Virus record (IMG/VR): IMGVR_UViG_3300009011_000002
Span: 62,001 to 126,000 of that record
DNA: 64,000 nucleotides
Strand: one strand, 5' to 3'
Shown in pieces: positions 1-64,000 of the stretch; within the stretch, counting starts at the first letter, position 1, and every line of letters begins with the position of its first letter. The translations under genes and the position numbers were made by a program. The notes below the pieces were generated by a model. The model was not told the DNA's origin. It saw nothing but the letters and a program-made list of their open reading frames with translations, and did no database searches.

Positions 1-674
1 CCTACGGTGACGCTAGGGGCACGATAAACGATTCCCTTCGTCGCACTACCACCTTGGTCCAAAAGACCGTGTAACAGCGCGATGCGGTCTTCCAGAGCAC
101 CGTCGAGGTACTCATGTGGCAAACCGTGTTTAACGTCGAAGTTAATCTCCGCACCGTTCAGACGGCGAATGATCCGTTGGTCACCTTCACCGATCAGCTC
201 GTAACCTTCCGGTAGGTGTTCCCGGACGTAGGTGTCTTGAGCAACGCCGTGGCTGGTGTAGTACAACCGACCTTTCGATTGCCAGGCGGTGTACATCAGA
301 CCCATGATGTACGGATGGATCTTCAGCTTCTTCTTGGGCCCGTCAATGGGTGCTACCAACGGGACTTCGAAACGACGTCTCCCACCCTTCTTGTCCAGTT
401 CCAACGCCAAACGAGCGGTACTGAAGTCACCGGTGATCCCGTCCTTGTTGTCGAACAAGGTCCACAAGTGTTCAGCCCCCACTTGGGTAATACGGCCGTC
501 ACTCATGGTGACGTTGTACAGACGCATGACACCTTGTGGATGGATGCCCATCACACGGCTGGTCTTACCATGACGGTTCCAGATCTCGTCGCCAGTACGG
601 AGTTCGGAGATCTTCTTCCAGCTAACGTTACCGTCTTCACCCACCACAGCCACTTCGTTCTGATCCCACTGCAT
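1..674 (-). mobile_element. Intein (N-terminal part) in the terminase P-loop, Met1, with a degenerate LAGLIDADG domain
   Basis: After PRQQGK the frame reads MQWDQNEVAVV...WKKISELRTGDEIW...VMGIHPQGVMRLYNVTMSDGRITQVGAEHLW (Hint blocks A and B), then PYIMGLMYTAW (block C-like) and RIALLHGLLDQGG (block E-like). The C-terminal junction lies outside the window. Confidence 0.85.
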
Positions 675-1220
675 CTTGCCTTGCTGACGCGGCATGATCA
701 TGTACGTGGTGATGTGGTTCAGGTAAGTCCAGATGAAACTGATGTTACCCCGGTTGGCCATGAAGTTCAGTTCAGGCTTCAACCGACACACCTCTCGCAG
801 GAAGTACCAAAAGTTAGCTCGGCATTCTTCTGCAATCCAGGTGCGTTGTTCGTTGGTCAAATCCTCAGCGTAAGGATCCACCCCTTTCAACATAGGGTTG
901 TTCAGCTGGAGGAGGAAGTAGTAGTTCTTGATTCCTTGCTTCCGGAAGACTTCGGCTGTCCGGAGGAAACTGGCGTTCTTGGTAGAAAGGTCAGCCGCTG
1001 CTTTGTAGCGAGCAAAGTCTTTCAGGAAACGGACGGTCTTGATACTGCTCAGACTGTCTTCGTTGAAGTGTGCCATGATGAGTTCATCACGGGTACGCTT
1101 GGTGTGATCGATCCGCAACCTGCGATCATCGATCAGCTCGGTTGGAAGATTCTGACAGCCCAGGTAGTCCACCAGGTCCGTCGCGAACTTCAGTACGGGA
1201 TTGTCAGATTCTGAAGTCAT
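1..1220 (-). CDS. terL: Terminase large subunit (5' part, runs off the window), phiKZ gp25-like, containing an intein
   Basis: Not in the ORF track because it is open at the window edge. Manual translation from ATG 1220 (RBS GGAG) gives MTSESDNPVL...NYYFLLQLNNPMLKGVDPY...CRANFWYFLREV...NRGNISFIWTYLNHITTYMIMPRQQGK. This is the phiKZ-type TerL N-terminus and Walker A. Synteny with the three virion genes and the sheath fits. Confidence 0.88.
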   Translation of the reverse strand, partial: MTSESDNPVLKFATDLVDYLGCQNLPTELIDDRRLRIDHTKRTRDELIMAHFNEDSLSSIKTVRFLKDFARYKAAADLSTKNASFLRTAEVFRKQGIKNYYFLLQLNNPMLKGVDPYAEDLTNEQRTWIAEECRANFWYFLREVCRLKPELNFMANRGNISFIWTYLNHITTYMIMPRQQGKMQWDQNEVAVVGEDGNVSWKKISELRTGDEIWNRHGKTSRVMGIHPQGVMRLYNVTMSDGRITQVGAEHLWTLFDNKDGITGDFSTARLALELDKKGGRRRFEVPLVAPIDGPKKKLKIHPYIMGLMYTAWQSKGRLYYTSHGVAQDTYVREHLPEGYELIGEGDQRIIRRLNGAEINFDVKHGLPHEYLDGALEDRIALLHGLLDQGGSATKGIVYRAPSVTV

Positions 1221-1252
1221 GCGTAACTCCGACAAAAGCGGAATGATGAAAA

Positions 1253-1281
1253 GGTAGCCTAGGCCACTGGCCTAGGCTACC
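1253..1281. terminator. 14-bp stem hairpin (GGTAGCCTAGGCCA-C-TGGCCTAGGCTACC) upstream of terL
   Basis: Perfect inverted repeat with a 1-nt loop, followed by TTTT on the minus strand. Confidence 0.55.
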
Positions 1282-1291
1282 CAAGGGGGTG

Positions 1292-1516
1292 TTACTCGCT
1301 CGCTTCGTCAGCGTCACTGATATCAGTGATCTCGGCACAGTCCTTACGGCGCTCGTAAGTCAAGACGCCGAGGTCGTCGTAGATGTGAACGTCGCGGTGC
1401 TCACCGTTCTGGAGTACAAACTCCTCGCGGGTTTCCTGCGTTGCTACGTTGTACATACGCACGACAACTTCTTTGTCATCGCTGCAATGCGCTTGAACTT
1501 TTACGGCTGAGGTCAT
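1292..1516 (-). CDS. Hypothetical protein, 74 aa
   Basis: ORF with RBS (AGGAG), bounded by hairpins and co-directional with its neighbours. Confidence 0.7.
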   Translation of the reverse strand: MTSAVKVQAHCSDDKEVVVRMYNVATQETREEFVLQNGEHRDVHIYDDLGVLTYERRKDCAEITDISDADEASE

Positions 1517-1580
1517 ACGCTTCTCCTACGTTAAAGACAGAGCAGCCGGGTCGTAACCCGGGCTGCCCCCACTGTAGAAT

Positions 1581-3314
1581 TTAAACCTCTACAGTGACAC
1601 CTGTGGTAGCCAGCTGAAGTTCAGTGCCATTGGCCGCTTTATTTACCCAGTTGATATACCACGTTTTACCTTTCTGCAACTCGATGTTGATCGGGTTGTT
1701 CTTGTTCCAGTCGGCGATCGCAAAGCGCCAGCGACGACCATCTTCGTGCATAAAGTCGAAGTGGGTCGGGTTTGGAGCTTTGTCTTCGTCGTAGGTGTCG
1801 TAGCTCGGGTTGACCTTCCAGAACAGCGCATCCAGCCACGCTGCTTGGTTGGCCATGCCGTTGGTGAGGTTGAAGGTAGACGACGTACCATTGTTGACAG
1901 CCTTGACGGTGAGTGCGTCGTAGGCAGCCTTGGCAGCATCGAAACCAACCGTCCAGCGGGTACCTGGGCCGTTGACATCTTTGTTCAGGATGATCTCCGT
2001 GTACTGGACGTACGTGACACTCTCGTACGTCTGTGCGACGTTCTTGAGGTTCAGGTTGAAGATCATGTTCTGAGCCACCCCGTACGACTTCGGACGGAAC
2101 GCAGGGCTCTTGTCGTTCAGCGTAACCATGGCGGTCACATCGATGAGCGTCTTGCGGTCCAAGTCGAACAGGAAGTGTTGGAGCTTGTAACCCCCGATCG
2201 TCGCGTCCCATTGCGGGTACGTGTAGATCTTCGGCGAGTAAGCACCTTTAACCGAACCGGCCGTGATGGTGTACAACCGGGCCTTGTGGTTCGGACTGCC
2301 TGGTTGGGCAATGTAGTGCTGCTCGTTGTCAGCGAAGTTGTAGTTGAGCGACAGCTCACCCACCATACCCGGTGCCTTCGGACGCCACTCACGCAACCCG
2401 TACAGCGAGAACTTCGTCCCGTTGACTGGCAGAGCATCGGTCTTGGTACCGTCGGAGAAATGCGCCACTGCGCGCAGCTCCACCGCCAACAGCGGTACGT
2501 TGATCGGTACCATGATGTTGTCGGGATCGCTGGTGTTGGAGAACCATGGCGACAGGAGCTCGATCTCGGTCACGTACTTCATGCCGATCTCGTGGTCCTT
2601 CATGTACGCGCAGTCCTGCACCATCAACATCTGCACAGGCGGAATGAACTGACCACCCTGGTCGTAGAAGACCACGGTGCAACGCGAACCATCCGGCAGG
2701 GCTTCTTTGTTCATGGTGACACTGAACGGCCCGGTGGTCATGATGGTCTGGTTGTTGAGGTCTTTGATCGCTGCCAGCTTGCACGGTACTTGCTTGCTGA
2801 TCATAACTTGACCGGCGTTGTACTGCGCGCTGATGATCTTACCCGTGTCCTTGTCGAGGTTGTTCCCGTAGAACAACAGGGCGTAGGCTGCATCAGGGCG
2901 CATGATGGTCGCGTCGATACGCGCCACCGGAGGACGCACGCTGTAGTCGATTGCCAGCAGCGCCTCACCGGCCATTGGACCACCCCGCAGACCGAACAGG
3001 GCATCCTGGTCAGCAGTGTTACCTGCATTCCCATTCTGCAGCGCCCAAGGACTCAGGGTAGACTTCAGGGTAGCTTCCCAGTCGACCTTCTCCACAACAA
3101 GGATCAGACCATTAGGTTGGTCGAAGACCAGCTCCCCTTCTTGCGGGACCACGTAACGATCACGCTCTTCGATCGGGTGCTTGTCCGGATCGTAGATGTG
3201 TTCGATGTAGTGGAAGGCACGCCGCTCACCCGCGTTATACGGAGTGATCGACGTACCAGCAACGGCATTGGTAGCCGAGCTGTTGGGGGAACTATCGAAC
3301 TGTGTTGTTGACAT
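1581..3314 (-). CDS. Virion structural protein, phiKZ gp26-like (probable baseplate)
   Basis: About 577 aa from ATG 3314 (RBS GAGGGG). Its position next to terL matches the phiKZ gp25-gp30 order. Confidence 0.7.
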   Translation of the reverse strand: MSTTQFDSSPNSSATNAVAGTSITPYNAGERRAFHYIEHIYDPDKHPIEERDRYVVPQEGELVFDQPNGLILVVEKVDWEATLKSTLSPWALQNGNAGNTADQDALFGLRGGPMAGEALLAIDYSVRPPVARIDATIMRPDAAYALLFYGNNLDKDTGKIISAQYNAGQVMISKQVPCKLAAIKDLNNQTIMTTGPFSVTMNKEALPDGSRCTVVFYDQGGQFIPPVQMLMVQDCAYMKDHEIGMKYVTEIELLSPWFSNTSDPDNIMVPINVPLLAVELRAVAHFSDGTKTDALPVNGTKFSLYGLREWRPKAPGMVGELSLNYNFADNEQHYIAQPGSPNHKARLYTITAGSVKGAYSPKIYTYPQWDATIGGYKLQHFLFDLDRKTLIDVTAMVTLNDKSPAFRPKSYGVAQNMIFNLNLKNVAQTYESVTYVQYTEIILNKDVNGPGTRWTVGFDAAKAAYDALTVKAVNNGTSSTFNLTNGMANQAAWLDALFWKVNPSYDTYDEDKAPNPTHFDFMHEDGRRWRFAIADWNKNNPINIELQKGKTWYINWVNKAANGTELQLATTGVTVEV

Positions 3315-5964
3315 TGAAATGCCCCTCAATGGCACAAGCAGATTCCAGGTACATATCGTTCACCTGCTTAATGAAAAGAAGCTCCTTGGCCGTCACCACC
3401 AGCTTACCGAAGTTCGCATAGGGCATGATTGCAAAGTAGCGTGGGTCATACTTCATGATGACAGGGTCGAACTCCAGCCACCACATGTAGGCTTTCACCG
3501 CGTCCTGGACGTCTTGACCGCTGTACGCAGTCTCACTGCCCTTGAGGGTAGGGAGTTTGATGAAGCCGTTGATCAAGCCGTTTACCACCACGCTCAAGAA
3601 CGGGCTGAACACCCGGTACTTGTCTTGCAGGTTCGGCAACACCGGAACGTTAGGCCCTGGTGGTTGAGCAGGACCACCCGGTTCCCAAGTGATCTCTTCC
3701 GCCGCTGTGGTGGGCTTAGGGAGGTACTTGGTCAGGTAATCACTCACCCGTTGGTCGACTTCCCGACTGCGTTGCCGCAGGTAGTACGTGTCGTAGTCCT
3801 TGACGAACCGAATCGGACAGAAGACGTGCTTCACCATGTAAGGCAACCCGTTGAGGATGCTCCACTGGTTGTCCGGTACTTCACGTTCAGCGCGAGGAAC
3901 CTCGTCGCTCATGTAAAGCGCTCCGCCAATAACCGTACGAGTAACTCGATCACCGCGCAGGTTATAACGACTAACACGGCCAATGACACCACCGTCAATA
4001 AACCCCAGTTCAGTTTCCGAATTCGGGTTATCCACGTCCGTATGGAAGCCATGCGCCCTCACTGTGATGGTCTGGGGACCGTCAACAATGAACTGCTTAT
4101 TGACGATGTAGCAGTACTTATCCTTGTACACCCAATCCACTTTGTCGATCAGTGGATGGCCATTCAACCAGATGTCGATCTGGGCAAACGAGATCGGGAA
4201 GATCAACCCGCCGTCTTCGTAGATGTGCGTCAGCGCAAACGCCAAGCTGTGATCGAGGTGATCCAACTGGAACGTATACGCCAAGCTACCTCGGTTACGG
4301 CAGATGATGCCCCGCTGGTTGGTTTTGTCCAAACCCGTCCAGATGAGCTTACCGTTCTCGATCTTGTAGATCGCGGTATTCCCAGTGACGTTGGTCAACG
4401 GACCTACCAACTTGCCCGTCGAGATGGCGTATGCACTGGTAAAGACTTCGTAGTCCCAGTTACGGTCTACCACTTGGTCGGTGTTGACGATCACGTAGTC
4501 GAGCTTACGGGCTGCATGACCGATGGTGAATTCCACCATGGCACACGTCGGGTTGACCGGTGCGTAGTAACGGGCGTTGGTCTGGTTGTAGTAACCCAGG
4601 AACTGTCCGTTCGCATCGTGTTCCCACGCTGTGAACAACTCACGGTAGGAAACCGGCACTTCAATGCCCCGACCCCCTGCCTCGTAGGTAGCCCGCATCG
4701 GCGTTTCACTGAGGACCCGCGTAGCCGCGTTGTAACCCACCGACAAGATCGCGTCTTCCCGGTTGATCATCATGTACTGCCTGCGGAGCAAACTCATCAC
4801 AGGGCCGCTCTCCAGCGCGTTAGCGGTCCACTCAGCCATGTTAGCCCGAGCCCCGGTAAACGCCAGCAGGATGTTTGCGTCCGTCATACGGTACAGGTAG
4901 CGAATGCGGTGGTGCTCATTCGGCCACTGGTATTCCCAATCCGTTTTCCGAACCAAGATCCGGATACGAATCTTCGACACCACGTTGAGGTCTGGGTGGA
5001 ACGCCGACTGGTTGGCAATCGCGTCACTGGCAATCGCCACGTCAACGTGGGTCAACTGACGTACCGTGCTCACGTCATTGCGGTGGAGGTACAACCCGTT
5101 CTTCCCAGCCCCCAGCAGGAAGTAATCATTGTCGTCGAAGTAACGCAGTGTGAAATCCCCTTTCCGTTTGGTCGGGTGGAGGATCACCTTGCGTTTCTTG
5201 TCGAGGTCCGAGTAATAGTCCCGCAGGCTGGAGTAGTTGTACGTTTCCGTACGGATCACAGTAGGGTCATGCCAGAACTCGACAATGTCCCCCACCTTGA
5301 TCCCGGTGATGGTGTTAGGCGCCCCATCGAAGAAGGCCCCGTTCCAATACACACCGGTGAACCCTGCCTTTGCCTTGAACTTGTTGTAGCGGGTCATGAA
5401 GGTCGCCAGTTCAGCCTGACTCTCATAGACCATCGTTTCATAGACAAAGGGGTTACCGGTTTCAGCCAACGCCAGATCACCCACGTCAACCTTCTGACTC
5501 GGGCCGTAGGTACGGAAGTACATCTGCGTACCGTCTGGCATTGGGTAGCCTTCCAACTTCTCGAAGGCAATGAAAGTCAAGCCGTCCTGGGTGGTCATGA
5601 ACCACGAGTGGCTACGGCTGTACTGGTAACCCTTTTCGTTGTAGAGGTCCAGCTGCAGACCCCGTACCTTGGCAGTTGCACCTAGGTTAACCCAACGGTC
5701 CAATGGGTTACGGCGGAGGATGTGATTCTGGAAGTTCCAAAACCCTGACTCCAAGCCACCCACATGGAAGATGTGGAAGTAACGGTTCCGCTTAGGGAGG
5801 TCCCGCCACTTGTTCATGAACGGGAAGTTACCGATACCACCGAAGTAGTCGGTAACGCGCACAAGCTTTACTTGATACTGCTGGTTTTCTTCAGGGTTCG
5901 CCCAGAGGTTCTGTTCGATGTAGTCAACCAGTGGTGTATCGTCTTCTGGTGTCCGACGCGCCAT
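3292..5964 (-). CDS. Virion structural protein, phiKZ gp27-like (890 aa)
   Basis: Long ORF with phage-typical codon bias. Size and synteny match gp27. Confidence 0.7.
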   Translation of the reverse strand: MARRTPEDDTPLVDYIEQNLWANPEENQQYQVKLVRVTDYFGGIGNFPFMNKWRDLPKRNRYFHIFHVGGLESGFWNFQNHILRRNPLDRWVNLGATAKVRGLQLDLYNEKGYQYSRSHSWFMTTQDGLTFIAFEKLEGYPMPDGTQMYFRTYGPSQKVDVGDLALAETGNPFVYETMVYESQAELATFMTRYNKFKAKAGFTGVYWNGAFFDGAPNTITGIKVGDIVEFWHDPTVIRTETYNYSSLRDYYSDLDKKRKVILHPTKRKGDFTLRYFDDNDYFLLGAGKNGLYLHRNDVSTVRQLTHVDVAIASDAIANQSAFHPDLNVVSKIRIRILVRKTDWEYQWPNEHHRIRYLYRMTDANILLAFTGARANMAEWTANALESGPVMSLLRRQYMMINREDAILSVGYNAATRVLSETPMRATYEAGGRGIEVPVSYRELFTAWEHDANGQFLGYYNQTNARYYAPVNPTCAMVEFTIGHAARKLDYVIVNTDQVVDRNWDYEVFTSAYAISTGKLVGPLTNVTGNTAIYKIENGKLIWTGLDKTNQRGIICRNRGSLAYTFQLDHLDHSLAFALTHIYEDGGLIFPISFAQIDIWLNGHPLIDKVDWVYKDKYCYIVNKQFIVDGPQTITVRAHGFHTDVDNPNSETELGFIDGGVIGRVSRYNLRGDRVTRTVIGGALYMSDEVPRAEREVPDNQWSILNGLPYMVKHVFCPIRFVKDYDTYYLRQRSREVDQRVSDYLTKYLPKPTTAAEEITWEPGGPAQPPGPNVPVLPNLQDKYRVFSPFLSVVVNGLINGFIKLPTLKGSETAYSGQDVQDAVKAYMWWLEFDPVIMKYDPRYFAIMPYANFGKLVVTAKELLFIKQVNDMYLESACAIEGHFNVNNTVR

Positions 5965-5969
5965 AGCGA

Positions 5970-6851
5970 TTACCCATTGAGGTTGTAGGTATAGTCAATG
6001 TTCTTTACGAACGACTCGAGGGTGTTCTTGTTGTACTTGGGATCCAACGCCGTCCCAAGCGGGGTCTTCTGGTAAGCACGGAAGCGAGTGCAACCGTACA
6101 CCATCGCCGTCATCAAGCACGGCAGTTCACACGCAGCACCCACCACACGCGGACCGATCGACATGAACATGATGGTACTGATCAGTGCGGTGAAGTCTTT
6201 CAGGGTAACCGTCTTCAGCTTGTACAGCCGAGGGTTAGCGTGGATGGCATCGAGGAGTTCTTCCAGCGTACGCAGTTGCGGAAGTTCTTCGATCACACCC
6301 AGGATGTAACCTTTCTCCGCACCGTAGATGGTCCGGATCACGTTGGTCGCCACGAACTGGAGGTCCGTGTTGTTCTCTTCTTCCAAGCAGATGAAGAAGA
6401 ACGCCAGCAACATGTTGAGGGTCATGACCTCATCGGGCAGCAGGTGGGCTTTACTGGCCATCTTGCTACGCACCGCTTCGGTGAACGCCTTGGTCACTTG
6501 GATACGACCGTTCTTCAGCGGGGTCAGGTTACCCTCGGCCACGTCTTGTTGCAGGAACGCCGCCAGCCGCATGATGGTGATCTCGTTGGGAGAGGTCACC
6601 TGGTTGTTGCCTTTGTTGCGGTAAGGACGCTCATCGTAGACGGTAATGGTCTGACGGTTGTACGCCTGGAAGGTCATCGGGAAGGCGAAAACATTCACCC
6701 CCAGATCCGTTTCATGGGTGATAACGAACACGTTATCTTTCTTGGTGGGAGTCAGGCTACGACTGACGTGCAGTGCCGCCAGTGTGCTCTCCACGTTGTC
6801 CGTGGACTTGCTGAGTCTTCCGACCGTCGAATCATAGCCATTGAGAAGCAT
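5970..6851 (-). CDS. Virion structural protein, phiKZ gp28-like (293 aa)
   Basis: ORF divergent from the sheath gene. Assignment is by synteny. Confidence 0.65.
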   Translation of the reverse strand: MLLNGYDSTVGRLSKSTDNVESTLAALHVSRSLTPTKKDNVFVITHETDLGVNVFAFPMTFQAYNRQTITVYDERPYRNKGNNQVTSPNEITIMRLAAFLQQDVAEGNLTPLKNGRIQVTKAFTEAVRSKMASKAHLLPDEVMTLNMLLAFFFICLEEENNTDLQFVATNVIRTIYGAEKGYILGVIEELPQLRTLEELLDAIHANPRLYKLKTVTLKDFTALISTIMFMSIGPRVVGAACELPCLMTAMVYGCTRFRAYQKTPLGTALDPKYNKNTLESFVKNIDYTYNLNG

Positions 6852-6872
6852 GCGAAAAACCCCTAAAAATAA

Positions 6873-6926
6873 TATGTTATGTGCCAGTGGAATATCACAC
6901 TGAATGGCCCAGAAATGGCTTGCATA
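6873..6926. promoter_or_regulatory. Candidate divergent late promoters (TATG motifs)
   Basis: TATG at 6873 and 6878 (+) and at 6923-6926 (-) in the AT-rich divergent gap. phiKZ late promoters centre on TATG, but the motif is short and weak evidence. Confidence 0.3.
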
Positions 6927-6969
6927 CGATTGTTTTAGGACCCCTTCTCAGAACTCATGAGGTTCTCCC

Positions 6970-9141
6970 ATGACCATCGCTTCCCAAATCGTAGCGGGGA
7001 AAACGGTAAACAACGGGATCAACGATCAATCGATCCCCCCGTATTCCGTGTCTTCCCCTACATTCCCGCTTCATATGCCGGTTGTTACTCTGGTTACACC
7101 AAAGGGTCCACTGGCAAAGGATAAGGGTACTACCTGGATCAACCTCGCCGACTTCACCGCAATGTTCGGCAACGTTACTGACCACACCTCGCCGTACTAC
7201 AACCCAAGCGCACTGCTGATTCAGCAACTGCGTGCGGGTGGTCAGTCGACCATCGGTGTTCGTCGCGTAGCGGCCAACGACAAAGTGGCGCGTACCGCAC
7301 TGTCTGCCTTCGTGCAGAAGAAAACCGTGCAGGACTACGAGCGTGACCTGGCTGGCAACTTCAAGCGCAATGCGCAAGGTGCCAAGATCGCGACCGCCAA
7401 GACCTACACCGACGGTTTCACCATCGTCATCAAGCCGGACCCGGATGCGGCCACCAAAGCGGTGGGTGGTCTGACCGTCCGCACCATCCCGGCCGTTCCT
7501 GCGGCTGGCGGTAACCCTGCAGTGCCGGAGACCTATGTCTTCCCACTGTTCGAAGGTATCGCCGGTGTGGGTGAAGCCTACAACTCCAGCGGCCTGATGG
7601 CTGGTGTTCGCGATGATTCGGTTAACTACCGCGCCATCGCCGAGTTCGTGAAGGCGACCGGTGTTTATCCGTTCGACCTGAAGGAGTTCACCGAGTCGGC
7701 TTCGGGTACCCGTACCTTCGCCAAAACCGCCGATCGTCGTGAGACTGTTCCGTTCACCCTGATCCAGGTTGACTACAAAGGCGAGCAGTACAACGTCAAG
7801 CGTGGCTTCGGCGCGTACACCGGCACCAACGTGAACCGCAAGGTGACCCCACGTGCCGCGCCGTACAACGACGTGCACGTTTACACCGACAGCATCAACG
7901 CGCTGCTGCAGACCATGTACGCGGTCGAGAAGAAGTACAACACCACCCTGCTGAGCGTTACCCAGCTGGGCTTCGAGCAGATGAACCCGTTCACCTGCGT
8001 TAACCACACTGGCGCGCCGTACTACGCCATCGAAGTGGGCACCGGTGGCAACACCTGGGACCTGAGTGGTTCGGTCCGTGCTTCCGGCGGTGTTCACCCG
8101 TTCTACGACAACGCTGGCAAGCTGCCAACCTACGTGACCGTTGACCCTCTGGTCGACCCACTGGGTGTGCTGGCTGCAGTGAAGTTCCCGATCACCGCCA
8201 AGCAAGCCTGGCAAGTGACCAACGAACTGATGGTAGGCGACTTGACCGAGTACCTCGCCGGTACCGAGACCAAGAACTACACCCGCAACCGTCAGTCGTT
8301 CTTCTGGGACGTTGGTTACACCCAGCCGGTGAAAGACCTGGCCGTCCAGCTGCTCGCCAGCCGGAAGGACATCATCGTCGCGGGTTGCGCCACCGTTTGG
8401 AAGCCGGGTGCGGCGAACACCCTCTCCGAGATCTACAGCCGTGCTACCGGCCTGGTTAACGCCATGCGTCTGTACCCGGAATCGGAGAAGTGGGGTACGC
8501 CTACCTGCCGTGCGTCGATCAACCTCATCGAGGCCAAACTGATCGATGAGAAGACCGATGGCTTCTTCTCGATGAACCTGGACCTGGCTTACGCGTTCGC
8601 GCTGTTCGCCGGTAACGCCCAGGGTGTCGTCAAGCCAGCGTTCTCGCCGGACAGCAAGAAGAACCGCGAGCTGCGCACCATGCACACCCCGAACATCGAG
8701 TTCGAGGAAGATTTCACCGCAGCGAACAACTTCGACATCGGCGCACTCACGCTCCGTGTCAAGGACTCCGAGCAGCTGTTCCGCCCGGCGTTGGTCACCG
8801 TGTACAACAACCCGGACTCCGTGTTGAAAGACCTGGTCACCACCTTCCTCTGCGTTTGCATCGAGAAGATCGCGCAGGACAAGTGGAACGAAGTGTGCGG
8901 CGACACCACGCTCAGCGCCTCGAACTACGTCGCTACCTTCAAGGACGAGTCCGAGAAGGATTGCCGCAACCGTCTCGGCGGTATGGCAAAACGCATTACC
9001 TTTGACGGTTCCTACAACGAGACCGCCCCAGGCGGCCGCGCTGTGATGAACGCCATTGGCCACGCTTACTTCAACAAGGGTAAGTACATGATGAACCTGG
9101 ATCTGTTCGCGTACAACGAACAAGATCTCGAAGCCGCCTAA
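6970..9141 (+). CDS. Tail sheath protein (phiKZ gp29-like)
   Basis: 723 aa with RBS GAGG and strong codon bias. FFWDVGY...RKDIIV motif and N-terminal PLHMPVVTLVTPKGP. Followed by a tube-sized gene. Confidence 0.88.
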   Translation: MTIASQIVAGKTVNNGINDQSIPPYSVSSPTFPLHMPVVTLVTPKGPLAKDKGTTWINLADFTAMFGNVTDHTSPYYNPSALLIQQLRAGGQSTIGVRRVAANDKVARTALSAFVQKKTVQDYERDLAGNFKRNAQGAKIATAKTYTDGFTIVIKPDPDAATKAVGGLTVRTIPAVPAAGGNPAVPETYVFPLFEGIAGVGEAYNSSGLMAGVRDDSVNYRAIAEFVKATGVYPFDLKEFTESASGTRTFAKTADRRETVPFTLIQVDYKGEQYNVKRGFGAYTGTNVNRKVTPRAAPYNDVHVYTDSINALLQTMYAVEKKYNTTLLSVTQLGFEQMNPFTCVNHTGAPYYAIEVGTGGNTWDLSGSVRASGGVHPFYDNAGKLPTYVTVDPLVDPLGVLAAVKFPITAKQAWQVTNELMVGDLTEYLAGTETKNYTRNRQSFFWDVGYTQPVKDLAVQLLASRKDIIVAGCATVWKPGAANTLSEIYSRATGLVNAMRLYPESEKWGTPTCRASINLIEAKLIDEKTDGFFSMNLDLAYAFALFAGNAQGVVKPAFSPDSKKNRELRTMHTPNIEFEEDFTAANNFDIGALTLRVKDSEQLFRPALVTVYNNPDSVLKDLVTTFLCVCIEKIAQDKWNEVCGDTTLSASNYVATFKDESEKDCRNRLGGMAKRITFDGSYNETAPGGRAVMNAIGHAYFNKGKYMMNLDLFAYNEQDLEAA

Positions 9142-9154
9142 GGAGTGAGTGGTT

Positions 9155-10054
9155 ATGGCTAACACCAACCTGCCGCACCGTACGCCCACTACCCTGATGC
9201 CGTCTTCGGACCCGTTCGTTACCGCGATGGACATGCAAAACCGTCCGGTGATCAACGGTGAAGAAGGGGGCATGTACGGGTGGGCTGGTAACGTTTTCGA
9301 ATACCTGTCGGCCCAACCGCACGTCAGCCAGCAAGCCTGGTGCATCGTGCTGTCCACCCCGGCCATGTTCTCCCGCCTCCCAGGCGGTGACCGTCTGCAC
9401 TCCCTGTGCAAGGCGTTCTTCGAGAACCGTTCGCAGTCGTTCGAAGGCCTCCGTGACCAGACCGAGATCCAGTTCGGTTCGATGGAATGGACTGGTCACA
9501 AAATGTCCATCCCCGTCGGGGCAACCCGCCAGCTGGGCCCAGTGACCCACACCGTCTACGACGTCGAAGGTGAACCATTCACCAAGATGTTGAAGATCTG
9601 GTCGCAGTGGGGTCTGATGGACCCAGAAATCCTCAACGCCAAACTGGTGTTGCTGGACGATCCGGGCGACATGCTGCTGGATGAAACCTCCTACTCGGCT
9701 ATCTACTTCGAGCCGACTCGCAACATGCGGGACATCGCGCACGCCGCGATCGTTGTGGGCGGCCAGCCGCTGAACACTGTGCCGATCGAGCTGAAGCGCA
9801 ACAAGTCGGAAGAGAACCAGATCCGCCAGATCCAGATGGAGTTCACTGGCGTGATCGAGTTCGACACCTACGCGGTGAAGCAGATCGCGCGTCAGATGCT
9901 CCAACTGCTGCCGACCTACAACCCGGATGCCGTTGCTGCTCCGACTGGCTTCCAGCAGCGTACCTCGATCCTGGAGTCGCTCACCAACTCCGGTACCATC
10001 GAGCGTATGACCACTGCGAAGTCGCAGGTCGTAGATCCAAACTACATGGGTTAA
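9155..10054 (+). CDS. Tail tube protein (phiKZ gp30-like)
   Basis: About 299 aa directly after the sheath, RBS AAGGAG, strong codon bias. Confidence 0.82.
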   Translation: MANTNLPHRTPTTLMPSSDPFVTAMDMQNRPVINGEEGGMYGWAGNVFEYLSAQPHVSQQAWCIVLSTPAMFSRLPGGDRLHSLCKAFFENRSQSFEGLRDQTEIQFGSMEWTGHKMSIPVGATRQLGPVTHTVYDVEGEPFTKMLKIWSQWGLMDPEILNAKLVLLDDPGDMLLDETSYSAIYFEPTRNMRDIAHAAIVVGGQPLNTVPIELKRNKSEENQIRQIQMEFTGVIEFDTYAVKQIARQMLQLLPTYNPDAVAAPTGFQQRTSILESLTNSGTIERMTTAKSQVVDPNYMG

Positions 10055-10086
10055 TCCCACGTAGAAAAAGAAACACAGTTGACAGC

Positions 10087-10116
10087 CCCTACTACCGCCC
10101 TAGGGCGGTAGTAGGG
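10087..10116. repeat. Perfect 30-bp palindrome at a convergent junction (probable bidirectional terminator)
   Basis: CCCTACTACCGCCCT|AGGGCGGTAGTAGGG, no U-tract. Confidence 0.75.
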
Positions 10117-10125
10117 TTATGTCTG

Positions 10126-10578
10126 CTACTTGGAATTTCTGAAACGGTAAGGTCTGAAATCGTTGTTGTCATACACAAAGATTTGACCATTGATGGACAC
10201 GAGTGCATCGTTGTGGTTGTTCACCACTTCGTTAAAGATTAACAAGTCCTTGGAATGCGACTTGTGTTTCTGGGCGACTGGGAGTTGGAACGCAATGTAC
10301 TGGAGCATGTCACGGTTGGTAAACTCGACAGGGAATTTACATTCCCAACCAAACACATGACCAGCAAGGTGAGGGTCTTTGGTTTCTGGGTCACGTATCA
10401 AAGACACCCGCCCTGCGTACACGCCCAGTTGGTACTTAAAGATAAGACCTTCTGGGACCTGTTCCAAGGAGAACCAAAACCCTCGACTTTCCCGCAGTCT
10501 ACATACCAGCAGCAGTCCTGCCAATGCCCAGACCACCGTCAATAGTAGGTTCAGCACGATCTCTGGAATCTCGAACAT
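10126..10578 (-). CDS. Hypothetical membrane protein (N-terminal TM helix)
   Basis: Likely start MFEIPEIVLNLLLTVVWALAGLLLV at 10578 with RBS AAGAAGG. Confidence 0.7.
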   Translation of the reverse strand: MFEIPEIVLNLLLTVVWALAGLLLVCRLRESRGFWFSLEQVPEGLIFKYQLGVYAGRVSLIRDPETKDPHLAGHVFGWECKFPVEFTNRDMLQYIAFQLPVAQKHKSHSKDLLIFNEVVNNHNDALVSINGQIFVYDNNDFRPYRFRNSK

Positions 10579-11326
10579 TGTGAGGTACCTTCTTACCAAA
10601 TATCCGTGTGTAGTTGTCTCTGACGAGTGTACCAATCAAAGCTGGATTATCCGCCACTGCCATGAAGTCCGCAATACTGCCTGGCTTGCTTTTTAAGACG
10701 GCTGCAGGAATACTCTGCCAGATGGTACCGTTTCTACCGTACATCGCTGAGAAGCCTTCTGAGAGCCTGTCACACCACTCTTCAGGGGAGACGGGTTCCT
10801 CAGTGATGACAGTGTTCTCCCGCACGTACTCCACCACCGCTTTCGCCGGGTTGGAAAACAGTACGTCGGTCATTACCCGTACTTCGTGAGCAATGGTAAT
10901 GGCTTCAGTGTCTACCGAGAGCCGGAAGGCCGACATACTCCGACGACGGCAGCTGTTCTGTATCTGTTTGATCTCTGTGTCGTCAAAGAATTCTCCAGCC
11001 TCCTCATTCAGGAACACCATGGCAAATGCCGAAGATGCATCATGCGGATGTTGACCTTGGTACGTCCTTCCCGTTTCCATCAAGAAGGTAACTGCATAGA
11101 TAAGCGACCGACGGTCCTCTTCAACCTCATGGATGTCACACATGTCGCGTGTGACTAAAACGGCATTCCGTAGCCAGTGATGATCGAATCCTTCAGGGTT
11201 ACTCTTCATGCGGTTAAACAACTTCATGATGAAGTTTAGAGGAAGGTACGTTCCCGCTGTTGTTAAGATGTCCTGGAAGGATTCCAGGTCCTTTAGATCT
11301 TGTGCGCGAAAACGACGTCCTGACAT
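10499..11326 (-). CDS. HD-domain-like protein with degenerate metal ligands
   Basis: HHWLRNAVLVTRDMCD...LIYAVTFLMETGRT...HPHDASSAFAMVFL...EIKQIQNSCRR follows the HD-fold pattern, with HD replaced by ME. Confidence 0.55.
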   Translation of the reverse strand: MSGRRFRAQDLKDLESFQDILTTAGTYLPLNFIMKLFNRMKSNPEGFDHHWLRNAVLVTRDMCDIHEVEEDRRSLIYAVTFLMETGRTYQGQHPHDASSAFAMVFLNEEAGEFFDDTEIKQIQNSCRRRSMSAFRLSVDTEAITIAHEVRVMTDVLFSNPAKAVVEYVRENTVITEEPVSPEEWCDRLSEGFSAMYGRNGTIWQSIPAAVLKSKPGSIADFMAVADNPALIGTLVRDNYTRIFGKKVPHNVRDSRDRAEPTIDGGLGIGRTAAGM

Positions 11327-11358
11327 AACCAACTCCTAAGAAACAAAAATAAAAAGAA

Positions 11359-11378
11359 GCGAGGCCCGAAGGCCTCGT
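11359..11378 (-). terminator. Intrinsic terminator, cUUCGg loop
   Basis: GAGGCC-TTCG-GGCCTC followed by a T-rich tail on the minus strand. Confidence 0.75.
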
Positions 11379-11380
11379 GC

Positions 11381-11848
11381 TCAATCAACTTCCGTGAGGT
11401 TCTCGAAGTACTCGTCACGGTCAAAGTGATTCACAAGCTTCTCTGGCTTGCATTCGGCGTTGAGCGTTTTCACCATCTCCACTTGTTCGTAGAGGTAGCC
11501 AGTGATCACGCCACGCTGATCGTTTACTCCTACGGTCGTCATGCTTCTGCCTGCCACGATGTAGATCTCGCGGTTATCGACGCCTTCTTCTGCAGAGTAA
11601 CGGAATGACTTACCTATGTTGTTACCAGCGGCCGCTACGCTGTACTCAGGTTTACGGAGGTCCTCCCCATACAGAATGGTGAAGACATCGGTCACGGGGT
11701 TACGCGAAACTTGAAGGTGTTTCCCTTCCTTGGTTTCACATTTCAACACGAGGTCTTCAGGCACAGTAACCACTTGGTTTGCAGAGGCATTGACCGCAAA
11801 ACCCAGCACCATCAGAACAGCCATGTAGAACGAAGTAAACAGTTTCAT
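11381..11848 (-). CDS. Secreted/periplasmic protein with signal peptide
   Basis: MKLFTSFYMAVLMVLGFAVNASA gives an A-X-A cleavage site. Two Cys in the mature part. RBS GGAG. Confidence 0.75.
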   Translation of the reverse strand: MKLFTSFYMAVLMVLGFAVNASANQVVTVPEDLVLKCETKEGKHLQVSRNPVTDVFTILYGEDLRKPEYSVAAAGNNIGKSFRYSAEEGVDNREIYIVAGRSMTTVGVNDQRGVITGYLYEQVEMVKTLNAECKPEKLVNHFDRDEYFENLTEVD

Positions 11849-11885
11849 GTCATCTCCAAAGATTGATTAGTCAATCTCCCCAAAA

Positions 11886-11919
11886 AATAAAGACTGAGGA
11901 ATTACCCCCAGTCTTTATT
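11886..11919 (-). terminator. Intrinsic terminator
   Basis: AATAAAGACTG...CAGTCTTTATT stem with a T-run on the minus strand. Confidence 0.65.
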
Positions 11920-11940
11920 GATAGAGAAGTTGCATAGTGG

Positions 11941-12444
11941 TTAGATCATGCTGCCGCGAGGGATCGGGTTCTGGGAAGCGCTAATCGGCATGATGTGGGT
12001 GGTGCTGTTCGCCACACCGATGTGGTTGGTCTTGCATTTGACCATAGCACCGTAAAGGCTCTCGAGGTAGGAACCGATGTTCTCCTCGATGTCCCAGCTG
12101 GTCACCACCAGGCTGAACTGCGCCAGCGACAGCGCGCTATTACCAAGCAGCAGGGCCAGTTGTTTGTGCGAGTTGTGGACCAGCACGAACTTCTGACCGG
12201 TCCTGGGTGCATGGCGTTCAAACACCACCACGGTACCCAAGCAGGTGCCGACCAGGATCAGTCGACGTTCAGTGTGGGTGCACACCGACTTGACAACTTT
12301 GCCAGCTTCCAGAGGGAAGTCCATGGCGTTCTCGAAGTAACCGTTCTCGCTGCGCCAGGCCGAATTGAAAGGAACGGATTCCTTGATCTTCAGCAGGGCG
12401 TATTCAAAGGCTTTTTCGATTTCGATAGAAGGATCGTTACGCAT
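11941..12444 (-). CDS. Hypothetical early protein (about 167 aa)
   Basis: Start MRNDPSIEIEK at 12444 with RBS AGGA, directly downstream of an early promoter. Confidence 0.75.
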   Translation of the reverse strand: MRNDPSIEIEKAFEYALLKIKESVPFNSAWRSENGYFENAMDFPLEAGKVVKSVCTHTERRLILVGTCLGTVVVFERHAPRTGQKFVLVHNSHKQLALLLGNSALSLAQFSLVVTSWDIEENIGSYLESLYGAMVKCKTNHIGVANSTTHIMPISASQNPIPRGSMI

Positions 12445-12503
12445 GATTTGTTTTCCTATATAGGACAAAGGGTTAGTAGACTTTAATAGTCTCATTCACC
12501 CTA

Positions 12504-12520
12504 GTTATATAGGTCTGAAA
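12504..12520 (-). promoter_or_regulatory. Early (virion RNAP) promoter TTTCAGACCTATATAAC
   Basis: One of five copies of TTTSARACCTATATHAC. Resembles the phiKZ early TATATTAC consensus. Confidence 0.75.
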
Positions 12521-12581
12521 AAGAATGTAACTTAAATATAACCCGCACAGGCCAAAAGGCCTGTACGGGTTATAATCAGGA

Positions 12582-13325
12582 TCAGGACATCAGGTGGCTT
12601 GGAATCTTGATGCTGGGTACACGGGGTTTCACACAGTCAGGGCAACCACCCTTACACTGACCCTTTACTGGCTTGGTCAGTGGGCGGATGATCTTCATCA
12701 GGTGCGGGAACAGTTGCTCGCGCACTTCATCGAGACCATACGAAGCGTCGATGAGGGTGTAACGGTCAGCATCGGTCTTGTACAGGTCCAGGAAGACCTG
12801 CTGCATGGCTTCCTGCTGTTCCAGACTTGCCCGGTCGAACTTGTCACTCTGTTTCTCAGCGTCGCTGATACGCGATGCTGCGATGTACGGAGGGCAGGTG
12901 AAGATGAACGTCTTGTCTGGGTTGACCCCTACCACCAACTCGTGTAGCTGTTTCAGCTTCTCGAGTGGTAACCCGTCGTAGGTCGACTGGTAGGCAAACG
13001 TGGTATCACAGTAACGGTCGGAGACCACAACCCGACCGGATTCAATGGAAGGACGAATCACCTTGTTAACGTGATCCACCCGCGCAGCGTTAAACAGCAA
13101 CGCCACAGCCATGGGATCCAGCACGTCCAAAGGTTCTTTCGGATTAGCTCCTGGGAACCCCTCACGCACCAGCTTACGCAGATGCTCCGCGCAAAGGGTA
13201 CCACCAGGCTCACGGGTTAACACAGGATCGAGGTGGTGATCCTGGAACAACTTACCGATGTAATTACGAGCAGTGGACTTGCCCGTGCCTCCGATCCCTT
13301 CGAGGGTGATGAATGGCGCTGTCAT
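12582..13325 (-). CDS. tmk: Thymidylate kinase
   Basis: FITLEGIGGTGKST P-loop, TREPGG and SDRYCDTTFAYQ. Start at ATG 13325. Confidence 0.92.
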   Translation of the reverse strand: MTAPFITLEGIGGTGKSTARNYIGKLFQDHHLDPVLTREPGGTLCAEHLRKLVREGFPGANPKEPLDVLDPMAVALLFNAARVDHVNKVIRPSIESGRVVVSDRYCDTTFAYQSTYDGLPLEKLKQLHELVVGVNPDKTFIFTCPPYIAASRISDAEKQSDKFDRASLEQQEAMQQVFLDLYKTDADRYTLIDASYGLDEVREQLFPHLMKIIRPLTKPVKGQCKGGCPDCVKPRVPSIKIPSHLMS

Positions 13326-13332
13326 GATATCC

Positions 13333-13509
13333 TTACTTCTTTGGAGGCGTGAGATCAATCCCAAACTCGTAGGCACGAGGTGGGTTAAGGGGTTTAACAA
13401 TCCCGCCAGCGTCGAGACTGTCGTAGGTAGGACGCTCAGGTGGAACCGCCGAGACAACACGTCCCAGCGATTTCAAGAGCTCCGGGCTAGGTCCTGCTTC
13501 TTTGGCCAT
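13333..13509 (-). CDS. Small hypothetical protein, 58 aa (below the ORF-track cutoff)
   Basis: AGGAG RBS, reads MAKEAGPSPELLKSLGRVV...DLTPPKK*, and fills the gap exactly. Confidence 0.6.
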   Translation of the reverse strand: MAKEAGPSPELLKSLGRVVSAVPPERPTYDSLDAGGIVKPLNPPRAYEFGIDLTPPKK

Positions 13510-13542
13510 GGAAGGTGCTCCTATTGATTATTTTCAATAGGA

Positions 13543-14838
13543 TTACCCGCAGAAGTCACGACCCTGAGCAGGCAGTTCTATTTCTTCCAATAAGTGGACG
13601 GGGTTCACTTTGTCGACCTCATCGACCAATGCACACGCAGGTTCATCAGAACCATCCTGGAGTACTTCTACTTGCCCCCGGAGTTTCTCTTCTAGCTGCT
13701 TCTTCTGGTAGACGCGTGCTTCTTCGATCAGTTCGGCGTCGGCAGTTTCAACGATTGTGTCACCGACCAGGATAAAGACCTTGTCATCTTTTTCACGAAC
13801 CTCAACCTTACGTGGCGTGTAAGCTTTCAGTTCCTTTTTGACCAAGGCCAGGGCTTCCTCTTCCTTGGTCGGGTACTTGATGCCCTTCGCGTTGAGCATG
13901 TCAACTAGGCAGCGGGTCCAATTAAGGAACTGGTTTTCAACCTCGTGTAGGTCTTTGGTAGGACCAGGGGACACCCTTAAACCATAGCCTTGTGCTACGT
14001 CCATGGCGAACTGGTCAGCCTCAGGCGGCAGTTTGATATCCGCTGCAGTGACTTCATCGGCCAACAGACGATAACGGAGAGGAATTTCTGAGAGTTTGTA
14101 TTCCCAGTGCTCACCGCACAGTTCGTTCTTCATCTTCGAAGCACGCCATTCGATGCGTTTGGCTTCGGTGATGTTGTAAACGATCTTGCTGTCGTCACCA
14201 AGACCACGGAAGACCTTCGCCTGACCCGTGTGGATAACGAACGGGTGTAGCTCAGGCGGGATCATGTCGAACACTTGTTGCTTGGATAATTCCCACAACG
14301 GAGCACGGTAAACAGTGCCGGTACGGTCAGCCACCGCCAAACGACCCAGTTTCTTTGGCAGTTCGAGCAGGTCGCGGTAGTCTTCTTCTGTGTGGTCGTA
14401 TTCGAGGTTACTGAATTCAGCGGCATCTTGTTTCAACCAACCGATCCAAACACCTGGGTATTCAGACAATACATTCCAGCGACGCAGGTCCAACATACCC
14501 ACAACAGTGGCGAACTGCTGGGTAATGGTGCTCACAACCATGTCACCATGGTCGTCGTAATGGTTCATAAGTCTACGGCTGTTTTTCTGGCACGGGGCCC
14601 AAGGACAACGTACCGATTGGTAGATGTTCTTGATGGAGCCCTTAAAGCCCAGCGCTTCCATGTTCTCTTTAACGTACTCGACGAACTTAACCGTGTTATA
14701 CAACTCGAACAGGAAGGTGTCGCGGTTGTTGCTTACGTTGATCACGCAGAGGTTCAGGGTGTGCCCGTCACGCAATCCCTTGGTTACCATTGCAACTGAT
14801 TCCAAACCACTGCTGAACGCTACGTTGATAGTTGCCAT
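13543..14838 (-). CDS. PP-loop/QueC-like (adenine nucleotide alpha-hydrolase fold) protein, degenerate
   Basis: INVAFSSGLESVAMV (cf. SGGLDS), VWIGWLKQD, and YRAPLWELSKQQV (cf. QueC APL..L.K.EI). No QueC Cys4 zinc site. Confidence 0.55.
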   Translation of the reverse strand: MATINVAFSSGLESVAMVTKGLRDGHTLNLCVINVSNNRDTFLFELYNTVKFVEYVKENMEALGFKGSIKNIYQSVRCPWAPCQKNSRRLMNHYDDHGDMVVSTITQQFATVVGMLDLRRWNVLSEYPGVWIGWLKQDAAEFSNLEYDHTEEDYRDLLELPKKLGRLAVADRTGTVYRAPLWELSKQQVFDMIPPELHPFVIHTGQAKVFRGLGDDSKIVYNITEAKRIEWRASKMKNELCGEHWEYKLSEIPLRYRLLADEVTAADIKLPPEADQFAMDVAQGYGLRVSPGPTKDLHEVENQFLNWTRCLVDMLNAKGIKYPTKEEEALALVKKELKAYTPRKVEVREKDDKVFILVGDTIVETADAELIEEARVYQKKQLEEKLRGQVEVLQDGSDEPACALVDEVDKVNPVHLLEEIELPAQGRDFCG

Positions 14839-14849
14839 TCCCTTTCCCC

Positions 14850-15083
14850 TTAGAACCAACTAAAAATGAATTTGATAACACACGCAAACACGTAGGCAAT
14901 GGAACCCCAAACGAAGACGATCAGGCACTTTGCCTGAAACAGAATCCATTTGAGGGTCCGAATGTCTTCATCGGCCACTGCCAGTCGGCGCATGTGGTCG
15001 TAATAGGCTTTAAGCTCGTTTACCTTGTAGGACATTACCATCAGGACAATGAACAACCCGAATCCGATCCAGTAGTTCAGCAT
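14850..15083 (-). CDS. Small membrane protein, 77 aa
   Basis: Two hydrophobic segments. Confidence 0.65.
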   Translation of the reverse strand: MLNYWIGFGLFIVLMVMSYKVNELKAYYDHMRRLAVADEDIRTLKWILFQAKCLIVFVWGSIAYVFACVIKFIFSWF

Positions 15084-15107
15084 TTTTACCCCCGAAGCAA
15101 AAATAAA

Positions 15108-15131
15108 ACAGGGAGCCCGAAGGCCCCCTGT
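15108..15131 (-). terminator. Intrinsic terminator, cUUCGg loop
   Basis: ACAGGGGGCC-TTCG-GGCTCCCTGT followed by TTTATTTTTG. Confidence 0.75.
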
Positions 15132-15136
15132 TACGA

Positions 15137-16498
15137 TCAGCCTGCGCGCGACTGGATGCGATCCACGAGGTTGTGCAGGTTATGGATGATGTACTGTGAC
15201 CACGGTTCGAAGTCGCCTTCCAGGAACTGCTTGTACTCCGGCGCATCCAGATCGGTCTTGTTGCCAAGAAGGCTGACGTTGGCAACGTTCAGGATGTCGC
15301 CGCACGGGAACTGGACTTCGGCCAGGCCTTTGACATGGGCACGGGCGAAGATCAAGTCGACCAGGGTGTCGTGATCCAGCCAGGCTACTTCGTCGAGATT
15401 CGGCTCGTTCATTTCGAAGGTGGCGTTGGAAGGCGCTTCGGCCGCGTAGACGATACCGAAGTGGCTGTTGCCGACGAAACCTTGGACATCAGACGAGTCG
15501 CAAACGAAACCAACCGGGGTGCCCGTCTTCATCACTTGAGCCGTGACGTCAACGTCGCCTTGGTAGATGGTGACTTCTTCAGGGCCTTCACGGTGGTAGG
15601 AGGCGTCCGTGGTGGTGTGGAGGTCCATGATGTTGGTGTGCGTTACCTGGGTATCGCGGGCGTCGGTGACATTGCTGTCGTCATAGGACATGTAGTCCAT
15701 GAAATCCGGGATAGGCTCCGCATGGCCGCCGATGGCGATGGAGAACACCGATACCATCTGCTTCTCGCCGTTCAGCTTGTTGCGCTTGTAGACGAGGAAT
15801 TCGACCTTGCCTTCACGGACACGGAACACCAGGCCGTAAGCGATCAGCTGGCGAACCAGGTCGTTCTTAGCGATGTACTCACGGCGACCACCCATGGCAG
15901 CGCGCTCGAGCACTTTCAGACGCTTGAGGACCTCGGCCTTTTCCATGCCGACATCACAGAAGTGCGGTGCTAGCACTTCGGTTACAAATGGAGCGTGAAC
16001 GCCGAGGGTGAATTCGGCTTTTGCAGGTACTTCAGATTTGGCGATCAAAGTCACGAGACGATCCTTTTCGGGTGTGGTTGGAATTTTGTTAGTAAGAGTA
16101 TCACCTTCCCAGTCGTTTTTAACGAACTGGGTGATGATGGTCATGATGTCTTTCATTGCCGCGCGGAGATCGTCTTCACAGAAGACCGCCACGTTAAGCA
16201 TGACCACCTCGAGTGAGATGTCCTTGCTAGTTTCTGGTAAACGGCATTGCACTAACGGCTCAAGGCCGTCAGCAGAAATCCAGAACGCCGTGCTCGGGTA
16301 AACATAACCACCCGGAACAAAACGGCGCATGGGGAAGATGACCATGAAGGTCGACAACTCGTCAGGCTTTGCTTTGGTCTTTAACGTGAAAGTACGTTTC
16401 ATGTTCACGTTTTCTGCCAGCTCGGTTCGTAGACCTGCAAACCACGCATCTTTAAGTTGTGGATTGCCGAAGGATGGATCATTTAGTCTTTCAAACAT
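15137..16498 (-). CDS. NUDIX/MutT-like phosphoesterase with an N-terminal extension
   Basis: RQLIAY...LVYKR...GEKQM...SIAIGGH...YHREGPEEV...PVGFVCD...VGNSHFGIVY matches the predicted MutT-family phosphoesterase pattern. Confidence 0.65.
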   Translation of the reverse strand: MFERLNDPSFGNPQLKDAWFAGLRTELAENVNMKRTFTLKTKAKPDELSTFMVIFPMRRFVPGGYVYPSTAFWISADGLEPLVQCRLPETSKDISLEVVMLNVAVFCEDDLRAAMKDIMTIITQFVKNDWEGDTLTNKIPTTPEKDRLVTLIAKSEVPAKAEFTLGVHAPFVTEVLAPHFCDVGMEKAEVLKRLKVLERAAMGGRREYIAKNDLVRQLIAYGLVFRVREGKVEFLVYKRNKLNGEKQMVSVFSIAIGGHAEPIPDFMDYMSYDDSNVTDARDTQVTHTNIMDLHTTTDASYHREGPEEVTIYQGDVDVTAQVMKTGTPVGFVCDSSDVQGFVGNSHFGIVYAAEAPSNATFEMNEPNLDEVAWLDHDTLVDLIFARAHVKGLAEVQFPCGDILNVANVSLLGNKTDLDAPEYKQFLEGDFEPWSQYIIHNLHNLVDRIQSRAG

Positions 16499-16507
16499 AT
16501 TTCCCCC

Positions 16508-16888
16508 CTATGCTTTCTGTCGTTGCCTACGAAGGTTTTCCACCCCGTTGACGTGAACCTGTTCGTAGGTTGTGTGAATACCCGCCGTAATACCAACATT
16601 ACGCATAAAGATCACCCAGGCCAGTGACAGATCACCTGAGGGTGTTGTAATGGGAGGTTCTTCAATCTCGTGGACTTCAGCCAACGTGTACTGTTCGGTG
16701 CGGAGGTGTTTGATCAGCTGCTGGCGGAGATAACGGCCATGACCAAGATTGTTCTCAGGCTGACGGTTGGCCCATGCATCCCAAACGTTGTCGAGCAGTT
16801 CCTCCAATGATTTGCCAAAACAAGAAGGTTCGTCATGGCGGCACACGTAAGCTTTACCGTAACGCTCAAACATGGACTTACGACTCAT
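16508..16888 (-). CDS. Hypothetical protein, 126 aa
   Basis: ORF within a tightly packed operon (ATGA overlap). Confidence 0.7.
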   Translation of the reverse strand: MSRKSMFERYGKAYVCRHDEPSCFGKSLEELLDNVWDAWANRQPENNLGHGRYLRQQLIKHLRTEQYTLAEVHEIEEPPITTPSGDLSLAWVIFMRNVGITAGIHTTYEQVHVNGVENLRRQRQKA

Positions 16889-17250
16889 TGGGATTTCCCC
16901 GCCTCAGCCATTGCAAGACCAGCTACGTGTAAAACTTCGGAACGAACTGCAAAGAGGACATTCCGAATGGTCTCAAAAGTGTAACCCTGCGGGATAACAA
17001 AATCAGAAGAAACAATCTTCATGAAAGGTCCGGATGAAATAGCGCATGGACCAAGGTGAGTGATCTCGATCTCCCAACCTGGCGCCGGATGACACTTGAC
17101 CAAGAACTCTGCGGTTATCGGTGGCCGTTTCCAAGCGAGATCGTAAAGAGCTACTTCTACTTGATGTTCACCCTTGCCATTGAACGCCCCGTAGTTAAGG
17201 AGGTCGTGGTAGAGCAGTCCAATTTCTGCCTTCTCTGAAATGTGCGACAT
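16885..17250 (-). CDS. Hypothetical protein, about 121 aa
   Basis: ORF overlapping the next gene by 4 nt. Confidence 0.65.
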   Translation of the reverse strand: MSHISEKAEIGLLYHDLLNYGAFNGKGEHQVEVALYDLAWKRPPITAEFLVKCHPAPGWEIEITHLGPCAISSGPFMKIVSSDFVIPQGYTFETIRNVLFAVRSEVLHVAGLAMAEAGKSQ

Positions 17251-17327
17251 AATCAAGTACCAAAAAAAAAGAAAGGGGCTTGCAGAATGGCTAGAGACGA
17301 ATCCCTAGCCACCCTGACCGTTATTTG

Positions 17328-17771
17328 TTAGCCGAAGAGCTTAGTAGCTTCCGCGACGCTGGTTTCACGTTGCTGGGTCAGCCAGGTAGTTTGTTCGTCG
17401 CTGTGGACGTAGCTGACTGCGGTGGTGCTTTCGCCGAAGACCCATTCGTCCCCGCCGACTTGTTGACGCAGGTGATGTTGCGAGTTGATGTTGACACCGC
17501 CGATGTGGTAAGAGCCGTCAACAGTCGACAGCTTGTCGTTGTTGCCGTGTTGTTCGCGGGCGATGAGTGCAGTTGCGGTTTCCAGCTGGCCGGAGGTCTC
17601 GTTGATGAAATCGACGTGTTGCTTCATCGATTCCTCGGTGATGCCTTCGGGAAGAGTTACAGCGTCGGCGCCGAAGGTGATGTGGTTGGTCAGGGCGTCG
17701 AACTTACCCTTTTCCTTCATCTGGTCCACAGCCTTCTGCATACGTTCGCTGAAATCTTTATTCAAGCTCAT
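17328..17771 (-). CDS. Hypothetical protein, 147 aa, strong codon bias
   Basis: Start MSLNKDFSERMQK at 17771 with RBS GAGG, downstream of an early promoter. Confidence 0.8.
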   Translation of the reverse strand: MSLNKDFSERMQKAVDQMKEKGKFDALTNHITFGADAVTLPEGITEESMKQHVDFINETSGQLETATALIAREQHGNNDKLSTVDGSYHIGGVNINSQHHLRQQVGGDEWVFGESTTAVSYVHSDEQTTWLTQQRETSVAEATKLFG

Positions 17772-17880
17772 TGTGAGAAACCTCTTCTCTGTAGTAGTTA
17801 TAGATAAACACCCAATAGGACTACCAACGGAAAGGTGGGTTACCCGTCCGCCAGGAGGTAGTCCTGTTCGGTTCATGCAA

Positions 17881-17897
17881 GTGATATAGGTCTGAAA
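17881..17897 (-). promoter_or_regulatory. Early promoter TTTCAGACCTATATCAC
   Basis: Copy of the repeated early-promoter motif. Confidence 0.7.
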
Positions 17898-17913
17898 TAT
17901 TCTTACCTAGTTA

Positions 17914-19137
17914 TCACTCAAGCCAATTGATACCGCGGTTGGTGAGGAAGGCAGCACGCACTACCTCGGCCACGGACAGATTGGCATCATCCAGCAGGAC
18001 CTGTAGATCCGGATTGGCTTCGTAGAACTTGGCGCGGTTTTCTGGCGCTGCCTCGAAGTACTTGGTCATCCGGTCAACCTTTTCTTTCTCGTCGTCAGAC
18101 ACGACGTCGGCGAGACCCATTTCTTCAATACCGGCGTAGCGGCTGAGTGGATCACGGCCTACGGGTTTATCACCCGCATGGAACTGGGTAGCCTTAGCAC
18201 CGGCGATGTACAACTTGCGGGCTTCTGCCAGCGCGGCGAAGCAGTCGACATTCGGACCAGGCTTGGTACCGGTGAGTTGTTCCAGAGCGAAACGCGCTTG
18301 GCGTTCTTCACGCGTAGGAATGCGGCTGATCACGCCGCCTTTGTGGACGTAGTGGGAGCCGTCAGGGCCGGTGACGCTGATGGATTCGAAACCTTGCTTG
18401 ACCAGCTCGTTAATGGTCAACGACGGATCAGGATCAGCTTCGTCGATGGTCACTTGGATCCAGTGCTTGTCGAAGACTTCCAGCATGTCGAGGAAGTCAG
18501 GCTTGACGTTCTGATGTGGGTACTGCGAGATGTTCAGCGCCAAGCGGTCGAAGTAGCTGGAGTTCAGGAACTTGCCGTCCAGCAGGTCTTCGAAGTACAT
18601 CACCGACGCTGGGTATTTGCCCAGTGCGTCTTCGAAGTTGTCGGCTAGATCGAAACGCTGAGCCATGTAGGCTACCAGATGACGCGCTTGTTCTTTGACG
18701 TCGTCGATGACGGCCATGTCCACCAGACTGTCGTCCAGGCCGATCAGACGCGTTGCCACGATCTTGAACAGGTCGTAGTTGGTCTGGAATTCGATCGCGC
18801 CGATACGGTTGCTGATGGCCACGTTGGTGTCGTTGTCGCTGGCAATGGTGCCCTTCGACCACGCCGTCGCGCGCACACCGGTGGAACGCATGTACTGGGC
18901 GATCAGTTTGGAGATGTAGACACGGACCACGTCAGTTTTACGGCTGCTGACGAAGACGCCCTTGATCAGGTGGGTGTCCGGGTCATTGACGTCGAACATG
19001 TTGGCCCATTCCTTTTCCGCGGTCGCGTACAGCGCTTGAATCACTGTGGCGGCACCGATAGCATCGCGCAGGCTGGTCAGGAAAGTCAGGTGATCCAACC
19101 ACAGGTTCTGCTGTTGCACGAGAGCTTGATCTTGCAT
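17914..19137 (-). CDS. Hypothetical protein, 407 aa
   Basis: Long ORF with RBS AGGAG and GC3-rich codons. Confidence 0.8.
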   Translation of the reverse strand: MQDQALVQQQNLWLDHLTFLTSLRDAIGAATVIQALYATAEKEWANMFDVNDPDTHLIKGVFVSSRKTDVVRVYISKLIAQYMRSTGVRATAWSKGTIASDNDTNVAISNRIGAIEFQTNYDLFKIVATRLIGLDDSLVDMAVIDDVKEQARHLVAYMAQRFDLADNFEDALGKYPASVMYFEDLLDGKFLNSSYFDRLALNISQYPHQNVKPDFLDMLEVFDKHWIQVTIDEADPDPSLTINELVKQGFESISVTGPDGSHYVHKGGVISRIPTREERQARFALEQLTGTKPGPNVDCFAALAEARKLYIAGAKATQFHAGDKPVGRDPLSRYAGIEEMGLADVVSDDEKEKVDRMTKYFEAAPENRAKFYEANPDLQVLLDDANLSVAEVVRAAFLTNRGINWLE

Positions 19138-19244
19138 GGGGTGTTACTCCTAATAGTCAATTAACGTCCAACCACATATAGATTAGCCGTAAGTACAAAA
19201 ACATAATAAACCCAGGACCAGGGTTTCCCCCAGTCCTGGTGATC

Positions 19245-20105
19245 TCAACGGAACAAACCGAGGGCGCTGCTGCTACGGATAACGGCAACTTTGTCGTTGT
19301 GGTGGTGGCGACGCTTGAGGTCCTTAACCATGTCCATGACACGGTTGTGGCTTTCAGTGCCTGCAAAGCGAGCCATCACAGCATCCTTCGCCAGATCACG
19401 CTCCATGACGTAAAGGAACTCGTCAAAGGAAGCGGTCATCTCAGCATTCACATCCGACACAGCCAACTGACTGGTCAGGAGGTCTTCCAGACCTGCGGTA
19501 CGGTGTTTGCAGGCGTGCAGCATGCCTTGCTCAATCACCATGTCGTAAGTCGAGAAGTACTCCACCTCCCGCACCATGTCGCCCAGTTTCTGTGGCTTGG
19601 TAACGGTACGGATGGAGAAGGCAGTGTTCATGTCAGGGTCTTCGAGCGAATCCTGCATGACCTGCTTGTGAATACCGAACGGGCGTACTTCGATCTTGTT
19701 GAAGACCGGGTCACGTGGACCGCCGGTTACTTCCCAGTGGATCTTCCGGATGGAACCACAGACATGCGGCTCCAACACAGTACGCAAACGGTGGATCCAG
19801 GCGAACACTTCAGTGATGGCCGTCTGGACGATAACACCGTTCTTGTACTCGAAGTAGTACTGTGGAGGGTGGCCCAGTTCACACTGGACCTGACCTTCAC
19901 TGACGCGGCGGTTCAAGTCACTGTCCTCGCCCATGCACTCACGCACATAGTCGTTGAAGGTGTACTTGATCCCCATGCGGTTAGGGATGTTAAACCCACC
20001 CGCGTTCAGCAGGTAGTAATGACCACCCGGCTCCATTGGTTTGAGGATACCGCGTTTACCACTTTTCGGAAGGATGGTGTTACCGAAAGACAGAACTTGA
20101 CTCAT
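19245..20105 (-). CDS. Prohead (head maturation) protease, phiKZ gp175-like
   Basis: CELGHP (His), AFSIRT (Ser) and STYD (Asp). C-terminal TAGLE|D resembles the S/A/G-X-E autocleavage motif. Confidence 0.85.
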   Translation of the reverse strand: MSQVLSFGNTILPKSGKRGILKPMEPGGHYYLLNAGGFNIPNRMGIKYTFNDYVRECMGEDSDLNRRVSEGQVQCELGHPPQYYFEYKNGVIVQTAITEVFAWIHRLRTVLEPHVCGSIRKIHWEVTGGPRDPVFNKIEVRPFGIHKQVMQDSLEDPDMNTAFSIRTVTKPQKLGDMVREVEYFSTYDMVIEQGMLHACKHRTAGLEDLLTSQLAVSDVNAEMTASFDEFLYVMERDLAKDAVMARFAGTESHNRVMDMVKDLKRRHHHNDKVAVIRSSSALGLFR

Positions 20106-20827
20106 TCAGGCACCCCCTTAATAACTTTTTCCATGTCGGTAACTTTCGTATCCGGGTTGACGATAGCGGCAATGGTGTTGTCCTGAAGGTAGCCGCCGGT
20201 GAGTTTGGAGAACGTGCCGTCGATCAGCAGAGCGCTGTTATTCAAACCAACAATGATCGGCTCACGTCCTTCCAGCATTGCTTTGCTGTTTCGGTACGGG
20301 TTGTTCAGGTTATCAGGATCCCTGTACATCAGCGAGTTGAAGACCCGTTTCACCTGGGGGCTGCTCCCCACCTTACCACCGCACTCGTACTCCGCGTAGT
20401 CGACCATGGACGACAGGTCTTCTTTGTTGAGGTACCACGGCTTCTTGGCGTAGAAGTCAAACTCCAGGTAATACTGGTAGGGTTTGTTTGGATCTTCCAG
20501 CACATCCAAACTCTCGATCACGGTATCACCTTTGGTGAACTCCAAGATCAAGTACTGCACCCCACCAATAGCCACCTCACGCATGCCGAGAGGTTCAAGG
20601 GTGATGTCCATCAAGGCCACCAGGGGTGCGTAGCACACCCCTGGTACGACAATCCCCAACACCGCCACTGACTGAACCTTTTCACCCACCGTAGCAAACC
20701 CGTTATCCACGAAGCGCTTCGGCAGATGGATCTCAAGATCCCGTGCAGCGGTCACAGACGAATCTGCGTTGATGATGAGAGACTTGTCGATGGCATCCCC
20801 ATCACGTTTGAGATTGCCGAGTTCCAT
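20102..20827 (-). CDS. Conserved protein, phiKZ gp176-like
   Basis: 241 aa. Assignment is by synteny between the protease and vRNAP genes. Confidence 0.6.
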   Translation of the reverse strand: MELGNLKRDGDAIDKSLIINADSSVTAARDLEIHLPKRFVDNGFATVGEKVQSVAVLGIVVPGVCYAPLVALMDITLEPLGMREVAIGGVQYLILEFTKGDTVIESLDVLEDPNKPYQYYLEFDFYAKKPWYLNKEDLSSMVDYAEYECGGKVGSSPQVKRVFNSLMYRDPDNLNNPYRNSKAMLEGREPIIVGLNNSALLIDGTFSKLTGGYLQDNTIAAIVNPDTKVTDMEKVIKGVPE

Positions 20828-20833
20828 GTAGAC

Positions 20834-22375
20834 TTACCCCAAGCACTTGTCGACGATGAGATTCACCACAGCCACGGCCATACGTTCGCGCTTGTCGCCA
20901 ACGTTGTCTTCGGCCGTTTGGATGTAGGTGGACGAGATCAAGTCTGCCGCGAGGTTGCAACCGATAGCACGCAGGAACTGCGGCACCAGTTGGGTTTCCA
21001 TCAGGATGTCTACACGATCGCCATCCGGATCCTCACCTTCGGCAATAGGCCGGGTATCATCACCACCGCAACGGGAAGCCAGCAGGTGATACGCAGCACC
21101 CAGTTCCTGGTGGAACTTGCCCCGCAACCAGTTGTCGTAGACCACACCTTGACGGTTGGTGGCTTCGATCACACGGTCACGGATCGCTGGGTGTTCCTGG
21201 ATGAACTCGTGGATGGCCTTCAAGCCGTCCTTGGTGAAACCTTCATACCCGTCTTGGATCAGGGTATTGTGGACCGACTTGTAGTACTCCTGCGCCAACG
21301 CACCCATACGCTGCGGGTTGGAGATCGCCGCCATCAGGTCGACACCCTTGCCGGACAGACTACCGAAGTAGTAGCCGATGACCAGCTCCTGGAAGCCCAG
21401 ATTGTCGCGGGTGATCGATTCCAGCATGTCGTTGGTGTAGAACACCTTGACCGAACCGGTGAGGATCTTGGCCTTCTTGTAGCTGGACATGATGGCCGAG
21501 TTAGGGCCATTAAACGCCACAGCCTTTTCCTGCACCAACACCAGTTTCTGACGACGGTACGCGGTGACCACGTTCTTCAGTTGCAGCAGGTACGCGGTCA
21601 CGCCGTTCCACAGCAGGTTGACGTAAGCACGGTAAGCGCTCAATTCACCCCGTGCCAGCCATGGGACTGGGTTCTCGCTGTGGTACATCTTGGTGAGGAT
21701 GGTGTACAGCTTCAGCAGGCGACAGATACGAACTTCTTTCACCTTCTGGAAGTTGAAAGAGTTCTCGCTGTTGATAGCGAACATGTCCGCCAGCATGTGG
21801 TTGTTGCCGATGAACTCAGCGACGAAGGTAGTGTCCTCGTCGGGGTTGTTCATGATCTCCAGGATATCCGGGTGGTTGGAATCCATGAAGGTCTCGATCT
21901 GCTCGCGGCTTGGGTAGTTGAATTCCAAGCTCTTGCCAACGCTCAGGTCGATCGCGGTGTAGGTCAACACCTGGTCCCGCACAGCCGTCGGGAACAGGTC
22001 AGAATCGAAGAACGGATCATCGACGTTGGTGTACTGGATGTACAGGGCGCCGTTGGCGACGTTCTGCAGTTCTTCCGGCGAGTACAGGATCTTGGTGCCT
22101 GCAACGACCTTGGCTGCCATCGGAACACCGTAGTCCTTGATGGTATCCATGGTGGCGCGGACGATCTCGGCCAGACGGGTACTGGTCGCATCGAGGATAG
22201 CGCTGTGCTCGTTGTCGCCGGTGACGAACAGGACACCCTCTTTCCAGCTTTCGTTGGTGTACTGCAGCGAACCATACGAAAGGTTGTTCAGGCCCTGGAT
22301 GATGTCCGTCGGTTGCAGCGAACCACCGCCGGTAACGATGAGTTCAGCAATGCCCAGACTTTCTTTACGAATCAT
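20834..22375 (-). CDS. Virion structural protein, phiKZ gp177-like
   Basis: 513 aa. Assignment is by synteny. Confidence 0.6.
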   Translation of the reverse strand: MIRKESLGIAELIVTGGGSLQPTDIIQGLNNLSYGSLQYTNESWKEGVLFVTGDNEHSAILDATSTRLAEIVRATMDTIKDYGVPMAAKVVAGTKILYSPEELQNVANGALYIQYTNVDDPFFDSDLFPTAVRDQVLTYTAIDLSVGKSLEFNYPSREQIETFMDSNHPDILEIMNNPDEDTTFVAEFIGNNHMLADMFAINSENSFNFQKVKEVRICRLLKLYTILTKMYHSENPVPWLARGELSAYRAYVNLLWNGVTAYLLQLKNVVTAYRRQKLVLVQEKAVAFNGPNSAIMSSYKKAKILTGSVKVFYTNDMLESITRDNLGFQELVIGYYFGSLSGKGVDLMAAISNPQRMGALAQEYYKSVHNTLIQDGYEGFTKDGLKAIHEFIQEHPAIRDRVIEATNRQGVVYDNWLRGKFHQELGAAYHLLASRCGGDDTRPIAEGEDPDGDRVDILMETQLVPQFLRAIGCNLAADLISSTYIQTAEDNVGDKRERMAVAVVNLIVDKCLG

Positions 22376-22377
22376 CT

Positions 22378-22548
22378 TCAGGCTTCCTTCTTGACGTGGC
22401 GGTTGATCGCCTTGCTGATCTTCTCTTCCACGATTGGATCAGGAAGAGGCTTGAGGTACACGTAACCCACTTTAACGAGGGTCCGCTTGGTGAGTTCCAC
22501 CACGTTCGCTGCCGTGATGGCATTCCGGATGAATGCTTCGTTGGTCAT
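22378..22548 (-). CDS. Small hypothetical protein, 56 aa (below the ORF-track cutoff)
   Basis: AGGAG RBS, reads MTNEAFIRNAITAANVVELTKRTLVKVGYVYLKP...KKEA*, and fills the gap. Confidence 0.6.
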   Translation of the reverse strand: MTNEAFIRNAITAANVVELTKRTLVKVGYVYLKPLPDPIVEEKISKAINRHVKKEA

Positions 22549-22566
22549 TGCTGGCTCCTGGAAGAA

Positions 22567-23496
22567 TCAGTACTGCGTAGCCGCTACAAACCGATTGGTC
22601 GGCAACAGGCCTTCGTAGTAGGCGGTGTAGATGAGGGTGTTGATCTCACCCACAGTGATCTTTCCGTCCTTGTTGAAATCGAAGCCACGGTTTTGGGTAT
22701 AGCCGAGCTTTTCTTTCTCAACGTCTTGACGGAAGATAATCTCATCCGGCTTCTTGCCTACCGCAGCAGGGTAGAAGATGGTGAGGTAGAAATCTTCGAG
22801 GCGAGTGAAACGTTTACCACGCTTCATCCACATCTCGAAATACTTGAAGACCCACTCCAGCTGCTCGAGCTGGGACAGAGTGATCAGCCACTCCACAGTG
22901 ACCCGTGGGTCATTGTAGGTCTGGGCGAGGTCTTGTGCCGCGGCCTTACCGAATTGGATCAGACCGAAGTAGTACGCGCCCGCACCATTACGAATGGTGG
23001 GGGAGAAGGTACGACCCGTTTCGAAGGCAATGCAACCCATGACAGCAGAAGGTGCATCTGCCCACAGATTGTGCTTCTTGCACCAAGCCTTGATCTTGGC
23101 CAGGAATTCAGCCGGCACGTGGGCTGACCAGCCGATGTCGTAGAACTTCAGCTTGTTGTAAGCCCGGAAGCTGGAGAACACCCGGTAGAACCCTGCATAG
23201 GTATTGGTACCCATGCCAGAGATGCCGTCAATCTCGCCGCCATACAGCTTGTACGACTTGAGGTTGCTCTGAATGTTCTTGATACCTTGCAAGGCACCTG
23301 CTTCGCCCGTACCCGCAGAGATCGGCAGCGGGGTGGTGCGACCGCCGTTCACCCGTTGGTCGTAGTCCTGGAACAACGAGGTCACCCCCGCTGCGGTGTT
23401 CTTACCCCAAGCACCGTCGATGGAGCCGGCGTAAACGCCGGCCTCCTTCAACAACACCTGGATGTCTCGTACAGCGTTGAGCATCCGGTAGTTCAT
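22567..23496 (-). CDS. Modular endolysin: two peptidoglycan-binding repeats plus a lysozyme/SLT-like catalytic domain
   Basis: IQVLLKEAGVYAGSIDGAWGKNT and IQSNLKSYKLYGGEIDGISG (PG-binding). Catalytic region FETGRTFSP...GLIQF...QLEWVFKYF. Confidence 0.82.
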   Translation of the reverse strand: MNYRMLNAVRDIQVLLKEAGVYAGSIDGAWGKNTAAGVTSLFQDYDQRVNGGRTTPLPISAGTGEAGALQGIKNIQSNLKSYKLYGGEIDGISGMGTNTYAGFYRVFSSFRAYNKLKFYDIGWSAHVPAEFLAKIKAWCKKHNLWADAPSAVMGCIAFETGRTFSPTIRNGAGAYYFGLIQFGKAAAQDLAQTYNDPRVTVEWLITLSQLEQLEWVFKYFEMWMKRGKRFTRLEDFYLTIFYPAAVGKKPDEIIFRQDVEKEKLGYTQNRGFDFNKDGKITVGEINTLIYTAYYEGLLPTNRFVAATQY

Positions 23497-26400
23497 TACT
23501 TGATACCTCTGTATACCTTGACAGCCTTCAACGAGAACTGCGTCGAGAGCTCGTTGCTCGCCAGCTTGTCGCGTAGGCTCAATACCATTCGGTTGAACAT
23601 ACCCTTAAAGCTCACTTTCGCATCGACCTTACGACCGTCCAAGGTGAATATCGGCTTCTCCATGATGTAGCCAGCGGTACCTTTCATTTGGTTACCGATG
23701 ACATATTTGTCGGCAGTGGTGCTGTAGTCCATCGACTCCACGTACACGGTGACCAACACTTTCTCAGGCGACAACGTCGGTTTGTTAACGTTCAGGCTGT
23801 TTGACACAGAACCCGACTTGACGGTGCTGCCCTCGATCGAGGCGGTGCGTTTGCGATCCTTGTCAGCGTGGGCAATGAACTTACGCACACTGTCCGACAT
23901 CTGTTCAGGGGTCGCGTTGTACTTGACGTCGATGTGAATGATCTTGCCGTGATGGTTAGACCGTTGCTGCTTGATCCCCAAACGGTTGACATCTTCCATA
24001 AGGGAATTTTCTGCCGCGCCACCCACGAGGTGGTCGTCTTCGACTTCGCATAAAATCGAGTCATAGTCGACCTCATCACCGATCTTCACTTTCCAGTTAA
24101 TGATCTGTTTCGAACCCATCAAGAACTGTTTCTTCTTGATGAATGGGGTGATGGATTCCATGGCCAGTTCTTTCGTAATGGCAATGGAGTCTTCATAGGT
24201 GTCTTGGTCTTCTACCATCACTACACGGATCATGCGACCCGCTTTCCAGACCACCTGACCCGGACAGAACACATCCCGATCAAACCACTGGCGGTCCCAA
24301 CCGACCACGTCACCGGCTTTGAACTTATCACCCACCTTCAGGTCAGTGACACGGGTATGGCGGTGGTACTCACCGCTGGCCTCACCAATCTTCAACCCCA
24401 ACGGATAAACGTCAGTGGTCTTGTCGGTGTAGGTCACGGTCATCGAGTCTTCAGTAACCTCGGTCACCTTACCGTCGTCGCGTGCTACCTTACTGTAGAG
24501 TTCCGACGTGCGATGAGCAATCATCGAATCGTAACCCGTCCGGGTAATGTTCGGGGTGTAGTTCTCAGCACTCACAGCTTGCGAAGCCTGAGTACTGGTG
24601 AACATGCCTCGCTTAGGGTCGTCTTTCGACATACCGAAGGCCAGGTTACCCGTTACCGATGCCAAACCTGTCAGAGTCGGTTTCTCTTTCACGGCGATGT
24701 TGCCACGGTAGTCTTCGATGCACGGGTCAGACGTCAGGTAGGTAACGAAACCTACTTTACCGCTGTCCTTGTTCGCCTCGGAGATCTTGCCCTTGTAGCT
24801 GTCCAACTGTACTCGGGCACGTTTCACCATGGAGATCTCACCACGACCCCCAACACCACCGAAGGTCAACTCTTCCTGATCCTTCAGCTGGTGGATCGGG
24901 TTCACCTCTTCCACCAAGTTCACCGAAGTGTCCGTGATGATGTTCATGGTGACGGCTTCAGGGTTAAAGTCGATCTTCTGCTTACGACCCTTGCCCTTGT
25001 TCCGGTACATCCGGATAGCCTTGACCCACTCGCGGTACATATGGCCTGCAAAGCGCTCATACCCCACGATACGCTGTTCTTCCAGTTCCACCTCATGACG
25101 GGTCCAGTCCGTCTCCAACAGCTTCACAGCGTCAATCAGGAGGTAATGGAAGGACTCCGAATAGCCCAACTTCTTCAGTTCCCCTTTGGTGATCGGGTCA
25201 ATGAACAAATCGAACAGGTTCTTCATTTCGAGGAACTGTTTCGGGCGTACCTTGTCGTCACCCATCAGTGGAACCCAGACACCCTTTTCGTTCAGGTTAC
25301 TGCGGCTGAAGTTACTGATGTTGTTCAGACGTGGCATCCCACCGAAGATCAAGGTGGTCAGCTTCTCACGGCGGTTGAAGATCAGGTACTCGTCGTTGAA
25401 GGTAATGGCGTATTCGTCTTCACTCAGTTTCGGACGGTTACCCATCGGTACGGAGCGAGTGGTGGCCTTAATCACCTGCAACAGTTTGTCGATACCGAAG
25501 TAGTAGCACAGCACTACACCCATCGGGAACAGATACCCGCCGATGTTGATCACTGCATACTCGGTAGGCGCTTTTGCCGTACTGATGCCCAGCAGGTTCT
25601 CAACGGTGTTAAACTCCACACCATCGAGGTACAGGTTGCCGTAGCCGTCCACGGTCACTGGCTTGTCGTTCTTCACGCCAATCAGGAAGTCATCCTTCTT
25701 GGTGTGCTTGGAGAACTGCGGGTGTTCAGCCAACAGTTTGTCAATACGGAAGTCAAAGGTTACACCCTTGTCACCACCCGCATTGATCCACTGGAACTTC
25801 GAGGCCAGGATCGAATAGACCCGGGGGCTGTCGTACTTACCGCTCAATGAACTACCACGGTTGTACGTGATGTCTGAACCCGAACGGTTACCACGGCTTG
25901 CCACCTGCTTAACCAACCACGCACCCAGGTCGTCTACCTTCTTCAGGCTACGACTCACCATGAGCTTGCGGTCATAGTAGCTGGTCAATGCTACCTTGAA
26001 CTTGTTGATCTTGCGGATCGGCAATTCCATGCGTTGCAGCTGCATGTGCGACTTCACACCGTCAACGGTAAAGGTACCGTCTTTACCCACCCGTGGCATA
26101 CGGATGTGGTGGGTGGTCTGATCGCCATCTACCGGGTGGACCTGGATGGTGTAGACGTCGTAGCTGCCTTCGACACCCTCAACCACCTCATGCTTGAAGT
26201 CGTTGATGGCGACACCGGCGTTCTGCAAACCAAGCAGCATCATCACGGTGTCTTTGTGGAGGAACTTGTCCACGTAACCTTGCTTGAGCACTTTCGCCCG
26301 GCTACGCTTCATGGACTCGTCCAGCACCACCGGCAGATCAGCTTTGATCTCGGCGTCAGCTTTGAGGGCCTTGTACTCCTCTGGCTTCACCTGGATAAAC

Positions 26401-27896
26401 TCTTCCAGGCTTTGCCCGTTGGCCAACTCGATGTGCTTGAACTGAGTAGCCTTCCGCATGAAGAACTGTTGTTCCGCTACGGTCAGTACCCCTTCCTTCG
26501 CACGCTCTTCCAACGCCAGCGCCACACCGCTTTCGTACGTCGGGAACGGATCCTTCGCCACCGACGTATCGGTAGTGATCTTCTCCTGTTCCAGCAATGC
26601 ATCGTCTACTTCTGCGGTCCAGTCTTCAGCTGCTTCAGAATTATCTCGAGTTCCCTCTTCTCCCGCCCCTTGAACAGATCCTCCGTCAGGTTCTTCGCTA
26701 TTATCGAAAACAGCAAGCATAGGAGCAGTAGTACGAGCAGCTGTGGCATTGTCATCCTTACCAGAAACCCGTCCTTCTTTGGTTTCCCGTTGGGATCCTT
26801 TTGCCGCGCCAGCTCCCTTCGCTCCTGTAGCCACTTGGGTATCCGCCGTGGCTTCTTCTCGGTTCTCATCCTTGGCTTCCTCGACTTCTCCCTCAGAGAG
26901 ACTACCATTTCTGGTAAGGTTCATGAGGGCAAGGTAAACACGCTTCGTGACAGCGAAACGCTTGGGGTGGCTTTCCCGGTGGCTGCCGACGTCTGGAGTT
27001 TTATCCTTGGCCAACTTCTCGAGGAAACGTTTATCGTCCAACTCATTCAGCCAGCCCTTGAGGGTGGCCAGGTTGATGATGAGGGAACGGCTGTTCGACA
27101 CAAAGATCAGATGGAGGGATTGCTCGGCCTTGGGTGTCAGCTTGCTGAACAGGCTGTACTTCCAGTCGCCAAACAGCAAGGCAATCCAGTCCAGCAACCA
27201 ATACGAACTCTCCGCCTTGTTCACCCGCACGGTCTGGTTAGACGGAACAGGCAAACCATTCTTGAAGCTCTTGACATAATGGTCAAAGTCAATCAGCAAC
27301 TCAGACCACGATGGCATGTGAAGTGGTAGGTCGATACGGAAGAACTGTTTACGCTCTTTCGATTTCGCCGCTTCTTCGTTGATGCGGTCCATCAACATCG
27401 AGTACTGGTTGTAATGCCGCTCGAAGTTAACGAACATCGTTGGACGCGGCAACCACATCTTGTTGATCAAGCCGTAGTTGTTGACCACCAACACGTTGTC
27501 TTTGTTGTAGACAGTGTTGATGTCTTTGGTCCAGTTGAAGTTGTAGTGGCTCGCGCGGTACGCCTGGATCGCCTTACGGACATCCATGGCCAACATACGA
27601 CCATTACCGATGACGGGTTCAAACTCCGTCTTAAAGTTGATGAAAACATCACCAGTGAAGTTACTGATGAAAGCTTCCGACGTGGCAGGGCCGTAGTCTT
27701 CCGTGTTCTTTGGGAAGAAGTGGATCAGGCTCGCACGGGGCAGGCTGATCTCCCCGATGCCGATGTAGTTGGGGGTGACCAGCTCTTGCCTTTTGCGTTG
27801 TACGTACCACTTGAAAAACTCGGGATATGTCGCTGCAAGGGCTTCTTCGCCTGTGACAGCTGACAAAGCGGGATTCGCTCCGTTCAGCATCCTCAT
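23496..27896 (-). CDS. Virion RNA polymerase beta subunit, N-terminal/major part (phiKZ gp178-like)
   Basis: 1466 aa. NPIHQLKDQEELTFGGVGGR, SEANKDSGKVG, TYEDSIAI and DKYVIGNQMKG are RpoB-like motifs. Confidence 0.9.
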   Translation of the reverse strand: MRMLNGANPALSAVTGEEALAATYPEFFKWYVQRKRQELVTPNYIGIGEISLPRASLIHFFPKNTEDYGPATSEAFISNFTGDVFINFKTEFEPVIGNGRMLAMDVRKAIQAYRASHYNFNWTKDINTVYNKDNVLVVNNYGLINKMWLPRPTMFVNFERHYNQYSMLMDRINEEAAKSKERKQFFRIDLPLHMPSWSELLIDFDHYVKSFKNGLPVPSNQTVRVNKAESSYWLLDWIALLFGDWKYSLFSKLTPKAEQSLHLIFVSNSRSLIINLATLKGWLNELDDKRFLEKLAKDKTPDVGSHRESHPKRFAVTKRVYLALMNLTRNGSLSEGEVEEAKDENREEATADTQVATGAKGAGAAKGSQRETKEGRVSGKDDNATAARTTAPMLAVFDNSEEPDGGSVQGAGEEGTRDNSEAAEDWTAEVDDALLEQEKITTDTSVAKDPFPTYESGVALALEERAKEGVLTVAEQQFFMRKATQFKHIELANGQSLEEFIQVKPEEYKALKADAEIKADLPVVLDESMKRSRAKVLKQGYVDKFLHKDTVMMLLGLQNAGVAINDFKHEVVEGVEGSYDVYTIQVHPVDGDQTTHHIRMPRVGKDGTFTVDGVKSHMQLQRMELPIRKINKFKVALTSYYDRKLMVSRSLKKVDDLGAWLVKQVASRGNRSGSDITYNRGSSLSGKYDSPRVYSILASKFQWINAGGDKGVTFDFRIDKLLAEHPQFSKHTKKDDFLIGVKNDKPVTVDGYGNLYLDGVEFNTVENLLGISTAKAPTEYAVINIGGYLFPMGVVLCYYFGIDKLLQVIKATTRSVPMGNRPKLSEDEYAITFNDEYLIFNRREKLTTLIFGGMPRLNNISNFSRSNLNEKGVWVPLMGDDKVRPKQFLEMKNLFDLFIDPITKGELKKLGYSESFHYLLIDAVKLLETDWTRHEVELEEQRIVGYERFAGHMYREWVKAIRMYRNKGKGRKQKIDFNPEAVTMNIITDTSVNLVEEVNPIHQLKDQEELTFGGVGGRGEISMVKRARVQLDSYKGKISEANKDSGKVGFVTYLTSDPCIEDYRGNIAVKEKPTLTGLASVTGNLAFGMSKDDPKRGMFTSTQASQAVSAENYTPNITRTGYDSMIAHRTSELYSKVARDDGKVTEVTEDSMTVTYTDKTTDVYPLGLKIGEASGEYHRHTRVTDLKVGDKFKAGDVVGWDRQWFDRDVFCPGQVVWKAGRMIRVVMVEDQDTYEDSIAITKELAMESITPFIKKKQFLMGSKQIINWKVKIGDEVDYDSILCEVEDDHLVGGAAENSLMEDVNRLGIKQQRSNHHGKIIHIDVKYNATPEQMSDSVRKFIAHADKDRKRTASIEGSTVKSGSVSNSLNVNKPTLSPEKVLVTVYVESMDYSTTADKYVIGNQMKGTAGYIMEKPIFTLDGRKVDAKVSFKGMFNRMVLSLRDKLASNELSTQFSLKAVKVYRGIK
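26606..26749 (-). CDS. Candidate overprinted single-pass membrane protein (47 aa) in the +1 frame of vRNAP beta
   Basis: TAAGGA-TGACA-ATG, then MPQLLVLLLLCLLFSIIAKNLTEDLFKGREKRELEIILKQLKTGPQK*. Lies in the low-complexity linker of beta. Confidence 0.4.
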   Translation of the reverse strand: MPQLLVLLLLCLLFSIIAKNLTEDLFKGREKRELEIILKQLKTGPQK

Positions 27897-29509
27897 TCCT
27901 CCATGCCACTGGTCATGGCTTTCAACATAAACAAGATGGGTTCGTTGACAGGGTCATACAGGAAACGACCACTGCCACTGATGTAGTACTCGCGCTTACC
28001 GAACAACTCACGCACCTGGGCCTTACTGTCTTCAGCGCACACGCTGTTACAGTTCAACTGGTCACCGTCGTGGTCGGAGTCGTAACCGGCTTCACGGGAA
28101 GGGTCCACCGACATGGCGTCGAAGTAGTCCGGGTTAGCTTGCTTGTGGGGATAGCGCATGCACACTTCCTGGACGTTCCATTCGGAGTCCATGACGTTAC
28201 GCTTAGTCGCCCCTACCACGGTCAGCAGGTTAACTTCTGCTGGCACAATGGAACCGATACCAATGATCGGGTAACGCGTTTGCTGAGCAATCTGATCCAT
28301 GATCGTGCTGTGGCACGACAGGTAGAACAGCTCCATGTACGTCATCGGTGTAACCAACCGACGGTCTTTGCCCTCAGGGAGGTCATTGATGTCATGGAGC
28401 ACACAGACGTCAGTGCCGTCGTCATACACCAGCGCCAGGTAATGGCCACTGATCATAATAGGCTTGTGACGCAAGTGGGTGTTGGAGAAGCCATTGAACA
28501 ATTTGGTCAAGCCGGTAGCCGTGGTCCACTTCTCAGCCGTGTTCGGCGAGACTTCCACGTACTCGTATTCAAACGTCTTCGGGTTAACCAAACGCGCGGA
28601 GTTGGAACCTGCGGTAAACACCGTATCCAGGTACTTCGTCAACAACGCGTTGATACACGAGTACGAGAAGTTCAACATCGCCTGGTACAGACCTACGTCG
28701 GTACTGTTCGGCGATACACCCGTCGACTCAAACAGATGCGGGCGGGAAACCTTACGGGCGGTAATAACGTTACGGGTACCGTTCGCTACACCACGGGTCG
28801 ACACACGACGCTGGAACAGACCACCCTTGCCATCCATCAGGCTGAACAGGTACTGGTCGATCTCGTTGTACGAGTTCTGCAGCCCCCACCTTACGTTGTC
28901 GTAAAGTGGATTGTCCCGATCTTCTTGACTCCCGATGGCGACGACTCGCGTGCGGAAGAGAAGCTTTCGATAATACTCGGTGAGTTCAGGCTCAACCGTC
29001 GCCCCGTTGGGCTGAAATTGGATGTCGCGAAGACCAGCTGGAGGAACGAGGACTTTAGCAGCTGACGCGATGGCTTTGAAACGCTCGACAAGTTGGACAC
29101 GTTGTTTCCTTTTGTGTGATTCGGTCATTGCCAGAATCAATTGAGGGAAATGGGACATAAAGAAACTATATCCGGTTTGCCCTTCAATGATGTTGGATTT
29201 TATGAAATCCTTGGCGTCTTTATCCCATACCGCGTATTCCGTTCCCTTGAGAATTCCAAGGTACAGGCCCTTCAGCTGAGTGATGGATTTGAAATACGAA
29301 GGGTTAAAAATTTCCAGCTTGGTATCGATGAAGGCTTCGGTCTCGTCGCGCTCTTTGCTACCGAGTTTACCGAAGATACCAACCGAGTATAACCCTTCAT
29401 CGTTGAGATTCTGGGTCATCCCTTCGAAAGCGTCTGTCGAGGTTACCTCTTTGTAGATACCCGGAATGACCTTTCGAAAGTCCAACAATGTTAGGTTAGT
29501 TGGATTCAT
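27893..29509 (-). CDS. Virion RNA polymerase beta' subunit with catalytic site (phiKZ gp180-like)
   Basis: GLYSVGIFG, VPPAGLRD, KGGLFQRRVSTRGV and catalytic loop DSDHDGD. Confidence 0.9.
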   Translation of the reverse strand: MNPTNLTLLDFRKVIPGIYKEVTSTDAFEGMTQNLNDEGLYSVGIFGKLGSKERDETEAFIDTKLEIFNPSYFKSITQLKGLYLGILKGTEYAVWDKDAKDFIKSNIIEGQTGYSFFMSHFPQLILAMTESHKRKQRVQLVERFKAIASAAKVLVPPAGLRDIQFQPNGATVEPELTEYYRKLLFRTRVVAIGSQEDRDNPLYDNVRWGLQNSYNEIDQYLFSLMDGKGGLFQRRVSTRGVANGTRNVITARKVSRPHLFESTGVSPNSTDVGLYQAMLNFSYSCINALLTKYLDTVFTAGSNSARLVNPKTFEYEYVEVSPNTAEKWTTATGLTKLFNGFSNTHLRHKPIMISGHYLALVYDDGTDVCVLHDINDLPEGKDRRLVTPMTYMELFYLSCHSTIMDQIAQQTRYPIIGIGSIVPAEVNLLTVVGATKRNVMDSEWNVQEVCMRYPHKQANPDYFDAMSVDPSREAGYDSDHDGDQLNCNSVCAEDSKAQVRELFGKREYYISGSGRFLYDPVNEPILFMLKAMTSGMEE

Positions 29510-29532
29510 TAGTTTGCCTTTAGGAGTTTGAG

Positions 29533-32500
29533 ATGTCCGATGATTTTGACGATTGGGGCGACGACCCCTTCGGTGGTGATCTGGACTTCGACGACGATTT
29601 TGATAAACCGGCGTCCAGTAAGGGCTTCATTCGCAGTTTCGCCACAGGGTTCCTCTCCGGTCTGGTAGAGAAAACGGTGGGGGATACCGATGCCCGCATC
29701 AACACACTGAAGATGGCGCTGCCACGTACCTGGATCGGTACGTTCAGCAACCTCCGCACCTTAAACGACCGTCGTCGTGAGGTGTTGGAAGACATCAAAG
29801 CAGAAAGTTTTACCACCGTACAGGACCTGCAATATTTGGCGGGCCGTGCCGCCAAAAAGTTGTCCGGTGGAGCTACTAATAAAATCTCGGAGCAGCTTAC
29901 CCGGTTCAGTGATCACGACTTCTCTGATTGGGAAAAGCAAGACGGTTCGGTTGATGACTCCGTCAGTATGGAGGACACGTCTGACGAAGACGTAGCCAAC
30001 ATCCTCCAGAATGAAGACGCCAACTCCATGCTCGAACGCGAGACAGTGGAGTCGGTGGGTCGTCGTACCATCAGCGCAATGAACGAAGTCGGTGGTCGTC
30101 AGATCGCCGGTCTCCACCAGCTTGCGTCGGAGATGGTCCGCACCAACAACCATCTGCAAAACCTGGTCGACTACCAACGGAAGGTACAAGCCCGTAACGA
30201 CGCAATGATGCTGAACGTTACGGCACGGCATTACCTGACCAGTGCCAAGTTCTACAAGTTCATGGAAGCGAGCCAACACCGGTCGATCCAAGAACTGAAG
30301 ATGATCACCAAGTTTTCCCGGATGTCCGATTACGAGAAGACCTCCACCGGTGACGCCTTCAAACGTTCCATGCGTGAGTCGATCTTCAACACCGCCAAGA
30401 GTTCCTTTGGTGGTATCCGTGATTTCATCATGGATAAGTTCGGCAAGGACACACGGGACGGTGCAATCAGTTCGGTAGGTGAGATTGCCGGTGCACTTCG
30501 GATGGCGTCTGAGATGTCCGAAGGCATGCCGATGGATTACGGCAACATGCTGGGTAACGCAGCAGCCGGTATCTTCATCAACAACTTGCCGAAGATGATC
30601 AAGTCGGATACTGGTCAGAAGTACCTCGACAAGTTCAAGAAGCAGTTCCCGAAACAAGCGAAGTGGGCGGAAGACGCTTACATCCGTATCGAGGACTTGG
30701 GTAACGTCGCGACCTACTTCACGGGTAATGCCGAGGGTACGGTTAACACCATGGCGAAGCATTACCGCTCCGACATGATGAACGACGAACCCGAGACCTA
30801 CGAAGAGTACGTAGACAGCCTGGACGATCCAGAGAAGGCTATCTCGAAGCTGGACTGGACCCTGACCCACCATGGACGTAAGGTGGCTAACAAGGGCTTG
30901 TCGAGCGTTCTGGAGAACATGTGGAACAGCGACGGCAGTAGCTACTCGTTGACCAAGCGTTCCCTCAAGGACAGCTTCGAGCGTCACTGGTGGACCCGTC
31001 AGTCTGACCGTACCCTGAACGAGATCATCCCGGCATGGTTCTCCAAGCTGCACCTGTCGCTGGAACAGATCCGGACTGGTAGTGATACTGTCCAGGCGGA
31101 GTCTTACGACTACGTCAAGGGTAAGTTCATCAGTGAGAAGCAGAAGGTTGCCACCGCTGTTAACACGGTACTGAATCACGACCAGTTCAGCATGCAGGCC
31201 AATGCGGCGAAAGACCTGGTTACCAACATCGACGTCGACAACGCATTGAGCCCGAAGGCTAAAGAAGCACTGGCCTTCCGCTTGGCGCGGGACACCGACA
31301 AGAAGTTGGGCTTCAACCCGTACAACTACCTCCGCTTCGAAGACGACGATGAACTCGACCGCATGCCTAAAAAGGTGCAGGACGAGATCCGTAAGGTCAT
31401 GATGGCGAACTTCGGTATTACCGAAGACCACATGAAGACCTTCTTCGAGACGGGTACGAACTACGACGTAGGCAAGATGTTGAACTACATGCCTACTGAA
31501 GAAGGTCGTAAGTTGCTGGCCAACGTATTCGAGCAGGCAAACACCCTGTCCGAGTTTGTACCAGATGTCAGTAACTCGTTGGACGTGATGCGTTCTACCG
31601 GGAGTTACGATGCCCTGAAACAAGCGGGTATCATCCGGACGAACGAACACGGCCAGGAGGAGGTTTCGAATGACCTGCTGTGGAACACCTTCCGTCAGTA
31701 CATCAAAGATCCAACCCGTAAGTCGGCAGCCATGCCGAAGGACCAACCAGTCCTGCCTACCAGGCCGTGGGGAGGCCACAACGGTGGACCTGATGCATTG
31801 CCACCGGTTCCAGGCAATCCTTCTCCTAATGGCCCTGGCGGCGCTCCTGCTGCTATCCAAGTGGAAGGGATGGACAAGGTCGTTGAGTCGTTGGGTAACC
31901 TCGACCAACTGAAGCAAGTACTGGCTGGTTTCCAAGGATTCCCGTCGGCTTCTCAGCTTGACCTGACCCCGGTTTCGACTGGGTTGGAAAGTCTTAACAC
32001 CAAGATCGCGGAGATCGTTACCCTCAACGGGGTGAACAACGATCTGTTGACCAAGATCCTGGAACGCCAACCGATTGCTCCGACAGGGGGTGGGCCTACC
32101 CCTCAAGAAGAATCGACCATCCAGAAAGCCAAACGAAGCCTGATTGAAAAGATTAAAGGGTTCTCGGTGAAAGACACCTTCAACAAGGGTGTCGAGATGC
32201 TGCTGGACCACGAACCAATGATCTTGGGTGGTCTGTTGGGTGGTATGGGTATGCTGGCCTTCCACAACCCTAAAGCGGCTGCTTTGATAGGCGGCGGTGC
32301 AGCGGTTGCGTTGGCGTACGGCAAGATCCGTAACTTGGCGATGGCCCGCAATGCGGATGACTCGGAAGACCTTTACGAGGAAGGGAGTACCACACCTATC
32401 CTCGAAGCTAACAAACTGGCCAACAAGAACTACTACGACGCGACGAAAGGTTTCCTCATCGAGAGCTGGAGTCAGATCACTGGTAGTGTACGGGACGCAA

Positions 32501-35500
32501 CCAACGACACCGTGATTGGTGCACGTCGCTTGGCAGGTAAGTTGTTCACTGCCGAGAACAAGGAAGTGTTCCTGAAAGGTTTGGACAAGGTGCGGGAGTG
32601 GATGGTCAAGGCCTTCCACATGATCGATCCATTCGGTCGCATGACCCGCATGAAGGACAAGTTGGTCGGTCGCTTCAAACAGATGGACGTCTATAAGGAA
32701 GGGGATGATGAGCCTACCTTGCTCGGTAAGAGTTTTGCGGGCGGTGCTTACTACAAGCAAGTAGACGGCAACATGGTCGTGTTGAATGGGTGGGATGAAA
32801 TTGACGGACCGGTCTATGATCGAGACGGCAATATGCTGATCACTCAGGAAGACTACGACCGTGGGCTGAAAACGTCCATGGGTGTTAGCATCAACAAACT
32901 GGGCGCCCTTGGTAAGCGCTCAATGGGTCTTCTGAAACAACTGGGTCTGAAGATCAAGGAGAAGGCTGCACCTTACGCTGGGAAAGCGAAAGACGGTGTG
33001 GTCAGTGCCTTCAAAGCCGACTACTCCCCTATCATTACCTCGGTTGACCGCATTCATAACCTGCTGTTGAAACACTGGGGTTATCAATCCGAAGCGCTGC
33101 CAAAAGCAGATGCCAACGAGGAAGTGGATCAGGACGGTAACCCGAGTCAAGAGGTTCCTCCTGAGGAAGCGGCTCGTCGTGAGGAGGAGGACAAAACGCC
33201 GAAGGGTGAAGCGGGTAAAGGGTTCCTGGGTAACATCACTGATGCGGTACGCCAGTCCGTGACTAACCGGCTTAACTCTGCTGCTGACAAAGAGCAGAAG
33301 GCCAAGGACGCCAAAACCGAAGAAGCCCAAGATGCCCTCATCAACATCAGCAAGAACTTTGCTGGTATGGGTGGGAAAGAAGATAAGAAGAAGAAGACCG
33401 GATTCTTCGGTATGCTTTCGAGTATCTTCAGTGGCATGACCTCCGCGATGCTCGGTATCTCCAAGTTCATGTTTGGCCCGATGTGGGGCGCCCTGAAACT
33501 GATGGGGACCTTTGCGTCGGTGGGTATCAAGGCGCTGCCGTTCATTGCAACGGGTATCGGTGCTTTGACCAAGGGGATCTTCGCACTGCTCAGTAAAGGG
33601 GGTGGGGTTGCAGGTGACCTGCTGGGTGGTATCACCGGTAAGGGTCGTCGGGGTCAACCACCACGGACGAATAAGAGCCGGATGTTGTCTGGCGCTAAAG
33701 GTGTGGGGATTGGTCTGGCAGTACTGGGGGCTACTGATGCCCTGGCTGCTAGCGGTGCAGTGGATCCAAATGGTGTGGTAGGCAGCGTACTGGATGGTGT
33801 GGGCACTGCCGCGAACATTTACGGTGGTGTTCAACTGGCTAGTGCGGCTGCAGGCTTGGCTGGTACCAGCCTGACGGGTATTGCAACTACAGCGGCTGGT
33901 TTTGCTGCGCCGTTGCTGTTCAACCCGATCACGTTGGGCGCGTTGGCGATAGGTGCTGCGGGTTACGGGATCTACAAATTCGTGACGCGTGGTGCAGGGA
34001 AACAACTCGAGATCCGGATGGCGCAGTACGGCTGTCAGGACATCGAGAGTGAACTGGCGAAGAAGATCCTCAAAGCGGAAGAGATGTTGACGGAGTTCGT
34101 GGTGATTGGTAATGCCCGAGCGTCGATGGACCGTCGCGCCCCACTGGAAGAGGTCATCAAGCTGTTCGTTGAAGATCCAAAGAACAACAAGGAAGTAGGC
34201 TCTGTCTACACCTGGTTCAATGGTCGCTTCAAGCCAGTCTTCCTGACGTACATGGCATGCCTCGATGTGGTCAAGATGAAGTCGTTGAAAGAATACGACG
34301 AGTCGAAAGACCGCAACGTGTACAACGTGGCGAAGCAAACCCACCAAGCGCTGTCTGCTGTGATGCCTTTCCCGTATGGGGTCGTGGCAAAGGTCGATCG
34401 GGATACTCCTATCATGGGAGAGAAGGCGACGGTCATTCGGATTAACAATCTGTTGCCGGAGCTTAAGGCTTACATCGACCGCCACACCTCGAAGAAGGAT
34501 GAGATCAAACCAGTCGACACCCCAGCAAGTATTCCCGTCTTGCAACAAGAGAAGGCGAAGCTGGAAGAGGCCCTGAAGAACCCTGCCAAGAACTTCGGCT
34601 CTGGTGTGGAATCCATCAAGCGGCAGGACGAAGCCCGTAACCGGTTGGCGACGATTGATAATCAGCTTAAACAACTGAACAACAATTACAAAGCCGGTAG
34701 TGTAGTGGCGGGTGTGTTCATCAAGGACTTGCTCCCTGAAGACCGTGCGATGGACCTGATGACCGCCATTCGTGTGGCGTGCTACGGTAACGATCAGGAT
34801 GTCCCATGGCGTGTCGAAGCTGTCCTGCGGTTGGAGCGTTACTCGGAGCAGTACCTCGTGTACAACGGGGATAAGGTAACCTTCAATGGACAGATCGGTG
34901 ATTTGTTCGGGCAGTTCAAAGATGCGTTCCGCTTGGACGATGGGGATGCAGAGGACTGGTGCAAGTGGTACCGTGATCGTTTCCTGCCGGTGTTCCTCAA
35001 CTACGCGCAGACGATGATGCAGTACCGTAAGGGTCGTCCAGGTTTGGTGTGGAAGTCCCTGTCGGCCACGGCACGTTACGAAATCAGCCGAGCCCTGATC
35101 GAAACCAAGGCGGAGATCACGAAGGCATTGATCGTTCCTATTTGGAACGTGAAGGTCTCTCCGTTCAAGGAAGGCGGTCGTTCGGCGGATCGCTACGACA
35201 AAATCGACCGTATGCTGAAACTGCTGGGTGAGGCCAGCACACAGGCTAAGCTCCGTGATCCTGAGGCGGAAGCAGGTCGTACCAACAGCAGCACGTGGGC
35301 CAATGCCATCTCCCCCCACAAGACGGGCGGTGGTTACACTGAGAAGCAGTTCAACACCATGACTGCAGATCAGGCACAGAACAAACGTGATGTAGCTGCG
35401 GGTGGGATGTACGGAACGAACACAGTTCGGGGCGCTGGCACCGGGAACACCTTCGGGGGCGGTGGGGTTTACAATACCCCCGCAACTCAATACGGTTATA

Positions 35501-37311
35501 AGCCGTTGACAGGTGACTCGGACACTAGCCACCTCGACATGAGTGGTGTTAAACCGCACGGTGCTCAGGGATCTGACACCGGGGTTAAAGTTCCGAAGAA
35601 GTTGGCGGAACAGCTTGTCATTCGCGAGATGTTGAAACAAGGCTTCACTGACCCTCGCGAAATCGCCATGTTGTTGGCACTCACCAACTACGAATCGGGC
35701 GGTTACTCCCAGACTGTTGAGAACATGAAGTACAGCAGTCCGGATCGTTTGGTCAAGATGTTCAAAGAAGTAACCAGCATCGAGCAAGCGAAGCAACTGA
35801 TTGCCGGTGGTGAAGTAGCCATTGCGAACGCGGTGTACGGTGGGGCTAAAGGTGCAAGCCTTGGCAACAACGAACCGGGTGACGGGTACAAGTTCCGGGG
35901 TCGTGGCTTCAACCACCTCACCGGTAAGGCTAACTACGCGAAGTATGCGAGGGCCTTGGGCGTTGACCTGGTTAACAAGCCAGAGTTGCTGTCGACTGAT
36001 CCTAACGTAATGGCTGCAGTAGCTGTCGAGTTCTACAAGAACAGCAAGCAGATGCAAGCGATCAAGGCTAACGGTGACTTCGGGTATGCTGCCAAGGGCT
36101 TGAACGGCGGCAATGCGCTCCCAGGCATGGACAAGCGTTACTCCATGTACTTGGACTACCTGAAGCAACTGGAGTCTGGCACTCTGAAGGCGGACCAAGA
36201 CAGTGCGGCTGGAGTGAATGCTCCAGATCCTGCTGCTGATCCGGGTGCGGGGGGTATGTACGCACCGATACCGAAGAGTGCTGCTCCGATGTTGGGAAGT
36301 GGCGCTGCACCGATGGTGGGTGCTGCTCCTGGTGGCGGGATGATGGGTGGAGGGCAGTACACCACACCATCTTCTGCTGGAGGGGGTGCCCCTGCGGGTG
36401 GTGGGGCTTACAGCGGCAACTACGGCAACCAAGGTGGCCCTGCTCCTTTGGGTACAGGCGCACCGGGTAGTGGGGCGGGTCTCCGTCTCAAGTCGCCGGA
36501 AGCGGTTGCTGGTGGTGCTCACCATCCGGGTGTAGACGCAGCGTGCAAAATGATTCAGCAGCGGGTGCCTAACTTCCGCTACTGGTCTGCATTGAACGAC
36601 GCGTACCATGTGCAGAAAGGTTCGAAGGGCGCCCACCCTAAAGGCCTGGCTGCGGACTTCACGTTAACGAACGGTGCTGCGGGCAGTGATGTTGCTGTTC
36701 GTATTGTTCAAGAGATCTTCGGACAGGCTGGGTTAACCGGTGCTGACGTAATGGTCATCAATGAATACCGGACGAAAACAGCCATTGGTACCGGCGGGCA
36801 CGTACACTTCCACTTCAAGTCGCCACAAGCAGCGCAGAAGTTCCTTGCAGCTGCTGGAGGATCGCAAGAGAACGGACAAGACACCACACCGGCCGGTGGA
36901 GGCCCAGTACAGGAACAGGACCGCGGGCAACCCGCAGCCCCTCCTGAGCAACCTACCGGGACAGTCCCAGCAGACACGGCGCAGCAGATGGCAGCGAACA
37001 ACGCCGCCGCTAATGCTCCAGCTGCTGCGGCTAGCCCTGCAGGCCAAGCCTCCAATGTTCCACCAGCCCCAAGCCCTGCACCTCAACAGGCCGCTGCTCC
37101 AACGCCAGCACCTCCTCCGCGAGCGAAAGCTCCTGAGCCGGCACCGGCGCCACAAGCAGCACCGCCGATTGATACGGCAGCCTTAACCCAAGCCATTGCG
37201 CAAGCAGTGTCTGCGGGTGACCAAGCAACGGTGGTGCTCCTTAAGGGTATCCTTGAGGAGTTGAAGAAATTCAACGCCAACGCTTCGAAAGCCAGCAGGG
37301 TGACAGTCTAG
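29533..37311 (+). CDS. Tape-measure / tail-associated lysin (phiKZ gp181-like) with GH19 and M15-type peptidase domains
   Basis: 2592 aa, helical N-terminal region with hydrophobic Gly/Ala segments. GH19 motifs YESGG...GN.EPGDGYKFRGRGFNHLTGKANY. Peptidase motif H-x6-D...HxH (GAHPKGLAAD...GHVHF). Pro/Ala-rich tail. Confidence 0.85.
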   Translation: MSDDFDDWGDDPFGGDLDFDDDFDKPASSKGFIRSFATGFLSGLVEKTVGDTDARINTLKMALPRTWIGTFSNLRTLNDRRREVLEDIKAESFTTVQDLQYLAGRAAKKLSGGATNKISEQLTRFSDHDFSDWEKQDGSVDDSVSMEDTSDEDVANILQNEDANSMLERETVESVGRRTISAMNEVGGRQIAGLHQLASEMVRTNNHLQNLVDYQRKVQARNDAMMLNVTARHYLTSAKFYKFMEASQHRSIQELKMITKFSRMSDYEKTSTGDAFKRSMRESIFNTAKSSFGGIRDFIMDKFGKDTRDGAISSVGEIAGALRMASEMSEGMPMDYGNMLGNAAAGIFINNLPKMIKSDTGQKYLDKFKKQFPKQAKWAEDAYIRIEDLGNVATYFTGNAEGTVNTMAKHYRSDMMNDEPETYEEYVDSLDDPEKAISKLDWTLTHHGRKVANKGLSSVLENMWNSDGSSYSLTKRSLKDSFERHWWTRQSDRTLNEIIPAWFSKLHLSLEQIRTGSDTVQAESYDYVKGKFISEKQKVATAVNTVLNHDQFSMQANAAKDLVTNIDVDNALSPKAKEALAFRLARDTDKKLGFNPYNYLRFEDDDELDRMPKKVQDEIRKVMMANFGITEDHMKTFFETGTNYDVGKMLNYMPTEEGRKLLANVFEQANTLSEFVPDVSNSLDVMRSTGSYDALKQAGIIRTNEHGQEEVSNDLLWNTFRQYIKDPTRKSAAMPKDQPVLPTRPWGGHNGGPDALPPVPGNPSPNGPGGAPAAIQVEGMDKVVESLGNLDQLKQVLAGFQGFPSASQLDLTPVSTGLESLNTKIAEIVTLNGVNNDLLTKILERQPIAPTGGGPTPQEESTIQKAKRSLIEKIKGFSVKDTFNKGVEMLLDHEPMILGGLLGGMGMLAFHNPKAAALIGGGAAVALAYGKIRNLAMARNADDSEDLYEEGSTTPILEANKLANKNYYDATKGFLIESWSQITGSVRDATNDTVIGARRLAGKLFTAENKEVFLKGLDKVREWMVKAFHMIDPFGRMTRMKDKLVGRFKQMDVYKEGDDEPTLLGKSFAGGAYYKQVDGNMVVLNGWDEIDGPVYDRDGNMLITQEDYDRGLKTSMGVSINKLGALGKRSMGLLKQLGLKIKEKAAPYAGKAKDGVVSAFKADYSPIITSVDRIHNLLLKHWGYQSEALPKADANEEVDQDGNPSQEVPPEEAARREEEDKTPKGEAGKGFLGNITDAVRQSVTNRLNSAADKEQKAKDAKTEEAQDALINISKNFAGMGGKEDKKKKTGFFGMLSSIFSGMTSAMLGISKFMFGPMWGALKLMGTFASVGIKALPFIATGIGALTKGIFALLSKGGGVAGDLLGGITGKGRRGQPPRTNKSRMLSGAKGVGIGLAVLGATDALAASGAVDPNGVVGSVLDGVGTAANIYGGVQLASAAAGLAGTSLTGIATTAAGFAAPLLFNPITLGALAIGAAGYGIYKFVTRGAGKQLEIRMAQYGCQDIESELAKKILKAEEMLTEFVVIGNARASMDRRAPLEEVIKLFVEDPKNNKEVGSVYTWFNGRFKPVFLTYMACLDVVKMKSLKEYDESKDRNVYNVAKQTHQALSAVMPFPYGVVAKVDRDTPIMGEKATVIRINNLLPELKAYIDRHTSKKDEIKPVDTPASIPVLQQEKAKLEEALKNPAKNFGSGVESIKRQDEARNRLATIDNQLKQLNNNYKAGSVVAGVFIKDLLPEDRAMDLMTAIRVACYGNDQDVPWRVEAVLRLERYSEQYLVYNGDKVTFNGQIGDLFGQFKDAFRLDDGDAEDWCKWYRDRFLPVFLNYAQTMMQYRKGRPGLVWKSLSATARYEISRALIETKAEITKALIVPIWNVKVSPFKEGGRSADRYDKIDRMLKLLGEASTQAKLRDPEAEAGRTNSSTWANAISPHKTGGGYTEKQFNTMTADQAQNKRDVAAGGMYGTNTVRGAGTGNTFGGGGVYNTPATQYGYKPLTGDSDTSHLDMSGVKPHGAQGSDTGVKVPKKLAEQLVIREMLKQGFTDPREIAMLLALTNYESGGYSQTVENMKYSSPDRLVKMFKEVTSIEQAKQLIAGGEVAIANAVYGGAKGASLGNNEPGDGYKFRGRGFNHLTGKANYAKYARALGVDLVNKPELLSTDPNVMAAVAVEFYKNSKQMQAIKANGDFGYAAKGLNGGNALPGMDKRYSMYLDYLKQLESGTLKADQDSAAGVNAPDPAADPGAGGMYAPIPKSAAPMLGSGAAPMVGAAPGGGMMGGGQYTTPSSAGGGAPAGGGAYSGNYGNQGGPAPLGTGAPGSGAGLRLKSPEAVAGGAHHPGVDAACKMIQQRVPNFRYWSALNDAYHVQKGSKGAHPKGLAADFTLTNGAAGSDVAVRIVQEIFGQAGLTGADVMVINEYRTKTAIGTGGHVHFHFKSPQAAQKFLAAAGGSQENGQDTTPAGGGPVQEQDRGQPAAPPEQPTGTVPADTAQQMAANNAAANAPAAAASPAGQASNVPPAPSPAPQQAAAPTPAPPPRAKAPEPAPAPQAAPPIDTAALTQAIAQAVSAGDQATVVLLKGILEELKKFNANASKASRVTV

Positions 37312-37321
37312 TCCTTGAACC

Positions 37322-37343
37322 GGGTGGGGGTCACTCCCCACCC
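37322..37343 (+). terminator. Hairpin terminator candidate
   Basis: GGGTGGGG-GTCACT-CCCCACCC followed by TTCCTTTT. Confidence 0.55.
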
Positions 37344-37368
37344 TTCCTTTTACATAAGCGAGAAAACC

Positions 37369-39534
37369 ATGGCTACGGTGAGTACGCGAGATAAAGACAT
37401 TATCACCAAATCCTTTCGCATGCTCACGAGAGGTGCCCCGCCCAGCGACTTGCTTGAAATGCTCGACTGGGACAAGTATTTCAACGTCTTCAGTACCGCT
37501 ACTGGAGATAACCGTTATGTTAACACGGTAGCCCAATCCAGCCCTGCCACCGACCCTCGTTATGGGCGGATGATGCAGACCCGTGAAGGCGGGATGGGTA
37601 GCATGCACAAAGCCACCATTGAGGACAACGTTACCCTGCTGACGTTAACCCCCGGTGTTCCTCAGTTTGCTGGCTTGCTCAGTTTCATTACCAACATGTT
37701 CAGCCCCACTGCAGCGATCATTGCGAACAAAGGTCGCGCACCGAGCTGGGCGTTCTATTTGGGTCAAGCAGCAGGTTCGTTCGTATTTGCTCCAATGCAG
37801 TTGGCGAGCATTGGTGTGCAGACCTTGGCCTTCTTGTTCGATTCGCCACGTAACAACTTCTACACCGTTAAACCAGCCATGGGTGCGTACACCATGGCGG
37901 CAACTGGTGTGCTGAACGACCTCTGTGTTAAACTGGGTTACATTGACCCTGTGTTGCCGAAGAAAGCCCAAGAACAACAAGACCCGCTGTACGGTCTACG
38001 TCCTGACTACGACAACAGCAAGTCCGTCTCTGACCTCAGCATGTTCATGCCGGATGTCGTCAACGAGAATGGCACGATTGACTTCATGCGTCTGTTGATG
38101 AAGGGTACCCGTAAGCACCGTGTGATGTTGCGGGAACTGGCGCGTATGGACAACATGATTGACCTGTACACGCCGGATCAGAAACTCCAGCGTGCGCAAC
38201 AGTTGATCGAGACCGTGCAGTTTGACGACACGGTTAACTCGGGCGATCCAACTCAAGAGTTCATTGAGAAGGAAATGCAAACGGTAGGTCGCTACCGTGG
38301 TGAGGGGGAAGGCAACTACACCGAACAGGACAGTGCGTACTACAACCAGTCTGCTTACGAGAACATGAACAACACTGCAGCCGGTGTTGTGAGTGTGGGT
38401 GAGAGTGGCGGGTCATCGGCTCCGGTACCAACCGGACCGACTACCATGGGTAACGCCATGCAGACGGGAGCAACCCCTCCCCTGAACCCGAACGACCCCG
38501 CTGGTCGTCCTGTTGCATCTACCCCGAGCAACAATACCGGTGTAGCAGGCGGAGAGCAGATCTTCTACGAGGATAACCCCAAAGACCGTACGTGGTTAGG
38601 GGATGTGTCTGACCTCGTTCAAACGGCCTTTTACGGCGGTCTGGATGCATTGACCTTTCGGGTTGATGGTAGTGTGGGCCCGGTTACCGACAGCTTCTCC
38701 AGTTCCCACTCGCCATCCCCAATGGCGGAGAAGTTCAACTCCGTGGTGAAAGCAGTCAACGACTTCAAGTTTGACGTCGCTGGCGGCGCAACCGGTATTG
38801 GCATTATCGATACCTTCATCGGCACCATCAAGGAAGGTGCTATCGGTGCATTGTCGGGTACGGTGATCGGTAACATCCCTCTGGCCTTGGCAGGTAACTC
38901 CTATGTCAAGATCGCCGACCACTGGGACGGTTCTACCAGCAACCTGCACAAAGAGAACTACACCATCTATTCTGACTGCACGTACGCTCACCCGTATGAA
39001 CAGATCATGAAGATCTGGGTGCTATTCGCTGCGTTCTTGCCAATGGTGGCTCCGTTCACTGCGGGTGGTTCTACTTACACCTCGCCGTTCCTGGTGCGTG
39101 CGTTCTGTCAGTCGCGTTCGATCATCCGTACGGGTTTGATTACCCAGGCCACCTTCACCTTTGGTGCGGGTGATGCGGGTTGGACCCGTGACCGTAAACC
39201 GTTGAACCTGAAGATTGAATTCGAAGTCACTGACTTGGAACCAATCCTCTCCATTCCAATCGACCGCTCCATGAGTCTGTTGGACCTGACCAACCCTGCG
39301 GCAGTGGTACAACGTCTGTTCAGCGATGACACAGCGTACAACAACTACCTCGGTCGTTTGACCGGTCTGACTTACCTCGACACTGTACTGCGTTACAACA
39401 AGCTGAACCGTGCCCTGACCGGCATTGTGTTGGACATGCAGACCAGTATCCGCGCTGACAACATCGCGGCTAAAGTGAGTGACTCGATTGTGGGTGACTT
39501 GGGTCGTATCTTTACAAAACCAGTAGCACGTTGA
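37369..39534 (+). CDS. Virion structural protein, phiKZ gp182-like (tail tip/baseplate hub)
   Basis: About 721 aa from MATVSTRD, immediately after the tape measure gene. Confidence 0.7.
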   Translation: MATVSTRDKDIITKSFRMLTRGAPPSDLLEMLDWDKYFNVFSTATGDNRYVNTVAQSSPATDPRYGRMMQTREGGMGSMHKATIEDNVTLLTLTPGVPQFAGLLSFITNMFSPTAAIIANKGRAPSWAFYLGQAAGSFVFAPMQLASIGVQTLAFLFDSPRNNFYTVKPAMGAYTMAATGVLNDLCVKLGYIDPVLPKKAQEQQDPLYGLRPDYDNSKSVSDLSMFMPDVVNENGTIDFMRLLMKGTRKHRVMLRELARMDNMIDLYTPDQKLQRAQQLIETVQFDDTVNSGDPTQEFIEKEMQTVGRYRGEGEGNYTEQDSAYYNQSAYENMNNTAAGVVSVGESGGSSAPVPTGPTTMGNAMQTGATPPLNPNDPAGRPVASTPSNNTGVAGGEQIFYEDNPKDRTWLGDVSDLVQTAFYGGLDALTFRVDGSVGPVTDSFSSSHSPSPMAEKFNSVVKAVNDFKFDVAGGATGIGIIDTFIGTIKEGAIGALSGTVIGNIPLALAGNSYVKIADHWDGSTSNLHKENYTIYSDCTYAHPYEQIMKIWVLFAAFLPMVAPFTAGGSTYTSPFLVRAFCQSRSIIRTGLITQATFTFGAGDAGWTRDRKPLNLKIEFEVTDLEPILSIPIDRSMSLLDLTNPAAVVQRLFSDDTAYNNYLGRLTGLTYLDTVLRYNKLNRALTGIVLDMQTSIRADNIAAKVSDSIVGDLGRIFTKPVAR

Positions 39535-39535
39535 A

Positions 39536-39573
39536 CTATACCCTACGGCCCTTGTGGGGGCCGTAGGGTATAG
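39536..39573. repeat. 16-bp stem palindrome at a convergent junction
   Basis: CTATACCCTACGGCCC-TTGTGG-GGGCCGTAGGGTATAG. Confidence 0.75.
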
Positions 39574-39578
39574 GTTAC

Positions 39579-40682
39579 TTAGAACGGGTACTTCGCTGCG
39601 TCTTTGAACTGACGACGTAACTCCGCAAGGGTGTTAACGTCTTCGTACATACCCGCCATGGCTACCAACGGAATGATCTCGTCCCACTGGATCAGCAACT
39701 TCTTCATGTCGGCGCTGACACGGTTCATTACTGCCAGGTTGTACACCTTGCCAAATGAGGTCGTCTTCAAGTACCACTCAGCGCCGAGCACCTGGTTAAG
39801 GACGATCTGTACCTTGGCCAAGATAGCAGGGTAATCTTCAGGGTAAACGTCATCGTCGAACTTGAAGTTACCGAACAGTTGTTCTACAAAGTTCGGGTAC
39901 TTACTCAGTAGAACGTTACGTCCTTCTTCACCGATCAACCCGATGATGGCTTGGAGACTTTCGATGTCACCATTGGTAATGGCCAACCGAGCGGCTTCCA
40001 AAAAGGCGTCCCGACGAATCAGTTCCATCCCTTTCGGGTAAGAACCCCACAGCGTGCCATACGCGTTTGACATGCCATAGCCAACAGTCTCGTAAAGGAT
40101 GGAGTTGTACAACGCCCCCTTCACGCTGACGTCAACAAACTCGTCAATCCCCACGTAGTTACCCAGCATGTTGAGTAACTGGTTACCTACTTGACCCCGC
40201 CAGTTCTTGTTAACCCGGAAGGTCTTGCCGTCAGTGGTCAACAGTGAACCGATGTTTACACCGGTCAACTTCTTGAACTCTGCAGTTGCCTGGCTGGCAA
40301 TACGCCGCATGGCACCGGTCTTACCGTTGACGGGGTAACCGATCTCGCTACCCACTGCACCCAGGATTGCGTCATCGCTGAAGGTAATGCCATCACGACC
40401 CACCCGTACCGCTTTGGTCAGGTCCTTGGTGTTCAACAACCCACCTGACATGGCGCCGATGATACCGTCCAGCTCGTTCACAACCCGGTCTTTATAACTG
40501 GTCATGCCGGTGGTAGCGCTGGTGTCACGAGCCGTCTTGAGAGCAATACCTTCTTTCAGACGCTTACCGGTCGTATCAGCCGGGGTAAGGGTGTTCTCCT
40601 TAACGCCTGACATTGCTTGGGTGGTGGTTTGCTTAAAACTTGAAAGCTCCTTCCCCAGATCGAGACCACCGAAAATATCCAT
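39579..40682 (-). CDS. Probable virion structural protein, 367 aa
   Basis: Long ORF with RBS GAGGA in the structural neighbourhood. Confidence 0.65.
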   Translation of the reverse strand: MDIFGGLDLGKELSSFKQTTTQAMSGVKENTLTPADTTGKRLKEGIALKTARDTSATTGMTSYKDRVVNELDGIIGAMSGGLLNTKDLTKAVRVGRDGITFSDDAILGAVGSEIGYPVNGKTGAMRRIASQATAEFKKLTGVNIGSLLTTDGKTFRVNKNWRGQVGNQLLNMLGNYVGIDEFVDVSVKGALYNSILYETVGYGMSNAYGTLWGSYPKGMELIRRDAFLEAARLAITNGDIESLQAIIGLIGEEGRNVLLSKYPNFVEQLFGNFKFDDDVYPEDYPAILAKVQIVLNQVLGAEWYLKTTSFGKVYNLAVMNRVSADMKKLLIQWDEIIPLVAMAGMYEDVNTLAELRRQFKDAAKYPF

Positions 40683-40717
40683 AGGTCATCCTCAAAAAAC
40701 AAAAAATAAAAGAAGTA

Positions 40718-40739
40718 AGGCTGGGGATTACCCCAGCCT
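40718..40739 (-). terminator. Intrinsic terminator
   Basis: AGGCTGGGG-TAAT-CCCCAGCCT followed by a T-rich tail TTCTTTTATTTTTTG. Confidence 0.65.
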
Positions 40740-40754
40740 GTAACTTCAAACCTG

Positions 40755-41210
40755 TCAGTCTTCCGGAGGCTCTTCAACGATTGGAGAACCCCTGTCTTGA
40801 CCCATGATGCGAATCTCTTCAGAGACCTCGATCACGTGACCCTGTTTGTCTTTGGCACGGATGATAATCTCGCACGAATCCATCTGTAAAATTGAGAGCC
40901 CTTCCAAAAGCTTGCCAAAGGTCAGCGAAGGTTTCTGGAAGTAGGTGTCCTTGATGTTACCCGTGCGGGTGGTACGTTCAGCCCTGGCCTTCTCACGGTC
41001 AGGGGTAGTGACGACCCAGTCCAGATAATCCCGCAGATAGTTACCCCAACGTACAGGGTTCATATCCAGTTTGTTCAGAATGGCTCTGTACAACCGGGCT
41101 GGTGGGTCTCGTAGGTCTGCGTCTTCGACGTACTTCTTCGAGACGTTTCTGAGTTGTGCAGATCTAAGTCGACGTTTAGGATCTATTGCGACCTTTTTGG
41201 GCTTTAGCAT
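40755..41210 (-). CDS. Hypothetical basic protein, about 151 aa
   Basis: Start MLKPKK at 41210 with RBS AGGAGG. Confidence 0.7.
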   Translation of the reverse strand: MLKPKKVAIDPKRRLRSAQLRNVSKKYVEDADLRDPPARLYRAILNKLDMNPVRWGNYLRDYLDWVVTTPDREKARAERTTRTGNIKDTYFQKPSLTFGKLLEGLSILQMDSCEIIIRAKDKQGHVIEVSEEIRIMGQDRGSPIVEEPPED

Positions 41211-41808
41211 CCAGCCTCCTGATATTTGAGTCCAAGGCAAGACGAACCATGGTGACCAAATCATCGATCATCATTTTGAAATACGGACCGTTACAAAACT
41301 CCGCTGCCCCATTACGCCACCTGATTTGATCGCCCAGTTCGAACTGGGGTCCTAGCTCAGGGTCCCGCGGCTTATGGTAGCAATAGTTCTCCAACACAAC
41401 CAACATCAAGGTAATGAAACCCTGATAATCGTTTGCGTGACTGTACCAGTTTATGAACGGAGTTTCTTTGGCGTGGTCCGTTTGGCGGAGATGGTCTTCT
41501 GCCTTCAGGAAGACATAACCCTCTACCACCTTTCTAACGAGTTCGTAAGCCTCTGCTGCGGTTTTTGTGTGAGTGGAGATACCAAGACCATGGAACCACC
41601 TGAAGTCTTCATACAGCGCAATTTCAGCGCCTTTCAGGCAATCGTATAGATCATGTACCGTGTCAACAAAACGGGCTGTTGCAGAGTTAAACCTTTCATG
41701 CACCCGTTGTACTTCTGTGAGGAGCTCTCGCTGATAGGCGGCAGCCACCCAACGCTTCATGAACGTGTTGTTCAGGAAACCAAGGATCTTCAGCTTCGTT
41801 ACTTCCAT
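41176..41808 (-). CDS. Hypothetical early protein, 210 aa
   Basis: RBS GGAG, directly downstream of the early promoter at 41836. Confidence 0.75.
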   Translation of the reverse strand: MEVTKLKILGFLNNTFMKRWVAAAYQRELLTEVQRVHERFNSATARFVDTVHDLYDCLKGAEIALYEDFRWFHGLGISTHTKTAAEAYELVRKVVEGYVFLKAEDHLRQTDHAKETPFINWYSHANDYQGFITLMLVVLENYCYHKPRDPELGPQFELGDQIRWRNGAAEFCNGPYFKMMIDDLVTMVRLALDSNIRRLDAKAQKGRNRS

Positions 41809-41835
41809 GAAAACACTCCAGGTCTAATCTCTTTA

Positions 41836-41852
41836 GTAATATAGGTTTGAAA
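41836..41852 (-). promoter_or_regulatory. Early promoter TTTCAAACCTATATTAC
   Basis: Copy of the repeated motif with an exact TATATTAC. Confidence 0.75.
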
Positions 41853-41856
41853 AACT

Positions 41857-42441
41857 ATGGACACCCCAACTCCAGCCCCGGTAGCACCGGCGGCTAAGCC
41901 TGCTCCGGTCGACCTTCTGTTGCTGGAGGAAATCGGACCCCGTGAACCTTCTCCTACCAAGATGGTACCCGCCATTGGCCACGACGAAGTCGGTGAAGCC
42001 ATGGAGAAGATCCGTACCGCTTTGGTAAAGAAGGTTGAAGACGAAGACCAGACCCAACTGGTAGACGCCATTCAAGAACACCGTACTCTGTTGCTGAAAT
42101 ACGTGACACAGCAGTACCTGTCTAACCCGAAGAGTGCGTCTTTGCTCATCGGCCTCATCTCCCTGATCAACGACATGGAAAAGACTGTCCGTGACGACCG
42201 TAAAGAGAAGATGAAGAAAGAGGACAGCCAGAACAACATCGTGGCGTTCAACCAGATGGTCGACGCGATGAAGTCTATCTCGGCGGGCAAGATCGATCTG
42301 CCGGTGTTCGACATGCAGGCGTTTATCCTTGACCCTACCAAGTCCCTGATTACCCCAGGCATGGAAGGGATCAACCCGATCACCGAGCAAGAGCTGGTGC
42401 AGGGCAACGCCATCGTCGATATTGATGGTAAAGCGGTTTAA
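41857..42441 (+). CDS. Hypothetical protein, 194 aa
   Basis: ORF with phage codon bias, helical. Confidence 0.75.
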   Translation: MDTPTPAPVAPAAKPAPVDLLLLEEIGPREPSPTKMVPAIGHDEVGEAMEKIRTALVKKVEDEDQTQLVDAIQEHRTLLLKYVTQQYLSNPKSASLLIGLISLINDMEKTVRDDRKEKMKKEDSQNNIVAFNQMVDAMKSISAGKIDLPVFDMQAFILDPTKSLITPGMEGINPITEQELVQGNAIVDIDGKAV

Positions 42442-42465
42442 AAGATAGCTAGCCCACTGAAGAAT

Positions 42466-42498
42466 TACTACCGTCCTGGCACTGCCAGGACGGTAGTA
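42466..42498. repeat. 16-bp stem palindrome, 1-nt loop, at a convergent junction
   Basis: TACTACCGTCCTGGCA-C-TGCCAGGACGGTAGTA. Confidence 0.75.
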
Positions 42499-42509
42499 TA
42501 CAGGGTCTA

Positions 42510-43250
42510 TTACGCTTCCCGGTAATCGTAGAACGCATGTGCGACCGGCACCATCTTCACCACCAATGCCAGCACCTTGGCCACCGCATGGATACGGTCA
42601 GAGATCAACCCGATGATATGCTCCGATTCTTCAATCAGGATATCAGGGATGACAATGGTGGTATCTGGAATCGGGGTTTCGGACAGCGTTGCGTTAAACG
42701 CTTCAGACGCTTGGCTCATCATCAGGTCGTACTTGAACACGTACGCAAACTGACGGTAGAACAACGGCGTGAGGTTGGTGTTGTTGACACTGATGACCTT
42801 CACATCCGCCAACCCCTTGAACGCACTCTTTGCGTACTTGATGAAGTCGGCTTCGGTTTCCTCGTCGAACTGGTAAGGCCAGATGTTGACGTGGAGATCA
42901 ATACCCTGGATGTTGATGGGTTTCTCCGACAGCCCTTCTTGGTCGAGGATGACCTTGATCATGTCGTCCATGAAGTTCGTCGGGTAGTACATCAGGAAGT
43001 GTTGCAGGCTGCGTTTCTCGAACAACTCGTCGAACCGTTTCCGGTTGATGTTGAAGTCCGGGTATTCGAAGAAGTCGAAACGACGTTCTTTGTAGCTCTT
43101 GGCGAAGTGCACGTCCCACAGACGATCGCCTTCCGCTTTACGTGCTTCGTCACTCCCTTGGAAGTCTTCGGTTAAGAGCCACTGGATCAACCCCCGACGG
43201 TAATCGTAGAGGGTATGGAGTTCTGCATAGACGTTCAGGCGACGGTTCAT
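42510..43250 (-). CDS. Conserved hypothetical / virion protein, 246 aa
   Basis: ORF in an operon with the vRNAP small subunit (ATGA-type overlap). Confidence 0.7.
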   Translation of the reverse strand: MNRRLNVYAELHTLYDYRRGLIQWLLTEDFQGSDEARKAEGDRLWDVHFAKSYKERRFDFFEYPDFNINRKRFDELFEKRSLQHFLMYYPTNFMDDMIKVILDQEGLSEKPINIQGIDLHVNIWPYQFDEETEADFIKYAKSAFKGLADVKVISVNNTNLTPLFYRQFAYVFKYDLMMSQASEAFNATLSETPIPDTTIVIPDILIEESEHIIGLISDRIHAVAKVLALVVKMVPVAHAFYDYREA

Positions 43251-43657
43251 GCTGCAGGTTCCTCCGGTTCAACTTGGAGAATCAGCTGGTCACCGTAGAC
43301 CTTGATCATCAGCAGGATGGTGTGACTCACGGTAGCCCAATCATCATGGACAACGACTACCTCATCACCCAAGGTGCCCTTGTAGACGTCGGTCATGCAG
43401 GCCCTGAATTTATTCAGGAGCTCGGTACGCGTAGGACCAAGGTCAGTGTACACCTGCATCTGGATCGTCATCCAGCGGTGCATGGCGTCAGAGCTATCAC
43501 TGACACTCTTCATGAAGTTCGAATACCCGCCCGCAAACTCGATCAGGGGTACCGAGGCCAGACTGAACAAAGGACCCTTGATCGATTGGCGGGTATCCTC
43601 TTTCAGGTCCTTAAAGAGTTCTGCAATTACCTGCTTGGCGTGGATCAAGTCTTCCAT
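43247..43657 (-). CDS. Hypothetical protein, 136 aa
   Basis: Operonic ORF. Confidence 0.7.
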   Translation of the reverse strand: MEDLIHAKQVIAELFKDLKEDTRQSIKGPLFSLASVPLIEFAGGYSNFMKSVSDSSDAMHRWMTIQMQVYTDLGPTRTELLNKFRACMTDVYKGTLGDEVVVVHDDWATVSHTILLMIKVYGDQLILQVEPEEPAA

Positions 43658-43659
43658 TG

Positions 43660-44343
43660 TTAGCCGTACCGTTTGTGAAGGTTGTTATCGATACCACGAG
43701 CCCGGAGCAGGAAGTGAGCGGTGCTCAGTACCTTGGCAATCGAGCCACGACGCAAGCTGGCGTTCGTGGTGGTTTTACCCGTCGTCAAGATGTCGTTCTT
43801 GTATGCCTTCAATGCATCCAAGTCACCGCCCTTGACGTTGTACAGTTCGTTGGCCATGATCGTAAGCCCCAAGTTCCGCAGTACGGTGATCTCGGGCATA
43901 CTGATACCGGTGGAGCGACTGTCGCCCATAACCTGGCCAGTAAGGTCGTCGATTTGACTGTCATCTTTCGATGCACTGAATTTCTTCACGAGCATCTGAC
44001 GCTGTTTACGGAACTCGACCATTCCGACCACTACCTTGTGGGGGGTAACGGATTTGATGCCAGTGTCTTCGTCATAGATGACGAGGTGTTGTTCCAACGA
44101 GACCCCGTACTTGTCTGCTAGCTTCAGCAGATTTTCGTACTTGATCATTTCTTTCGGGTTGTAATTGCTCGCCCAAACTGCCAGCGGCATGCCCTGTTCC
44201 ATCCTGACGACAAACTCTTCGATCTGCTTGTCGTTCATCTGGCCGAACAGGTTTTGGTAAATGGTACGATTACCGCCGCCGTCGGTCAGAGCTCCCATGA
44301 AATCGTACACGTATTCTTCGAAAGCTTTCCGATGGGCAGCCAT
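43660..44343 (-). CDS. Virion RNA polymerase beta subunit, C-terminal part (phiKZ gp149-like)
   Basis: DDLTGQVMGDSRSTGISMPEITVLRNLG...ELYNVKGGD aligns by eye with RpoB [24 protein letters not shown]...EMLTVKSDD. True start is MAAHRK at 44343. Confidence 0.8.
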   Translation of the reverse strand: MAAHRKAFEEYVYDFMGALTDGGGNRTIYQNLFGQMNDKQIEEFVVRMEQGMPLAVWASNYNPKEMIKYENLLKLADKYGVSLEQHLVIYDEDTGIKSVTPHKVVVGMVEFRKQRQMLVKKFSASKDDSQIDDLTGQVMGDSRSTGISMPEITVLRNLGLTIMANELYNVKGGDLDALKAYKNDILTTGKTTTNASLRRGSIAKVLSTAHFLLRARGIDNNLHKRYG

Positions 44344-44347
44344 GGTG

Positions 44348-44734
44348 TTAGTCCTTTTTGCGTTCGTACTTGTATTGGGTGAGGATCTTGCTGGTGGACG
44401 TACCCACTTCACGTACCATCGACATGTAGGGATCGTCCGGGGTGTTGCTGATGACCACGAGCTCTTCGAAGAGCATCGAAGCGTTTTCCAGCGTTTGACC
44501 AAACGCGGTTTTGTTCTTGTCGTCAATGTCGATGACATTCAACGAACGGTCGAGGTTGCTGAGACCGTATTTGCCCGAGACTGTAAACAGACTGAACACA
44601 CAGGCCATGCGTTCAGCGCGTGCTGCCAATACCTGACGCAGGCGGTTGATGTAATCCACCGGGTCCTTGCACAGGTTCATGAAGTTGCTGTCTGCCAGCA
44701 CCAGTACTACACTCGGGGTTTGAATAGCTTCCAT
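44348..44734 (-). CDS. Hypothetical protein, 128 aa
   Basis: Operonic ORF with RBS GAGGAAAGGA. Confidence 0.7.
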   Translation of the reverse strand: MEAIQTPSVVLVLADSNFMNLCKDPVDYINRLRQVLAARAERMACVFSLFTVSGKYGLSNLDRSLNVIDIDDKNKTAFGQTLENASMLFEELVVISNTPDDPYMSMVREVGTSTSKILTQYKYERKKD

Positions 44735-44799
44735 TTTGTCCTTTCCTCATGACGGGGGTGAATGGGGACCAGAAAAGAAGTCCCCTTTATAGATTGAAA

Positions 44800-46227
44800 T
44801 TACTTCACCCAGTACGCTTCACGTTCGCCCAAGGCTACCTTGAGCAGTTCCATGGTGGAGACAGTTTTCTTGTCGATCTCCGGGTTGATGAACCAGTAGT
44901 CCACCGTGTTCTCCAGGATGTCATTCCAGTCCAACCCGAGGTCTTTGATCTTGGTGTACAGTTCTTGCGGAGTGATGCGGTACTTCTTGTCCATGCCGAG
45001 CCAGAAGTATTGCATGAACCACATCTGGTAGCAGATGGTCAATGCACGTTCCAGCTTACGGTCTTCGAGGATCTTCTTCCGGATGGTGGTGCGTCCCACC
45101 TTGCAGTCCGGGTAAAGCACGCAGGCGTGACTGATCGCGCTACCTTCCAACCCGAACATATTGTTGGTTTTCATAGCATGATACATCGTCAGGCCTTCTT
45201 GGATCCCTAGTGACTGGGAACCAATAAAGAAGAAATTGCCACCACTACTGCCATTCTTGTTGCGGTATGGAGTAAGGGTGTAATAAATGAGATCAGGGTT
45301 TTCACGTGCATCTGCATCGATTACTACGTCCTTGCCAAATGGATCGGGGTACATCCATTCTTGGCCTTGCTTGAGTGCGGAACCCCGGATGATTTCGAGC
45401 CCAATCGGCGGACGACGCATGAGCGACTTCGGTGCCTTGAGCTTCTTGCCTTGACGGATGAACACCGACTCTTTCTCGAGCGGCTTACCCGTCATGTTGA
45501 TGATGTCGACTACTTGAGCCAACCAGAACTGGAACATCCCACAGGTAGCCCCCATGGTGTCACAGTCTTCGTAGACGATACGGCGCATGTTGCCGATCTT
45601 CATGTCACGGGTGTTCTGCGTACCACCGGCGTCGACGTCTTCGTCCTGGAAGTGTTCGGAGACCTTGATGAATTCCATTTCGGAGATGGAGTCAACCACT
45701 GGCATACACGGGTTGAGGATCTTGAGGTTACCACCCTCGTTGTCCGGGTACGGTGTGGTGATGTACACGTCTTCCTTGTTCTTGATCGACAGCTTGACCT
45801 GCTCACAATAGTTCTTGAAGAAGTTGTGAGTCCAAGTGCCGTCGTAGTCGTCTTTACGACTGAAGTAGAAGAAGCGCTGGTCGAACAGCTTGTCGTAGAA
45901 GTAACCCGGAATGCCGATCTCACGGTCAACGAAGTCAGCCAGGCGCTTCATGTTGAACGTGCCTTCTTGGTCGATGAGGAACACGACCGAGGTATGGATA
46001 CGGAGCAACATCCGCGCCATGTTCAAAACCGTCCACCCAGTCTTCTGAGTGTTGTTACCGCCAATGATGGCGTTGTTGCTGCATGCACCACCGTTCAGGT
46101 AGGTGACCCCATCAGGACCTACAACGTACTCCCCCGTGATCATGTCCGTAACCGGCGAGGTGTTAATCGACGGATTGATCATGTCGGACGATTTAAATTT
46201 CTTCAAGAACTCGTAAGGCGTCGCCAT
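44800..46227 (-). CDS. uvsX: UvsX/RecA-like recombinase (phiKZ gp152-like)
   Basis: Divergent Walker A IIGGNNTQKTG, LIDQEGT and Walker B-like PVVDSISE. Synteny with the gp149 and gp153 homologues. Confidence 0.8.
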   Translation of the reverse strand: MATPYEFLKKFKSSDMINPSINTSPVTDMITGEYVVGPDGVTYLNGGACSNNAIIGGNNTQKTGWTVLNMARMLLRIHTSVVFLIDQEGTFNMKRLADFVDREIGIPGYFYDKLFDQRFFYFSRKDDYDGTWTHNFFKNYCEQVKLSIKNKEDVYITTPYPDNEGGNLKILNPCMPVVDSISEMEFIKVSEHFQDEDVDAGGTQNTRDMKIGNMRRIVYEDCDTMGATCGMFQFWLAQVVDIINMTGKPLEKESVFIRQGKKLKAPKSLMRRPPIGLEIIRGSALKQGQEWMYPDPFGKDVVIDADARENPDLIYYTLTPYRNKNGSSGGNFFFIGSQSLGIQEGLTMYHAMKTNNMFGLEGSAISHACVLYPDCKVGRTTIRKKILEDRKLERALTICYQMWFMQYFWLGMDKKYRITPQELYTKIKDLGLDWNDILENTVDYWFINPEIDKKTVSTMELLKVALGEREAYWVK

Positions 46228-46340
46228 TTGATCATTCTTCCTGATATTTTATGAACTTTAACCACAAGGGCTTTATTGCCTGTTTTTAGGGCAACTCTCA
46301 AAACTGCCCTCCCCAAACTATACCGATACCGAGGACAGTA

Positions 46341-47147
46341 ATGGAAAATTTTATCCAGCTGGTTAAACACCCTGAGCCACTCTCTGTTCAAGGCTTCGAA
46401 GCACTGAGCATTGGCGAGAGCTTCAACCTCTTCTTCAAAGAGATGGCCAACTCCATCGACAAGAAGATGGCTACCCTCAGCAAGAGCATTCATCCCGTGG
46501 ATATTGATCACGTCCGGAAATACCTGACCAAGAACAATATCCTCTACGTGAAGAACACCCACACCGAAATCCTGACCCCGGAAGCCTTCACCCCGGGCAT
46601 GGGTAATATGATGGCACACACCAAAGCCATCACCGAGGGTGTGTACGTTATCACCACCCTGAAGACCGAAGCTGCAAGGCTATATGATTGGCTGAAACAG
46701 ATCATCAAGAACGGGCGTATGTCGGCACAGTTCTCGTGGTCTGTGGGTGACTTCGGCAATGCGGTTACCAAAGCCGAGAACTTCATCAAGAACCTGCCTG
46801 ACAGCGGGCGGCAGTCGCGTTATACCCTGGGTCAGGTGTACATCAACTTCGAAGAGTTCTACGAAGCGACCAACCTGTTCAACCACTACGTCAAGACCAT
46901 CGGTGGCCGTGACATCGAGCTGATGGCAAAGGACCTGGGTAACGTTTACGACCTCGGCCAACTGCTGGTGAAGAAGATCCATGCCAACGACATTCGTTTC
47001 TCGCAACAGGCGATTGACGACATCGAAGCCGTGGTGAACAAGTTCATCGAGCTCACCAACATCAGCGGTGCCCTCATGGTGCTCCTGAATGAGCTCACAG
47101 CGGTGTTCAACGCACAAGCCGAGACCCTGATGAAGCTGAAGTACTAA
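46341..47147 (+). CDS. Virion (head) protein, phiKZ gp153-like
   Basis: 268 aa. N-terminal GFE|A and SIGE|S resemble prohead-protease sites. Synteny fits. Confidence 0.6.
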   Translation: MENFIQLVKHPEPLSVQGFEALSIGESFNLFFKEMANSIDKKMATLSKSIHPVDIDHVRKYLTKNNILYVKNTHTEILTPEAFTPGMGNMMAHTKAITEGVYVITTLKTEAARLYDWLKQIIKNGRMSAQFSWSVGDFGNAVTKAENFIKNLPDSGRQSRYTLGQVYINFEEFYEATNLFNHYVKTIGGRDIELMAKDLGNVYDLGQLLVKKIHANDIRFSQQAIDDIEAVVNKFIELTNISGALMVLLNELTAVFNAQAETLMKLKY

Positions 47148-47159
47148 GCGGCTATAAGC

Positions 47160-47192
47160 CTACCCCTACGGGCTCTGAGCCCGTAGGGGTAG
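47160..47192. repeat. 16-bp stem palindrome, 1-nt loop, at a convergent junction
   Basis: CTACCCCTACGGGCTC-T-GAGCCCGTAGGGGTAG, with CTATA/TATAG flanks. Confidence 0.75.
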
Positions 47193-47202
47193 TTACCTAT
47201 AG

Positions 47203-48711
47203 TTACTTCCGACCTTGATCTGCCAAACTCAGGATCTTCAGTCCAGCTGCTGCACTGGTATGGATGTAGATGAATTCTTCCGTCTCCACCAACGTGCAGT
47301 AACGAATACCCGTGTCATTCCGAGTGTCCGTTGCTACCCATACCCGCACTTCTGGATCTTCCACCGAGTTGAACGCGTTCCGCTCAGGGATATCCAAACC
47401 GACCGACAACATGATCTCTACCGGCCGCACTGCTTTCGGGTGTTCAACCTTGACCTTGAACACTGTTTTCAGTTGATTGAAGTCAGGATGAAGCTTGAGC
47501 TTCTTCACACCCTTGGCGTTCTCTTCCTTCACGTAGATCTGATCCGTGATGTCGTAGAACTTGGTGTAACCGAAGGTGTTGTTCTCGTCGCGTTTCAAGA
47601 ACGCTTCGAACGTCACGTCAATGCTCACCAAGAAGTCGCGGATACGGTACGACATCAACACTGGCTTAATCAGCTCGATCAGCACAGGTCGTCCGTTGTT
47701 CTTGGTAATTGGCGAAACGAGGTTTTGTTTCTGCGGAATGGCTGGGAAGGTATCCAACAACCGCGCCACATCTTTCCGCACAAGGTTGTTCAAGTCCCCT
47801 GCACTCAAGTACCCGTCCGGGTTCTTGATCTTCTCACAAGTGAACGAGAACAACTTGTCCAGCAACTGGATAGGTCGTTTCGAATACAACTTGGAGTAGG
47901 TGACGTCAGGGGTGAGCTTCCCGTAATAGTTCTTGTCAGGCTCTACCTTGCCGAACCCGTACACCCGATAGCCCTCGTACTCGTTAAAGAACTCTTCCTT
48001 GTTGTTCGAGTTGAAGTACCACCGGGACGCACTGACAATCTTGTTAAAGTCAGATTCTGGATTCTCGTATTCCTTACGAGACATGATCGACACAGCAGGG
48101 TCGGTTTCTTTCGACCACACTGACGCCACTTCTGCCAGTTCGAGTTGGTCGTGGGCTTTCCGGTTACCCAGTCCACCCTCAGCCGAGCCGTGCAGGTCCA
48201 CGATAACCTTTTTGTCCAAGGACGCCATGGTTTCGAGGTGGCCAATGCATTCCAGGATCAATTGAAGTTCGGACGTACTGGGGATGTGTGTGCCCAGCTT
48301 GAAACCTTCCTTCTCTGCCGTGGAGCGTTTCAGTTTCAGCAGAGCATCCAACTCCTTATGCGGAGTGATTATGCACAGGTTCTTATAGACGGACCCGTGG
48401 ACCACGAACGGACGAATGGCTTCTCGGAAACCCTTCAATACCGCCTCGAGGTGACTGGCTGCATTAGGCACAACCATGGACACAATGTCTTGTACCACGA
48501 CCACTGTGTTCGCTCGTTGTTTGTTGCCTGTGTAGTAACCGTTGGAAGTGGCAACGTCTTTTGCCAGCTTCTTTTTGCCTTCCTCGTTAAGGTCGTAGGT
48601 GTACCCATGACCCCCGAGGTAATGAAGTTTCTTGGGCTTACCCCCAGTGACTTCCAAGACATTTGCAATCAGGTAAACAACCATGTTTACCGTCGGAGTA
48701 ATTTCTTCCAT
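47203..48711 (-). CDS. RNase H-fold protein (phiKZ gp155 position), catalytic residues apparently lost
   Basis: ASHLEAVLKGF, IITPHKEL and DLHGSAEGGLGNRKAHDQLELA resemble RNase HI motifs. Synteny fits. Confidence 0.55.
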   Translation of the reverse strand: MEEITPTVNMVVYLIANVLEVTGGKPKKLHYLGGHGYTYDLNEEGKKKLAKDVATSNGYYTGNKQRANTVVVVQDIVSMVVPNAASHLEAVLKGFREAIRPFVVHGSVYKNLCIITPHKELDALLKLKRSTAEKEGFKLGTHIPSTSELQLILECIGHLETMASLDKKVIVDLHGSAEGGLGNRKAHDQLELAEVASVWSKETDPAVSIMSRKEYENPESDFNKIVSASRWYFNSNNKEEFFNEYEGYRVYGFGKVEPDKNYYGKLTPDVTYSKLYSKRPIQLLDKLFSFTCEKIKNPDGYLSAGDLNNLVRKDVARLLDTFPAIPQKQNLVSPITKNNGRPVLIELIKPVLMSYRIRDFLVSIDVTFEAFLKRDENNTFGYTKFYDITDQIYVKEENAKGVKKLKLHPDFNQLKTVFKVKVEHPKAVRPVEIMLSVGLDIPERNAFNSVEDPEVRVWVATDTRNDTGIRYCTLVETEEFIYIHTSAAAGLKILSLADQGRK

Positions 48712-48815
48712 CTGTGCGGCCTCTAAGAGGTGAAGTCTACGTTAAGATTGCACTGGGGTAAAACTTCACTTCTTCAAATTTTATACACTAAGACTAACCC
48801 TACAGCGGTGTAGCC

Positions 48816-49757
48816 ATGATTGAATTATTAGGAGTTGGCCGGGTGCAAAAACGGCCAAAAGGGTTTGTTGTAAAAGAACCTGTCGCGATACCAACCGGCG
48901 TTAACGGCGCCATGGCGTGTGTCCACAACGACGACCTCTTTTTAGCAGGAGGCGCTAATGGAACCGTCACACTCACGTCTTTCAGGAAGTTTAACCTGCT
49001 GACCCGAAAGTGGACAGACTTGGCATTGCTTCCAAGAGGATTAGAAGGAGGCGTGCTTTCGGTTGTTGGTGGTAACATCTACCTGTTTGGCGGTGGTGTT
49101 ATGGTCAACGGGGCTATCTCTACTTATAACGCAAACCTCTACAAATACGACATCGAAAATAACGTGTGGTCTACGTTATCGGCGAGTCCTCTCGGTGGAC
49201 GTCGGTTGTTCACGGGTGAAGCCATCGGTAGAGTCCTGTATTACTTTGGTGGGTGGAACGGGGCAGAGATCAGCCGCGTTGAATCTTTCAACCTTGACAC
49301 GGGTGCTTGGACCACACTCCCGAACCTACCCGGTATCCGGCATGGCAACTACTGTGCAACCGATGGATCAAAGATTTACATCTTTGGTGGTCTAACAGAC
49401 GGAGGGGGGACAAGCAATAACGACGTTCTTGTATTTGACCCTTCCGTGAGCACGTCTGTCACTACACTGGTGACTACGCTTGCGAAACCACCTGTACGCA
49501 GCTATTCAATGCTCTACGTGGAGGAAAATAACCTTTACGTCTACGGCGGGTATGAAAACGGCAACGGCACTGCCGTCCGCAATGATTTCTGGGTATTGAA
49601 TCTGGCCACTAAGGAGTGGAAACAGATACCCCTCAGCGGGACACCGATCGACGGTCGAGGAAGTTCTGCCTACACTTACTGGAAAGGGGAGCTCCACGTC
49701 ATTGGGGGGTATAACCCAACCCGAGGGCGAATCACAGACCATATCTACATCATGTAA
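48816..49757 (+). CDS. Kelch-repeat (six-bladed beta-propeller) protein
   Basis: Six repeats of hydrophobic-x-x-GG...Y/F-D/N...W (LFLAGG, IYLFGG, LYYFGG, IYIFGG, LYVYGG, LHVIGG). Confidence 0.88.
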   Translation: MIELLGVGRVQKRPKGFVVKEPVAIPTGVNGAMACVHNDDLFLAGGANGTVTLTSFRKFNLLTRKWTDLALLPRGLEGGVLSVVGGNIYLFGGGVMVNGAISTYNANLYKYDIENNVWSTLSASPLGGRRLFTGEAIGRVLYYFGGWNGAEISRVESFNLDTGAWTTLPNLPGIRHGNYCATDGSKIYIFGGLTDGGGTSNNDVLVFDPSVSTSVTTLVTTLAKPPVRSYSMLYVEENNLYVYGGYENGNGTAVRNDFWVLNLATKEWKQIPLSGTPIDGRGSSAYTYWKGELHVIGGYNPTRGRITDHIYIM

Positions 49758-49813
49758 TAACTATTCCCCCACACCCATCCAAAAGGAAGGGTGCGGGGTA
49801 TATAGTTTGATGC

Positions 49814-50278
49814 TTACCGCCGGGGATCTCTAGGCGGTGCGTATTTGTTTAGCAAGGCTCTGTTGTTTTCGCGCAGTAGATCATTTTCCTCGAGGATTTT
49901 TATTAGGTGCAGTCTAAGCCAATGGTTCTCCTCGGTCAACTTAGCATTAGACTTCAACAACAGAATGTTTTCTTGCTTAACTTCATTGTTCTGGGTCGAC
50001 AGCATATCGTTGATCCGGAGGAACCCATTGATGGGGCCCCCACCCTCCGTATCGAACAACATTTTGACTTTAGCCACGCCAACTTCCATGTCAGAGATCT
50101 CAATGCTCTTGTTCAGGTTCGACACAGCCAGTGCGGCCACGGCGCAACCCAAGACAGAGATCAGAAATATACATGACTTCAGTGCTGAAGTTAATTGCTC
50201 TTCTACGGTCTCCCCTTTTACCATTGCCAAGACAAATTCTATGAATCTGTCGGCCAGCTCTTTTATGAGCGCTAACAT
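49814..50278 (-). CDS. Membrane protein with one TM helix and a C-terminal coiled coil
   Basis: CIFLISVLGCAVAALAV hydrophobic segment, heptad-rich tail, RBS AAGGA. Confidence 0.7.
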   Translation of the reverse strand: MLALIKELADRFIEFVLAMVKGETVEEQLTSALKSCIFLISVLGCAVAALAVSNLNKSIEISDMEVGVAKVKMLFDTEGGGPINGFLRINDMLSTQNNEVKQENILLLKSNAKLTEENHWLRLHLIKILEENDLLRENNRALLNKYAPPRDPRR

Positions 50279-50310
50279 GGGAAATTTCCTTACTTCAGAG
50301 GTGAAGATTT

Positions 50311-51651
50311 ATGAGTGTTGTCTACTTATCGTTTGGCAGCATAGCACAACTCCACAATAACAGTCTACTCAAGACTTCGCCCATTGGCGAGCTGTCGAAC
50401 AAAGCCCGCACTTATGCAAAAGACCCGGGGGTCTTCTCGATTACATCGAGTGCCAGTGCAACAATTCTCTTCAACTTCTTGAGCCAAAAAGATAACGTCG
50501 ACATTGTACTTCCACAAGCCCTAGCGGAAGTTCAGATCGGCATCGTCAACTGGCTTTATGCACAAGCGGTCCTGGGTAACATTACTGGGAACCGCCCCAA
50601 TACGTTGGCACTGCTGAAAGCACAGTTCACCAACAACGTCGAGATTACTGATATCGGCGAGATGGTTACCAACAACACCATTTGGTTGCCGAGTTTCGTT
50701 AAGGGTACCCACACGGTCTCTGGTGCGAAGCAAGACTTCTACGTGTGGTTGGCGGATGCCTACTTCCGGGATCAATATCCGAAAGTACTGTTCACAGTGG
50801 TTCACCCGGTTCCGATTGCGGACATTGACGTCCTGGTTAACCTCAATTACCAGGACCTCGCCACGCGGTTGGCCAAAGAAACACCCGACGTCATTGAAGC
50901 GCGCACGAAGTCGCTGACCAATGGCTCGGAATGGCCGTACACCGAACGGAACGTTATCGGGTTTGATGTCATGGACCTGATCAACACCGGCAAGTCCAAC
51001 AAGGGCTACTGGCGTTATCTGGAATGGGGTAACGGGGACGATGCGGAAGATCAGCTCTTCGACCAGATTCAAGCCGAGATCCTGGCCAAGTCGAAATACC
51101 CCCGCCCTAAGTGGGAAGAAGTAATCCCCGATCTGTTCAACCCGATCGAGTTCTACGTCATTCCGAACTACAACCGTTATGGTCTGACCAACAAGACCAA
51201 CGGTGCAAAATCGCAGTCCCCGATCGTCGATCGAGAAACCATGATGGCCCTCGTCGACAAGTACCTGACACCGAATATGACTTCGGCCCACGTCATAGGA
51301 TCGATGCAGGTTGTTCCATTCCTGTACAAATCCTTCGCAGCGGCTTTCGTAGCCAAGGCAAACAACCGTGCTGAAATGAAGAAGGTGTACAACCTCTTCC
51401 CGGATTATTCCCTGATTCCATCGGGTGATCCAGAAGCCGGTCAAATGAACGCGGGCACCCTCGAGTTCATCATGGGGATGGAGAACCTGTTGGCAGCGGC
51501 TGAAGTGGTCACTCCAATCAGCCTGCCTCCGTCGGGTGTGACTCGTATCGAACGCTTCGGTAAGGTGTACGTTGCCAAGCGTATCGGTAAGGCGAAGTTC
51601 ATCGTGATGACCCGCTGGCAGATGGTCGAAGACAAAGTACTGGTGGATTGA
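50311..51651 (+). CDS. Virion structural protein, phiKZ gp157-like (446 aa)
   Basis: Long ORF. Assignment is by synteny. Confidence 0.6.
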   Translation: MSVVYLSFGSIAQLHNNSLLKTSPIGELSNKARTYAKDPGVFSITSSASATILFNFLSQKDNVDIVLPQALAEVQIGIVNWLYAQAVLGNITGNRPNTLALLKAQFTNNVEITDIGEMVTNNTIWLPSFVKGTHTVSGAKQDFYVWLADAYFRDQYPKVLFTVVHPVPIADIDVLVNLNYQDLATRLAKETPDVIEARTKSLTNGSEWPYTERNVIGFDVMDLINTGKSNKGYWRYLEWGNGDDAEDQLFDQIQAEILAKSKYPRPKWEEVIPDLFNPIEFYVIPNYNRYGLTNKTNGAKSQSPIVDRETMMALVDKYLTPNMTSAHVIGSMQVVPFLYKSFAAAFVAKANNRAEMKKVYNLFPDYSLIPSGDPEAGQMNAGTLEFIMGMENLLAAAEVVTPISLPPSGVTRIERFGKVYVAKRIGKAKFIVMTRWQMVEDKVLVD

Positions 51652-51652
51652 T

Positions 51653-52285
51653 ATGGCCGATACCAACATGATCCCCTCGATGAATGCGGCTGGTCGCTTT
51701 GAAGCGATTGCTCCGTTCGATCAGGTAGTGGATCCCGCGAAGTACTATGTGGTGGAGGGCTTGGAAACCATCGGCAAGATGGAGTCCCTGCACGTTAACC
51801 TCTACGACTTGATGTTTGCACCTATCGGTGTCCCGCAGGATCAGTACGGTACGGTACTCAGCCGTGCGCGTTCTCTGGGGGCCGTGGTGGTAACACTGAT
51901 GGACCGCAACCGGGTACCGACGTATGTGTTCAGTACGTACTTCAAATCCTTCCCGGTAACGGACGGTGTGTTGTATGAGAACATGGTACTGACCGCATCC
52001 CTGGGTCCTTGCCATCCTGATATGGCCACCGAACTCACCGACACCATGGAACACGTCAAGCAAACGATCCTGAACCGTCATGGGATCGATGCGACAGTTA
52101 GACTGGGTACGGTACCGCAAGTTGCTTACACCAGCCGCCTGCAACATGAAGCCTTTGAGAACACCCGTAAAGCCAAGATCACTGATAACCAAAGTGACGT
52201 GGCGCGTGTGTACGAGATGGAACAGTTGTTGCTGTCCAAGGATGCCTACATCGCTCAACTGGAAGCCAACCAGGTAAAACCATAA
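51653..52285 (+). CDS. Conserved protein, phiKZ gp158-like (210 aa)
   Basis: Coupled to the upstream gene. Assignment is by synteny. Confidence 0.6.
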   Translation: MADTNMIPSMNAAGRFEAIAPFDQVVDPAKYYVVEGLETIGKMESLHVNLYDLMFAPIGVPQDQYGTVLSRARSLGAVVVTLMDRNRVPTYVFSTYFKSFPVTDGVLYENMVLTASLGPCHPDMATELTDTMEHVKQTILNRHGIDATVRLGTVPQVAYTSRLQHEAFENTRKAKITDNQSDVARVYEMEQLLLSKDAYIAQLEANQVKP

Positions 52286-52295
52286 AGCAGCCATA

Positions 52296-52333
52296 AGCCC
52301 CTACCCCGCCCTTATTGGGTTGGGGTAGGGGTT
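52296..52333. repeat. Imperfect palindrome at a convergent junction
   Basis: AGCCCCTACCCCGCCC-TTATT-GGGTTGGGGTAGGGGTT. Confidence 0.7.
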
Positions 52334-52345
52334 ACGGTTGATTGC

Positions 52346-53743
52346 TTAGGCTTGACGGATCGAACCCATCGGGATGCCGTCATTGCCGTCTACCACTTCG
52401 CGGTGGTTGTACGGACGGATGTACGGCGATTGGATGCCCAACAGGAACGCATACAGCGCGTCGATGAAGCTTTGGGTGTAACGCTTGTACAGCTTGGTCT
52501 GGAAGTCGAGCGCTTCTTCCTTCAGCGGTACCGGCAGACCTGGGGCTTCGTAGGAGTAAACCACCCACTCGTTCAGGTCGAGGCCGATGTTGCCACCCTT
52601 GCCGTGCAGCTCTTGCAGGATGTCGTTGGCGGTCGATTCGATCCAGTCCATGCCGAACTTGGCAGAGAAGATGTAGATCGCCTTCATGAAGTGGCTGGAA
52701 GCCAACAGACGGGTCTTCACCACTTGACGCCACAGGTCCAGGATAACCTTGTGGTTGCGCAGACGGTTCTGGTACTTGTCCATCATCCGGTTCATCTGCT
52801 TGTTCATCACCGTGAGGCGACGGACTACCAGTTTAACCGGGTCAGGGAACGTCTGCCAGTCGTCCAGATTCACCGCGTTGTCGCCCAGGATCACTTCACC
52901 CGATTCAGGGAGTTCAGGGAACACACGGTCCAGGCCGATGTTGATGGCCGAGAAGTCGTTGACGCCCTTAAAGGTGAGGTACAGGTCGTGGTCTTTCCGG
53001 GGGATCAGGTCCTTCAAGCCATCCGCCAACTTGGTCGCGTGAGCGATCTTGTCATCGAATTCCTTGTTGAACTGCTTGGCCACACGGTCGAGTTGCAGGA
53101 GGTCTTCTTGCAGGATATCGTCGTCTTCATGCTTGCCCGAGCTACCCAGCCAGTGGAGGGGCAACTCTATAGGAGACAGGAATTCGTGCAGGCCATCGCC
53201 GTACTGATAACGCCACAACAGCTGGTTACGGAAGACGTTGATGATCTCGTCGAAGCGGTGGTGAGCGGCCTGTTCCAAGAACGTTTTATAGTTCTCTTCC
53301 ATGGTCACGTAGGTGTAGGAAGCACCTTCCGCAATGTCGTAACGGACGTAGCGTACGTGACGCTCACCCTTGTAACCCTCGTACAGACTTACCATCGGTA
53401 CGATGCCTTCCATTTCAGGGTGCTTATGGAAGAAGTAGTTGAACACGCCGTCGCACAGTTCACGGAATTCCGGGGTGCGGTTGGATTCCGGGTGGGTAAA
53501 CTCGGTTGGCGAGATGATCTGAATCCGCGGGATGGTGGTCTGCCAGACTTCAGGAATAGGCACGTATTTACCAGGGCTACCCAGGGTAAGGTCTGCCGCC
53601 AACACCCGGCCGTACGTAGACTTCATTTCGTTACCCAGCACGAACTTGTCGCCGCTCAAGGCTTCAGACACAGCAGCCCGATCTTCCTCGACGCCCGCGA
53701 CCAGTTCTTCAACAGTCGGGTATTCCATTTCTTTATCAGACAT
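52346..53743 (-). CDS. Hypothetical protein, 465 aa
   Basis: Long acidic ORF with GC3-rich codons. Confidence 0.8.
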   Translation of the reverse strand: MSDKEMEYPTVEELVAGVEEDRAAVSEALSGDKFVLGNEMKSTYGRVLAADLTLGSPGKYVPIPEVWQTTIPRIQIISPTEFTHPESNRTPEFRELCDGVFNYFFHKHPEMEGIVPMVSLYEGYKGERHVRYVRYDIAEGASYTYVTMEENYKTFLEQAAHHRFDEIINVFRNQLLWRYQYGDGLHEFLSPIELPLHWLGSSGKHEDDDILQEDLLQLDRVAKQFNKEFDDKIAHATKLADGLKDLIPRKDHDLYLTFKGVNDFSAINIGLDRVFPELPESGEVILGDNAVNLDDWQTFPDPVKLVVRRLTVMNKQMNRMMDKYQNRLRNHKVILDLWRQVVKTRLLASSHFMKAIYIFSAKFGMDWIESTANDILQELHGKGGNIGLDLNEWVVYSYEAPGLPVPLKEEALDFQTKLYKRYTQSFIDALYAFLLGIQSPYIRPYNHREVVDGNDGIPMGSIRQA

Positions 53744-53772
53744 TGCTGTACTCTCTTTTTCAAGGATTCGAT

Positions 53773-56613
53773 ATGTTAACTGACTTTTTCTCGGTAGGTG
53801 TTAAACAGACTGGGAACTACGTGCACATTACCGGAGTTTCCTACAAGGCACTCGAACGCGATATCAGTAAGTTCTACAGCACCAGTCTACTCAACAAGTA
53901 CCAAATTCGTCGTGAGTCGTGGGACACCATCAAGGTCCACAACTTCTTCTTGGTGGAGCTCTATGAGATCCTCCGTGAACTGTTGCAGCTGCGTACAATG
54001 GCCAGCCGCCGTCGGGATCTGGCAGAGCTCAGACACCTGCTGGAAACCGAAACGTGGATCAAGGATACTGTTAACCCAGTAGGCACTCCTTTTGATTTCA
54101 GTAAGCTGGATCGTTTTCAAACCAAGCTCTTTCCGGAACAACGGATGTTCTTGGAACAGTACCCGTTGTTGGTTAAGAGTTTCCACCTGAAAGGTTTCCT
54201 GCTGGACGCAGTACCCGGCAGTGGTAAAGCGATGCCCCTCGACACCAAGGTTAAAGTCCCCGGTGGGTGGCGAGAGATAGGAGACCTTAAAATAGGCGAC
54301 CTAGTAATAGGACCCAAAGGGAACACCACTACGGTCACTGCCGTCTACCCGCAAGGTGAAACGGATGTGTACCGGTTCATCTTAGAAGATGGTCGTACAG
54401 TGGATTCTCACCCTCTGCATTTGTGGGAAGTAGTAGAGACTGACTTCGAGGGTACTACTGAACCTCGTACTGCGGTGACTACAACGATTGATATCGTTAA
54501 CCACTTCAGTCAGTTCAGTTATCACCTCCCCATGGTCGGTGAAATAGGAGGTATTGACCTCTCCACAACCACTGACTGCCTGGGGGTTGCCCAAACCCTT
54601 CTTCGCTCTGACGTAGATATTGGGAGCTCAGTGTTAGAACTCCCGTACAACGATCGCTTCAACATTACCAAGGCCATGCTGGAAGCATCTGGCATTCAAC
54701 TGGACGGTAAAGCGATTGCCTTCTCCAGTGATGGACACCAAGCCGCAGAGAACTTCCGAGACCTCATGTGGAGTCTGGGTGGTCGTGCGATAGTAGGTAC
54801 CTTTGAAGGTAAATCGGTTTGCTGGTTCTTCCACCGTGAAGTGGTCGCGCTAGTGAACAACCTGATCATCGGTGATCCTGCTTTGACCATCAACCTGGAA
54901 GAACACCAACGCACACTGTTGGGTATCCGGGCAGTACACAAGGTAGACCCCGAGGAAACCGTCTGTATTGCGATTGACAGCGAAGATAAGCTGTTTGTGG
55001 TAGATGACTACGTCGTCACCCATAACACGTTCACGTCGCTCGTATGGAGCCAATTGGTGAGTGATGCACCCACCGTGGTATTGGCCCCGCTGAACGTGGT
55101 AGACGAAGTGTGGGTGAAGGAGTTTGTCAAGCACTTCAAGAAGCCACCAAAGGTCTGGACAACCAAGTCCGGGGTAGCCCTTAAAGAGGGTTATGATTAC
55201 TACATCGTGCACCACGACTACTTGCAACGGGAAGGGTTCAACATCCTCTTGCGGTTCCTCGAGACCTACTGCAAGAACAACAAGGTCAAGCCTAAGCTGA
55301 TCATCGACGAGTCCCACAACTTCAACGAGATCAAAGCCAAGCAGACCCAGCGGCTTATTCAGTTGGCGGATGCAAACGTGTTCTCGGATACGTTGCCAAT
55401 GTCGGGTACGTTGTTCAAGGCCTTGGGGAGCGAGCTGTTCCCGATGCAGTGCCTGATCGACAAACACTTCGACACCATTGCCCGTCAGTTCTTCTTGGCG
55501 AGCTACGGTCGTAACCGACCTGCACTGATGACGTTGCTGTCTCACCGGATCGGTAAGGTGAAGTTTACTATTCCTGAACTGGTCGGGATGGGAGCGGCTC
55601 CTCCATTCGAGATCGTCAAGGTCCAAGTACCAGGCAGTGACAAGTACACGCTCGATGCGATCCGCTTGCAAATGCAGACGTACATCGCCGAACGGGTCAA
55701 GTTTTACAACCACCACATGCCTGCGTTTATCACGTTCTACAATGACGTGATCAGTCGTTACGAGTTCTCCATTCGTACTCACCCAAAGGAACTGGAGGAG
55801 CTGCGTCGCTACAAGACAATCGTTCGCCGCTTCCAGACCCAAGGGTACAACAACTTCACTGATGCACAGGACAGTGTGTTCTGTAAAGAGGTGGAGGTAA
55901 ACATTGAGCGAGACCTCAAAGGTAAAGAACTGGCAGATTTCCGTAACGTGAAGTCAGCAGTGAAGTACCTCGGGTTGAAACTCCGTGGGGAGGCATTGGG
56001 TAACGTACTGGGCAGGGCCCGTATCAACGCGATCAAGGATATGATCGAATATGCGGACCTTCCCAAGTACATCGACAACGTGGAGAAGAAGACGGTTATC
56101 TTTACCTCGTACGTCGAATCCCTTCAATTGACGAATGACCATTTGCGAGCGAAGGGTTACAACCCAGTCATGGTGTACGGGGCTACCAACCACGAACGGG
56201 ACATGCTGGTGGAGCAGTTCAAAACGGATCCTCGGGTAAACCCCCTGGGTGCGACCTACTCCAGCTTGAAGGAAGGCTACCCCCTCCTGATGGCCAACCA
56301 GATCATCTCGTTGGATGCACCGTATCGAGACGGGGAGATCAAGCAGGTACAAGCCCGTGTATGGCGAACCGGCCAGGACACCCAGTGTTTCTTCTGGATG
56401 CTCGATCTGGACACCGGCACAAAGCTGAACATCACCACCCGTAGCTTGGACATCTTGGCATGGAGCCGTGACCAAGTAGACACCCTTCTGGGGCGCTTGG
56501 ACACACCTGTAGCGTTCACAAACGTTACCGGGCAGGAGATGTTAGACCTGAGTGAAGAACCCTTCTCTAAACCGCTCCGATCCAGTAACAGCGTTTTGTC
56601 TCTCTTTAACTAG
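53773..56613 (+). CDS. SF2/SNF2-like helicase precursor containing an intein (about 680 aa after splicing)
   Basis: AVPGSGK|intein|TFT, IIDESHN, PMSGT, TVIFT, SLKEGY and QVQARVWRTGQ. Start at ATG 53773 with RBS AAGGA. Confidence 0.9.
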   Translation: MLTDFFSVGVKQTGNYVHITGVSYKALERDISKFYSTSLLNKYQIRRESWDTIKVHNFFLVELYEILRELLQLRTMASRRRDLAELRHLLETETWIKDTVNPVGTPFDFSKLDRFQTKLFPEQRMFLEQYPLLVKSFHLKGFLLDAVPGSGKAMPLDTKVKVPGGWREIGDLKIGDLVIGPKGNTTTVTAVYPQGETDVYRFILEDGRTVDSHPLHLWEVVETDFEGTTEPRTAVTTTIDIVNHFSQFSYHLPMVGEIGGIDLSTTTDCLGVAQTLLRSDVDIGSSVLELPYNDRFNITKAMLEASGIQLDGKAIAFSSDGHQAAENFRDLMWSLGGRAIVGTFEGKSVCWFFHREVVALVNNLIIGDPALTINLEEHQRTLLGIRAVHKVDPEETVCIAIDSEDKLFVVDDYVVTHNTFTSLVWSQLVSDAPTVVLAPLNVVDEVWVKEFVKHFKKPPKVWTTKSGVALKEGYDYYIVHHDYLQREGFNILLRFLETYCKNNKVKPKLIIDESHNFNEIKAKQTQRLIQLADANVFSDTLPMSGTLFKALGSELFPMQCLIDKHFDTIARQFFLASYGRNRPALMTLLSHRIGKVKFTIPELVGMGAAPPFEIVKVQVPGSDKYTLDAIRLQMQTYIAERVKFYNHHMPAFITFYNDVISRYEFSIRTHPKELEELRRYKTIVRRFQTQGYNNFTDAQDSVFCKEVEVNIERDLKGKELADFRNVKSAVKYLGLKLRGEALGNVLGRARINAIKDMIEYADLPKYIDNVEKKTVIFTSYVESLQLTNDHLRAKGYNPVMVYGATNHERDMLVEQFKTDPRVNPLGATYSSLKEGYPLLMANQIISLDAPYRDGEIKQVQARVWRTGQDTQCFFWMLDLDTGTKLNITTRSLDILAWSRDQVDTLLGRLDTPVAFTNVTGQEMLDLSEEPFSKPLRSSNSVLSLFN
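54229..55026 (+). mobile_element. Class 3 intein (266 aa, Ala1, W-C-T triad) with a decayed LAGLIDADG remnant
   Basis: Begins AMPLDT; block B HLW; block F TVCIAID; ends VVTHN, followed by Thr+1. Rare codons (ATA, CTA) are enriched relative to the host gene. Confidence 0.92.
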
Positions 56614-56624
56614 GACGATTCCTC

Positions 56625-57047
56625 ATGGTTGACATCGTAGAAAATGCTGAAAGCTTCCCGCCCGTGCCACTGCTCGCGATGGGTGATAAAGCACTCGGTG
56701 GGGGCGAACAAGCACCCGCTAACAAACAGGCTGTTGCACTGGCCAAACGCACCGCAAACGTCAAGAAAAACCTTGATGATTTGATCGGGGTGTCGATTCA
56801 TCTTATTGGGAAGCTCGGGGGTCAAGATGAACTCGAAGCCATCGACACTGACGGCCTTCTCAAGTGGACTGGGTACATCGTTAACGGTGTTCTCACTGTT
56901 TGGGACGGCGCAGAGTGGGTAGGTATTAACGCTTTGGTTAGTGAGGCTCCTGGCAACGCTCTCTCCTTAGGGGAGGACGGTAAGCTGTACGTTTCAAACG
57001 ACATCAATGCTGACATTGTTCAGTCCTACAACGCCGCAAAGGAATAG
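56625..57047 (+). CDS. Short fibre/appendage-like protein, 140 aa
   Basis: The N-terminus (ALGGGEQAPANKQAVALAKRT) resembles the Mu/P2-type tail-fibre attachment motif. Also VWDGAEW and GNALSLGEDGKLYV. Confidence 0.5.
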   Translation: MVDIVENAESFPPVPLLAMGDKALGGGEQAPANKQAVALAKRTANVKKNLDDLIGVSIHLIGKLGGQDELEAIDTDGLLKWTGYIVNGVLTVWDGAEWVGINALVSEAPGNALSLGEDGKLYVSNDINADIVQSYNAAKE

Positions 57048-57051
57048 TCTC

Positions 57052-57606
57052 ATGTCCCTCGAATTGCAATTGGTTGCACTTGCCCAAGCCGTCGCCGGTG
57101 ACGTCAAAGCCCTGAAAGCCGCCCACGGTGATCTGTCGGCCCTCGACACCACCGCCAAGGACAGCCTGGTTGCCGCCCTGAACGAAATCTTCGCCCTGGC
57201 TCAAGCTGGTGGTGGCGGTGGTGTGGCGATCGACGACGCCGCTGGTAACGGTGATACCACCGTTGTCTGGTCGGCCGACAAAGTCTTCGACGCGATCGAA
57301 GCTGCCAAGACTGCCGTTTCCAACGCAGTCAAATCCGACCTCCTGGGCGGTGCCGGTGAAGCATACGACACCTTCAAGGAACTGCAAGACCTGCTGGTCG
57401 GCCAAGACGACGCCGTCGCTGCACTGACCCAGCTGTTCAACAATGCCGTGCGCTTCGACCAGGCTCAAACCCTGACCGACCCGCAGAAGGCCTTCGCCCG
57501 TGGTAACATCGGCGCTGCTGCTGATGCCGACCTGGATGCTCTGGTCAGCGCTGTTGGCGACACCGAAGTCGACCTGGTTGCTGCGTACACCGCCGCCAAG
57601 GCGTAA
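57052..57606 (+). CDS. Head/tail fibre-like protein, 184 aa
   Basis: MSLELQLVALAQAVAGDVKAL...GDLSALDTTAKDSLVAALNE...WSADKV...GGAGEAYDTFKEL, a pattern common in phage appendage proteins. Very strong codon bias. Confidence 0.6.
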   Translation: MSLELQLVALAQAVAGDVKALKAAHGDLSALDTTAKDSLVAALNEIFALAQAGGGGGVAIDDAAGNGDTTVVWSADKVFDAIEAAKTAVSNAVKSDLLGGAGEAYDTFKELQDLLVGQDDAVAALTQLFNNAVRFDQAQTLTDPQKAFARGNIGAAADADLDALVSAVGDTEVDLVAAYTAAKA

Positions 57607-57609
57607 GCC

Positions 57610-57834
57610 GTGAGCCTCGCCGGTGCGATACTGGCGTTCGTTAGCGCAGTGGGCGCCGACATCAAAACCTTGTTTACCAACAAGGTTGATAAAGTCGCTG
57701 GCAAGGGGTTGTCGAGTAACGATTATACTGATGATGACAAGACTGCGCTTGCGTCGTTGGTATCGGGTGACGAGGTGGTGCAGCAAAAGCTGCTCGATCT
57801 CCAATCCCAGATCGATGCGTTGAAAGGCCCCTGA
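57610..57834 (+). CDS. Small fibre-like paralogue, 74 aa
   Basis: GTG start. AVGADIK matches the upstream gene's N-terminus, and KVDKVAGKGLSSNDYT is a fibre-type motif. Confidence 0.55.
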   Translation: MSLAGAILAFVSAVGADIKTLFTNKVDKVAGKGLSSNDYTDDDKTALASLVSGDEVVQQKLLDLQSQIDALKGP

Positions 57835-57849
57835 CAGGGTTTTATCTAA

Positions 57850-57885
57850 CTATAAGCTCCCTGGCTTAGGCTGGGGAGCTTATAG
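57850..57885. terminator. Hairpin CTATAAGCTCCC...GGGAGCTTATAG
   Basis: Inverted repeat between the fibre cassette and the kelch gene. Confidence 0.55.
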
Positions 57886-57913
57886 CCACTTCTCAATCCT
57901 GTTGGACACAACT

Positions 57914-58825
57914 ATGATCGAATCACATTTGTACCAGACCAAAGCTGCTCTCCCACCGCCTGTTATTGCGGGTGAATACAAGCAGAAAACTTCAGCTGCT
58001 GTTAACCGTACCGCGCACGCTGCCGTTGCAATTGACAACAAGATCTACGCGTTTGGTGGTAGTCATCAGATTCTTAACAGTGTCATGGAGGTCTATGACA
58101 TTGAAACCGATCAGTGGGCCAATCTTGCCACTCAGGGCACACCTTCCCCGAGACACTCCATTGCCAGTTGCGTCTTGAACGGTAAACTCTACATCTTTGG
58201 TGGTTCGACCACCACTGCTTGGAGTCCTACCGCTGAAGCTTACGTGTTTGACCCAGCCACCAACATCTGGACCAAACTGGCTAACCAACCTGCTGCGTTG
58301 TGTATCCAAACGGCCGTAGCCATCAAAGGTAAGATTTACCTCTTCGGTGGATTTAACGGGGGTAGCTCGGTTAACAGCTTCTACGAGTACGACCCTGTCA
58401 GTAACACGTACCGGACGATCCCTAACAGTCAGTCGGTCAGCCATGGTCACAGGGCAGTTAACATCGCTGACCGGATGTTTGTAGTGGGTGGAGTGGCAGG
58501 CACCCCCTTGTTGAGTCGTTGCGTTGCATACGACCCGACGGCTAATACGTGGGCGACATACGCCTCGTCCCCATTGGCTAACACGTACACGTTTACCGAT
58601 ACATTGGGTGGGTACCTTTACATGTTTGGCGGGAGTCGTAATACAGACACCACCACGCATAACAGGTTATTCAGGTTCCACCCACCCAGCAACACTTGGG
58701 ACGAACTCCCTACCGGGGCTCAAGCGGGTTACTACGGTGTTATGATTCCCGTCGAAGATCGGTTGTATCTGCACGGTGGTCGGAACTCCACCACGTTGTT
58801 CCCTGCGTTGTGGGAAATCACCTAA
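57914..58825 (+). CDS. Kelch-repeat (six-bladed beta-propeller) protein
   Basis: Six repeats (IYAFGG, LYIFGG, IYLFGG, MFVVGG, LYMFGG, LYLHGG). Confidence 0.88.
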   Translation: MIESHLYQTKAALPPPVIAGEYKQKTSAAVNRTAHAAVAIDNKIYAFGGSHQILNSVMEVYDIETDQWANLATQGTPSPRHSIASCVLNGKLYIFGGSTTTAWSPTAEAYVFDPATNIWTKLANQPAALCIQTAVAIKGKIYLFGGFNGGSSVNSFYEYDPVSNTYRTIPNSQSVSHGHRAVNIADRMFVVGGVAGTPLLSRCVAYDPTANTWATYASSPLANTYTFTDTLGGYLYMFGGSRNTDTTTHNRLFRFHPPSNTWDELPTGAQAGYYGVMIPVEDRLYLHGGRNSTTLFPALWEIT

Positions 58826-58847
58826 AAGCAAAAAAGAAAACCAATGG

Positions 58848-58875
58848 CCTACCTCTCCCAATTGGGAGAGGTAGG
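58848..58875. repeat. Perfect 28-bp palindrome at a convergent junction
   Basis: CCTACCTCTCCCAA|TTGGGAGAGGTAGG. Confidence 0.75.
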
Positions 58876-58885
58876 TAAGGAATTC

Positions 58886-59152
58886 TTAGTTGTTTTCTCG
58901 CAACTCTTCCAGTGCCAAGATAAGCTGATCGCGTAACTCGTCAAGCTTATCCATTTCGGGATCGAGGTTAGCCATTTGGATCATCAGCTCGCCGCGCTCT
59001 TTACTGACCGTGCTTTTGTTACGCTGCTTTTCTAGCTCACCCTGCTTCTCGAAAAGGGTGTCAATTTCTCGTGTAAGCTTTTCGATGGCGTCGACGTGTT
59101 CTTGTTCGGTTTCGTAGCCTTCTACAGCATACTGCCTATTTTTCTTTTCCAT
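58886..59152 (-). CDS. Small coiled-coil protein, 88 aa
   Basis: ORF in the early cluster. Confidence 0.7.
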   Translation of the reverse strand: MEKKNRQYAVEGYETEQEHVDAIEKLTREIDTLFEKQGELEKQRNKSTVSKERGELMIQMANLDPEMDKLDELRDQLILALEELRENN

Positions 59153-59207
59153 AATAGGTAGCCTTTAAACAAAAAGAAATGGGGAGTTTCCTCCCCGTAA
59201 GTTGCAG

Positions 59208-59624
59208 TTAGAAGCGAGCAGCTTCGATCTCTTCTTCCGACAGGTCGTCGTAGTAATGATCGAGCGTTACTGCCTCCTTGGTTACAGCACCACGTTCCCA
59301 CATCATCAAGATGCGAGCCCTGTACTGCACGTCCACACGGTTAGGGCAATCCCCCAGCGTGGCTACCAAGGACAGCGCTTTACCCAAGGGACGGATGTCT
59401 TCCTTGGTGAAAACGTAGACGCTGATCTGCGCAATCGCGTACTGCATGATCAGCTTGAGCTCGGTAAAGAACTCGGGAACTTCTTCCTCGAGTACTTTAA
59501 AACCCAGCTGCTCGGCGCGCCAGTCTTCCATGGCGAACTTGATGCCGCCATGCTCAACCACTACCAATGGACCGAAGTTCAGTTCGATGCCAGAGTCATG
59601 CATACGGATAATATTTTTAACCAT
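59208..59624 (-). CDS. Hypothetical protein, 138 aa
   Basis: RBS AAGGAG. Confidence 0.75.
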   Translation of the reverse strand: MVKNIIRMHDSGIELNFGPLVVVEHGGIKFAMEDWRAEQLGFKVLEEEVPEFFTELKLIMQYAIAQISVYVFTKEDIRPLGKALSLVATLGDCPNRVDVQYRARILMMWERGAVTKEAVTLDHYYDDLSEEEIEAARF

Positions 59625-59635
59625 GGTAAATCTCC

Positions 59636-59953
59636 TTAAATGTAACGGGAATGGAATTGGGGATCTTCGGACATCAACTTAAGCAGAGATGGGCTGGACT
59701 TCACCAACGAACTCATCTCAACGTCGAACTTACCATTCTTCTTCACACGAAGAAGCCCCAACTCGTAGCCAAACTCGATGCTGTCGAATTTGATGAAATC
59801 ACCTTCGTTGCAGTAGGTCATAGCCAACTGCAACATCCGAGGCATGGCGGTGTCGAAATAGCTGTAGCGGCGGACCATGATGACTTCTTTCGAAGTTGCA
59901 CGGTGCATGGTGGCCAGTACACGATAACGAGGGGTGGTGATCTCAATGCTCAT
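59636..59953 (-). CDS. Hypothetical early protein, 105 aa
   Basis: RBS AGGAG, downstream of the early promoter at 60001. Confidence 0.75.
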   Translation of the reverse strand: MSIEITTPRYRVLATMHRATSKEVIMVRRYSYFDTAMPRMLQLAMTYCNEGDFIKFDSIEFGYELGLLRVKKNGKFDVEMSSLVKSSPSLLKLMSEDPQFHSRYI

Positions 59954-60000
59954 GTATACAACTCCTAAAGGTGAAAGACTTAGTTGTCTTTATCCTCTTG

Positions 60001-60017
60001 GTAATATAGGTCTGAAA
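60001..60017 (-). promoter_or_regulatory. Early promoter TTTCAGACCTATATTAC
   Basis: 29 nt (60004-60032) are identical to 12507-12535. Confidence 0.8.
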
Positions 60018-60028
60018 AAGAATGTAAC

Positions 60029-60063
60029 TTAACCTCAGTAGCCCTTAGGGCTACTGAGGTTAA
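60029..60063. terminator. 16-bp stem hairpin abutting the early promoter
   Basis: TTAACCTCAGTAGCCC-TTA-GGGCTACTGAGGTTAA. Confidence 0.6.
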
Positions 60064-60073
60064 ACTGATTCAT

Positions 60074-60631
60074 TCAGTTAATGTTGAAATGCGCTTCCAA
60101 GCTTGCGATACCTTCTGACATCTTCCCGAATACACCGTGGTGGTGAACCTTGTTGCCGTCAGATTCGATGACAAAAACAGTCACCTTAATCTTGCCAGCA
60201 TCAGGTCGGGTCTCGATGGTAACACGACGAGACAACTTATCGGCTGCCGCATAAATCGCATCGAGACGCTCGTCGTTAGGTTCGTCAAAGATACCCCAGT
60301 CTTTCTGTGGGAAGTACATGTTCTCGACGTACGCCAACAATTCGTTTAATGTGTCAAACCACTTGTTACGACGAAGCTGACTTTGGTCGGTATAACGAAG
60401 GTCCCACCCACGCCGGGTCAAGTGGCGCTGCATTATCTTCAACCCGAAGGCTTCTGTAGAGAAGGAGTTGTAGCTTGACTCTGCTTGGAAAGCGGCTTCA
60501 ATACCCTTACCCAGCAAACGGTTTAGGAGATCTTGAGCCCGAGCACCGTGTACTGCAACTTCCTTGGCGAAATGGGCTTGAGTTTCCGCTTCGAGTTCTT
60601 CAGCAGTAGGGCAAGGTAGAATTTCTTTCAT
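60074..60631 (-). CDS. Hypothetical protein, 185 aa
   Basis: RBS AAGGA. Confidence 0.75.
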   Translation of the reverse strand: MKEILPCPTAEELEAETQAHFAKEVAVHGARAQDLLNRLLGKGIEAAFQAESSYNSFSTEAFGLKIMQRHLTRRGWDLRYTDQSQLRRNKWFDTLNELLAYVENMYFPQKDWGIFDEPNDERLDAIYAAADKLSRRVTIETRPDAGKIKVTVFVIESDGNKVHHHGVFGKMSEGIASLEAHFNIN

Positions 60632-60639
60632 GGGTATCC

Positions 60640-60834
60640 TTATCGACCTTGGTATTGTTCCCAGAGTTCTTCGATCTCTGCTTTGAGTTTCAGCGAGTCT
60701 TGGAACGGTTTACGGTTTTCCCAGGTGGACTTCTGCCGCAGCTCGTCCATCTCCCGACGGAGCACCACGATACGGGAATAGATGGCTGCTTGGTCCACAG
60801 CACGGTTACCGGTGAGGTTAGTCAGTCTGGCCAT
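60640..60834 (-). CDS. Small helical protein, 64 aa
   Basis: Start MARLTNL at 60834. Confidence 0.6.
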   Translation of the reverse strand: MARLTNLTGNRAVDQAAIYSRIVVLRREMDELRQKSTWENRKPFQDSLKLKAEIEELWEQYQGR

Positions 60835-61042
60835 GGGTAATCCCTGCGAATTCTTCCTTGATGCCCAGGTGTTCCTCGATGCAGACGATGATGTCCATGA
60901 AACTGCTGCTTTGCAGTTCACGAACACCAGAGATACCTACCGTCCACTCACCGGGGTAATGCCGGATACCGATGTCGATAGGTTTATTTTGCGCTCTGGC
61001 GACTTCGCCGATGCGTTGCATCCGTTCTTCAAACGTTGGCAT
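60818..61042 (-). CDS. Hypothetical protein, 74 aa (paralogue of 61617-61808)
   Basis: RBS AAGGAGG, with visible similarity to the paralogue. Confidence 0.7.
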   Translation of the reverse strand: MPTFEERMQRIGEVARAQNKPIDIGIRHYPGEWTVGISGVRELQSSSFMDIIVCIEEHLGIKEEFAGITHGQTD

Positions 61043-61514
61043 TTGACACTTCCTCCTTACCCGACAGACGTTTCACCAACAACCAGAGTTTCTTCAGGAA
61101 ACCCACCTTCTTCGGACGGTGGCGGGTGTGAACTTCCTCCATCCGTACAGCGTCCTCAGAAGGCCCCAATGGGACGTTTTCCCACGAGACCCCACCGTCA
61201 CGTTCAGCTAAGAGCAGTTGGCGCATGGTGGACTTGTGACGGCGTTTGAAGGCCGCTGCCAGTCGGTGCATATCGCGCTCGTGTACAGCGTAGATACTGG
61301 CTTCCAGTTGGTCAGACAAATAAACCCGCAGCCGTACATGATCGGCGAAGTACTTGACCTTACCCGGCACCAGTTGTGCTTTGAGCAAGATGAGAATTTC
61401 TTTATGGGCTAAGACTTTAATCCCGTCAATAAGACCATTTACCAGAGGACCGTAAGACACAGGGGTACCGTTTGCATGCTTAAGTTTGATGTACTTGTTA
61501 GGGAAACGAGACAT
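61029..61514 (-). CDS. Hypothetical basic protein, 161 aa
   Basis: RBS AAGGA. Confidence 0.7.
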   Translation of the reverse strand: MSRFPNKYIKLKHANGTPVSYGPLVNGLIDGIKVLAHKEILILLKAQLVPGKVKYFADHVRLRVYLSDQLEASIYAVHERDMHRLAAAFKRRHKSTMRQLLLAERDGGVSWENVPLGPSEDAVRMEEVHTRHRPKKVGFLKKLWLLVKRLSGKEEVSNANV

Positions 61515-61586
61515 TAGACTATCCTTGTAAAAGTGTTGGCATATACAAAAGATAGAAAGTCACGTAACAAAAAATAAAAGGACCAA

Positions 61587-61604
61587 GGGAGTCCGAAGAC
61601 TCCC
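61587..61604 (-). terminator. Intrinsic terminator, cUUCGg loop
   Basis: GGGAGTC-TTCG-GACTCCC followed by a TTTTATTTTTTG tail. Confidence 0.7.
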
Positions 61605-61616
61605 AAGGTTTACTGC

Positions 61617-61808
61617 TTACAAATCGAGTGCCTCTTCCATCGCCTCGACCATTTCCAAGAAGGTTGCGTCGTCCGCCACCTGTATCGTGTTAACCGCCGC
61701 GGTCCAGACATTAGAGACAGAATCGAAATAGATGTTGATGTCTTTACAGCAGGCGGACGCGCGCTCTCCGATAGCGAGCATCCGATCTTCCAAAAGTTTA
61801 TTGCTCAT
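61617..61808 (-). CDS. Hypothetical protein, 63 aa (paralogue of 60818-61042)
   Basis: RBS AAGGA, with visible similarity to the paralogue. Confidence 0.7.
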   Translation of the reverse strand: MSNKLLEDRMLAIGERASACCKDINIYFDSVSNVWTAAVNTIQVADDATFLEMVEAMEEALDL

Positions 61809-62034
61809 TGCTGTTCCTTACGGCTTGTGGGATGAGTTGAAAGAAAAGACTCCTCAGGCGATCAATCTCGCCATAGATGGAGTCCAAGAAAATGATGTGG
61901 GCACTGCCTTCCAGTTTCAAGTTTTGGATTACCTGATACCATCGCGAGATCTCAAACGGGATATCTGAAATGAGATCTCTGCCTTGGGATTTACGGCGAA
62001 TACGGCATTCCGAAAGATAGACTACCTGGCCCAT
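61798..62034 (-). CDS. Hypothetical protein, 78 aa
   Basis: RBS GAGGA, operonic overlap. Confidence 0.6.
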   Translation of the reverse strand: MGQVVYLSECRIRRKSQGRDLISDIPFEISRWYQVIQNLKLEGSAHIIFLDSIYGEIDRLRSLFFQLIPQAVRNSNEQ

Positions 62035-62261
62035 GGTGAGACATTCCTCGAAAGGCAGTTGGGATACTTCTGGTAGTAAGCCTCTGCCAAGGCGTCAGCG
62101 TGCTGCTTGACCTGCATTGATGCCTGTTGCAAATCAGCAGCTTGGTGTTCATCAGTGGTGCACGCGCTGAGAGCAAGAAGACCCACTGCCCGGTCTTGAG
62201 TCTGCTGAACGATATGAAGCTGTTGCATGCGAGCGCGCACTTCGGTTACGTTATTAGTCAC
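62022..62261 (-). CDS. Helical hairpin protein, 79 aa
   Basis: RBS AAGGAG. Confidence 0.7.
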   Translation of the reverse strand: MTNNVTEVRARMQQLHIVQQTQDRAVGLLALSACTTDEHQAADLQQASMQVKQHADALAEAYYQKYPNCLSRNVSPWAR

Positions 62262-62294
62262 TTACTGACTCCTTGTAAATGAAAGAGAGGTGGG

Positions 62295-62474
62295 CTAATT
62301 GTTTTGCCCGTAATAAACCGCATAGACAAGATACGACAGTATTAAACCAACGATGCTTGCCAATGCGTAAGTTGTAAATCCATTAACGAAATCACTGTAC
62401 TCCTTGTGGGCCTTTCTGCGGTGTTCTCGAATCTCTTCGATACGCCGCTTCCGTTCCTCCGCGGAGTCTTGCAT
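62295..62474 (-). CDS. Small C-terminally anchored membrane protein, 59 aa
   Basis: MQDSAEERKRR... followed by a hydrophobic C-terminus. TGATG coupling. Confidence 0.6.
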   Translation of the reverse strand: MQDSAEERKRRIEEIREHRRKAHKEYSDFVNGFTTYALASIVGLILSYLVYAVYYGQNN

Positions 62475-62785
62475 CAAACCACCCTGCACCCAATGTGGGC
62501 TTTCAATTCCTCGTAGCTTTCCCACCCCCAAGGGGCGTCTTCAGGCTTACGAGGCGTGTAGTTAGGATCGGTCAGGAAGTTAAAGTAGCTACGACTACCC
62601 GACCGGGTTAAGAAGAAACGATCCAGCTTGTGGTCATCGCTCACAGTGATCACGTAGACGCGACGCGAAAACTCAGAGTCATTAACCAACCCGAAGACCA
62701 CCGAACCACCCAACTTCTGGTTGTCCTTGATCTCAAGCATGTCCACCAGGATCGGTTTCTTTTGGAGTTCTACCGGTGGGTACAT
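62474..62785 (-). CDS. Hypothetical protein, 103 aa
   Basis: Operonic, TGATG coupling. Confidence 0.65.
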   Translation of the reverse strand: MYPPVELQKKPILVDMLEIKDNQKLGGSVVFGLVNDSEFSRRVYVITVSDDHKLDRFFLTRSGSRSYFNFLTDPNYTPRKPEDAPWGWESYEELKAHIGCRVV

Positions 62786-63075
62786 CAGTCTTTCTTCCTT
62801 TCTCTGATGACAAGGTTGTAGCCATTGAGCGCGTCACCATCAGTGATGATTTCGTAACCAATAGCCGCAGCTTCCTTATGCGCTTGTTCCGCCAACTCAG
62901 TGGCTTTGATAACAGCCTTCTCACGCATGTACACAGTCCCTAACCCCGGCATGTCACGCATGGTGATGATACTCTGCCGCATCAGTTCCCCGATGTGACG
63001 AACAGCCGCTTCTGTTGCCACCGGGTTTTCCACCTTCTTGCGAGGGCGGTCGAACATGTTAATCACTTCACCCAT
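62785..63075 (-). CDS. Hypothetical protein, 96 aa
   Basis: Operonic. Confidence 0.65.
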   Translation of the reverse strand: MGEVINMFDRPRKKVENPVATEAAVRHIGELMRQSIITMRDMPGLGTVYMREKAVIKATELAEQAHKEAAAIGYEIITDGDALNGYNLVIRERKKD

Positions 63076-63078
63076 ACA

Positions 63079-63432
63079 TCACCCCGTAATTAACTCGTTA
63101 GAATGCGAGTCGCTAATACGATCAAACAAAGGACGCATGAATTCCTCCGTTGACCGCATGGTGCATTCTTCGAATTCTTCCATCTCCCACAGCACTGTCG
63201 GTAGATCGTCTTGATCCACTACGAAGAAAGGATACGTCTTCCCTTGGTGTTGGAGGAACATACAGAAACCCTTTACGTACTCGGTGGGTTTTGTGTTAGT
63301 CACCTTGTAGACGTCGAACAAGATATCCACTACCCAGGCAATGCCGATGAGTTTGACACCATCCACTTCAAACTCGATCATGTTTCCATCATCGGCTGGC
63401 GAAGGGAAGTGGTGGTTTTTGCCGATCGACAT
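63079..63432 (-). CDS. Hypothetical protein, 117 aa
   Basis: Start MSIGKNHH at 63432 with RBS AAGGAG. Confidence 0.7.
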   Translation of the reverse strand: MSIGKNHHFPSPADDGNMIEFEVDGVKLIGIAWVVDILFDVYKVTNTKPTEYVKGFCMFLQHQGKTYPFFVVDQDDLPTVLWEMEEFEECTMRSTEEFMRPLFDRISDSHSNELITG

Positions 63433-63640
63433 GGTTAACTCCTTGTTGATTGAAAAGCTTGTCATAGCGAGCTTTGATAATGTTCGCCTGCCGCAACAGC
63501 GCTTTGCTCTCCATTCGGAGGTCACGACGCTCATGGATGTTGTGAGAAGCACATGCCATGCGTGACAACCGACGAGCTTGTTTTTCAAGCTGGGTAATGC
63601 GGTGAGTCATCATATCTTTCAAGTGCTTCAAATGGTCCAT
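63389..63640 (-). CDS. Helical hairpin early protein, 83 aa
   Basis: First gene after the early promoter at 63695, RBS GGAG. Confidence 0.7.
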   Translation of the reverse strand: MDHLKHLKDMMTHRITQLEKQARRLSRMACASHNIHERRDLRMESKALLRQANIIKARYDKLFNQQGVNHVDRQKPPLPFASR

Positions 63641-63694
63641 GGTCGTTCTCCGATTAGTAGATAATAAGCGCCTTAATTTGTGGCATTCCTACAG

Positions 63695-63711
63695 GTAATA
63701 TAGGTTTCAAA
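63695..63711 (-). promoter_or_regulatory. Early promoter TTTGAAACCTATATTAC
   Basis: Copy of the repeated motif. Confidence 0.75.
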
Positions 63712-63836
63712 TCTACTGCAAATTAAACGTCAATCGGCTCTAACAAATAGGACCCGCGGTAAATAAATAAGCGGAGCGGGTTATTTTATTTCGATTTTAT
63801 GTTGCACTCCCTTAAGCCACCCGGAACCTTAAAAAT

Positions 63837-64000
63837 ATGGCCCTTCCAAATGAAAAACTCTTTTTGGATCGGTTTGTCCTTTACAACAATGAACGCTACA
63901 AGGATGAACCCCGAATCGTAAACGCGCTCAACGCCTTGACCGTTGGCAACGTTGTGTTCTCCAACTACCGTAAGGTTCCGCTCGAAGATGGTTCCAGTGA
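63837..64000 (+). CDS. Hypothetical protein, 5' part (runs off the window)
   Basis: MALPNEKLFLDRFVLYNNERYKDEPRIVNAL... is open to the window end. Confidence 0.55.
   Translation, partial: MALPNEKLFLDRFVLYNNERYKDEPRIVNALNALTVGNVVFSNYRKVPLEDGSS

What the first reader, a model, noticed from the sequence alone, without database searches (positions are those of the whole stretch)
1..674. Terminase intein starting with Met (no N-terminal nucleophile)
Seen: an intein sits right after the Walker A Lys (PRQQGK) and starts MQWDQN rather than C/S. It has the block B HLW Trp and eroded endonuclease motifs (PYIMGLMYTAW, GLLDQGG). Established: class 3 inteins lack Cys1/Ser1 and use a block F Cys (W-C-T triad), and terminase P-loops are common insertion sites. 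Inference: this is a class 3 intein with an unusual Met1 and a dead homing endonuclease. Packaging would depend on a Cys-initiated splicing step that could be redox-gated.
Basis: partly seen in the sequence, partly recalled or inferred. Interest (0 to 1): 0.6.

Follow-up and report, generated by a model that had tools for sequence, protein, structure and literature searches.

The report
Class 3 intein in jumbo-phage terminase
The DNA-packaging motor gene (large terminase) of this phiKZ/EL-like jumbo phage is split inside its ATP-binding loop by an ordinary class 3 self-splicing intein with a decayed homing endonuclease, and its Met first residue is just one of many residues tolerated at that position.

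Summary
The window opens inside a 1086/1091-aa terminase large subunit (TerL) gene on the minus strand. A 310-aa insert (window 674 down to 255 nt before base 1) sits between Lys and Thr of the Walker A motif PRQQGK|T. Nine intein-free TerL relatives align with a gap that matches the insert exactly.

The flank outside the window supplies the missing pieces: block F Cys (..ATCIEVD..), block G T-H-N, and Thr+1. Trp (B:12), Cys (F:4), Thr (G:5), His (B:10), His-Asn and Thr+1 are invariant in 112/112 orthologous inteins, so every sequence criterion of class 3 is met.

AlphaFold (pLDDT 93.6) gives a HINT plus LAGLIDADG fold, matching PI-SceI and the class 3 DnaB inteins.

Both catalytic acidic residues of the endonuclease are lost, while 15 relatives keep them. 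The domain is still under purifying selection (dN/dS 0.14-0.23).

Met1 is not unusual. Residue 1 takes 11 different amino acids in this family (Met in 24/112), and Met occurs in 5/91 related P-loop inteins in other proteins.

Redox gating is untested, and no conserved partner cysteine exists.

Verdict: a new member of a known kind, orthologous to the insert in Pseudomonas phage EL gp011. Low interest.

The parts
1..1220 (-). Window part of the terminase large subunit (TerL) precursor gene. The likely start is ATG 1218-1220; the most upstream TTG is at 1233-1235. The gene runs on to G000:C1:59963 outside the window.
   Evidence: ORF lists. PHROG phrog_2 'terminase large subunit', E=1e-41. 62% identical over its full length to Pseudomonas phage EL gp011, annotated terminase large subunit. 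It is the only TerL-like locus in the 226,773-bp genome.
675..1220 (-). N-extein (182 aa from the ATG), ending in the first half of Walker A.
   Evidence: Aligns with the N-terminal 176-182 aa of intein-free TerL homologues.
675..692 (-). Walker A / P-loop first half, P-R-Q-Q-G-K. Lys187 is the -1 residue.
   Evidence: Gly and Lys are invariant in 112/112 intein-bearing homologues. Intein-free homologues read PRQ.GK directly followed by T/S-V.
1..674 (-). Intein, window part: residues 1-224 of 310. The remaining 86 residues lie just before window base 1, at G000:C1:61745-62002. They include block F Cys290 (G000:C1:61805-61807), block G Thr308-His309-Asn310 (61745-61753) and C-extein Thr+1 (61742-61744).
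   Evidence: The gap in 9 intein-free homologues equals this stretch. AF2 model has pLDDT 93.6 and pTM 0.91. Foldseek matches PI-SceI at E=7.6e-12 and the class 3 Mch/Msm DnaB inteins at TMt 0.76-0.78. PDB sequence hits are 6riz, 6rix and 6bs8.
672..674 (-). Intein residue 1, Met (ATG), non-nucleophilic.
   Evidence: The column is hypervariable, with 11 residue types and Met in 24/112.
462..473 (-). Block B core E-H-L-W: His69 (B:10) and Trp71 (B:12) of the WCT triplet. B:7 is Gly, not the class 1 Thr.
   Evidence: His and Trp are invariant in 112/112. B:7 is Gly in 89/112.
282..314 (-). Degenerate first LAGLIDADG motif (block C), PYIMGLMYT-AW. The column of the catalytic Asp is deleted.
   Evidence: Relatives with a canonical motif read ..LGVLLGDG.. 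at this position. Helix 121-129 in the AF2 model.
48..68 (-). Degenerate second LAGLIDADG motif (block E), GLLDQGG. The catalytic Asp is replaced by Gly.
   Evidence: Relatives read ..GLLDTDG... Only 15/112 keep both acidic residues. Helix 194-208 in the AF2 model. The central domain matches I-DmoI.

Best explanation
This is a class 3 intein of 310 aa: a HINT splicing domain with a nested, catalytically dead LAGLIDADG domain. It is fixed in the only terminase large subunit gene of an EL/phiKZ-like, PhuZ-encoding jumbo phage, and it is inserted between Lys and Thr of the Walker A motif.

The precursor cannot form a P-loop, so DNA packaging needs protein splicing.

The mechanism is inferred from the experimentally studied class 3 inteins:
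1. Block F Cys290, helped by block B His69 and Trp71, attacks the Lys(-1)-Met1 peptide bond. This gives a thioester-branched intermediate.
2. The N-extein is passed to the side chain of Thr+1.
3. Asn310 cyclises and frees the intein.
4. An O-to-N shift restores ...PRQQGK-TVSV..., an intact Walker A.

Residue 1 has no chemical role, so it drifts; Met is the state inherited in this sub-clade.

The endonuclease can no longer cut DNA, so the element is now inherited vertically with the phage.

Shown here: the insertion site, boundaries, motifs, fold, conservation pattern and loss of the endonuclease active-site residues. Inferred: splicing activity, the order of the chemical steps, and endonuclease inactivity.
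For: Boundaries:
- Nine intein-free TerL homologues (776-780 aa) have a gap equal to aa 188-497.
- 11 of 52 IMG/VR loci read PRQ.GK|T(S)V without an insert.
- Intein-free P0106 matches the genome in two pieces around the insert.

Class 3 signature: Lys-1, His B:10, Trp B:12, Cys F:4, Thr G:5, His, Asn and Thr+1 are each 112/112, while residue 1 shows 11 residue types. This is the co-variation that defines class 3 (PMC2807308; PMC5050341).

Fold:
- AF2 pLDDT 93.6 and pTM 0.91.
- Foldseek: PI-SceI 7.6e-12, TliVMA 4e-11, MchDnaB-1 TMt 0.78, Msm DnaB class 3 intein TMt 0.76, I-DmoI for the middle domain.

Selection (NG86 dN/dS):
- Versus the nearest relative: extein 0.048, splicing domain 0.055, endonuclease domain 0.143.
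- Versus P0003: 0.11, 0.15 and 0.23.
- So the splicing domain is as constrained as the extein.

Endonuclease and inheritance:
- The catalytic Asp column is deleted in block C and is Gly in block E, whereas 15 relatives keep D/D.
- In the extein tree the query lies in a clade (support 100) of 75 rows, all intein-bearing and all with a degenerate endonuclease.
- Empty alleles and intact endonucleases occur only in the other clades.

Single copy: there is no second TerL in the genome.
Against: - No experiment: splicing of this protein, or of any orthologue, was not found in the papers searched.
- Pfam does not recognise the intein above threshold (Hom_end_hint E=0.13). Sequence similarity to solved class 3 inteins is weak (E 0.02-0.2), so common descent with the class 3 clade was not tested.
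- The endonuclease domain is still under purifying selection (dN/dS 0.14-0.23) and folds confidently. It may therefore keep some role that simple decay does not explain.
- dS is near or above saturation for the second comparison.
Confidence: 0.9

Rival explanations
1. Conditional, redox-gated splicing. Oxidation of the catalytic block F Cys, by disulfide or sulfenylation, reversibly holds TerL as an inactive precursor, so packaging is timed by the redox state of the cell.
For: The initiating nucleophile is a thiol. The class 3 Msm DnaBi1 intein is reversibly blocked by H2O2 through a Cys118-Cys48 disulfide (PMC6195587). H2O2 also inhibits N-cleavage of MchDnaB1 (PMC7664689). 49/112 relatives have a second Cys two residues before the catalytic one, giving C-x-C.
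Against: This intein has Ala, not Cys, at F:2. Its only other Cys (intein 244) lies in the endonuclease domain and is shared by 3/112 relatives. Seven relatives have the block F Cys as their only Cys. No partner Cys is therefore conserved, and any thiol enzyme is oxidant-sensitive without being a switch. Nothing was measured.
Confidence: 0.12
2. Splicing-dead insert: the TerL gene is a pseudogene, or its product works with the insert in place.
For: No experimental proof of splicing exists. One class 3-like intein (Arthrobacter Arth_1007) is known to be inactive (PMC3196547).
Against: That inactive case lacks the block F Cys, whereas here every catalytic residue is invariant in 112/112. The splicing domain has dN/dS 0.055. 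The insert breaks the GK|T P-loop, and the genome has no other TerL. The same arrangement occurs in cultured, plaque-forming phages: EL, RisingSun, Aphrodite1, Miami.
Confidence: 0.03
3. Class 2-like chemistry: Thr+1 attacks the N-terminal junction directly, and the block F Cys is only structural.
For: Residue 1 is non-nucleophilic in class 2 as well (PMC7664689).
Against: Class 2 inteins are known only in KlbA and lack the WCT triplet (PMC3196547; PMC2807308). Here W, C and T are invariant. In the prototype, the block F Cys is absolutely required.
Confidence: 0.03
4. A still-mobile intein: the endonuclease is active despite its odd motifs and the element is currently homing.
For: The endonuclease domain is folded and under purifying selection. 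In sister clades the intein is plainly mobile or recently gained or lost: P0087 and P0121 have identical exteins with and without it.
Against: Both metal-binding acidic residues are missing. No empty target allele was found in the 75-member clade. Intein divergence tracks extein divergence (r=0.88). GC content is similar, 54.2 versus 52.0%.
Confidence: 0.03

Closest known systems
TerL insert of Pseudomonas phage EL gp011 and of other EL/phiKZ-like jumbo phages (Erwinia RisingSun/Joad, Shewanella FishSpeaker, Vibrio Aphrodite1/USC-1, Klebsiella Miami, Aeromonas AerS_266/CF8)
   Same: Same gene, same K|T insertion site, same block F ..C-I-E-V.. and ..V-T-H-N|T. Identity is 42-63% over the whole precursor in one piece. 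EL begins with Gln1 (L023).
   Different: Residue 1 and the endonuclease state differ. The Aeromonas/Klebsiella-type members keep canonical LAGLIDADG motifs and Pfam PF14528 hits. Records annotate these genes as terminase, helicase or 'DarB-like', not as intein-bearing. From memory only, not verified here: InBase listed PhiEL inteins.
Mycobacteriophage Bethlehem DnaB intein (class 3 prototype; PMC2807308)
   Same: Non-nucleophilic residue 1 (Pro1 there), WCT triplet, Thr+1, P-loop ATPase host protein, LAGLIDADG domain, and similar size (341 aa).
   Different: Different extein (DnaB rather than TerL). B:7 is Ser there and Gly here. Splicing was shown experimentally there but not here.
Mycobacteriophage TerL1-a P-loop inteins (PMC5050341)
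   Same: Inserted between the invariant Walker A Lys and Thr of a phage TerL, described as the 'classic' P-loop site.
   Different: Different TerL family (terminase_1 of actinophages versus the phiKZ-type TerL, which Pfam does not recognise). That paper's class assignment for site a was not checked here.
Mycobacterium smegmatis / M. chimaera DnaB-1 class 3 mini-inteins (PDB 6bs8, 6rix, 6riy)
   Same: HINT fold with superposable W-C-T-H positions. These are the best structural matches for the splicing domain, TMt 0.76-0.78, and are also sequence hits. They start with Ala1.
   Different: They are mini-inteins without an endonuclease domain. DnaBi1 has the Cys48 partner for a redox disulfide, which this intein lacks.
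PI-SceI / TliVMA / PI-PfuI (class 1 inteins with LAGLIDADG endonuclease)
   Same: Overall two-domain architecture. These are the best whole-model Foldseek matches, E 1e-11 to 1e-9.
   Different: They are class 1 (Cys1 nucleophile, Asp at F:4) with an active endonuclease.

Membership tests
Class 3 intein | No Cys/Ser/Thr nucleophile at intein residue 1 | tested here: met
   Met1. Among 112 orthologues there are 11 residue types, and only one is a nucleophile (a single Cys1, P0091).
Class 3 intein | Trp at block B position 12 (WCT triplet) | tested here: met
   E-H-L-W, Trp71 of the intein; 112/112.
Class 3 intein | Cys at block F position 4 (WCT triplet; the initiating nucleophile) | tested here: met
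   ..A-T-C-I-E-V-D.., Cys290, found in the flank outside the window; 112/112. It aligns with the block F Cys of 6rix and 6riz.
Class 3 intein | Thr at block G position 5 (WCT triplet), followed by penultimate His and C-terminal Asn | tested here: met
   ..I-V-T-H-N|; each 112/112.
Class 3 intein | Thr or Ser as first C-extein residue | tested here: met
   Thr+1 is the Walker A Thr; 112/112. In 91 related inteins in other proteins it is T79, S11, C1.
Class 3 intein | Block B His (B:10) present, class 1 Thr at B:7 usually absent | tested here: met
   His69 is 112/112. B:7 is Gly in 89/112 and Thr in 1/112.
Class 3 intein | Splicing absolutely requires the block F Cys and goes through two branched intermediates | not testable with these tools
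   Needs expression and mutagenesis. Known for MP-Be DnaB (PMC2807308) and others (PMC5222942).
Class 3 intein | Falls inside the monophyletic class 3 clade (Tori and Perler) | not tested
   No tree with reference class 3 and class 1 inteins was built, and the defining paper (PMC3133030) is not held. Indirect support: 90 of 91 nearest inteins in other P-loop proteins carry H.W plus the block F Cys.
HINT (Hedgehog/intein) splicing domain | HINT beta-fold formed by the N- and C-terminal segments | tested here: met
   AF2 pLDDT 93.6. Foldseek matches to DnaB, DnaE, Prp8 and gp41-1 inteins and Hedgehog 1at0.
LAGLIDADG homing endonuclease | Double alpha-beta-beta-alpha-beta-beta-alpha fold with two LAGLIDADG helices | tested here: met
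   The central domain matches I-DmoI, and the whole model matches PI-SceI. The helices are at 121-129 and 194-208.
LAGLIDADG homing endonuclease | One acidic metal-binding residue at the end of each LAGLIDADG helix | tested here: not met
   The block C Asp column is deleted and the block E Asp is Gly. 15 relatives keep D/D. There is no Pfam PF14528 hit here, unlike P0086.
Terminase large subunit (phiKZ/EL type) | Homology to TerL and an intact Walker A after removal of the insert | tested here: met
   phrog_2 E=1e-41. The joined exteins read PRQQGK-TV, as in intein-free homologues, over 781 aa against their 776-780 aa.

The most novel reading that the evidence does not exclude
The catalytically dead endonuclease domain and the intein as a whole have been kept for a long time across an entire clade of nucleus-forming jumbo phages (75/75 sampled). 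The domain is under purifying selection (dN/dS 0.14-0.23). The novel reading is that the intein has been domesticated as a post-translational timer of packaging. Examples would be splicing made conditional on redox state, metal or DNA binding by the former endonuclease domain, so that TerL becomes active only late in infection or at the phage nucleus.
Probability: 0.08. Interest if true: 0.6.

Novelty: new member of a known kind. Interest (0 to 1): 0.2.

Why it matters
For annotation: the gene should be called a TerL precursor with a class 3 intein, and the mature protein is 776 aa from the ATG. Public records of its relatives call the same gene 'ATP-dependent helicase', 'DarB-like antirestriction' or 'hypothetical'.

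For intein biology it adds nothing new in kind. The family does offer a useful natural data set:
- 112 orthologous class 3 inteins at one site show that residue 1 is free to vary (11 residue types) while W, C, T, H, N and Thr+1 never change.
- One phage family holds all stages of the homing cycle: empty alleles, intact endonuclease, and fixed inteins with a dead endonuclease.

It is also a candidate Thr+1, Cys-initiated intein for protein engineering.

Tried and rejected
- Pfam on the precursor and on the intein gave nothing above threshold. PHROGs, homologue alignment and structure were needed instead.
- The search for related loci with the intein alone found no locus. It worked with an alignment of full-length homologues.
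- I looked for a published list of residue 1 in class 3 inteins. The supplement of PMC2807308 is not held, PMC3133030 is not held, and 'PhiEL' plus intein gave no paper. I therefore measured residue 1 directly, in 112 orthologues and in 91 related inteins in other proteins.
- My recollection that InBase lists PhiEL inteins could not be verified and is used only as a lead.
- I considered and rejected a conserved disulfide partner for the catalytic Cys.
- I considered a recent arrival of the intein. GC content (54.2 versus 52.0%) and co-divergence (r=0.88) argue against it.
- The higher dS in the intein than in the extein turned out to be part of a general mosaic of dS along the gene, also present in the N-extein. 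It is not evidence of intein transfer.
- Distances around Cys290 in the model could not be measured, because the tools return no coordinates.
- Not used because not needed: the large representative-protein search, reads tools, complex prediction, and any non-standard genetic code.

Full report
**What is there**

The window is bases 62001-126000 of a 226,773-bp virus record with direct terminal repeats. It opens inside a minus-strand gene. I fetched the flank as L003 = G000:C1:52001-66000.

- The ORF is L003:7960-11235(-), 1091 aa from the most upstream TTG.
- The ATG five codons further in (window 1218-1220) has a GGAG six bases upstream. The nearest homologues are called from that position. 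The precursor is therefore most likely 1086 aa. Residue numbers below count from the TTG.
- PHROGs calls the protein terminase large subunit (phrog_2, E=1e-41).
- It is 62% identical over its whole length to gp011 of Pseudomonas phage EL, annotated terminase large subunit.
- A PhuZ tubulin gene lies about 6.4 kb away (phrog_4733, E=2e-71). The phage is therefore an EL/phiKZ-like, presumably nucleus-forming jumbo phage.
- An intein-free TerL (P0106, Vibrio phage VP4B) finds only this locus in the genome.

**Checking the observation**

| Feature | Protein residues | Window coordinates |
|---|---|---|
| PRQQGK | 182-187 | 675-692 |
| Insert starts at Met | 188 | 672-674 |
| EHLW | 255-258 | 462-473 |
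| PYIMGLMYTAW | 308-318 | 282-314 |
| GLLDQGG | 390-396 | 48-68 |

The flank shows ..A-T-C-I-E-V-D.. (Cys477 = intein Cys290), then ..F-I-V-T-H-N, followed by T-V-S-V. The insert is 310 aa (aa 188-497, G000:C1:61745-62674), and 224 of its codons lie in the window.

**Boundaries**

A word-indexed protein search returned 120 homologues. I aligned them with the query.

- 112 carry an insert of 255-360 aa at the same point.
- 9 proteins of 776-780 aa have none, and their gap equals aa 188-497 exactly. They read PRQ.GK directly followed by T(S)V.
- In IMG/VR, 41 of 52 related loci have the insert and 11 do not.
- P0106 matches the genome as two pieces in one open frame around the insert.
- Removing the insert restores the Walker A motif G-K-T and gives 781 aa.

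**Class**

Class 3 inteins are defined by a non-nucleophilic first residue that co-varies with Trp at B:12, Cys at F:4 and Thr at G:5, and by Thr or Ser at +1. Most sit in P-loops of helicase-like ATPases, including phage terminases (PMC2807308; PMC5050341; PMC3196547).

- All of these sequence features are present here.
- Across the 112 orthologues, Lys-1, His B:10, Trp B:12, Cys F:4, Thr G:5, His, Asn and Thr+1 are each invariant.
- B:7 is Gly in 89/112 rather than the class 1 Thr.
- The best PDB sequence matches are gp41-1 engineered with the WCT motif (6riz) and the class 3 DnaB-1 inteins of M. chimaera and M. smegmatis (identities from PMC7664689 and PMC6195587).

**Fold**

I predicted the structure from an alignment of 28 inteins taken by reference from loci (A2). 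The model has mean pLDDT 93.6 and pTM 0.91. Foldseek results:

- The whole model matches inteins with LAGLIDADG endonucleases: PI-SceI E=7.6e-12, TliVMA and PhoVMA, and PI-PfuI.
- The splicing domain matches the class 3 MchDnaB-1 and Msm DnaB inteins (TM by target 0.76-0.78).
- The middle domain matches I-DmoI.

**Met1**

The finding's headline does not hold.

- Residue 1 is the most variable junction position: M24, L23, A16, F12, E11, Y8, G6, P5, Q4, D2, C1.
- On a tree of the exteins, the residue follows the clades. The query's sub-clade is uniformly Met, and neighbouring sub-clades are Phe, Tyr, Leu, Pro or Ala.
- A second search used the intein region alone. It found related inteins after the Walker A Lys of PhoH, DnaB, SNF2, UvrD-like, RecA, AAA+ and other proteins.
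- Of 91 of these with clean junctions, 90 carry H.W and the block F Cys.
- Their residue 1 is Ala 47, Glu 8, Leu 8, Ser 5, Met 5, and nine further types.

Met1 is thus an ordinary state of a position that has no chemical role in class 3 splicing. The prototype starts with Pro and Msm DnaBi1 with Ala.

**Endonuclease**

Fifteen relatives, of the Aeromonas and Klebsiella phage type, keep canonical motifs (..LGVLLGDG....GLLDTDG..) and Pfam LAGLIDADG_3 hits. In the query the Asp column of the first motif is deleted and the Asp of the second is Gly. Neither position is acidic in 94 of 112.

The extein tree shows:

- The query lies in a clade with support 100 that holds 75 rows. All of them are intein-bearing and all have a degenerate endonuclease.
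- Empty alleles and intact endonucleases occur only in the other clades, side by side.
- One such pair has identical exteins with and without a 360-aa intein (P0087 and P0121).

This is the expected sequence of invasion, fixation and endonuclease decay.

The decay is not neutral. NG86 dN/dS values:

| Comparison | Extein | Splicing domain | Endonuclease domain |
|---|---|---|---|
| Versus nearest relative | 0.048 | 0.055 | 0.143 |
| Versus the next relative (dS near saturation) | 0.11 | 0.15 | 0.23 |

The domain also folds confidently. Identity to the query falls in the order extein, then splicing domain, then endonuclease domain, and it tracks extein divergence (r=0.88).

**Mechanism and the redox idea**

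The most likely mechanism is the published class 3 pathway: attack by the block F Cys on the Lys-Met bond, transfer to Thr+1, Asn cyclisation, then acyl shift. This is inferred from family membership, not shown here.

The P-loop is interrupted and there is no second TerL. Packaging must therefore depend on splicing.

Redox control has a real precedent in a class 3 intein: the Cys118-Cys48 disulfide of Msm DnaBi1. Here, however:

- The only other Cys is in the endonuclease domain and is shared by 3/112 relatives.
- Seven relatives have no second Cys at all.
- The C-x-C arrangement seen in 49/112 relatives is Ala-x-Cys in this intein.

I give the redox switch about 0.1.

**Comparison, novelty and limits**

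This is a new member of a known kind. It is an orthologue of the insert in phage EL gp011 and in many cultured EL/phiKZ-like phages, and it sits at the 'classic' Lys|Thr P-loop site.

I found no paper that describes the intein of this TerL family. My memory that InBase listed PhiEL inteins could not be checked.

Not tested: splicing itself, endonuclease activity, and placement in a tree with reference class 1, 2 and 3 inteins.

Noticed in passing
window 54229-55026 (+), inside ORF window 53743-56613 (+): A second class 3 intein in the same window. It is 266 aa, lies in a 956-aa SF2/SNF2-like helicase (phrog_62 E=7e-104; Pfam Helicase_C), and is inserted after the P-loop..PGSGK|AMPLD... ...VVTHN|TFTS. 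It has Ala1, H-L-W..V-C-I-A-I.. and degenerate LAGLIDADG motifs. It is 23% identical to the TerL intein.
   Followed up: partly
G000:C1:27875-28636 (-), outside the window; L007:1501-2262 (-) in ORF L007:397-2775: A third class 3 intein in the genome. It is 254 aa, lies in a 792-aa helicase (phrog_16), and is again at GQGK|ALLET... ...VVTHN|TYMS, with Ala1, the WCT triplet and a truncated endonuclease domain. All three inteins of this phage therefore sit at Walker A Lys|Thr sites. Phage EL also gave three places with the TerL query.
   Followed up: partly
proteins P0087 (1136 aa) and P0121 (776 aa), homologues from public assemblies: These two TerL proteins have 100% identical exteins, one with a 360-aa intein carrying intact LAGLIDADG motifs and one without it. 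This is direct evidence that the intein is currently mobile, or was very recently gained or lost, in a sister clade.
   Followed up: yes
block F of homologues (alignment column of TerL aa 475): 49 of 112 orthologous inteins have a second Cys two residues before the catalytic Cys (..E-C-T-C-I-E-V..), a possible vicinal disulfide or metal site. The query has Ala there.
   Followed up: no
protein P0091 (homologue): One orthologue has Cys at intein residue 1 together with the full WCT triplet and an intact endonuclease. It resembles the few 'WCT inteins with Cys1/Ser1' noted by Tori et al..
   Followed up: no
window 1218-1235 (-): The ORF lister starts TerL at a TTG (1233-1235). The ATG at 1218-1220 has a GGAG six bases upstream and is where the closest homologues are called, so the precursor is probably 1086 aa.
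   Followed up: partly
window 1253-1281: A near-perfect 29-bp palindrome lies between the 74-aa ORF (1292-1516, -) and the TerL start. It is followed on the minus strand by a T-run, which makes it a terminator-like hairpin just upstream of TerL.
   Followed up: partly
TerL gene, query versus P0002 (L062:39-3299): Synonymous divergence is a mosaic along the gene. dS is 0.13-0.5 in most of the C-extein but 0.8-1.8 in N-extein codons 61-150 and in parts of the intein. This suggests recombination between related phages within the gene.
   Followed up: partly
L003:2506-3540 (-) = G000:C1:54506-55540; L003:4116-4748 (-): A PhuZ-type tubulin (phrog_4733 E=2e-71) and an HslV-family peptidase (phrog_1040 E=1.4e-27) lie a few kb beyond the far (3') end of TerL, just outside the window. 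PhuZ marks the phage as a nucleus-forming phiKZ-like type.
   Followed up: partly

What the first reader, a model, noticed from the sequence alone, without database searches (positions are those of the whole stretch)
10087..58875. Family of CTAC...GTAG palindromes without U-tracts at convergent gene junctions
Seen: six of the seven convergent junctions (10087, 39536, 42466, 47160, 52296, 58848) carry long stems (14-16 bp in five, about 17 bp and imperfect in one) with 0-6-nt loops. Their outer arms contain (C)CTAC and GTAG(G), and they have no poly-T tail. The seventh (about 49770-49805) is imperfect and lacks the motif. The hairpins at 1253 and 60029 carry the motif in the opposite order (GTAG...CTAC). 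The leftward early blocks instead use ordinary terminators with T-tails, three of them with cUUCGg loops (11359, 15108, 61587). Established: GTAG is the tetranucleotide at the foot of bacterial REP hairpins recognised by RAYT transposases. Inference: conserved sequence beyond pairing suggests a protein-recognised element, such as a phage-RNAP-specific bidirectional terminator, an RNA-processing site or a DNA cruciform.
Basis: partly seen in the sequence, partly recalled or inferred. Interest (0 to 1): 0.62.

Follow-up and report, generated by a model that had tools for sequence, protein, structure and literature searches.

The report
Two-way terminator hairpins of jumbo phage
The CTAC...GTAG palindromes are real and far beyond chance, and they are most likely two-way transcription stop signals of an EL-like "phage-nucleus" jumbo phage, carrying a stem motif shared by many related phages of different hosts but absent from phiKZ.

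Summary
The window is part of a 226.8-kb EL-like jumbo phage (phiKZ-type, "chimallivirus") from a rhizosphere metagenome.

- **Placement.** Every clear convergent gene junction in the genome carries a 13-19-bp, almost always perfect, palindrome. CTAC lies near the foot of the 5' arm in 12 of 13. Arm shuffles expect 2.7 of 25 strong hairpins to have it; 15 do.
- **Conservation.** The same core, (C)CTAC(C)...(G)GTAG(G), recurs in phages EL, RisingSun, OBP, Miami, VP4B, FishSpeaker, Aeromonas PS1 and partly SPN3US and Goslar. It also recurs at orthologous junctions of ten uncultured relatives whose stems are otherwise different. It is absent from phiKZ, RAY, PCH45 and SA002.
- **RNA level.** G:T mismatches exceed A:C on the sense strand, and pairing is perfect where both strands are transcribed.
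- **Tail.** There is no poly-T, but many hairpins are followed by TTAT(G)NYYG. This resembles the tail of the published, experimentally mapped phiKZ terminator motif.

Best reading: these are bidirectional terminators of the conserved chimallivirus terminator class, with a lineage-specific stem core. No transcript 3' ends were available for this phage or any CTAC-bearing relative, so termination itself is inferred. The REP/RAYT link is rejected. What reads the CTAC core, if anything, is untested.

The parts
10087..10116 (.). Perfect 15-bp palindrome CCCTACTACCGCCCT/AGGGCGGTAGTAGGG. It lies between a virion-protein gene (9149-10054, +) and the EL gp004 homolog (10126-10635, -).
   Evidence: (-34.8 kcal/mol, z = -6.1). 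The orthologous EL junction (gp004/gp005) has a CCCTAC hairpin at EL 2312.
10117..10126 (+). Tail TTATGTCTGC directly after the hairpin. It is not the stop codon of the opposing gene.
   Evidence: The same 9-mer, TTATGTCTG, follows the hairpin at genome position 196507 on the other strand.
39536..39573 (.). Perfect 16-bp palindrome CTATACCCTACGGCCC, loop 6. It lies 2 nt after the 739-aa + gene and 6 nt before the end of the 367-aa - gene.
   Evidence: Ortholog junction J_E keeps a hairpin in 10 of 10 relatives and in EL, and 8 of 11 (G000 plus ten relatives) have CTAC.
42466..42498 (.). Perfect 16-bp palindrome TACTACCGTCCTGGCA, loop 1.
   Evidence: The 95%-identical relative L013 shows two compensatory double substitutions in the upper stem while the TACTACC foot is unchanged.
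47160..47192 (.). Perfect 16-bp palindrome CTACCCCTACGGGCTC, loop 1. It lies between the 268-aa + gene and the ribonuclease-family gene (47203-48711, -).
   Evidence: The minus-strand tail GCTTATAGCCGC is at 47148-47159.
52296..52333 (.). Imperfect 16-pair hairpin in which GCCCCUACCCCGCCC pairs with GGGUUGGGGUAGGGGU. The minus-strand tail CTTATGGCTGC is at 52285-52295.
   Evidence: In junction J_A, 8 of 11 sequences have CCCTAC-type stems, and the TTATGGCTGC tail is conserved.
58848..58875 (.). Perfect 14-bp palindrome CCTACCTCTCCCAA/TTGGGAGAGGTAGG.
   Evidence: Relative L014 has CCTACCTCTCCCA at the matching place.
49767..49798 (.). Imperfect hairpin without CTAC. It lies at the junction created by a lineage-specific Kelch-repeat gene (48816-49757, +).
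   Evidence: The gene is absent from this position in L013-L022.
1253..1281 (-). Tandem (-|-) terminator hairpin with the motif in reverse order (GGTAGCC...GGCTACC). It is followed on the sense strand by TTTTCATCAT.
60029..60063 (-). Tandem hairpin in reverse order (CAGTAGCCC...GGGCTACTG). It is fused to an early-promoter cassette at 60001-60013.
15107..15132 (-). Short internal terminator of a leftward early operon, with a UUCG loop and the tail UUUUAUUUUUGC. There are equivalents at about 11352-11374 and 61582-61609.
41836..41848 (-). Early-type promoter AAACCTATATTAC. There are further copies on the minus strand at 12504, 17881, 60001 and 63695. These drive the leftward operons that end at the palindromes.
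   Evidence: The CTATATTAC core is shared with phiKZ, VP4B and FishSpeaker.

Best explanation
**What it is.** The palindromes are bidirectional transcription terminators (3'-end-forming RNA hairpins) of an EL-like chimallivirus.

**How it works.** A transcript arriving from either side folds the same 13-19-bp stem, with a C/U-rich 5' arm and a G/A-rich 3' arm. The elongating phage RNA polymerase stops just after the stem. A TTAT(G)NYYG element often sits there and takes the place of a U-tract. Because the element must work on both strands it is a perfect Watson-Crick palindrome. The tail of one direction is often the complement of the leader of the other, giving ATAAC...GTTAT feet.

**The CTAC core.** The (C)CTAC(C)/(G)GTAG(G) core sits 0-5 bp from the stem foot. 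It is a lineage-specific sequence requirement of this terminator class, where phiKZ-like phages use CCCTCC/GGAGGG.

**Shown here.**
- Existence, placement and statistics of the hairpins.
- Conservation across phages of different hosts.
- RNA-level pairing signatures.
- The tail motif.

**Inferred.**
- That termination, rather than only 3'-end protection, happens here.
- That a phage-encoded polymerase or factor reads the CTAC core.
For: **1. Placement.**
- The hairpins lie 2-30 nt after the stop codons of both convergent genes. Only 1 of 26 strong hairpins is inside a gene.

**2. Family identity of the phage.**
- 119 of 206 genes have EL homologs, at a median 44% amino-acid identity.
- The early-promoter consensus CTATATTAC is the phiKZ type.

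**3. Published precedent.**
- phiKZ 3' ends mapped by ONT-cappable-seq fall at a conserved hairpin, CCYCCCC-loop-GGGRRGG followed by TTATKYYGT. Six bidirectional terminators lie between convergent genes (PMC10914365).
- Phage 201phi2-1 has 15 bidirectional terminators. Eight tested terminators work in vivo (PMC11512511).

**4. Same architecture here.**
- TTAT occurs in 22 of 50 G000 tails, against an intergenic background of 5.6%.
- TTAT[GAT][GTC][CT][CT]G occurs in 12 of 58 tails, out of only 38 such sites in the whole genome (Poisson p about 1e-21).
- In tandem contexts the tail is on the sense-downstream side: 15 versus 4 in G000, and 17 versus 4 in EL.

**5. RNA level.**
- Over six genomes, sense-strand G:T mismatches number 61 and A:C mismatches 25 (p = 1.3e-4).
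- Convergent hairpins are perfect in 87 of 104 cases, tandem hairpins in 184 of 292.

**6. Motif selection.**
- Hairpins with CTAC in the 5' arm, with shuffle expectation in brackets: G000 16/46 (3.2), EL 20/57 (3.4), Miami 27/64 (5.8), FishSpeaker 17/55 (5.3), VP4B 14/50 (3.9), phiKZ 1/99 (4.2).
- Convergent 54/77 versus tandem 38/188 (odds ratio 9.3, p = 3e-14).
- At four orthologous junctions in G000 plus ten relatives, 29 of 44 hairpins keep CTAC although the stems have turned over.
- G000 and L013 differ by compensatory substitutions above an unchanged foot.
Against: - No transcript 3' ends exist for this phage or for any CTAC-bearing relative. No RNA run holds the sequence.
- Half of the window's palindromes (39536, 42466, 58848) have no recognisable TTAT tail on either side.
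- CTAC is frequent but not obligatory. At orthologous junctions it is replaced by CCCTCCC-type stems, CTAA, CTAG, GTAC or the reversed order.
- Dinucleotide-preserving shuffles of these short arms regenerate CTAC almost as often as observed. The signal can therefore also be described as 'the A's sit in T-A-C context'.
- Termination by chimallivirus RNA polymerases has not been reconstituted in vitro, to my knowledge.
Confidence: 0.78

Rival explanations
1. The hairpins do not stop the polymerase. Instead they act after transcription, as 3'-end stabilisers against exonucleases or as sites recognised by an RNase or an RNA-binding protein. The protein could be, for example, a phage-nucleus mRNA handling factor, with CTAC/GUAG as its recognition core.
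For: - There is no U-tract.
- Stems are long and very stable, -24 to -36 kcal/mol.
- The sequence is conserved beyond pairing and independently of the host.
- A conserved ribonuclease-family gene (47203-48711) tracks the same clade, though this may simply reflect common descent.
Against: - The closest experimentally studied elements, the phiKZ and 201phi2-1 hairpins with TTAT tails, were mapped as primary termination sites, and some terminate in reporter assays.
- The oriented TTAT(G)NYYG tail is what a polymerase-level signal predicts.
- Stems of 13-19 bp are shorter than classical RNase III substrates (established knowledge).
Confidence: 0.12
2. The hairpins are terminators, but the CTAC core is not read by anything. 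On this view it is a by-product of a G-poor 5' arm, a need for a few weak U-A pairs near the foot, and spread or inheritance of terminator cassettes within one phage lineage.
For: - CTAC is replaceable at orthologous junctions.
- Dinucleotide-preserving shuffles nearly reproduce its frequency.
- Its distribution fits one clade, with loss elsewhere.
- Terminator-promoter cassettes do recur in the genome.
Against: - Mononucleotide shuffles give 5-6-fold fewer CTAC arms in five genomes whose GC content ranges from 39% to 53%.
- A's sit in TAC context 4-5 times more often than expected.
- The order is oriented, CTAC first: 54 of 77 convergent hairpins in the five genomes have CTAC in the 5' arm, and none of the 13 in G000 has GTAG there.
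- The motif persists across genomes at about 35-50% protein identity where stems share nothing else.
Confidence: 0.3
3. The palindromes act as DNA. They could be cruciforms, binding sites for a dimeric protein, REP-like elements mobilised by a RAYT-type transposase, or recombination or replication signals.
For: - The palindromes are perfect, with loops of 0-1 nt.
- GTAG is the tetranucleotide of bacterial REP elements (established knowledge).
- EL encodes a TnpB-type protein and an SbcD-like nuclease.
Against: - The genome has no Y1/RAYT transposase: the best match scores 14.7 bits against a 23-bit cut-off, and it lies inside the 2592-aa gene.
- CTAC-to-GTAG spacing varies from 12 to more than 22 nt, so there is no fixed dimer geometry (sequences).
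- The elements sit strictly at gene 3' ends.
- Related tandem hairpins tolerate G:T but not A:C on the sense strand.
- The tail is oriented with transcription.
Confidence: 0.04

Closest known systems
Conserved intrinsic terminator motif of phiKZ (Putzeys et al. 2024, PMC10914365) and motif A of 201phi2-1 (PMC11512511), including their bidirectional terminators between convergent genes
   Same: - The virus family and transcription system are the same, with phage multisubunit RNA polymerases.
- The hairpin sits just after the stop codon.
- The 5' arm is C-rich and the 3' arm G-rich.
- A TTAT-type tail replaces a U-run: phiKZ 86 of 121 tails, G000 24 of 58.
- Both are used in both directions at convergent junctions.
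   Different: - Stems here are about twice as long (13-19 bp versus 7-9 bp).
- The core is CCTAC/GTAGG instead of CCCTCC/GGAGGG. phiKZ has 1 CTAC arm in 99 and no CCTACC...GGTAGG hairpin.
- The tail G is one position further out.
- No 3'-end mapping exists for any CTAC-type phage.
Canonical bacterial bidirectional intrinsic terminators (A-tract, hairpin, U-tract)
   Same: - A single symmetric hairpin between convergent genes serves both strands.
- The flank of one strand is the complement of the tail of the other.
   Different: - There is no A-tract or U-tract.
- None of the palindromes passes a scan requiring 5 T in 8 positions.
- The stem sequence is conserved.
- The presumed polymerase is phage-encoded.
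REP elements and RAYT transposases of gamma-proteobacteria
   Same: - Both are extragenic palindromes.
- Both contain the tetranucleotide GTAG/CTAC.
   Different: - No RAYT gene is present.
- GTAG here is paired in the 3' arm.
- The elements occur in phage genomes of many different hosts.
- There is one element per gene junction rather than dispersed or clustered arrays.
T4-type promoter-early stem-loop (PeSL) regulatory cassettes (PMC2839356, seen)
   Same: - Both are repeated stem-loop plus promoter units at gene boundaries.
- G000 has four copies of a hairpin-adjacent early-promoter cassette.
   Different: - The CTAC palindromes at convergent junctions have no promoter attached.
- Their copies are not sequence repeats of one another beyond the short core.

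Membership tests
Canonical Rho-independent terminator | Stable GC-rich hairpin just downstream of a gene | tested here: met
   Energies are -24 to -36 kcal/mol with z of -4 to -6. The hairpins lie 2-30 nt after stop codons.
Canonical Rho-independent terminator | Run of U (at least 5 T in 8) directly after the stem | tested here: not met
   None of the palindromes at 39536, 42466, 47160 or 52296 is reported by the T-tail scan. The tails are listed.
phiKZ-type conserved chimallivirus terminator | Host genome is a phiKZ-like (chimallivirus) phage with its own RNA polymerases | tested here: met
   119 of 206 genes are homologous to EL genes. EL annotates the nuclear shell protein, PhuZ and split RNA polymerase beta subunits. 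The early promoter CTATATTAC is shared.
phiKZ-type conserved chimallivirus terminator | Pyrimidine/C-rich 5' arm and purine/G-rich 3' arm | tested here: met
   The 5' arms are 42% C and 17% G. The orientation is CTAC first in 12 of 13 convergent hairpins.
phiKZ-type conserved chimallivirus terminator | TTATKYYGT-like tail after the stem | tested here: inconclusive
   The tail is present on at least one side in 3 of 6 window palindromes and 9 of 14 genome-wide. Overall 12 of 58 tails match, against about 0.1 expected. Three window palindromes have none.
phiKZ-type conserved chimallivirus terminator | Stem consensus CCYCCCC / GGGRRGG with a 4-nt A/T-rich loop | tested here: not met
   Stems are 13-19 bp with a CCTAC core. 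phiKZ itself has 1 CTAC arm in 99. Some orthologous junctions in relatives do carry CCCTCCC stems.
phiKZ-type conserved chimallivirus terminator | Transcript 3' ends map to the element | not testable with these tools
   No RNA run holds this phage. No transcriptome of a CTAC-type phage was found.
REP/RAYT element | Cognate Y1 (RAYT) transposase | tested here: not met
   The best PF01797 match scores 14.7 bits, below the 23-bit cut-off, and lies inside a 2592-aa ORF.
REP/RAYT element | Unpaired GTAG 5' of an imperfect hairpin | tested here: not met
   GTAG is in the 3' arm and is Watson-Crick paired with CTAC.
RNase III processing site | About 20 bp or more of double-stranded RNA, often with internal loops, between cistrons of one transcript | tested here: inconclusive
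   Stems are 13-19 bp, mostly perfect, and lie between convergent rather than co-transcribed genes. Cleavage is not testable here.

The most novel reading that the evidence does not exclude
Chimallivirus RNA polymerases, or a dedicated phage factor, read a short sequence code at the foot of the terminator hairpin. One large branch uses CCUAC/GUAGG: EL, RisingSun, OBP, Miami, the Vibrio, Shewanella and Aeromonas phages, and this phage. The phiKZ branch uses CCCUCC/GGAGGG. On this reading termination in phage-nucleus phages is sequence-specific and orthogonal to the host, and it is strongest where convergent transcription must be insulated.
Probability: 0.3. Interest if true: 0.7.

Novelty: new variant of a known kind. 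Interest (0 to 1): 0.5.

Why it matters
- **Open mechanism.** How the non-canonical multisubunit RNA polymerases of phage-nucleus phages terminate is not known. Only phiKZ and 201phi2-1 have mapped terminators.
- **Testable contrast.** A second stem code is conserved across phages of at least six host genera and concentrated at convergent junctions. This sets up a direct comparison between CCTAC-type and CCCTCC-type stems, and between the polymerases of the two branches.
- **Annotation.** The motif gives a practical mark for gene ends and operon boundaries in the many uncultured EL-like jumbo phages.
- **Synthetic biology.** It offers candidate compact bidirectional terminators.
- **Tractable model.** EL is cultivable and carries the same motif, so the experiments are feasible.

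Tried and rejected
- **REP/RAYT.** Rejected: there is no Y1 transposase, and EL's 'transposase' is a TnpB.
- **Fixed-spacing dimer DNA site.** Rejected because the CTAC-to-GTAG spacing varies.
- **Promoter-likeness of CCTAC.** The EL early promoter is AAACCTACATTAT and the G000 one is AAACCTATATTAC. The idea was considered and dropped. The CTATATTAC promoter core is shared by phiKZ, which lacks CTAC hairpins.
- **'CTAC terminators serve late genes only'.** Rejected: leftward early-promoter operons also end at them.
- **Known RNA families.** No Rfam hit in the window.
- **Close relatives.** Megablast against the phage collection found none. An IMG/VR scan with the 367-aa protein also found none.
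- **Expression data.** No RNA run holds the sequence. Laying metagenome contigs showed relatives about 88-90% identical, but the tool does not print the hairpin letters. Relatives were obtained instead through protein look-ups.
- **Dinucleotide-preserving shuffles of arms.** Uninformative for arms this short.
- **Literature.** Searches for a described CCTAC/GGTAGG terminator motif found nothing relevant. The 201phi2-1 supplement is not held. Hertveldt et al. 2005, the EL genome paper, is not in the library and could not be checked.
- **Caveat on gene calls.** Gene calls used for junction classes come from a crude codon-score caller of my own. Several spurious '+' calls in the window were corrected by synteny with the relatives.

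Full report
**Where the window comes from.** The window is bases 62001-126000 of a 226,773-bp virus record with direct terminal repeats and 52.8% GC. It has no near-identical record in the phage collection. Its 2592-aa gene is about 50% identical to a protein of Pseudomonas phage EL. Of 206 crudely called genes, 119 have EL homologs at a median 44% identity, in conserved order. EL annotates the nuclear shell protein, PhuZ tubulin and split RNA polymerase beta subunits. The phage is therefore an EL-like, phiKZ-type 'phage-nucleus' jumbo phage. The only full holder among public runs is a rhizosphere metagenome, and no RNA run holds the sequence.

The imperfect one at 52296-52333 folds to -38.5 kcal/mol and pairs CCCCUACCCC with GGGGUAGGGG. 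The seventh junction hairpin (49767-49798) lacks the motif. The reversed hairpins at 1253 and 60029 and the three UUCG-loop, T-tailed terminators are also as described. The junction at 10087 is truly convergent, because the two minus ORFs to its right are homologs of EL gp004 and gp003.

**Genome-wide picture and chance.** Hairpin scans give about 25 strong intergenic hairpins and only one inside a gene. Random sequence of this composition would give about 0.03 perfect hairpins of 13 bp or more. Every clear convergent junction has a palindrome:
- In genome coordinates they are at 18169, 25362, 48798, 59920, 72087, 101536, 104466, 109160, 114296, 120848, 137044, 183373, 196507, 204939 and 219051.
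- CTAC is in the 5' arm of 15 of 25 strong hairpins. Shuffled arms give 2.66 +/- 1.55, with a maximum of 9 in 5000.
- At convergent junctions 12 of 13 have CTAC. The thirteenth has CTATAC.
- The first CTAC starts 0-4 nt from the stem foot in 13 of 15 cases.
- Sub-forms are TACTAC(C), seen six times, and CCCTAC, seen seven times.

**The motif is conserved in distant relatives.**
- Phage EL has more than 20 intergenic hairpins with (CC)CTAC(C)...(G)GTAG(GG), at both convergent and tandem junctions.
- Orthologous convergent junctions of G000 and EL both carry hairpins. Most have CTAC, although the rest of each stem differs.
- Through homologs of the ribonuclease-family gene at 47203-48711 I fetched ten syntenic loci from uncultured relatives. 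They are 95% to 53% identical in that protein and come from contigs of up to about 243 kb.
- At the four junctions orthologous to window 52296, 47160, 42466 and 39536, a long hairpin is present in all of them. 29 of 44 hairpins have CTAC.
- The others have CCCTCCC-type stems, CTAA, CTAG, GTAC or the reversed order.
- G000 and its 95% relative differ at 42466 by two compensatory double substitutions above an unchanged TACTACC foot.

**Same pipeline on six complete genomes.** Counts are hairpins with CTAC in the 5' arm out of all intergenic hairpins, with the shuffle expectation in brackets.

| Phage | CTAC arms / hairpins | Shuffle expectation |
|---|---|---|
| G000 | 16/46 | 3.2 |
| EL | 20/57 | 3.4 |
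| Klebsiella phage Miami | 27/64 | 5.8 |
| Shewanella phage FishSpeaker | 17/55 | 5.3 |
| Vibrio phage VP4B | 14/50 | 3.9 |
| phiKZ | 1/99 | 4.2 |

- In phiKZ the top arm words are CCCTC and CCTCC.
- In Miami, VP4B and FishSpeaker the consensus is long: (T)ATAACTCCTACYCCC, loop, GGGRGTAGGAGTTAT(A).
- Pattern scans add Erwinia phage RisingSun, Pseudomonas phage OBP and Aeromonas phage PS1 as carriers. SPN3US has about six such hairpins and Goslar two or three.
- RAY, PCH45 and SA002 have none.
- The motif therefore follows phage lineage, not host.
- In the five carrier genomes it is concentrated at convergent junctions: 54/77 versus 38/188 at tandem junctions (odds ratio 9.3, p = 3e-14).

**The hairpins act as RNA.**
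- In tandem hairpins of the six genomes, mismatches read on the sense strand are G:T 61 times and A:C 25 times (p = 1.3e-4). In G000 the counts are 16 versus 4.
- Where both strands are transcribed, pairing is perfect more often: 87/104 versus 184/292.
- Loops are often GNRA-like on one strand.
- CTAC-to-GTAG spacing ranges from 12 to more than 22 nt. This rules out a fixed-geometry dimer site on DNA (sequences).

**There is a tail, but it is not poly-T.**
- None of the palindromes passes a canonical T-tail scan.
- TTAT lies within the stem end to +14 in 22 of 50 G000 tails. Background is 2.3% genome-wide and 5.6% in intergenic DNA. In EL the count is 33 of 62.
- Aligned on TTAT, the G000 tail reads TTAT-(R/T)-(T/G)-Y-Y-G-(C).
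- 12 of 58 tails match TTAT[GAT][GTC][CT][CT]G, out of only 38 such sites in the whole genome (p about 1e-21).
- At orthologous junctions the tail (G)TTATGGCTGC or TTATAGYYGC is conserved and is separate from the opposing gene's stop codon.
- In tandem contexts the tail is on the sense-downstream side: G000 15 versus 4, EL 17 versus 4.
- In the window the tail is present at 10117-10126 (+), 47148-47159 (-) and 52285-52295 (-). It is absent at 39536, 42466 and 58848.
- Many relatives fold the tail into the stem foot, as ATAAC...GTTAT. That is what a symmetric, two-way version of 'hairpin plus TTAT' would look like.

**What is known.**
- ONT-cappable-seq of phiKZ mapped 133 termination regions. 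Most of the intrinsic ones share the motif BCCYCCCCHWWDGGGRRGGBYTTATKYYGT. Six overlapping bidirectional terminators lie between convergent genes (PMC10914365).
- Phage 201phi2-1 has 132 termination sites, 15 of them bidirectional. Its main motif resembles the phiKZ one, and eight tested terminators work in a reporter assay in the host (PMC11512511).
- The G000 elements share the phage family, position, arm asymmetry, TTAT-type tail and bidirectional use. They differ in stem length and in the CCTAC core.
- I found no paper describing the CCTAC form. The 2005 EL genome paper is not in the library.

**Relation to promoters and operons.**
- G000 has about 15 copies of an early-type promoter, AAACCTATATTAC. 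All are on the minus strand. The core is shared with phiKZ, VP4B and FishSpeaker.
- Leftward operons from these promoters contain short T-tailed hairpins internally. They end at CTAC palindromes, for example promoter 41836 to hairpin 39536 and promoter 60001 to hairpin 58848.
- Both early leftward transcription and the rightward transcription of virion genes therefore meet at these elements. A 'late-only' terminator class is not supported.
- The resemblance between the promoter's CCTA(Y)A and the hairpin's CCTAC does not discriminate, because phiKZ has the promoter but not the hairpin motif.

**Rejected readings.**
- REP/RAYT: the genome has no Y1 transposase, and GTAG is paired rather than free. 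EL's annotated transposase is a TnpB.
- Rfam has no match in the window.

**Limits.**
- No 3'-end data exist for any CTAC-type phage, so termination is inferred by analogy with phiKZ and from sequence signatures.
- Junction classes rest on my own crude gene caller, corrected in the window by synteny and homology.
- Dinucleotide-preserving shuffles cannot break the motif in arms this short. The enrichment can therefore equally be stated as 'the A's in the C-rich arm sit in T-A-C context' (30 observed against 6.7 expected in G000).
- Whether CTAC is read by a polymerase or factor, or is a lineage habit, is open.

**Verdict.** This is a real, conserved family of bidirectional terminator hairpins. 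It is a new sequence variant of the known chimallivirus terminator class, and its mechanism can be tested in phage EL.

Noticed in passing
window 12504-12536 and 60001-60033 (minus strand); also genome positions 170516 and 209136: There are four copies of a roughly 33-nt cassette, TTTAAGTTACA(K)T...TC-AGACCTATAT(W)AC. It is an early-type promoter with a conserved upstream part. Each copy sits directly downstream (on the minus strand) of a terminator hairpin. This resembles the terminator-promoter cassettes of T4-type phages.
   Followed up: partly
window 48816-49757 (+): A Kelch-repeat protein gene (Pfam Kelch_1 and others) sits between the ribonuclease-family gene and the 154-aa gene only in this genome. 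In relative L013 a Kelch gene lies on the other side of the ribonuclease gene. The convergent junction it creates has the only palindrome without CTAC.
   Followed up: partly
whole genome G000 and EL: CTAG is about 8-fold depleted genome-wide in G000 (111 observed, 879 expected) and about 5-fold in EL (155 observed, 824 expected). Even so, it occurs in several terminator arms, for example CCTAGC in five EL arms.
   Followed up: no
window 47203-48711 (-) and loci L013-L022: The ribonuclease-family protein (phrog_3265) has 114 homologs, on many uncultured contigs of up to about 243 kb, so the EL-like clade is large. One locus (L022) is a 232.8-kb contig inside a Salmonella enterica assembly (GCA_023797775.1). 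Full-length homologs occur in the CCTAC-motif phages. RAY, PCH45, Goslar and SPN3US match only the C-terminal half.
   Followed up: partly
whole genome G000: All of the roughly 15 early-type promoter matches (AAACCTATATTAC, up to 2 mismatches, intergenic) lie on the minus strand. Early transcription is therefore entirely leftward in this orientation.
   Followed up: partly
upstream regions in G000 and EL: The word ATTTTATG recurs upstream of genes in both genomes. It may be the late-promoter TATG element known from phiKZ (from memory, not checked here). It shares TTATG with the terminator tail.
   Followed up: no
window 17810-17872: An inverted repeat ACCCAATAGGACTACC / GGTAGTCCTGTTCGGT with 31 nt between its arms lies next to the early promoter at 17881. 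It contains CTACC...GGTAG but is not a compact hairpin.
   Followed up: no

What the first reader, a model, noticed from the sequence alone, without database searches (positions are those of the whole stretch)
26606..26755. Possible overprinted membrane protein (holin/lysis-regulator candidate) inside vRNAP beta
Seen: in the acidic, low-complexity linker of beta the codons shift to T/A-ending, and the +1 frame is open from 26908 to 26606. A strong SD (TAAGGA) lies 5 nt before ATG 26749, within a Met-Thr-Met pair. The product MPQLLVLLLLCLLFSIIAKNLTEDLFKGREKRELEIILKQLKTGPQK has one clean TM helix and a charged amphipathic tail. The next gene on this strand, coupled by TAATG, is the endolysin. 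Established: overprinted lysis genes (Rz1, phiX174 E) and dual-start holins (lambda S) exist, and a canonical holin has been hard to identify in phiKZ-like phages. Inference: a hidden lysis or membrane gene that exploits a tolerant RNAP linker. Caveat: NCT codons for Ala/Thr/Pro automatically give Leu in the +1 frame.
Basis: partly seen in the sequence, partly recalled or inferred. Interest (0 to 1): 0.7.

Follow-up and report, generated by a model that had tools for sequence, protein, structure and literature searches.

The report
Hidden membrane-protein gene inside phage RNAP gene
A small, previously unannotated gene for a single-pass membrane protein is written in a second reading frame inside the virion RNA polymerase gene of a whole clade of giant (phiKZ-related) phages, just upstream of their endolysin, and it is the best current candidate for the missing lysis-timing protein (holin) of these phages.

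Summary

**The gene.** It lies at window 26606-26869 (minus strand) and encodes 87 aa. It starts at a conserved ATG at 26869, with GAGGA 8 nt upstream.

**Evidence that it is real**
- The same +1-frame ORF sits at the same place in all 23 beta homologues of one clade, which includes EL, RisingSun, Miami/KPN8, VP4B, OBP and about 20 metagenomic phages. It is absent from phiKZ, Goslar and five other lineages.
- Within the ORF, and only there, beta's third codon position is the most conserved and its first position the most variable.
- The +1 translations score 24-94 bits against profiles built from other lineages. Synonymous-codon shuffles of beta score at most 24 bits.
- Both frames are kept open.

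**The product.** It has a basic N-terminus predicted to be cytoplasmic, one transmembrane helix ending in an invariant Ser, and a charged C-terminal helix.

**Relatives.** It matches no known family, and no stand-alone homologue turned up among 1.84 billion representative proteins.

**Function.** An EL188- or OBPgp279-type endolysin follows beta in every positive genome. The clade has no detectable homologue of the phiKZ holin gp142. A holin or lysis-regulator role is therefore plausible, at about 0.45, but remains inference.

The parts
26606..26869 (-). Overprinted gene: 87 codons plus a TAG stop at 26606-26608, in the +1 frame of the vRNAP beta gene
   Evidence: The ORF is. It is conserved in 23 of 23 clade members. 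The codon-position signature is confined to beta aa 330-431. The leave-clade-out HMM test against synonymous shuffles gives z = 8-27.
26867..26869 (-). Conserved ATG start codon
   Evidence: An ATG lies at the aligned position or within a few codons of it in all 20 sequences of A3 and in KPN8, VP4B and FishSpeaker. OBP has none there, and its first ATG lies further downstream. In L001, L003, L004, L006 and L007 a +1-frame stop lies 4-6 codons upstream, which excludes longer forms.
26878..26882 (-). Shine-Dalgarno-like GAGGA, 8 nt before the ATG
   Evidence: Read. Duplex energy with the anti-SD is -5.9 kcal/mol. A GAGGA or GGAGG 7-10 nt upstream of the equivalent ATG is found in most lineages (-6 to -11.6 kcal/mol); L019, L043, L051, L056, L009/L021 and L053 have only AAGGA- or AGGGA-type sites.
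26756..26866 (-). Basic N-terminal domain (residues 2-38), with invariant Trp13 and Arg17 in a short helix
   Evidence: A3 alignment. AF2 predicts a helix at residues 12-24. Mean 12.9 K/R against 5.7 D/E. The +1-frame selection pattern is present here.
26696..26755 (-). Transmembrane segment (residues 39-58), ending at invariant Ser55 in a small-xxx-small motif
   Evidence: Hydropathy. Ser55 is invariant. Beta's third codon position, which is the second position of this frame, has a diversity of 0.027 here against a gene mean of 0.29.
26609..26695 (-). Charged C-terminal helix (residues 59-87), with nearly invariant Arg72-Glu73
26747..26760 (-). At most a secondary start.
   Evidence: Present in the window. 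Neither the Met nor the SD is conserved across lineages.
26870..26908 (-). Upstream in-frame extension to ATG 26908. Probably not translated.
   Evidence: No SD (+0.4 kcal/mol). The extension is interrupted by stop codons in five relatives.
23496..27896 (-). Host gene: virion RNA polymerase beta-type large subunit, 1466 aa, homologue of phiKZ gp178
   Evidence: phrog_3148 with E = 0. tblastn to 311 phage records. phiKZ homologue.
26616..26897 (-). Acidic low-complexity linker of beta (about aa 334-427), which is the dual-coding stretch
   Evidence: Given the +1 protein, the beta frame would stay open in only about 1% of resamplings.
26706..26723 (-). Short motif conserved in the beta frame, (P/S)-(I/L/M)-L-x-(V/A/I/L)-(F/L). 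It lies under the end of the transmembrane segment.
   Evidence: Seen in all relatives. Its function is unknown.
22567..23496 (-). Endolysin: a peptidoglycan-binding domain plus an EL188-type catalytic domain. Its start overlaps the beta stop in TAATG.
   Evidence: PF01471. 47% identity to EL188. The same slot is filled in all positive genomes.

Best explanation
**What it is (shown)**
Window 26606-26869 (minus strand) is a real protein-coding gene overprinted in the +1 frame on the disordered acidic linker of the virion RNA polymerase beta-type subunit gene.
- Both frames are maintained.
- The +1 frame is the more strongly selected of the two.

**How it is expressed (inferred)**
- It is transcribed late, on the same mRNA as beta and the endolysin.
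- Ribosomes start independently at the conserved ATG 26869, behind a GAGGA.
- The product is an 87-aa protein that spans the inner membrane once. It has a basic cytoplasmic N-terminus, one transmembrane helix with a small-xxx-small motif, and a 29-residue charged helix on the periplasmic side.

**What it does (inferred)**
Its most likely job is in host lysis. I think it acts as a class-III-topology holin, or as a regulator of one, that controls when the signal-less endolysin encoded just downstream reaches the cell wall.

**My probabilities**
- About 0.93 that it is a real, selected gene.
- About 0.35 that it is the holin.
- About 0.45 that it is lysis-related at all, which is the figure entered as confidence.
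For: **The gene is real**
1. In the close cluster L003-L007, beta's codon positions 1/2/3 vary by 0.07-0.15 / 0.03-0.10 / 0.25-0.39 in the flanks. In the linker they vary by 0.253 / 0.145 / 0.102.
2. Of 1444 sliding windows of 30 codons along beta, all 75 with pos3 < pos1 lie in beta aa 330-431, which is exactly the ORF.
3. In 11 lineages the real +1 translation scores 24-94 bits against a profile built from the other lineages. 500 synonymous resamplings of beta average 0-4 bits and reach at most 24 (z = 8-27).
4. Over the same nucleotides, +1-frame amino-acid identity exceeds beta-frame identity in 185 of 190 pairs.
5. Presence of the ORF maps to one side of a 100/100-supported branch of the beta tree, 23 rows against 7.
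6. The ATG and SD are conserved, and stops lie just upstream of them.

**Membrane protein**
- Hydropathy and charge distribution support it.
- AF2 predicts one long helix at residues 41-83.

**Lysis role**
- An EL188- or OBPgp279-type endolysin without a signal sequence follows beta in every positive genome, even where the catalytic domain has been exchanged.
- The phiKZ holin gp142 and regulator gp143 have homologues only in phiKZ-type Pseudomonas phages, and none in this clade.
- gp142 has the same topology: N-in, one TMD, small periplasmic tail (PMC12894885).
- This genome's spanin pair stands alone, without a holin next to it.
Against: **No expression data.** There is no RNA, ribosome or peptide evidence, and public runs held only fragments.

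**Function is circumstantial**
- The ORF ends 3.1 kb upstream of the endolysin start, so the two are not tightly adjacent.
- It shows no similarity to gp142 (hhalign probability 0.2%) or to any Pfam, PHROG or Atlas family.
- The genome has other small membrane ORFs that could be the holin, for example G000 148706-148936 and window 14850-15083.
- Deimos-Minion has an EL188-type lysin in the same slot without this ORF.
- The ORF-endolysin association reflects only one or two evolutionary events, so it carries little statistical weight.

**Openness is partly compositional.** Under the null, P(no +1 stop) is 0.008-0.77 per lineage.

**Self-association.** The prediction returned no answer.
Confidence: 0.45

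Rival explanations
1. The gene is real and overprinted, but its membrane protein has nothing to do with lysis. It could act in superinfection exclusion, in control of host membrane or division, in anchoring an assembly or ejection step of the virion RNA polymerase, or in something unknown.
For: - All the evidence that the gene is real applies here too.
- Small single-pass proteins are common in phage genomes, and most are not holins.
- The ORF is nested in a virion-protein gene, not in a recognisable lysis cassette.
- The spanins lie about 110 kb away.
- Other candidate holins exist in the genome.
- It matches no holin family.
Against: - A conserved endolysin is the next gene in 23 of 23 positive genomes.
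- No other holin is recognisable in the clade.
- Size, topology and the charged C-terminus fit a holin.
Confidence: 0.42
2. There is no gene. The open +1 frame, the Leu-rich stretch and the SD-like sites are by-products of an acidic, Ala/Thr/Pro-rich low-complexity linker with T/A-ending codons.
For: - +1-frame stops need a T at beta codon position 2, which is rare in acidic linkers.
- P(no stop) under synonymous resampling reaches 0.77 in one lineage.
- GAG-GAA codons automatically give GAGGA.
- 18 comparable +1 ORFs exist in the genome.
- phiKZ has a similar linker and no such ORF.
Against: Composition cannot explain any of the following:
- Beta's third position is the most conserved position only inside the ORF.
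- The z = 8-27 excess of profile scores over synonymous shuffles.
- Higher amino-acid identity in the +1 frame in 185 of 190 pairs.
- The hydrophobic peak was reached in 0 of 500 resamplings in most lineages.
Confidence: 0.05
3. The +1 frame is reached by programmed ribosomal frameshifting from beta. This would give a fusion of the beta N-terminal domain to a membrane anchor instead of a free 87-aa protein.
For: In the window the +1 frame stays open 17 codons upstream of ATG 26869. The ORF lies right after the N-terminal domain, which 201phi2-1 removes as a propeptide (PMC5694885).
Against: - In L001, L003, L004, L006 and L007 a +1-frame stop lies only 4-6 codons before the conserved ATG, leaving almost no room for a shift site.
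- The ATG and its SD are conserved.
- I noticed no conserved slippery sequence, but I did not search for one systematically.
Confidence: 0.03
4. The main or an additional product is the reader's short form (47-49 aa) starting at Met39/Met41. Together with the long form it could make a holin/antiholin pair, as in lambda S105/S107.
For: TAAGGA lies 5 nt before ATG 26749 in the window (-5.9 to -6.5 kcal/mol). A Met just before the TMD is present in most soil-clade members.
Against: - The Met is replaced in L001, EL, RisingSun, OBP and N1M2.
- The SD is missing in L003-L007.
- The N-terminal 38 codons are under +1-frame selection, so the long form is made.
Confidence: 0.1

Closest known systems
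Lambda Rz1 nested in Rz (o-spanin gene inside the i-spanin gene, +1 frame)
   Same: - A complete small envelope-protein gene lies in the +1 frame inside another phage gene.
- It has its own SD and start.
- Both frames are functional.
- It belongs to late-gene, lysis-related context.
   Different: - Rz1 is an outer-membrane lipoprotein whose host gene is its own functional partner. Here the product is a single-pass inner-membrane protein.
- Here the host gene is an RNA polymerase subunit with an unrelated function.
- The window's own genome has a separate Rz/Rz1-like pair elsewhere.
phiX174 E inside D, and MS2 L across coat/replicase (overprinted single-TMD lysis proteins)
   Same: - A short protein with one transmembrane segment is overprinted in the +1 frame on an essential gene.
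- Like L, it has a basic N-terminal half and a conserved Ser at the end of the hydrophobic segment.
   Different: - Those are single-gene lysis proteins of tiny phages that lack endolysins.
- This phage has an endolysin and spanins, so a holin or regulator role fits better than an amurin-type role.
- There is no sequence similarity.
phiKZ gp142, the class III(B) holin of the gp141-144 lysis cassette (PMC12894885)
   Same: - Predicted N-in topology.
- One TMD.
- A short periplasmic C-terminal tail of about 29 residues.
- It comes from a jumbo phage of the same broad family, whose endolysin has no signal sequence.
   Different: - gp142 is a stand-alone gene of 131 aa with a folded cytoplasmic domain of about 75 residues that binds the regulator gp143.
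- It lies next to the spanins and the endolysin.
- No similarity to it was detected.
- gp142 and gp143 are absent from the clade that carries the nested ORF.
T4 gpt (class III holin)
   Same: One TMD with N-in, C-out topology. Its gene is not adjacent to the endolysin gene.
   Different: gpt has a large periplasmic domain and is 218 aa long. There is no similarity, and gpt is not overprinted.

Membership tests
Overprinted (nested) protein-coding gene | A complete ORF in an alternative frame lies wholly inside another gene that is itself functional | tested here: met
   The ORF at 26606-26869 lies inside beta at 23496-27896. Given the +1 protein, the beta frame stays open by chance in only about 1% of resamplings, yet it is open in all lineages.
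Overprinted (nested) protein-coding gene | Purifying selection acts on the alternative frame, shown by suppressed synonymous change in the host frame and frame-specific periodicity | tested here: met
   Searches give the position-specific variability. One search gives the profile scores against synonymous shuffles. One search gives the identity comparison.
Overprinted (nested) protein-coding gene | Own translation start signals | tested here: met
   The ATG and a GAGGA/GGAGG 7-10 nt upstream are conserved in most lineages. The SD overlaps Glu codons of beta, so part of this is compositional.
Overprinted (nested) protein-coding gene | The product is made in infected cells | not testable with these tools
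   Public runs held only short fragments outside the ORF.
Holin (functional class; class III topology) | Small protein with at least one TMD and a charged, hydrophilic C-terminus | tested here: met
   87 aa with one hydrophobic segment of about 20 residues. The C-terminal 29 residues carry 8 K/R and 5 D/E.
Holin (functional class; class III topology) | N-in, C-out orientation | tested here: inconclusive
   The positive-inside rule favours N-in: net +7 at the N-terminus against +2 at the C-terminus. No topology predictor or experiment was available.
Holin (functional class; class III topology) | Gene clustered with the endolysin | tested here: inconclusive
   The endolysin is the next gene in 23 of 23 positive genomes. 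However, it starts 3.1 kb downstream of the ORF's stop, and the association amounts to one or two evolutionary events.
Holin (functional class; class III topology) | Timed lethal membrane lesion that an uncoupler can trigger and that releases a soluble endolysin | not testable with these tools
   This needs expression and complementation assays.
Known holin sequence families (Pfam Phage_holin families, PHROG lysis families, phiKZ gp142 family) | Significant sequence or profile similarity | tested here: not met
   No Pfam or PHROG family at a credible E-value. hhalign against gp142 gives probability 0.2%. The Atlas shows only unnamed look-alikes scoring at most 0.85.
i-spanin (Rz-like) | N-terminal TMD followed by a long periplasmic coiled-coil domain, with an o-spanin gene embedded or next to it | tested here: not met
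   The periplasmic tail has only 29 residues. A separate i-/o-spanin pair exists at G000 195668-196478.

The most novel reading that the evidence does not exclude
The nested ORF is the long-missing holin of the EL/OBP/RisingSun/Miami-type jumbo phages. It is a protein family born de novo by overprinting on the disordered linker of an essential virion RNA polymerase subunit gene in the clade's common ancestor. Since then it has dictated the sequence of that linker, so that an enzyme's spacer is now shaped mainly by the lysis protein written across it.
Probability: 0.33. Interest if true: 0.85.

Novelty: new member of a known kind. Interest (0 to 1): 0.72.

Why it matters
**An unannotated gene in well-studied phages.**
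- The gene is absent from every public annotation I looked at: EL, OBP, RisingSun, KPN8, VP4B, N1M2, FishSpeaker, AH04, AhC3_1 and D6.
- The clade makes up roughly 70 of the 311 phage records with a beta homologue (10 of 45 evenly spaced rows).
- It includes phages used for endolysin engineering and for biocontrol.

**A testable candidate for an open question.** No holin has been identified for this clade, and this ORF can be tested directly in the lambda complementation system already used for phiKZ gp142.

**A clean case of overprinting.** The younger frame is now the better conserved of the two, and a whole disordered linker of an RNA polymerase subunit is dual-coding.

**A warning about method.**
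- Standard gene callers miss such genes.
- Among 1.84 billion representative proteins, the search returned six small ones that match the family. The one whose contig I examined was called only because the assembly had truncated the host gene.

Tried and rejected
- **tblastn of the 87-aa protein against the phage collection.** No hit at E <= 0.01. The protein is too short and too divergent for this search.
- **Pfam, PHROGs and ESM Atlas.** None gave a credible family.
- **hhalign against the phiKZ holin gp142.** No similarity. The P-x-x-x-E...L-K resemblance of the C-terminal tails that I saw by eye is therefore dropped.
- **tblastn of phiKZ gp141-gp144 against the window's own genome.** Only one weak hit came up (window 12007-12207, E = 7e-5). 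It falls on an ORF antisense to a longer gene and was rejected as coiled-coil noise.
- **AF2 model.** It shows only helices, with pLDDT 68, so no fold search was worthwhile.
- **Homotetramer prediction.** The verdict was 'no answer', which counts neither for nor against.
- **Public sequencing runs.** Only 160-240-nt fragments lay on the region, all outside the ORF, including one from an RNA library. There is no expression evidence.
- **Sigma-70 promoter scan.** Not run, because these phages transcribe late genes with their own polymerase.
- **Literature searches.** Five searches found no description of this gene.
Full report
**Setting.** The window is part of a 226,773-bp IMG/VR phage genome with terminal repeats (G000:C1:62001-126000) and 53% G+C.
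- The minus strand carries a 538-aa and a 1466-aa virion RNA polymerase beta-type subunit. The second is at 23496-27896 (phrog_3148, E = 0) and is the homologue of phiKZ gp178.
- A 309-aa protein follows. Its start overlaps the beta stop in TAATG.
- That protein has a peptidoglycan-binding domain (PF01471). It is 47% identical (E = 7e-96) to EL188, a biochemically characterised endolysin (PMC3352856).
- The nearest sequenced relatives are about 57% identical in beta (EL group) or are metagenomic. Nothing closer than about 76% protein identity exists in the collections searched.

**Checking the observation.**
- The +1 ORF at 26606-26908, the TAAGGA at 26760-26755, the ATGs at 26755 and 26749, and the 47-aa hydrophobic-then-charged product are all present.
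- The local codon shift is real. 14 of 20 codons end in T in beta codons 381-400, against 19% for the gene. The surrounding linker is A-rich at third positions.
- ORF length is not special. The genome has 18 ATG-ORFs of at least 100 aa in the +1 frame of 197 genes.
- The hydrophobic peak is the strongest of 772 +1-frame stretches.

**The +1 frame is conserved.** I translated the three forward frames across the linker in nine divergent metagenomic relatives.
- The +1 frame had 0-2 stops, all at its extreme 5' end. The +2 frame had 8-14 stops.
- The +1 translations were visibly more alike than the beta-frame ones.
- The same nested ORF lies at the same place in EL, RisingSun, KPN8 (Miami-like), VP4B, FishSpeaker, OBP, N1M2 and AH04. 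It is present more weakly in AhC3_1 and doubtfully in Aeromonas phage D6. It is also present in all further IMG/VR members of the clade.
- The shared architecture has four parts:
  - a basic N-terminus with an invariant Trp and Arg (W-L-x-x-R);
  - a motif of the form F-L-A-K/R;
  - a hydrophobic segment of about 20 residues ending at an invariant Ser;
  - about 14 further residues, then P-x-E-x-R-E-x-x-I/L-L-K/R-x-L.
- None of the public annotations lists a gene there.
- The ORF is absent from phiKZ, which has nine +1 stops in its own acidic linker. It is also absent from Goslar, Ralstonia phage FLC4-4C, PS119XW, Proteus phage 10, Deimos-Minion and a distant IMG/VR lineage.
- On a maximum-likelihood tree of the C-terminal 1000 residues of beta, the 23 ORF-positive rows form one side of a branch with 100/100 support. 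One gain or one loss therefore suffices.

**Is this selection or composition?** An acidic linker has few T at codon position 2, so few +1 stops are expected anyway. Under synonymous resampling, P(no +1 stop) is 0.008-0.77 per lineage. Four tests go beyond that.
1. *Position-specific variability.* In the close cluster L003-L007, the flanking parts of beta vary by 0.07-0.15 / 0.03-0.10 / 0.25-0.39 at codon positions 1/2/3. The linker varies by 0.253 / 0.145 / 0.102. Beta's third position is the ORF's second position, and beta's first position is the ORF's third. This is therefore the ordinary coding pattern, but in the +1 frame.
2. *Sliding windows.* Of 1444 windows of 30 codons along the whole gene, all 75 with pos3 < pos1 fall within beta aa 330-431, exactly the span of the ORF. 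The minimum third-position diversity is 0.027, against a gene mean of 0.29.
3. *Leave-clade-out profiles.* For 11 lineages I built a profile from the +1 translations of the other lineages. I then scored the real sequence against 500 versions of the same beta protein with resampled synonymous codons. The real sequences score 24-94 bits. The nulls average 0-4 bits and never exceed 24 (z = 8-27). In most lineages the hydrophobic peak was never reproduced.
4. *Identity in the two frames.* Over the same nucleotides, amino-acid identity is higher in the +1 frame in 185 of 190 pairs (0.38 against 0.28).

Conversely, given the +1 protein, the beta frame would remain open in only about 1% of resamplings. 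It is open everywhere, so both frames are maintained. An RNA-structure or other nucleotide-level constraint would not produce a three-periodic, frame-specific pattern.

**Gene limits.**
- An ATG at or within a few codons of that position is found in all 20 sequences of A3 and in KPN8, VP4B and FishSpeaker.
- In most lineages GAGGA or GGAGG lies 7-10 nt upstream of it (window 26878-26882).
- Five relatives have a +1 stop 4-6 codons upstream of it.
- The 38 codons between it and the transmembrane segment show the +1-frame pattern, 0.152 / 0.077 / 0.332.
- The internal Met-Thr-Met and its TAAGGA are missing in L001, EL, RisingSun, OBP and N1M2, and the SD is missing in L003-L007. A short isoform is possible in this phage but is not a family feature.
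- The upstream ATG 26908 has no SD and is not conserved.
- The gene is therefore 26606-26869, encoding 87 aa.

**The product.**
- AF2 with the 20-sequence alignment gives a short helix at residues 12-24, a disordered stretch, and one long helix at residues 41-83 (pLDDT 68).
- The N-terminal part carries on average 12.9 K/R against 5.7 D/E. The C-terminal part carries 6.0 against 3.9. The positive-inside rule therefore places the N-terminus in the cytoplasm. This is inference.
- The transmembrane segment contains a conserved small-xxx-small motif ending at the invariant Ser.
- No Pfam, PHROG or Atlas family matches.
- A full HMMER search of 1.84 billion representative proteins with the family profile found only six small proteins, with E from 1e-15 to 1e-27. 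I examined one of them. It sits on a 1.5-kb contig on which beta is truncated, and the ORF is still nested in the +1 frame. No stand-alone homologue turned up, which fits birth by overprinting.
- The phiKZ-type lineages have the acidic linker without the ORF. A single gain in the EL/OBP clade is therefore the simplest reading, but the tree is unrooted and a loss is not excluded.
- The literature adds that the N-terminal about 275 residues of the 201phi2-1 homologue are removed as a propeptide, while those of SPN3US and phiKZ are not (PMC5694885). This fits a region under weak constraint in the beta frame.

**Function.** This part is inference. Arguments for a role in lysis:
- In all positive genomes the next gene is an endolysin without a signal sequence. 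It is EL188-type in most and OBPgp279-type in OBP and AH04, so the slot is kept even where the catalytic domain was exchanged.
- The experimentally established phiKZ holin gp142 is N-in with one TMD and a small periplasmic tail (PMC12894885). Homologues of gp142 and its regulator gp143 are found only in 65-69 phiKZ-type Pseudomonas phages, and none in this clade. The window's genome has none either.
- That genome has an overlapping Rz/Rz1-like spanin pair at G000 195668-196478. The i-spanin has an N-terminal TMD and a coiled coil, and the o-spanin has the lipobox VSGC. No holin lies beside the pair.

Arguments against:
- The ORF ends 3.1 kb before the endolysin start.
- Other small membrane ORFs exist in the genome.
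- Deimos-Minion has an EL188-type lysin in the slot without the ORF.
- The association rests on one or two evolutionary events.
- There is no similarity to gp142.
- The 56-aa gene after the endolysin (22378-22548) has no TMD, and it exists in phiKZ as gp177.1, so it is not part of a cassette.

I put the holin reading at about 0.35 and any lysis role at about 0.45. The remainder goes mostly to an unrelated membrane function.

**Comparison with known systems.** As a genetic arrangement this belongs with Rz1 in Rz, phiX174 E in D and MS2 L. Each is a small envelope-active protein overprinted in the +1 frame on another phage gene. Three things are new here:
- the protein family itself;
- the host gene, which is an RNA polymerase subunit with no functional link to its guest;
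- the scale, with about 260 nt of dual coding conserved across a deep clade of jumbo phages.

Membership in any holin sequence family was tested and not met. Membership in the functional class 'holin' cannot be decided without experiments.

**Verdict.** The finding is real, and the feature is a new, unannotated gene.

Noticed in passing
own genome, G000:C1:195668-196478 (outside the window): An overlapping Rz/Rz1-like spanin pair. The 194-aa protein has an N-terminal TMD and a coiled-coil-like region. A lipoprotein ORF in another frame overlaps its 3' half (signal peptide, lipobox VSGC). The pair stands about 110 kb from the endolysin, and no holin-like gene lies beside it.
   Followed up: partly
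window 26706-26723 (-), beta frame: A short hydrophobic motif, (P/S)-(I/L/M)-L-x-(V/A/I/L)-(F/L), is conserved in the beta frame in the middle of the otherwise unalignable acidic linker. It lies exactly under the end of the nested gene's transmembrane segment, so both frames seem constrained at this spot. Its role in beta is unknown.
   Followed up: partly
L023 (EL) 4689-5147 and L028 (FishSpeaker) 4680-5085: In EL-type phages and FishSpeaker the beta gene is annotated as two CDSs separated by about 400-460 nt, and tblastn matches it in two pieces. An HNH endonuclease gene lies just upstream of the gene. This looks like an intron-type interruption, which the window's gene does not have.
   Followed up: no
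L026 (OBP) 5855-6841, L072 (AH04) 6842-7828, against window 22567-23496: The endolysin slot after beta is conserved, but the catalytic domain differs. It is EL188-type in the window, EL, RisingSun, KPN8, VP4B, N1M2 and FishSpeaker, and OBPgp279-type in OBP and AH04. Only the peptidoglycan-binding repeats are shared, so the domain was swapped in place.
   Followed up: partly
window 14850-15083 (-); also G000:C1:148706-148936 (-): Two small ORFs (77 and 76 aa), each with two predicted transmembrane segments. They are alternative holin candidates in this genome.
   Followed up: no
L062-L064, beta +1-frame codons 287-424: A distant lineage that lacks the nested gene still has a 137-codon open +1 stretch at the same place in beta. 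It has no profile match (1 bit) and only weak hydrophobicity. It could be chance, or an independent or decayed ORF.
   Followed up: no
window 22378-22548 (-): A 56-aa ORF after the endolysin, with no TMD. It is conserved in position across the family (EL gp189, OBP_280 'putative virion structural protein', phiKZ gp177.1) and is followed by a virion structural protein gene.
   Followed up: partly
proteins P0001-P0006; L073: The only database 'proteins' of this family. The one whose contig I examined (P0002, on L073) sits on a short contig where assembly truncated the host gene, so the gene caller picked the nested ORF. The other five contigs were not examined.
   Followed up: partly
window 29533-37311 (+): A 2592-aa ORF lies divergently next to the polymerase genes. 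In relatives the corresponding gene is annotated as a tail-associated lysin, transglycosylase or chitinase (as phiKZ gp181 is). A second, virion-borne cell-wall hydrolase therefore flanks this gene block.
   Followed up: no
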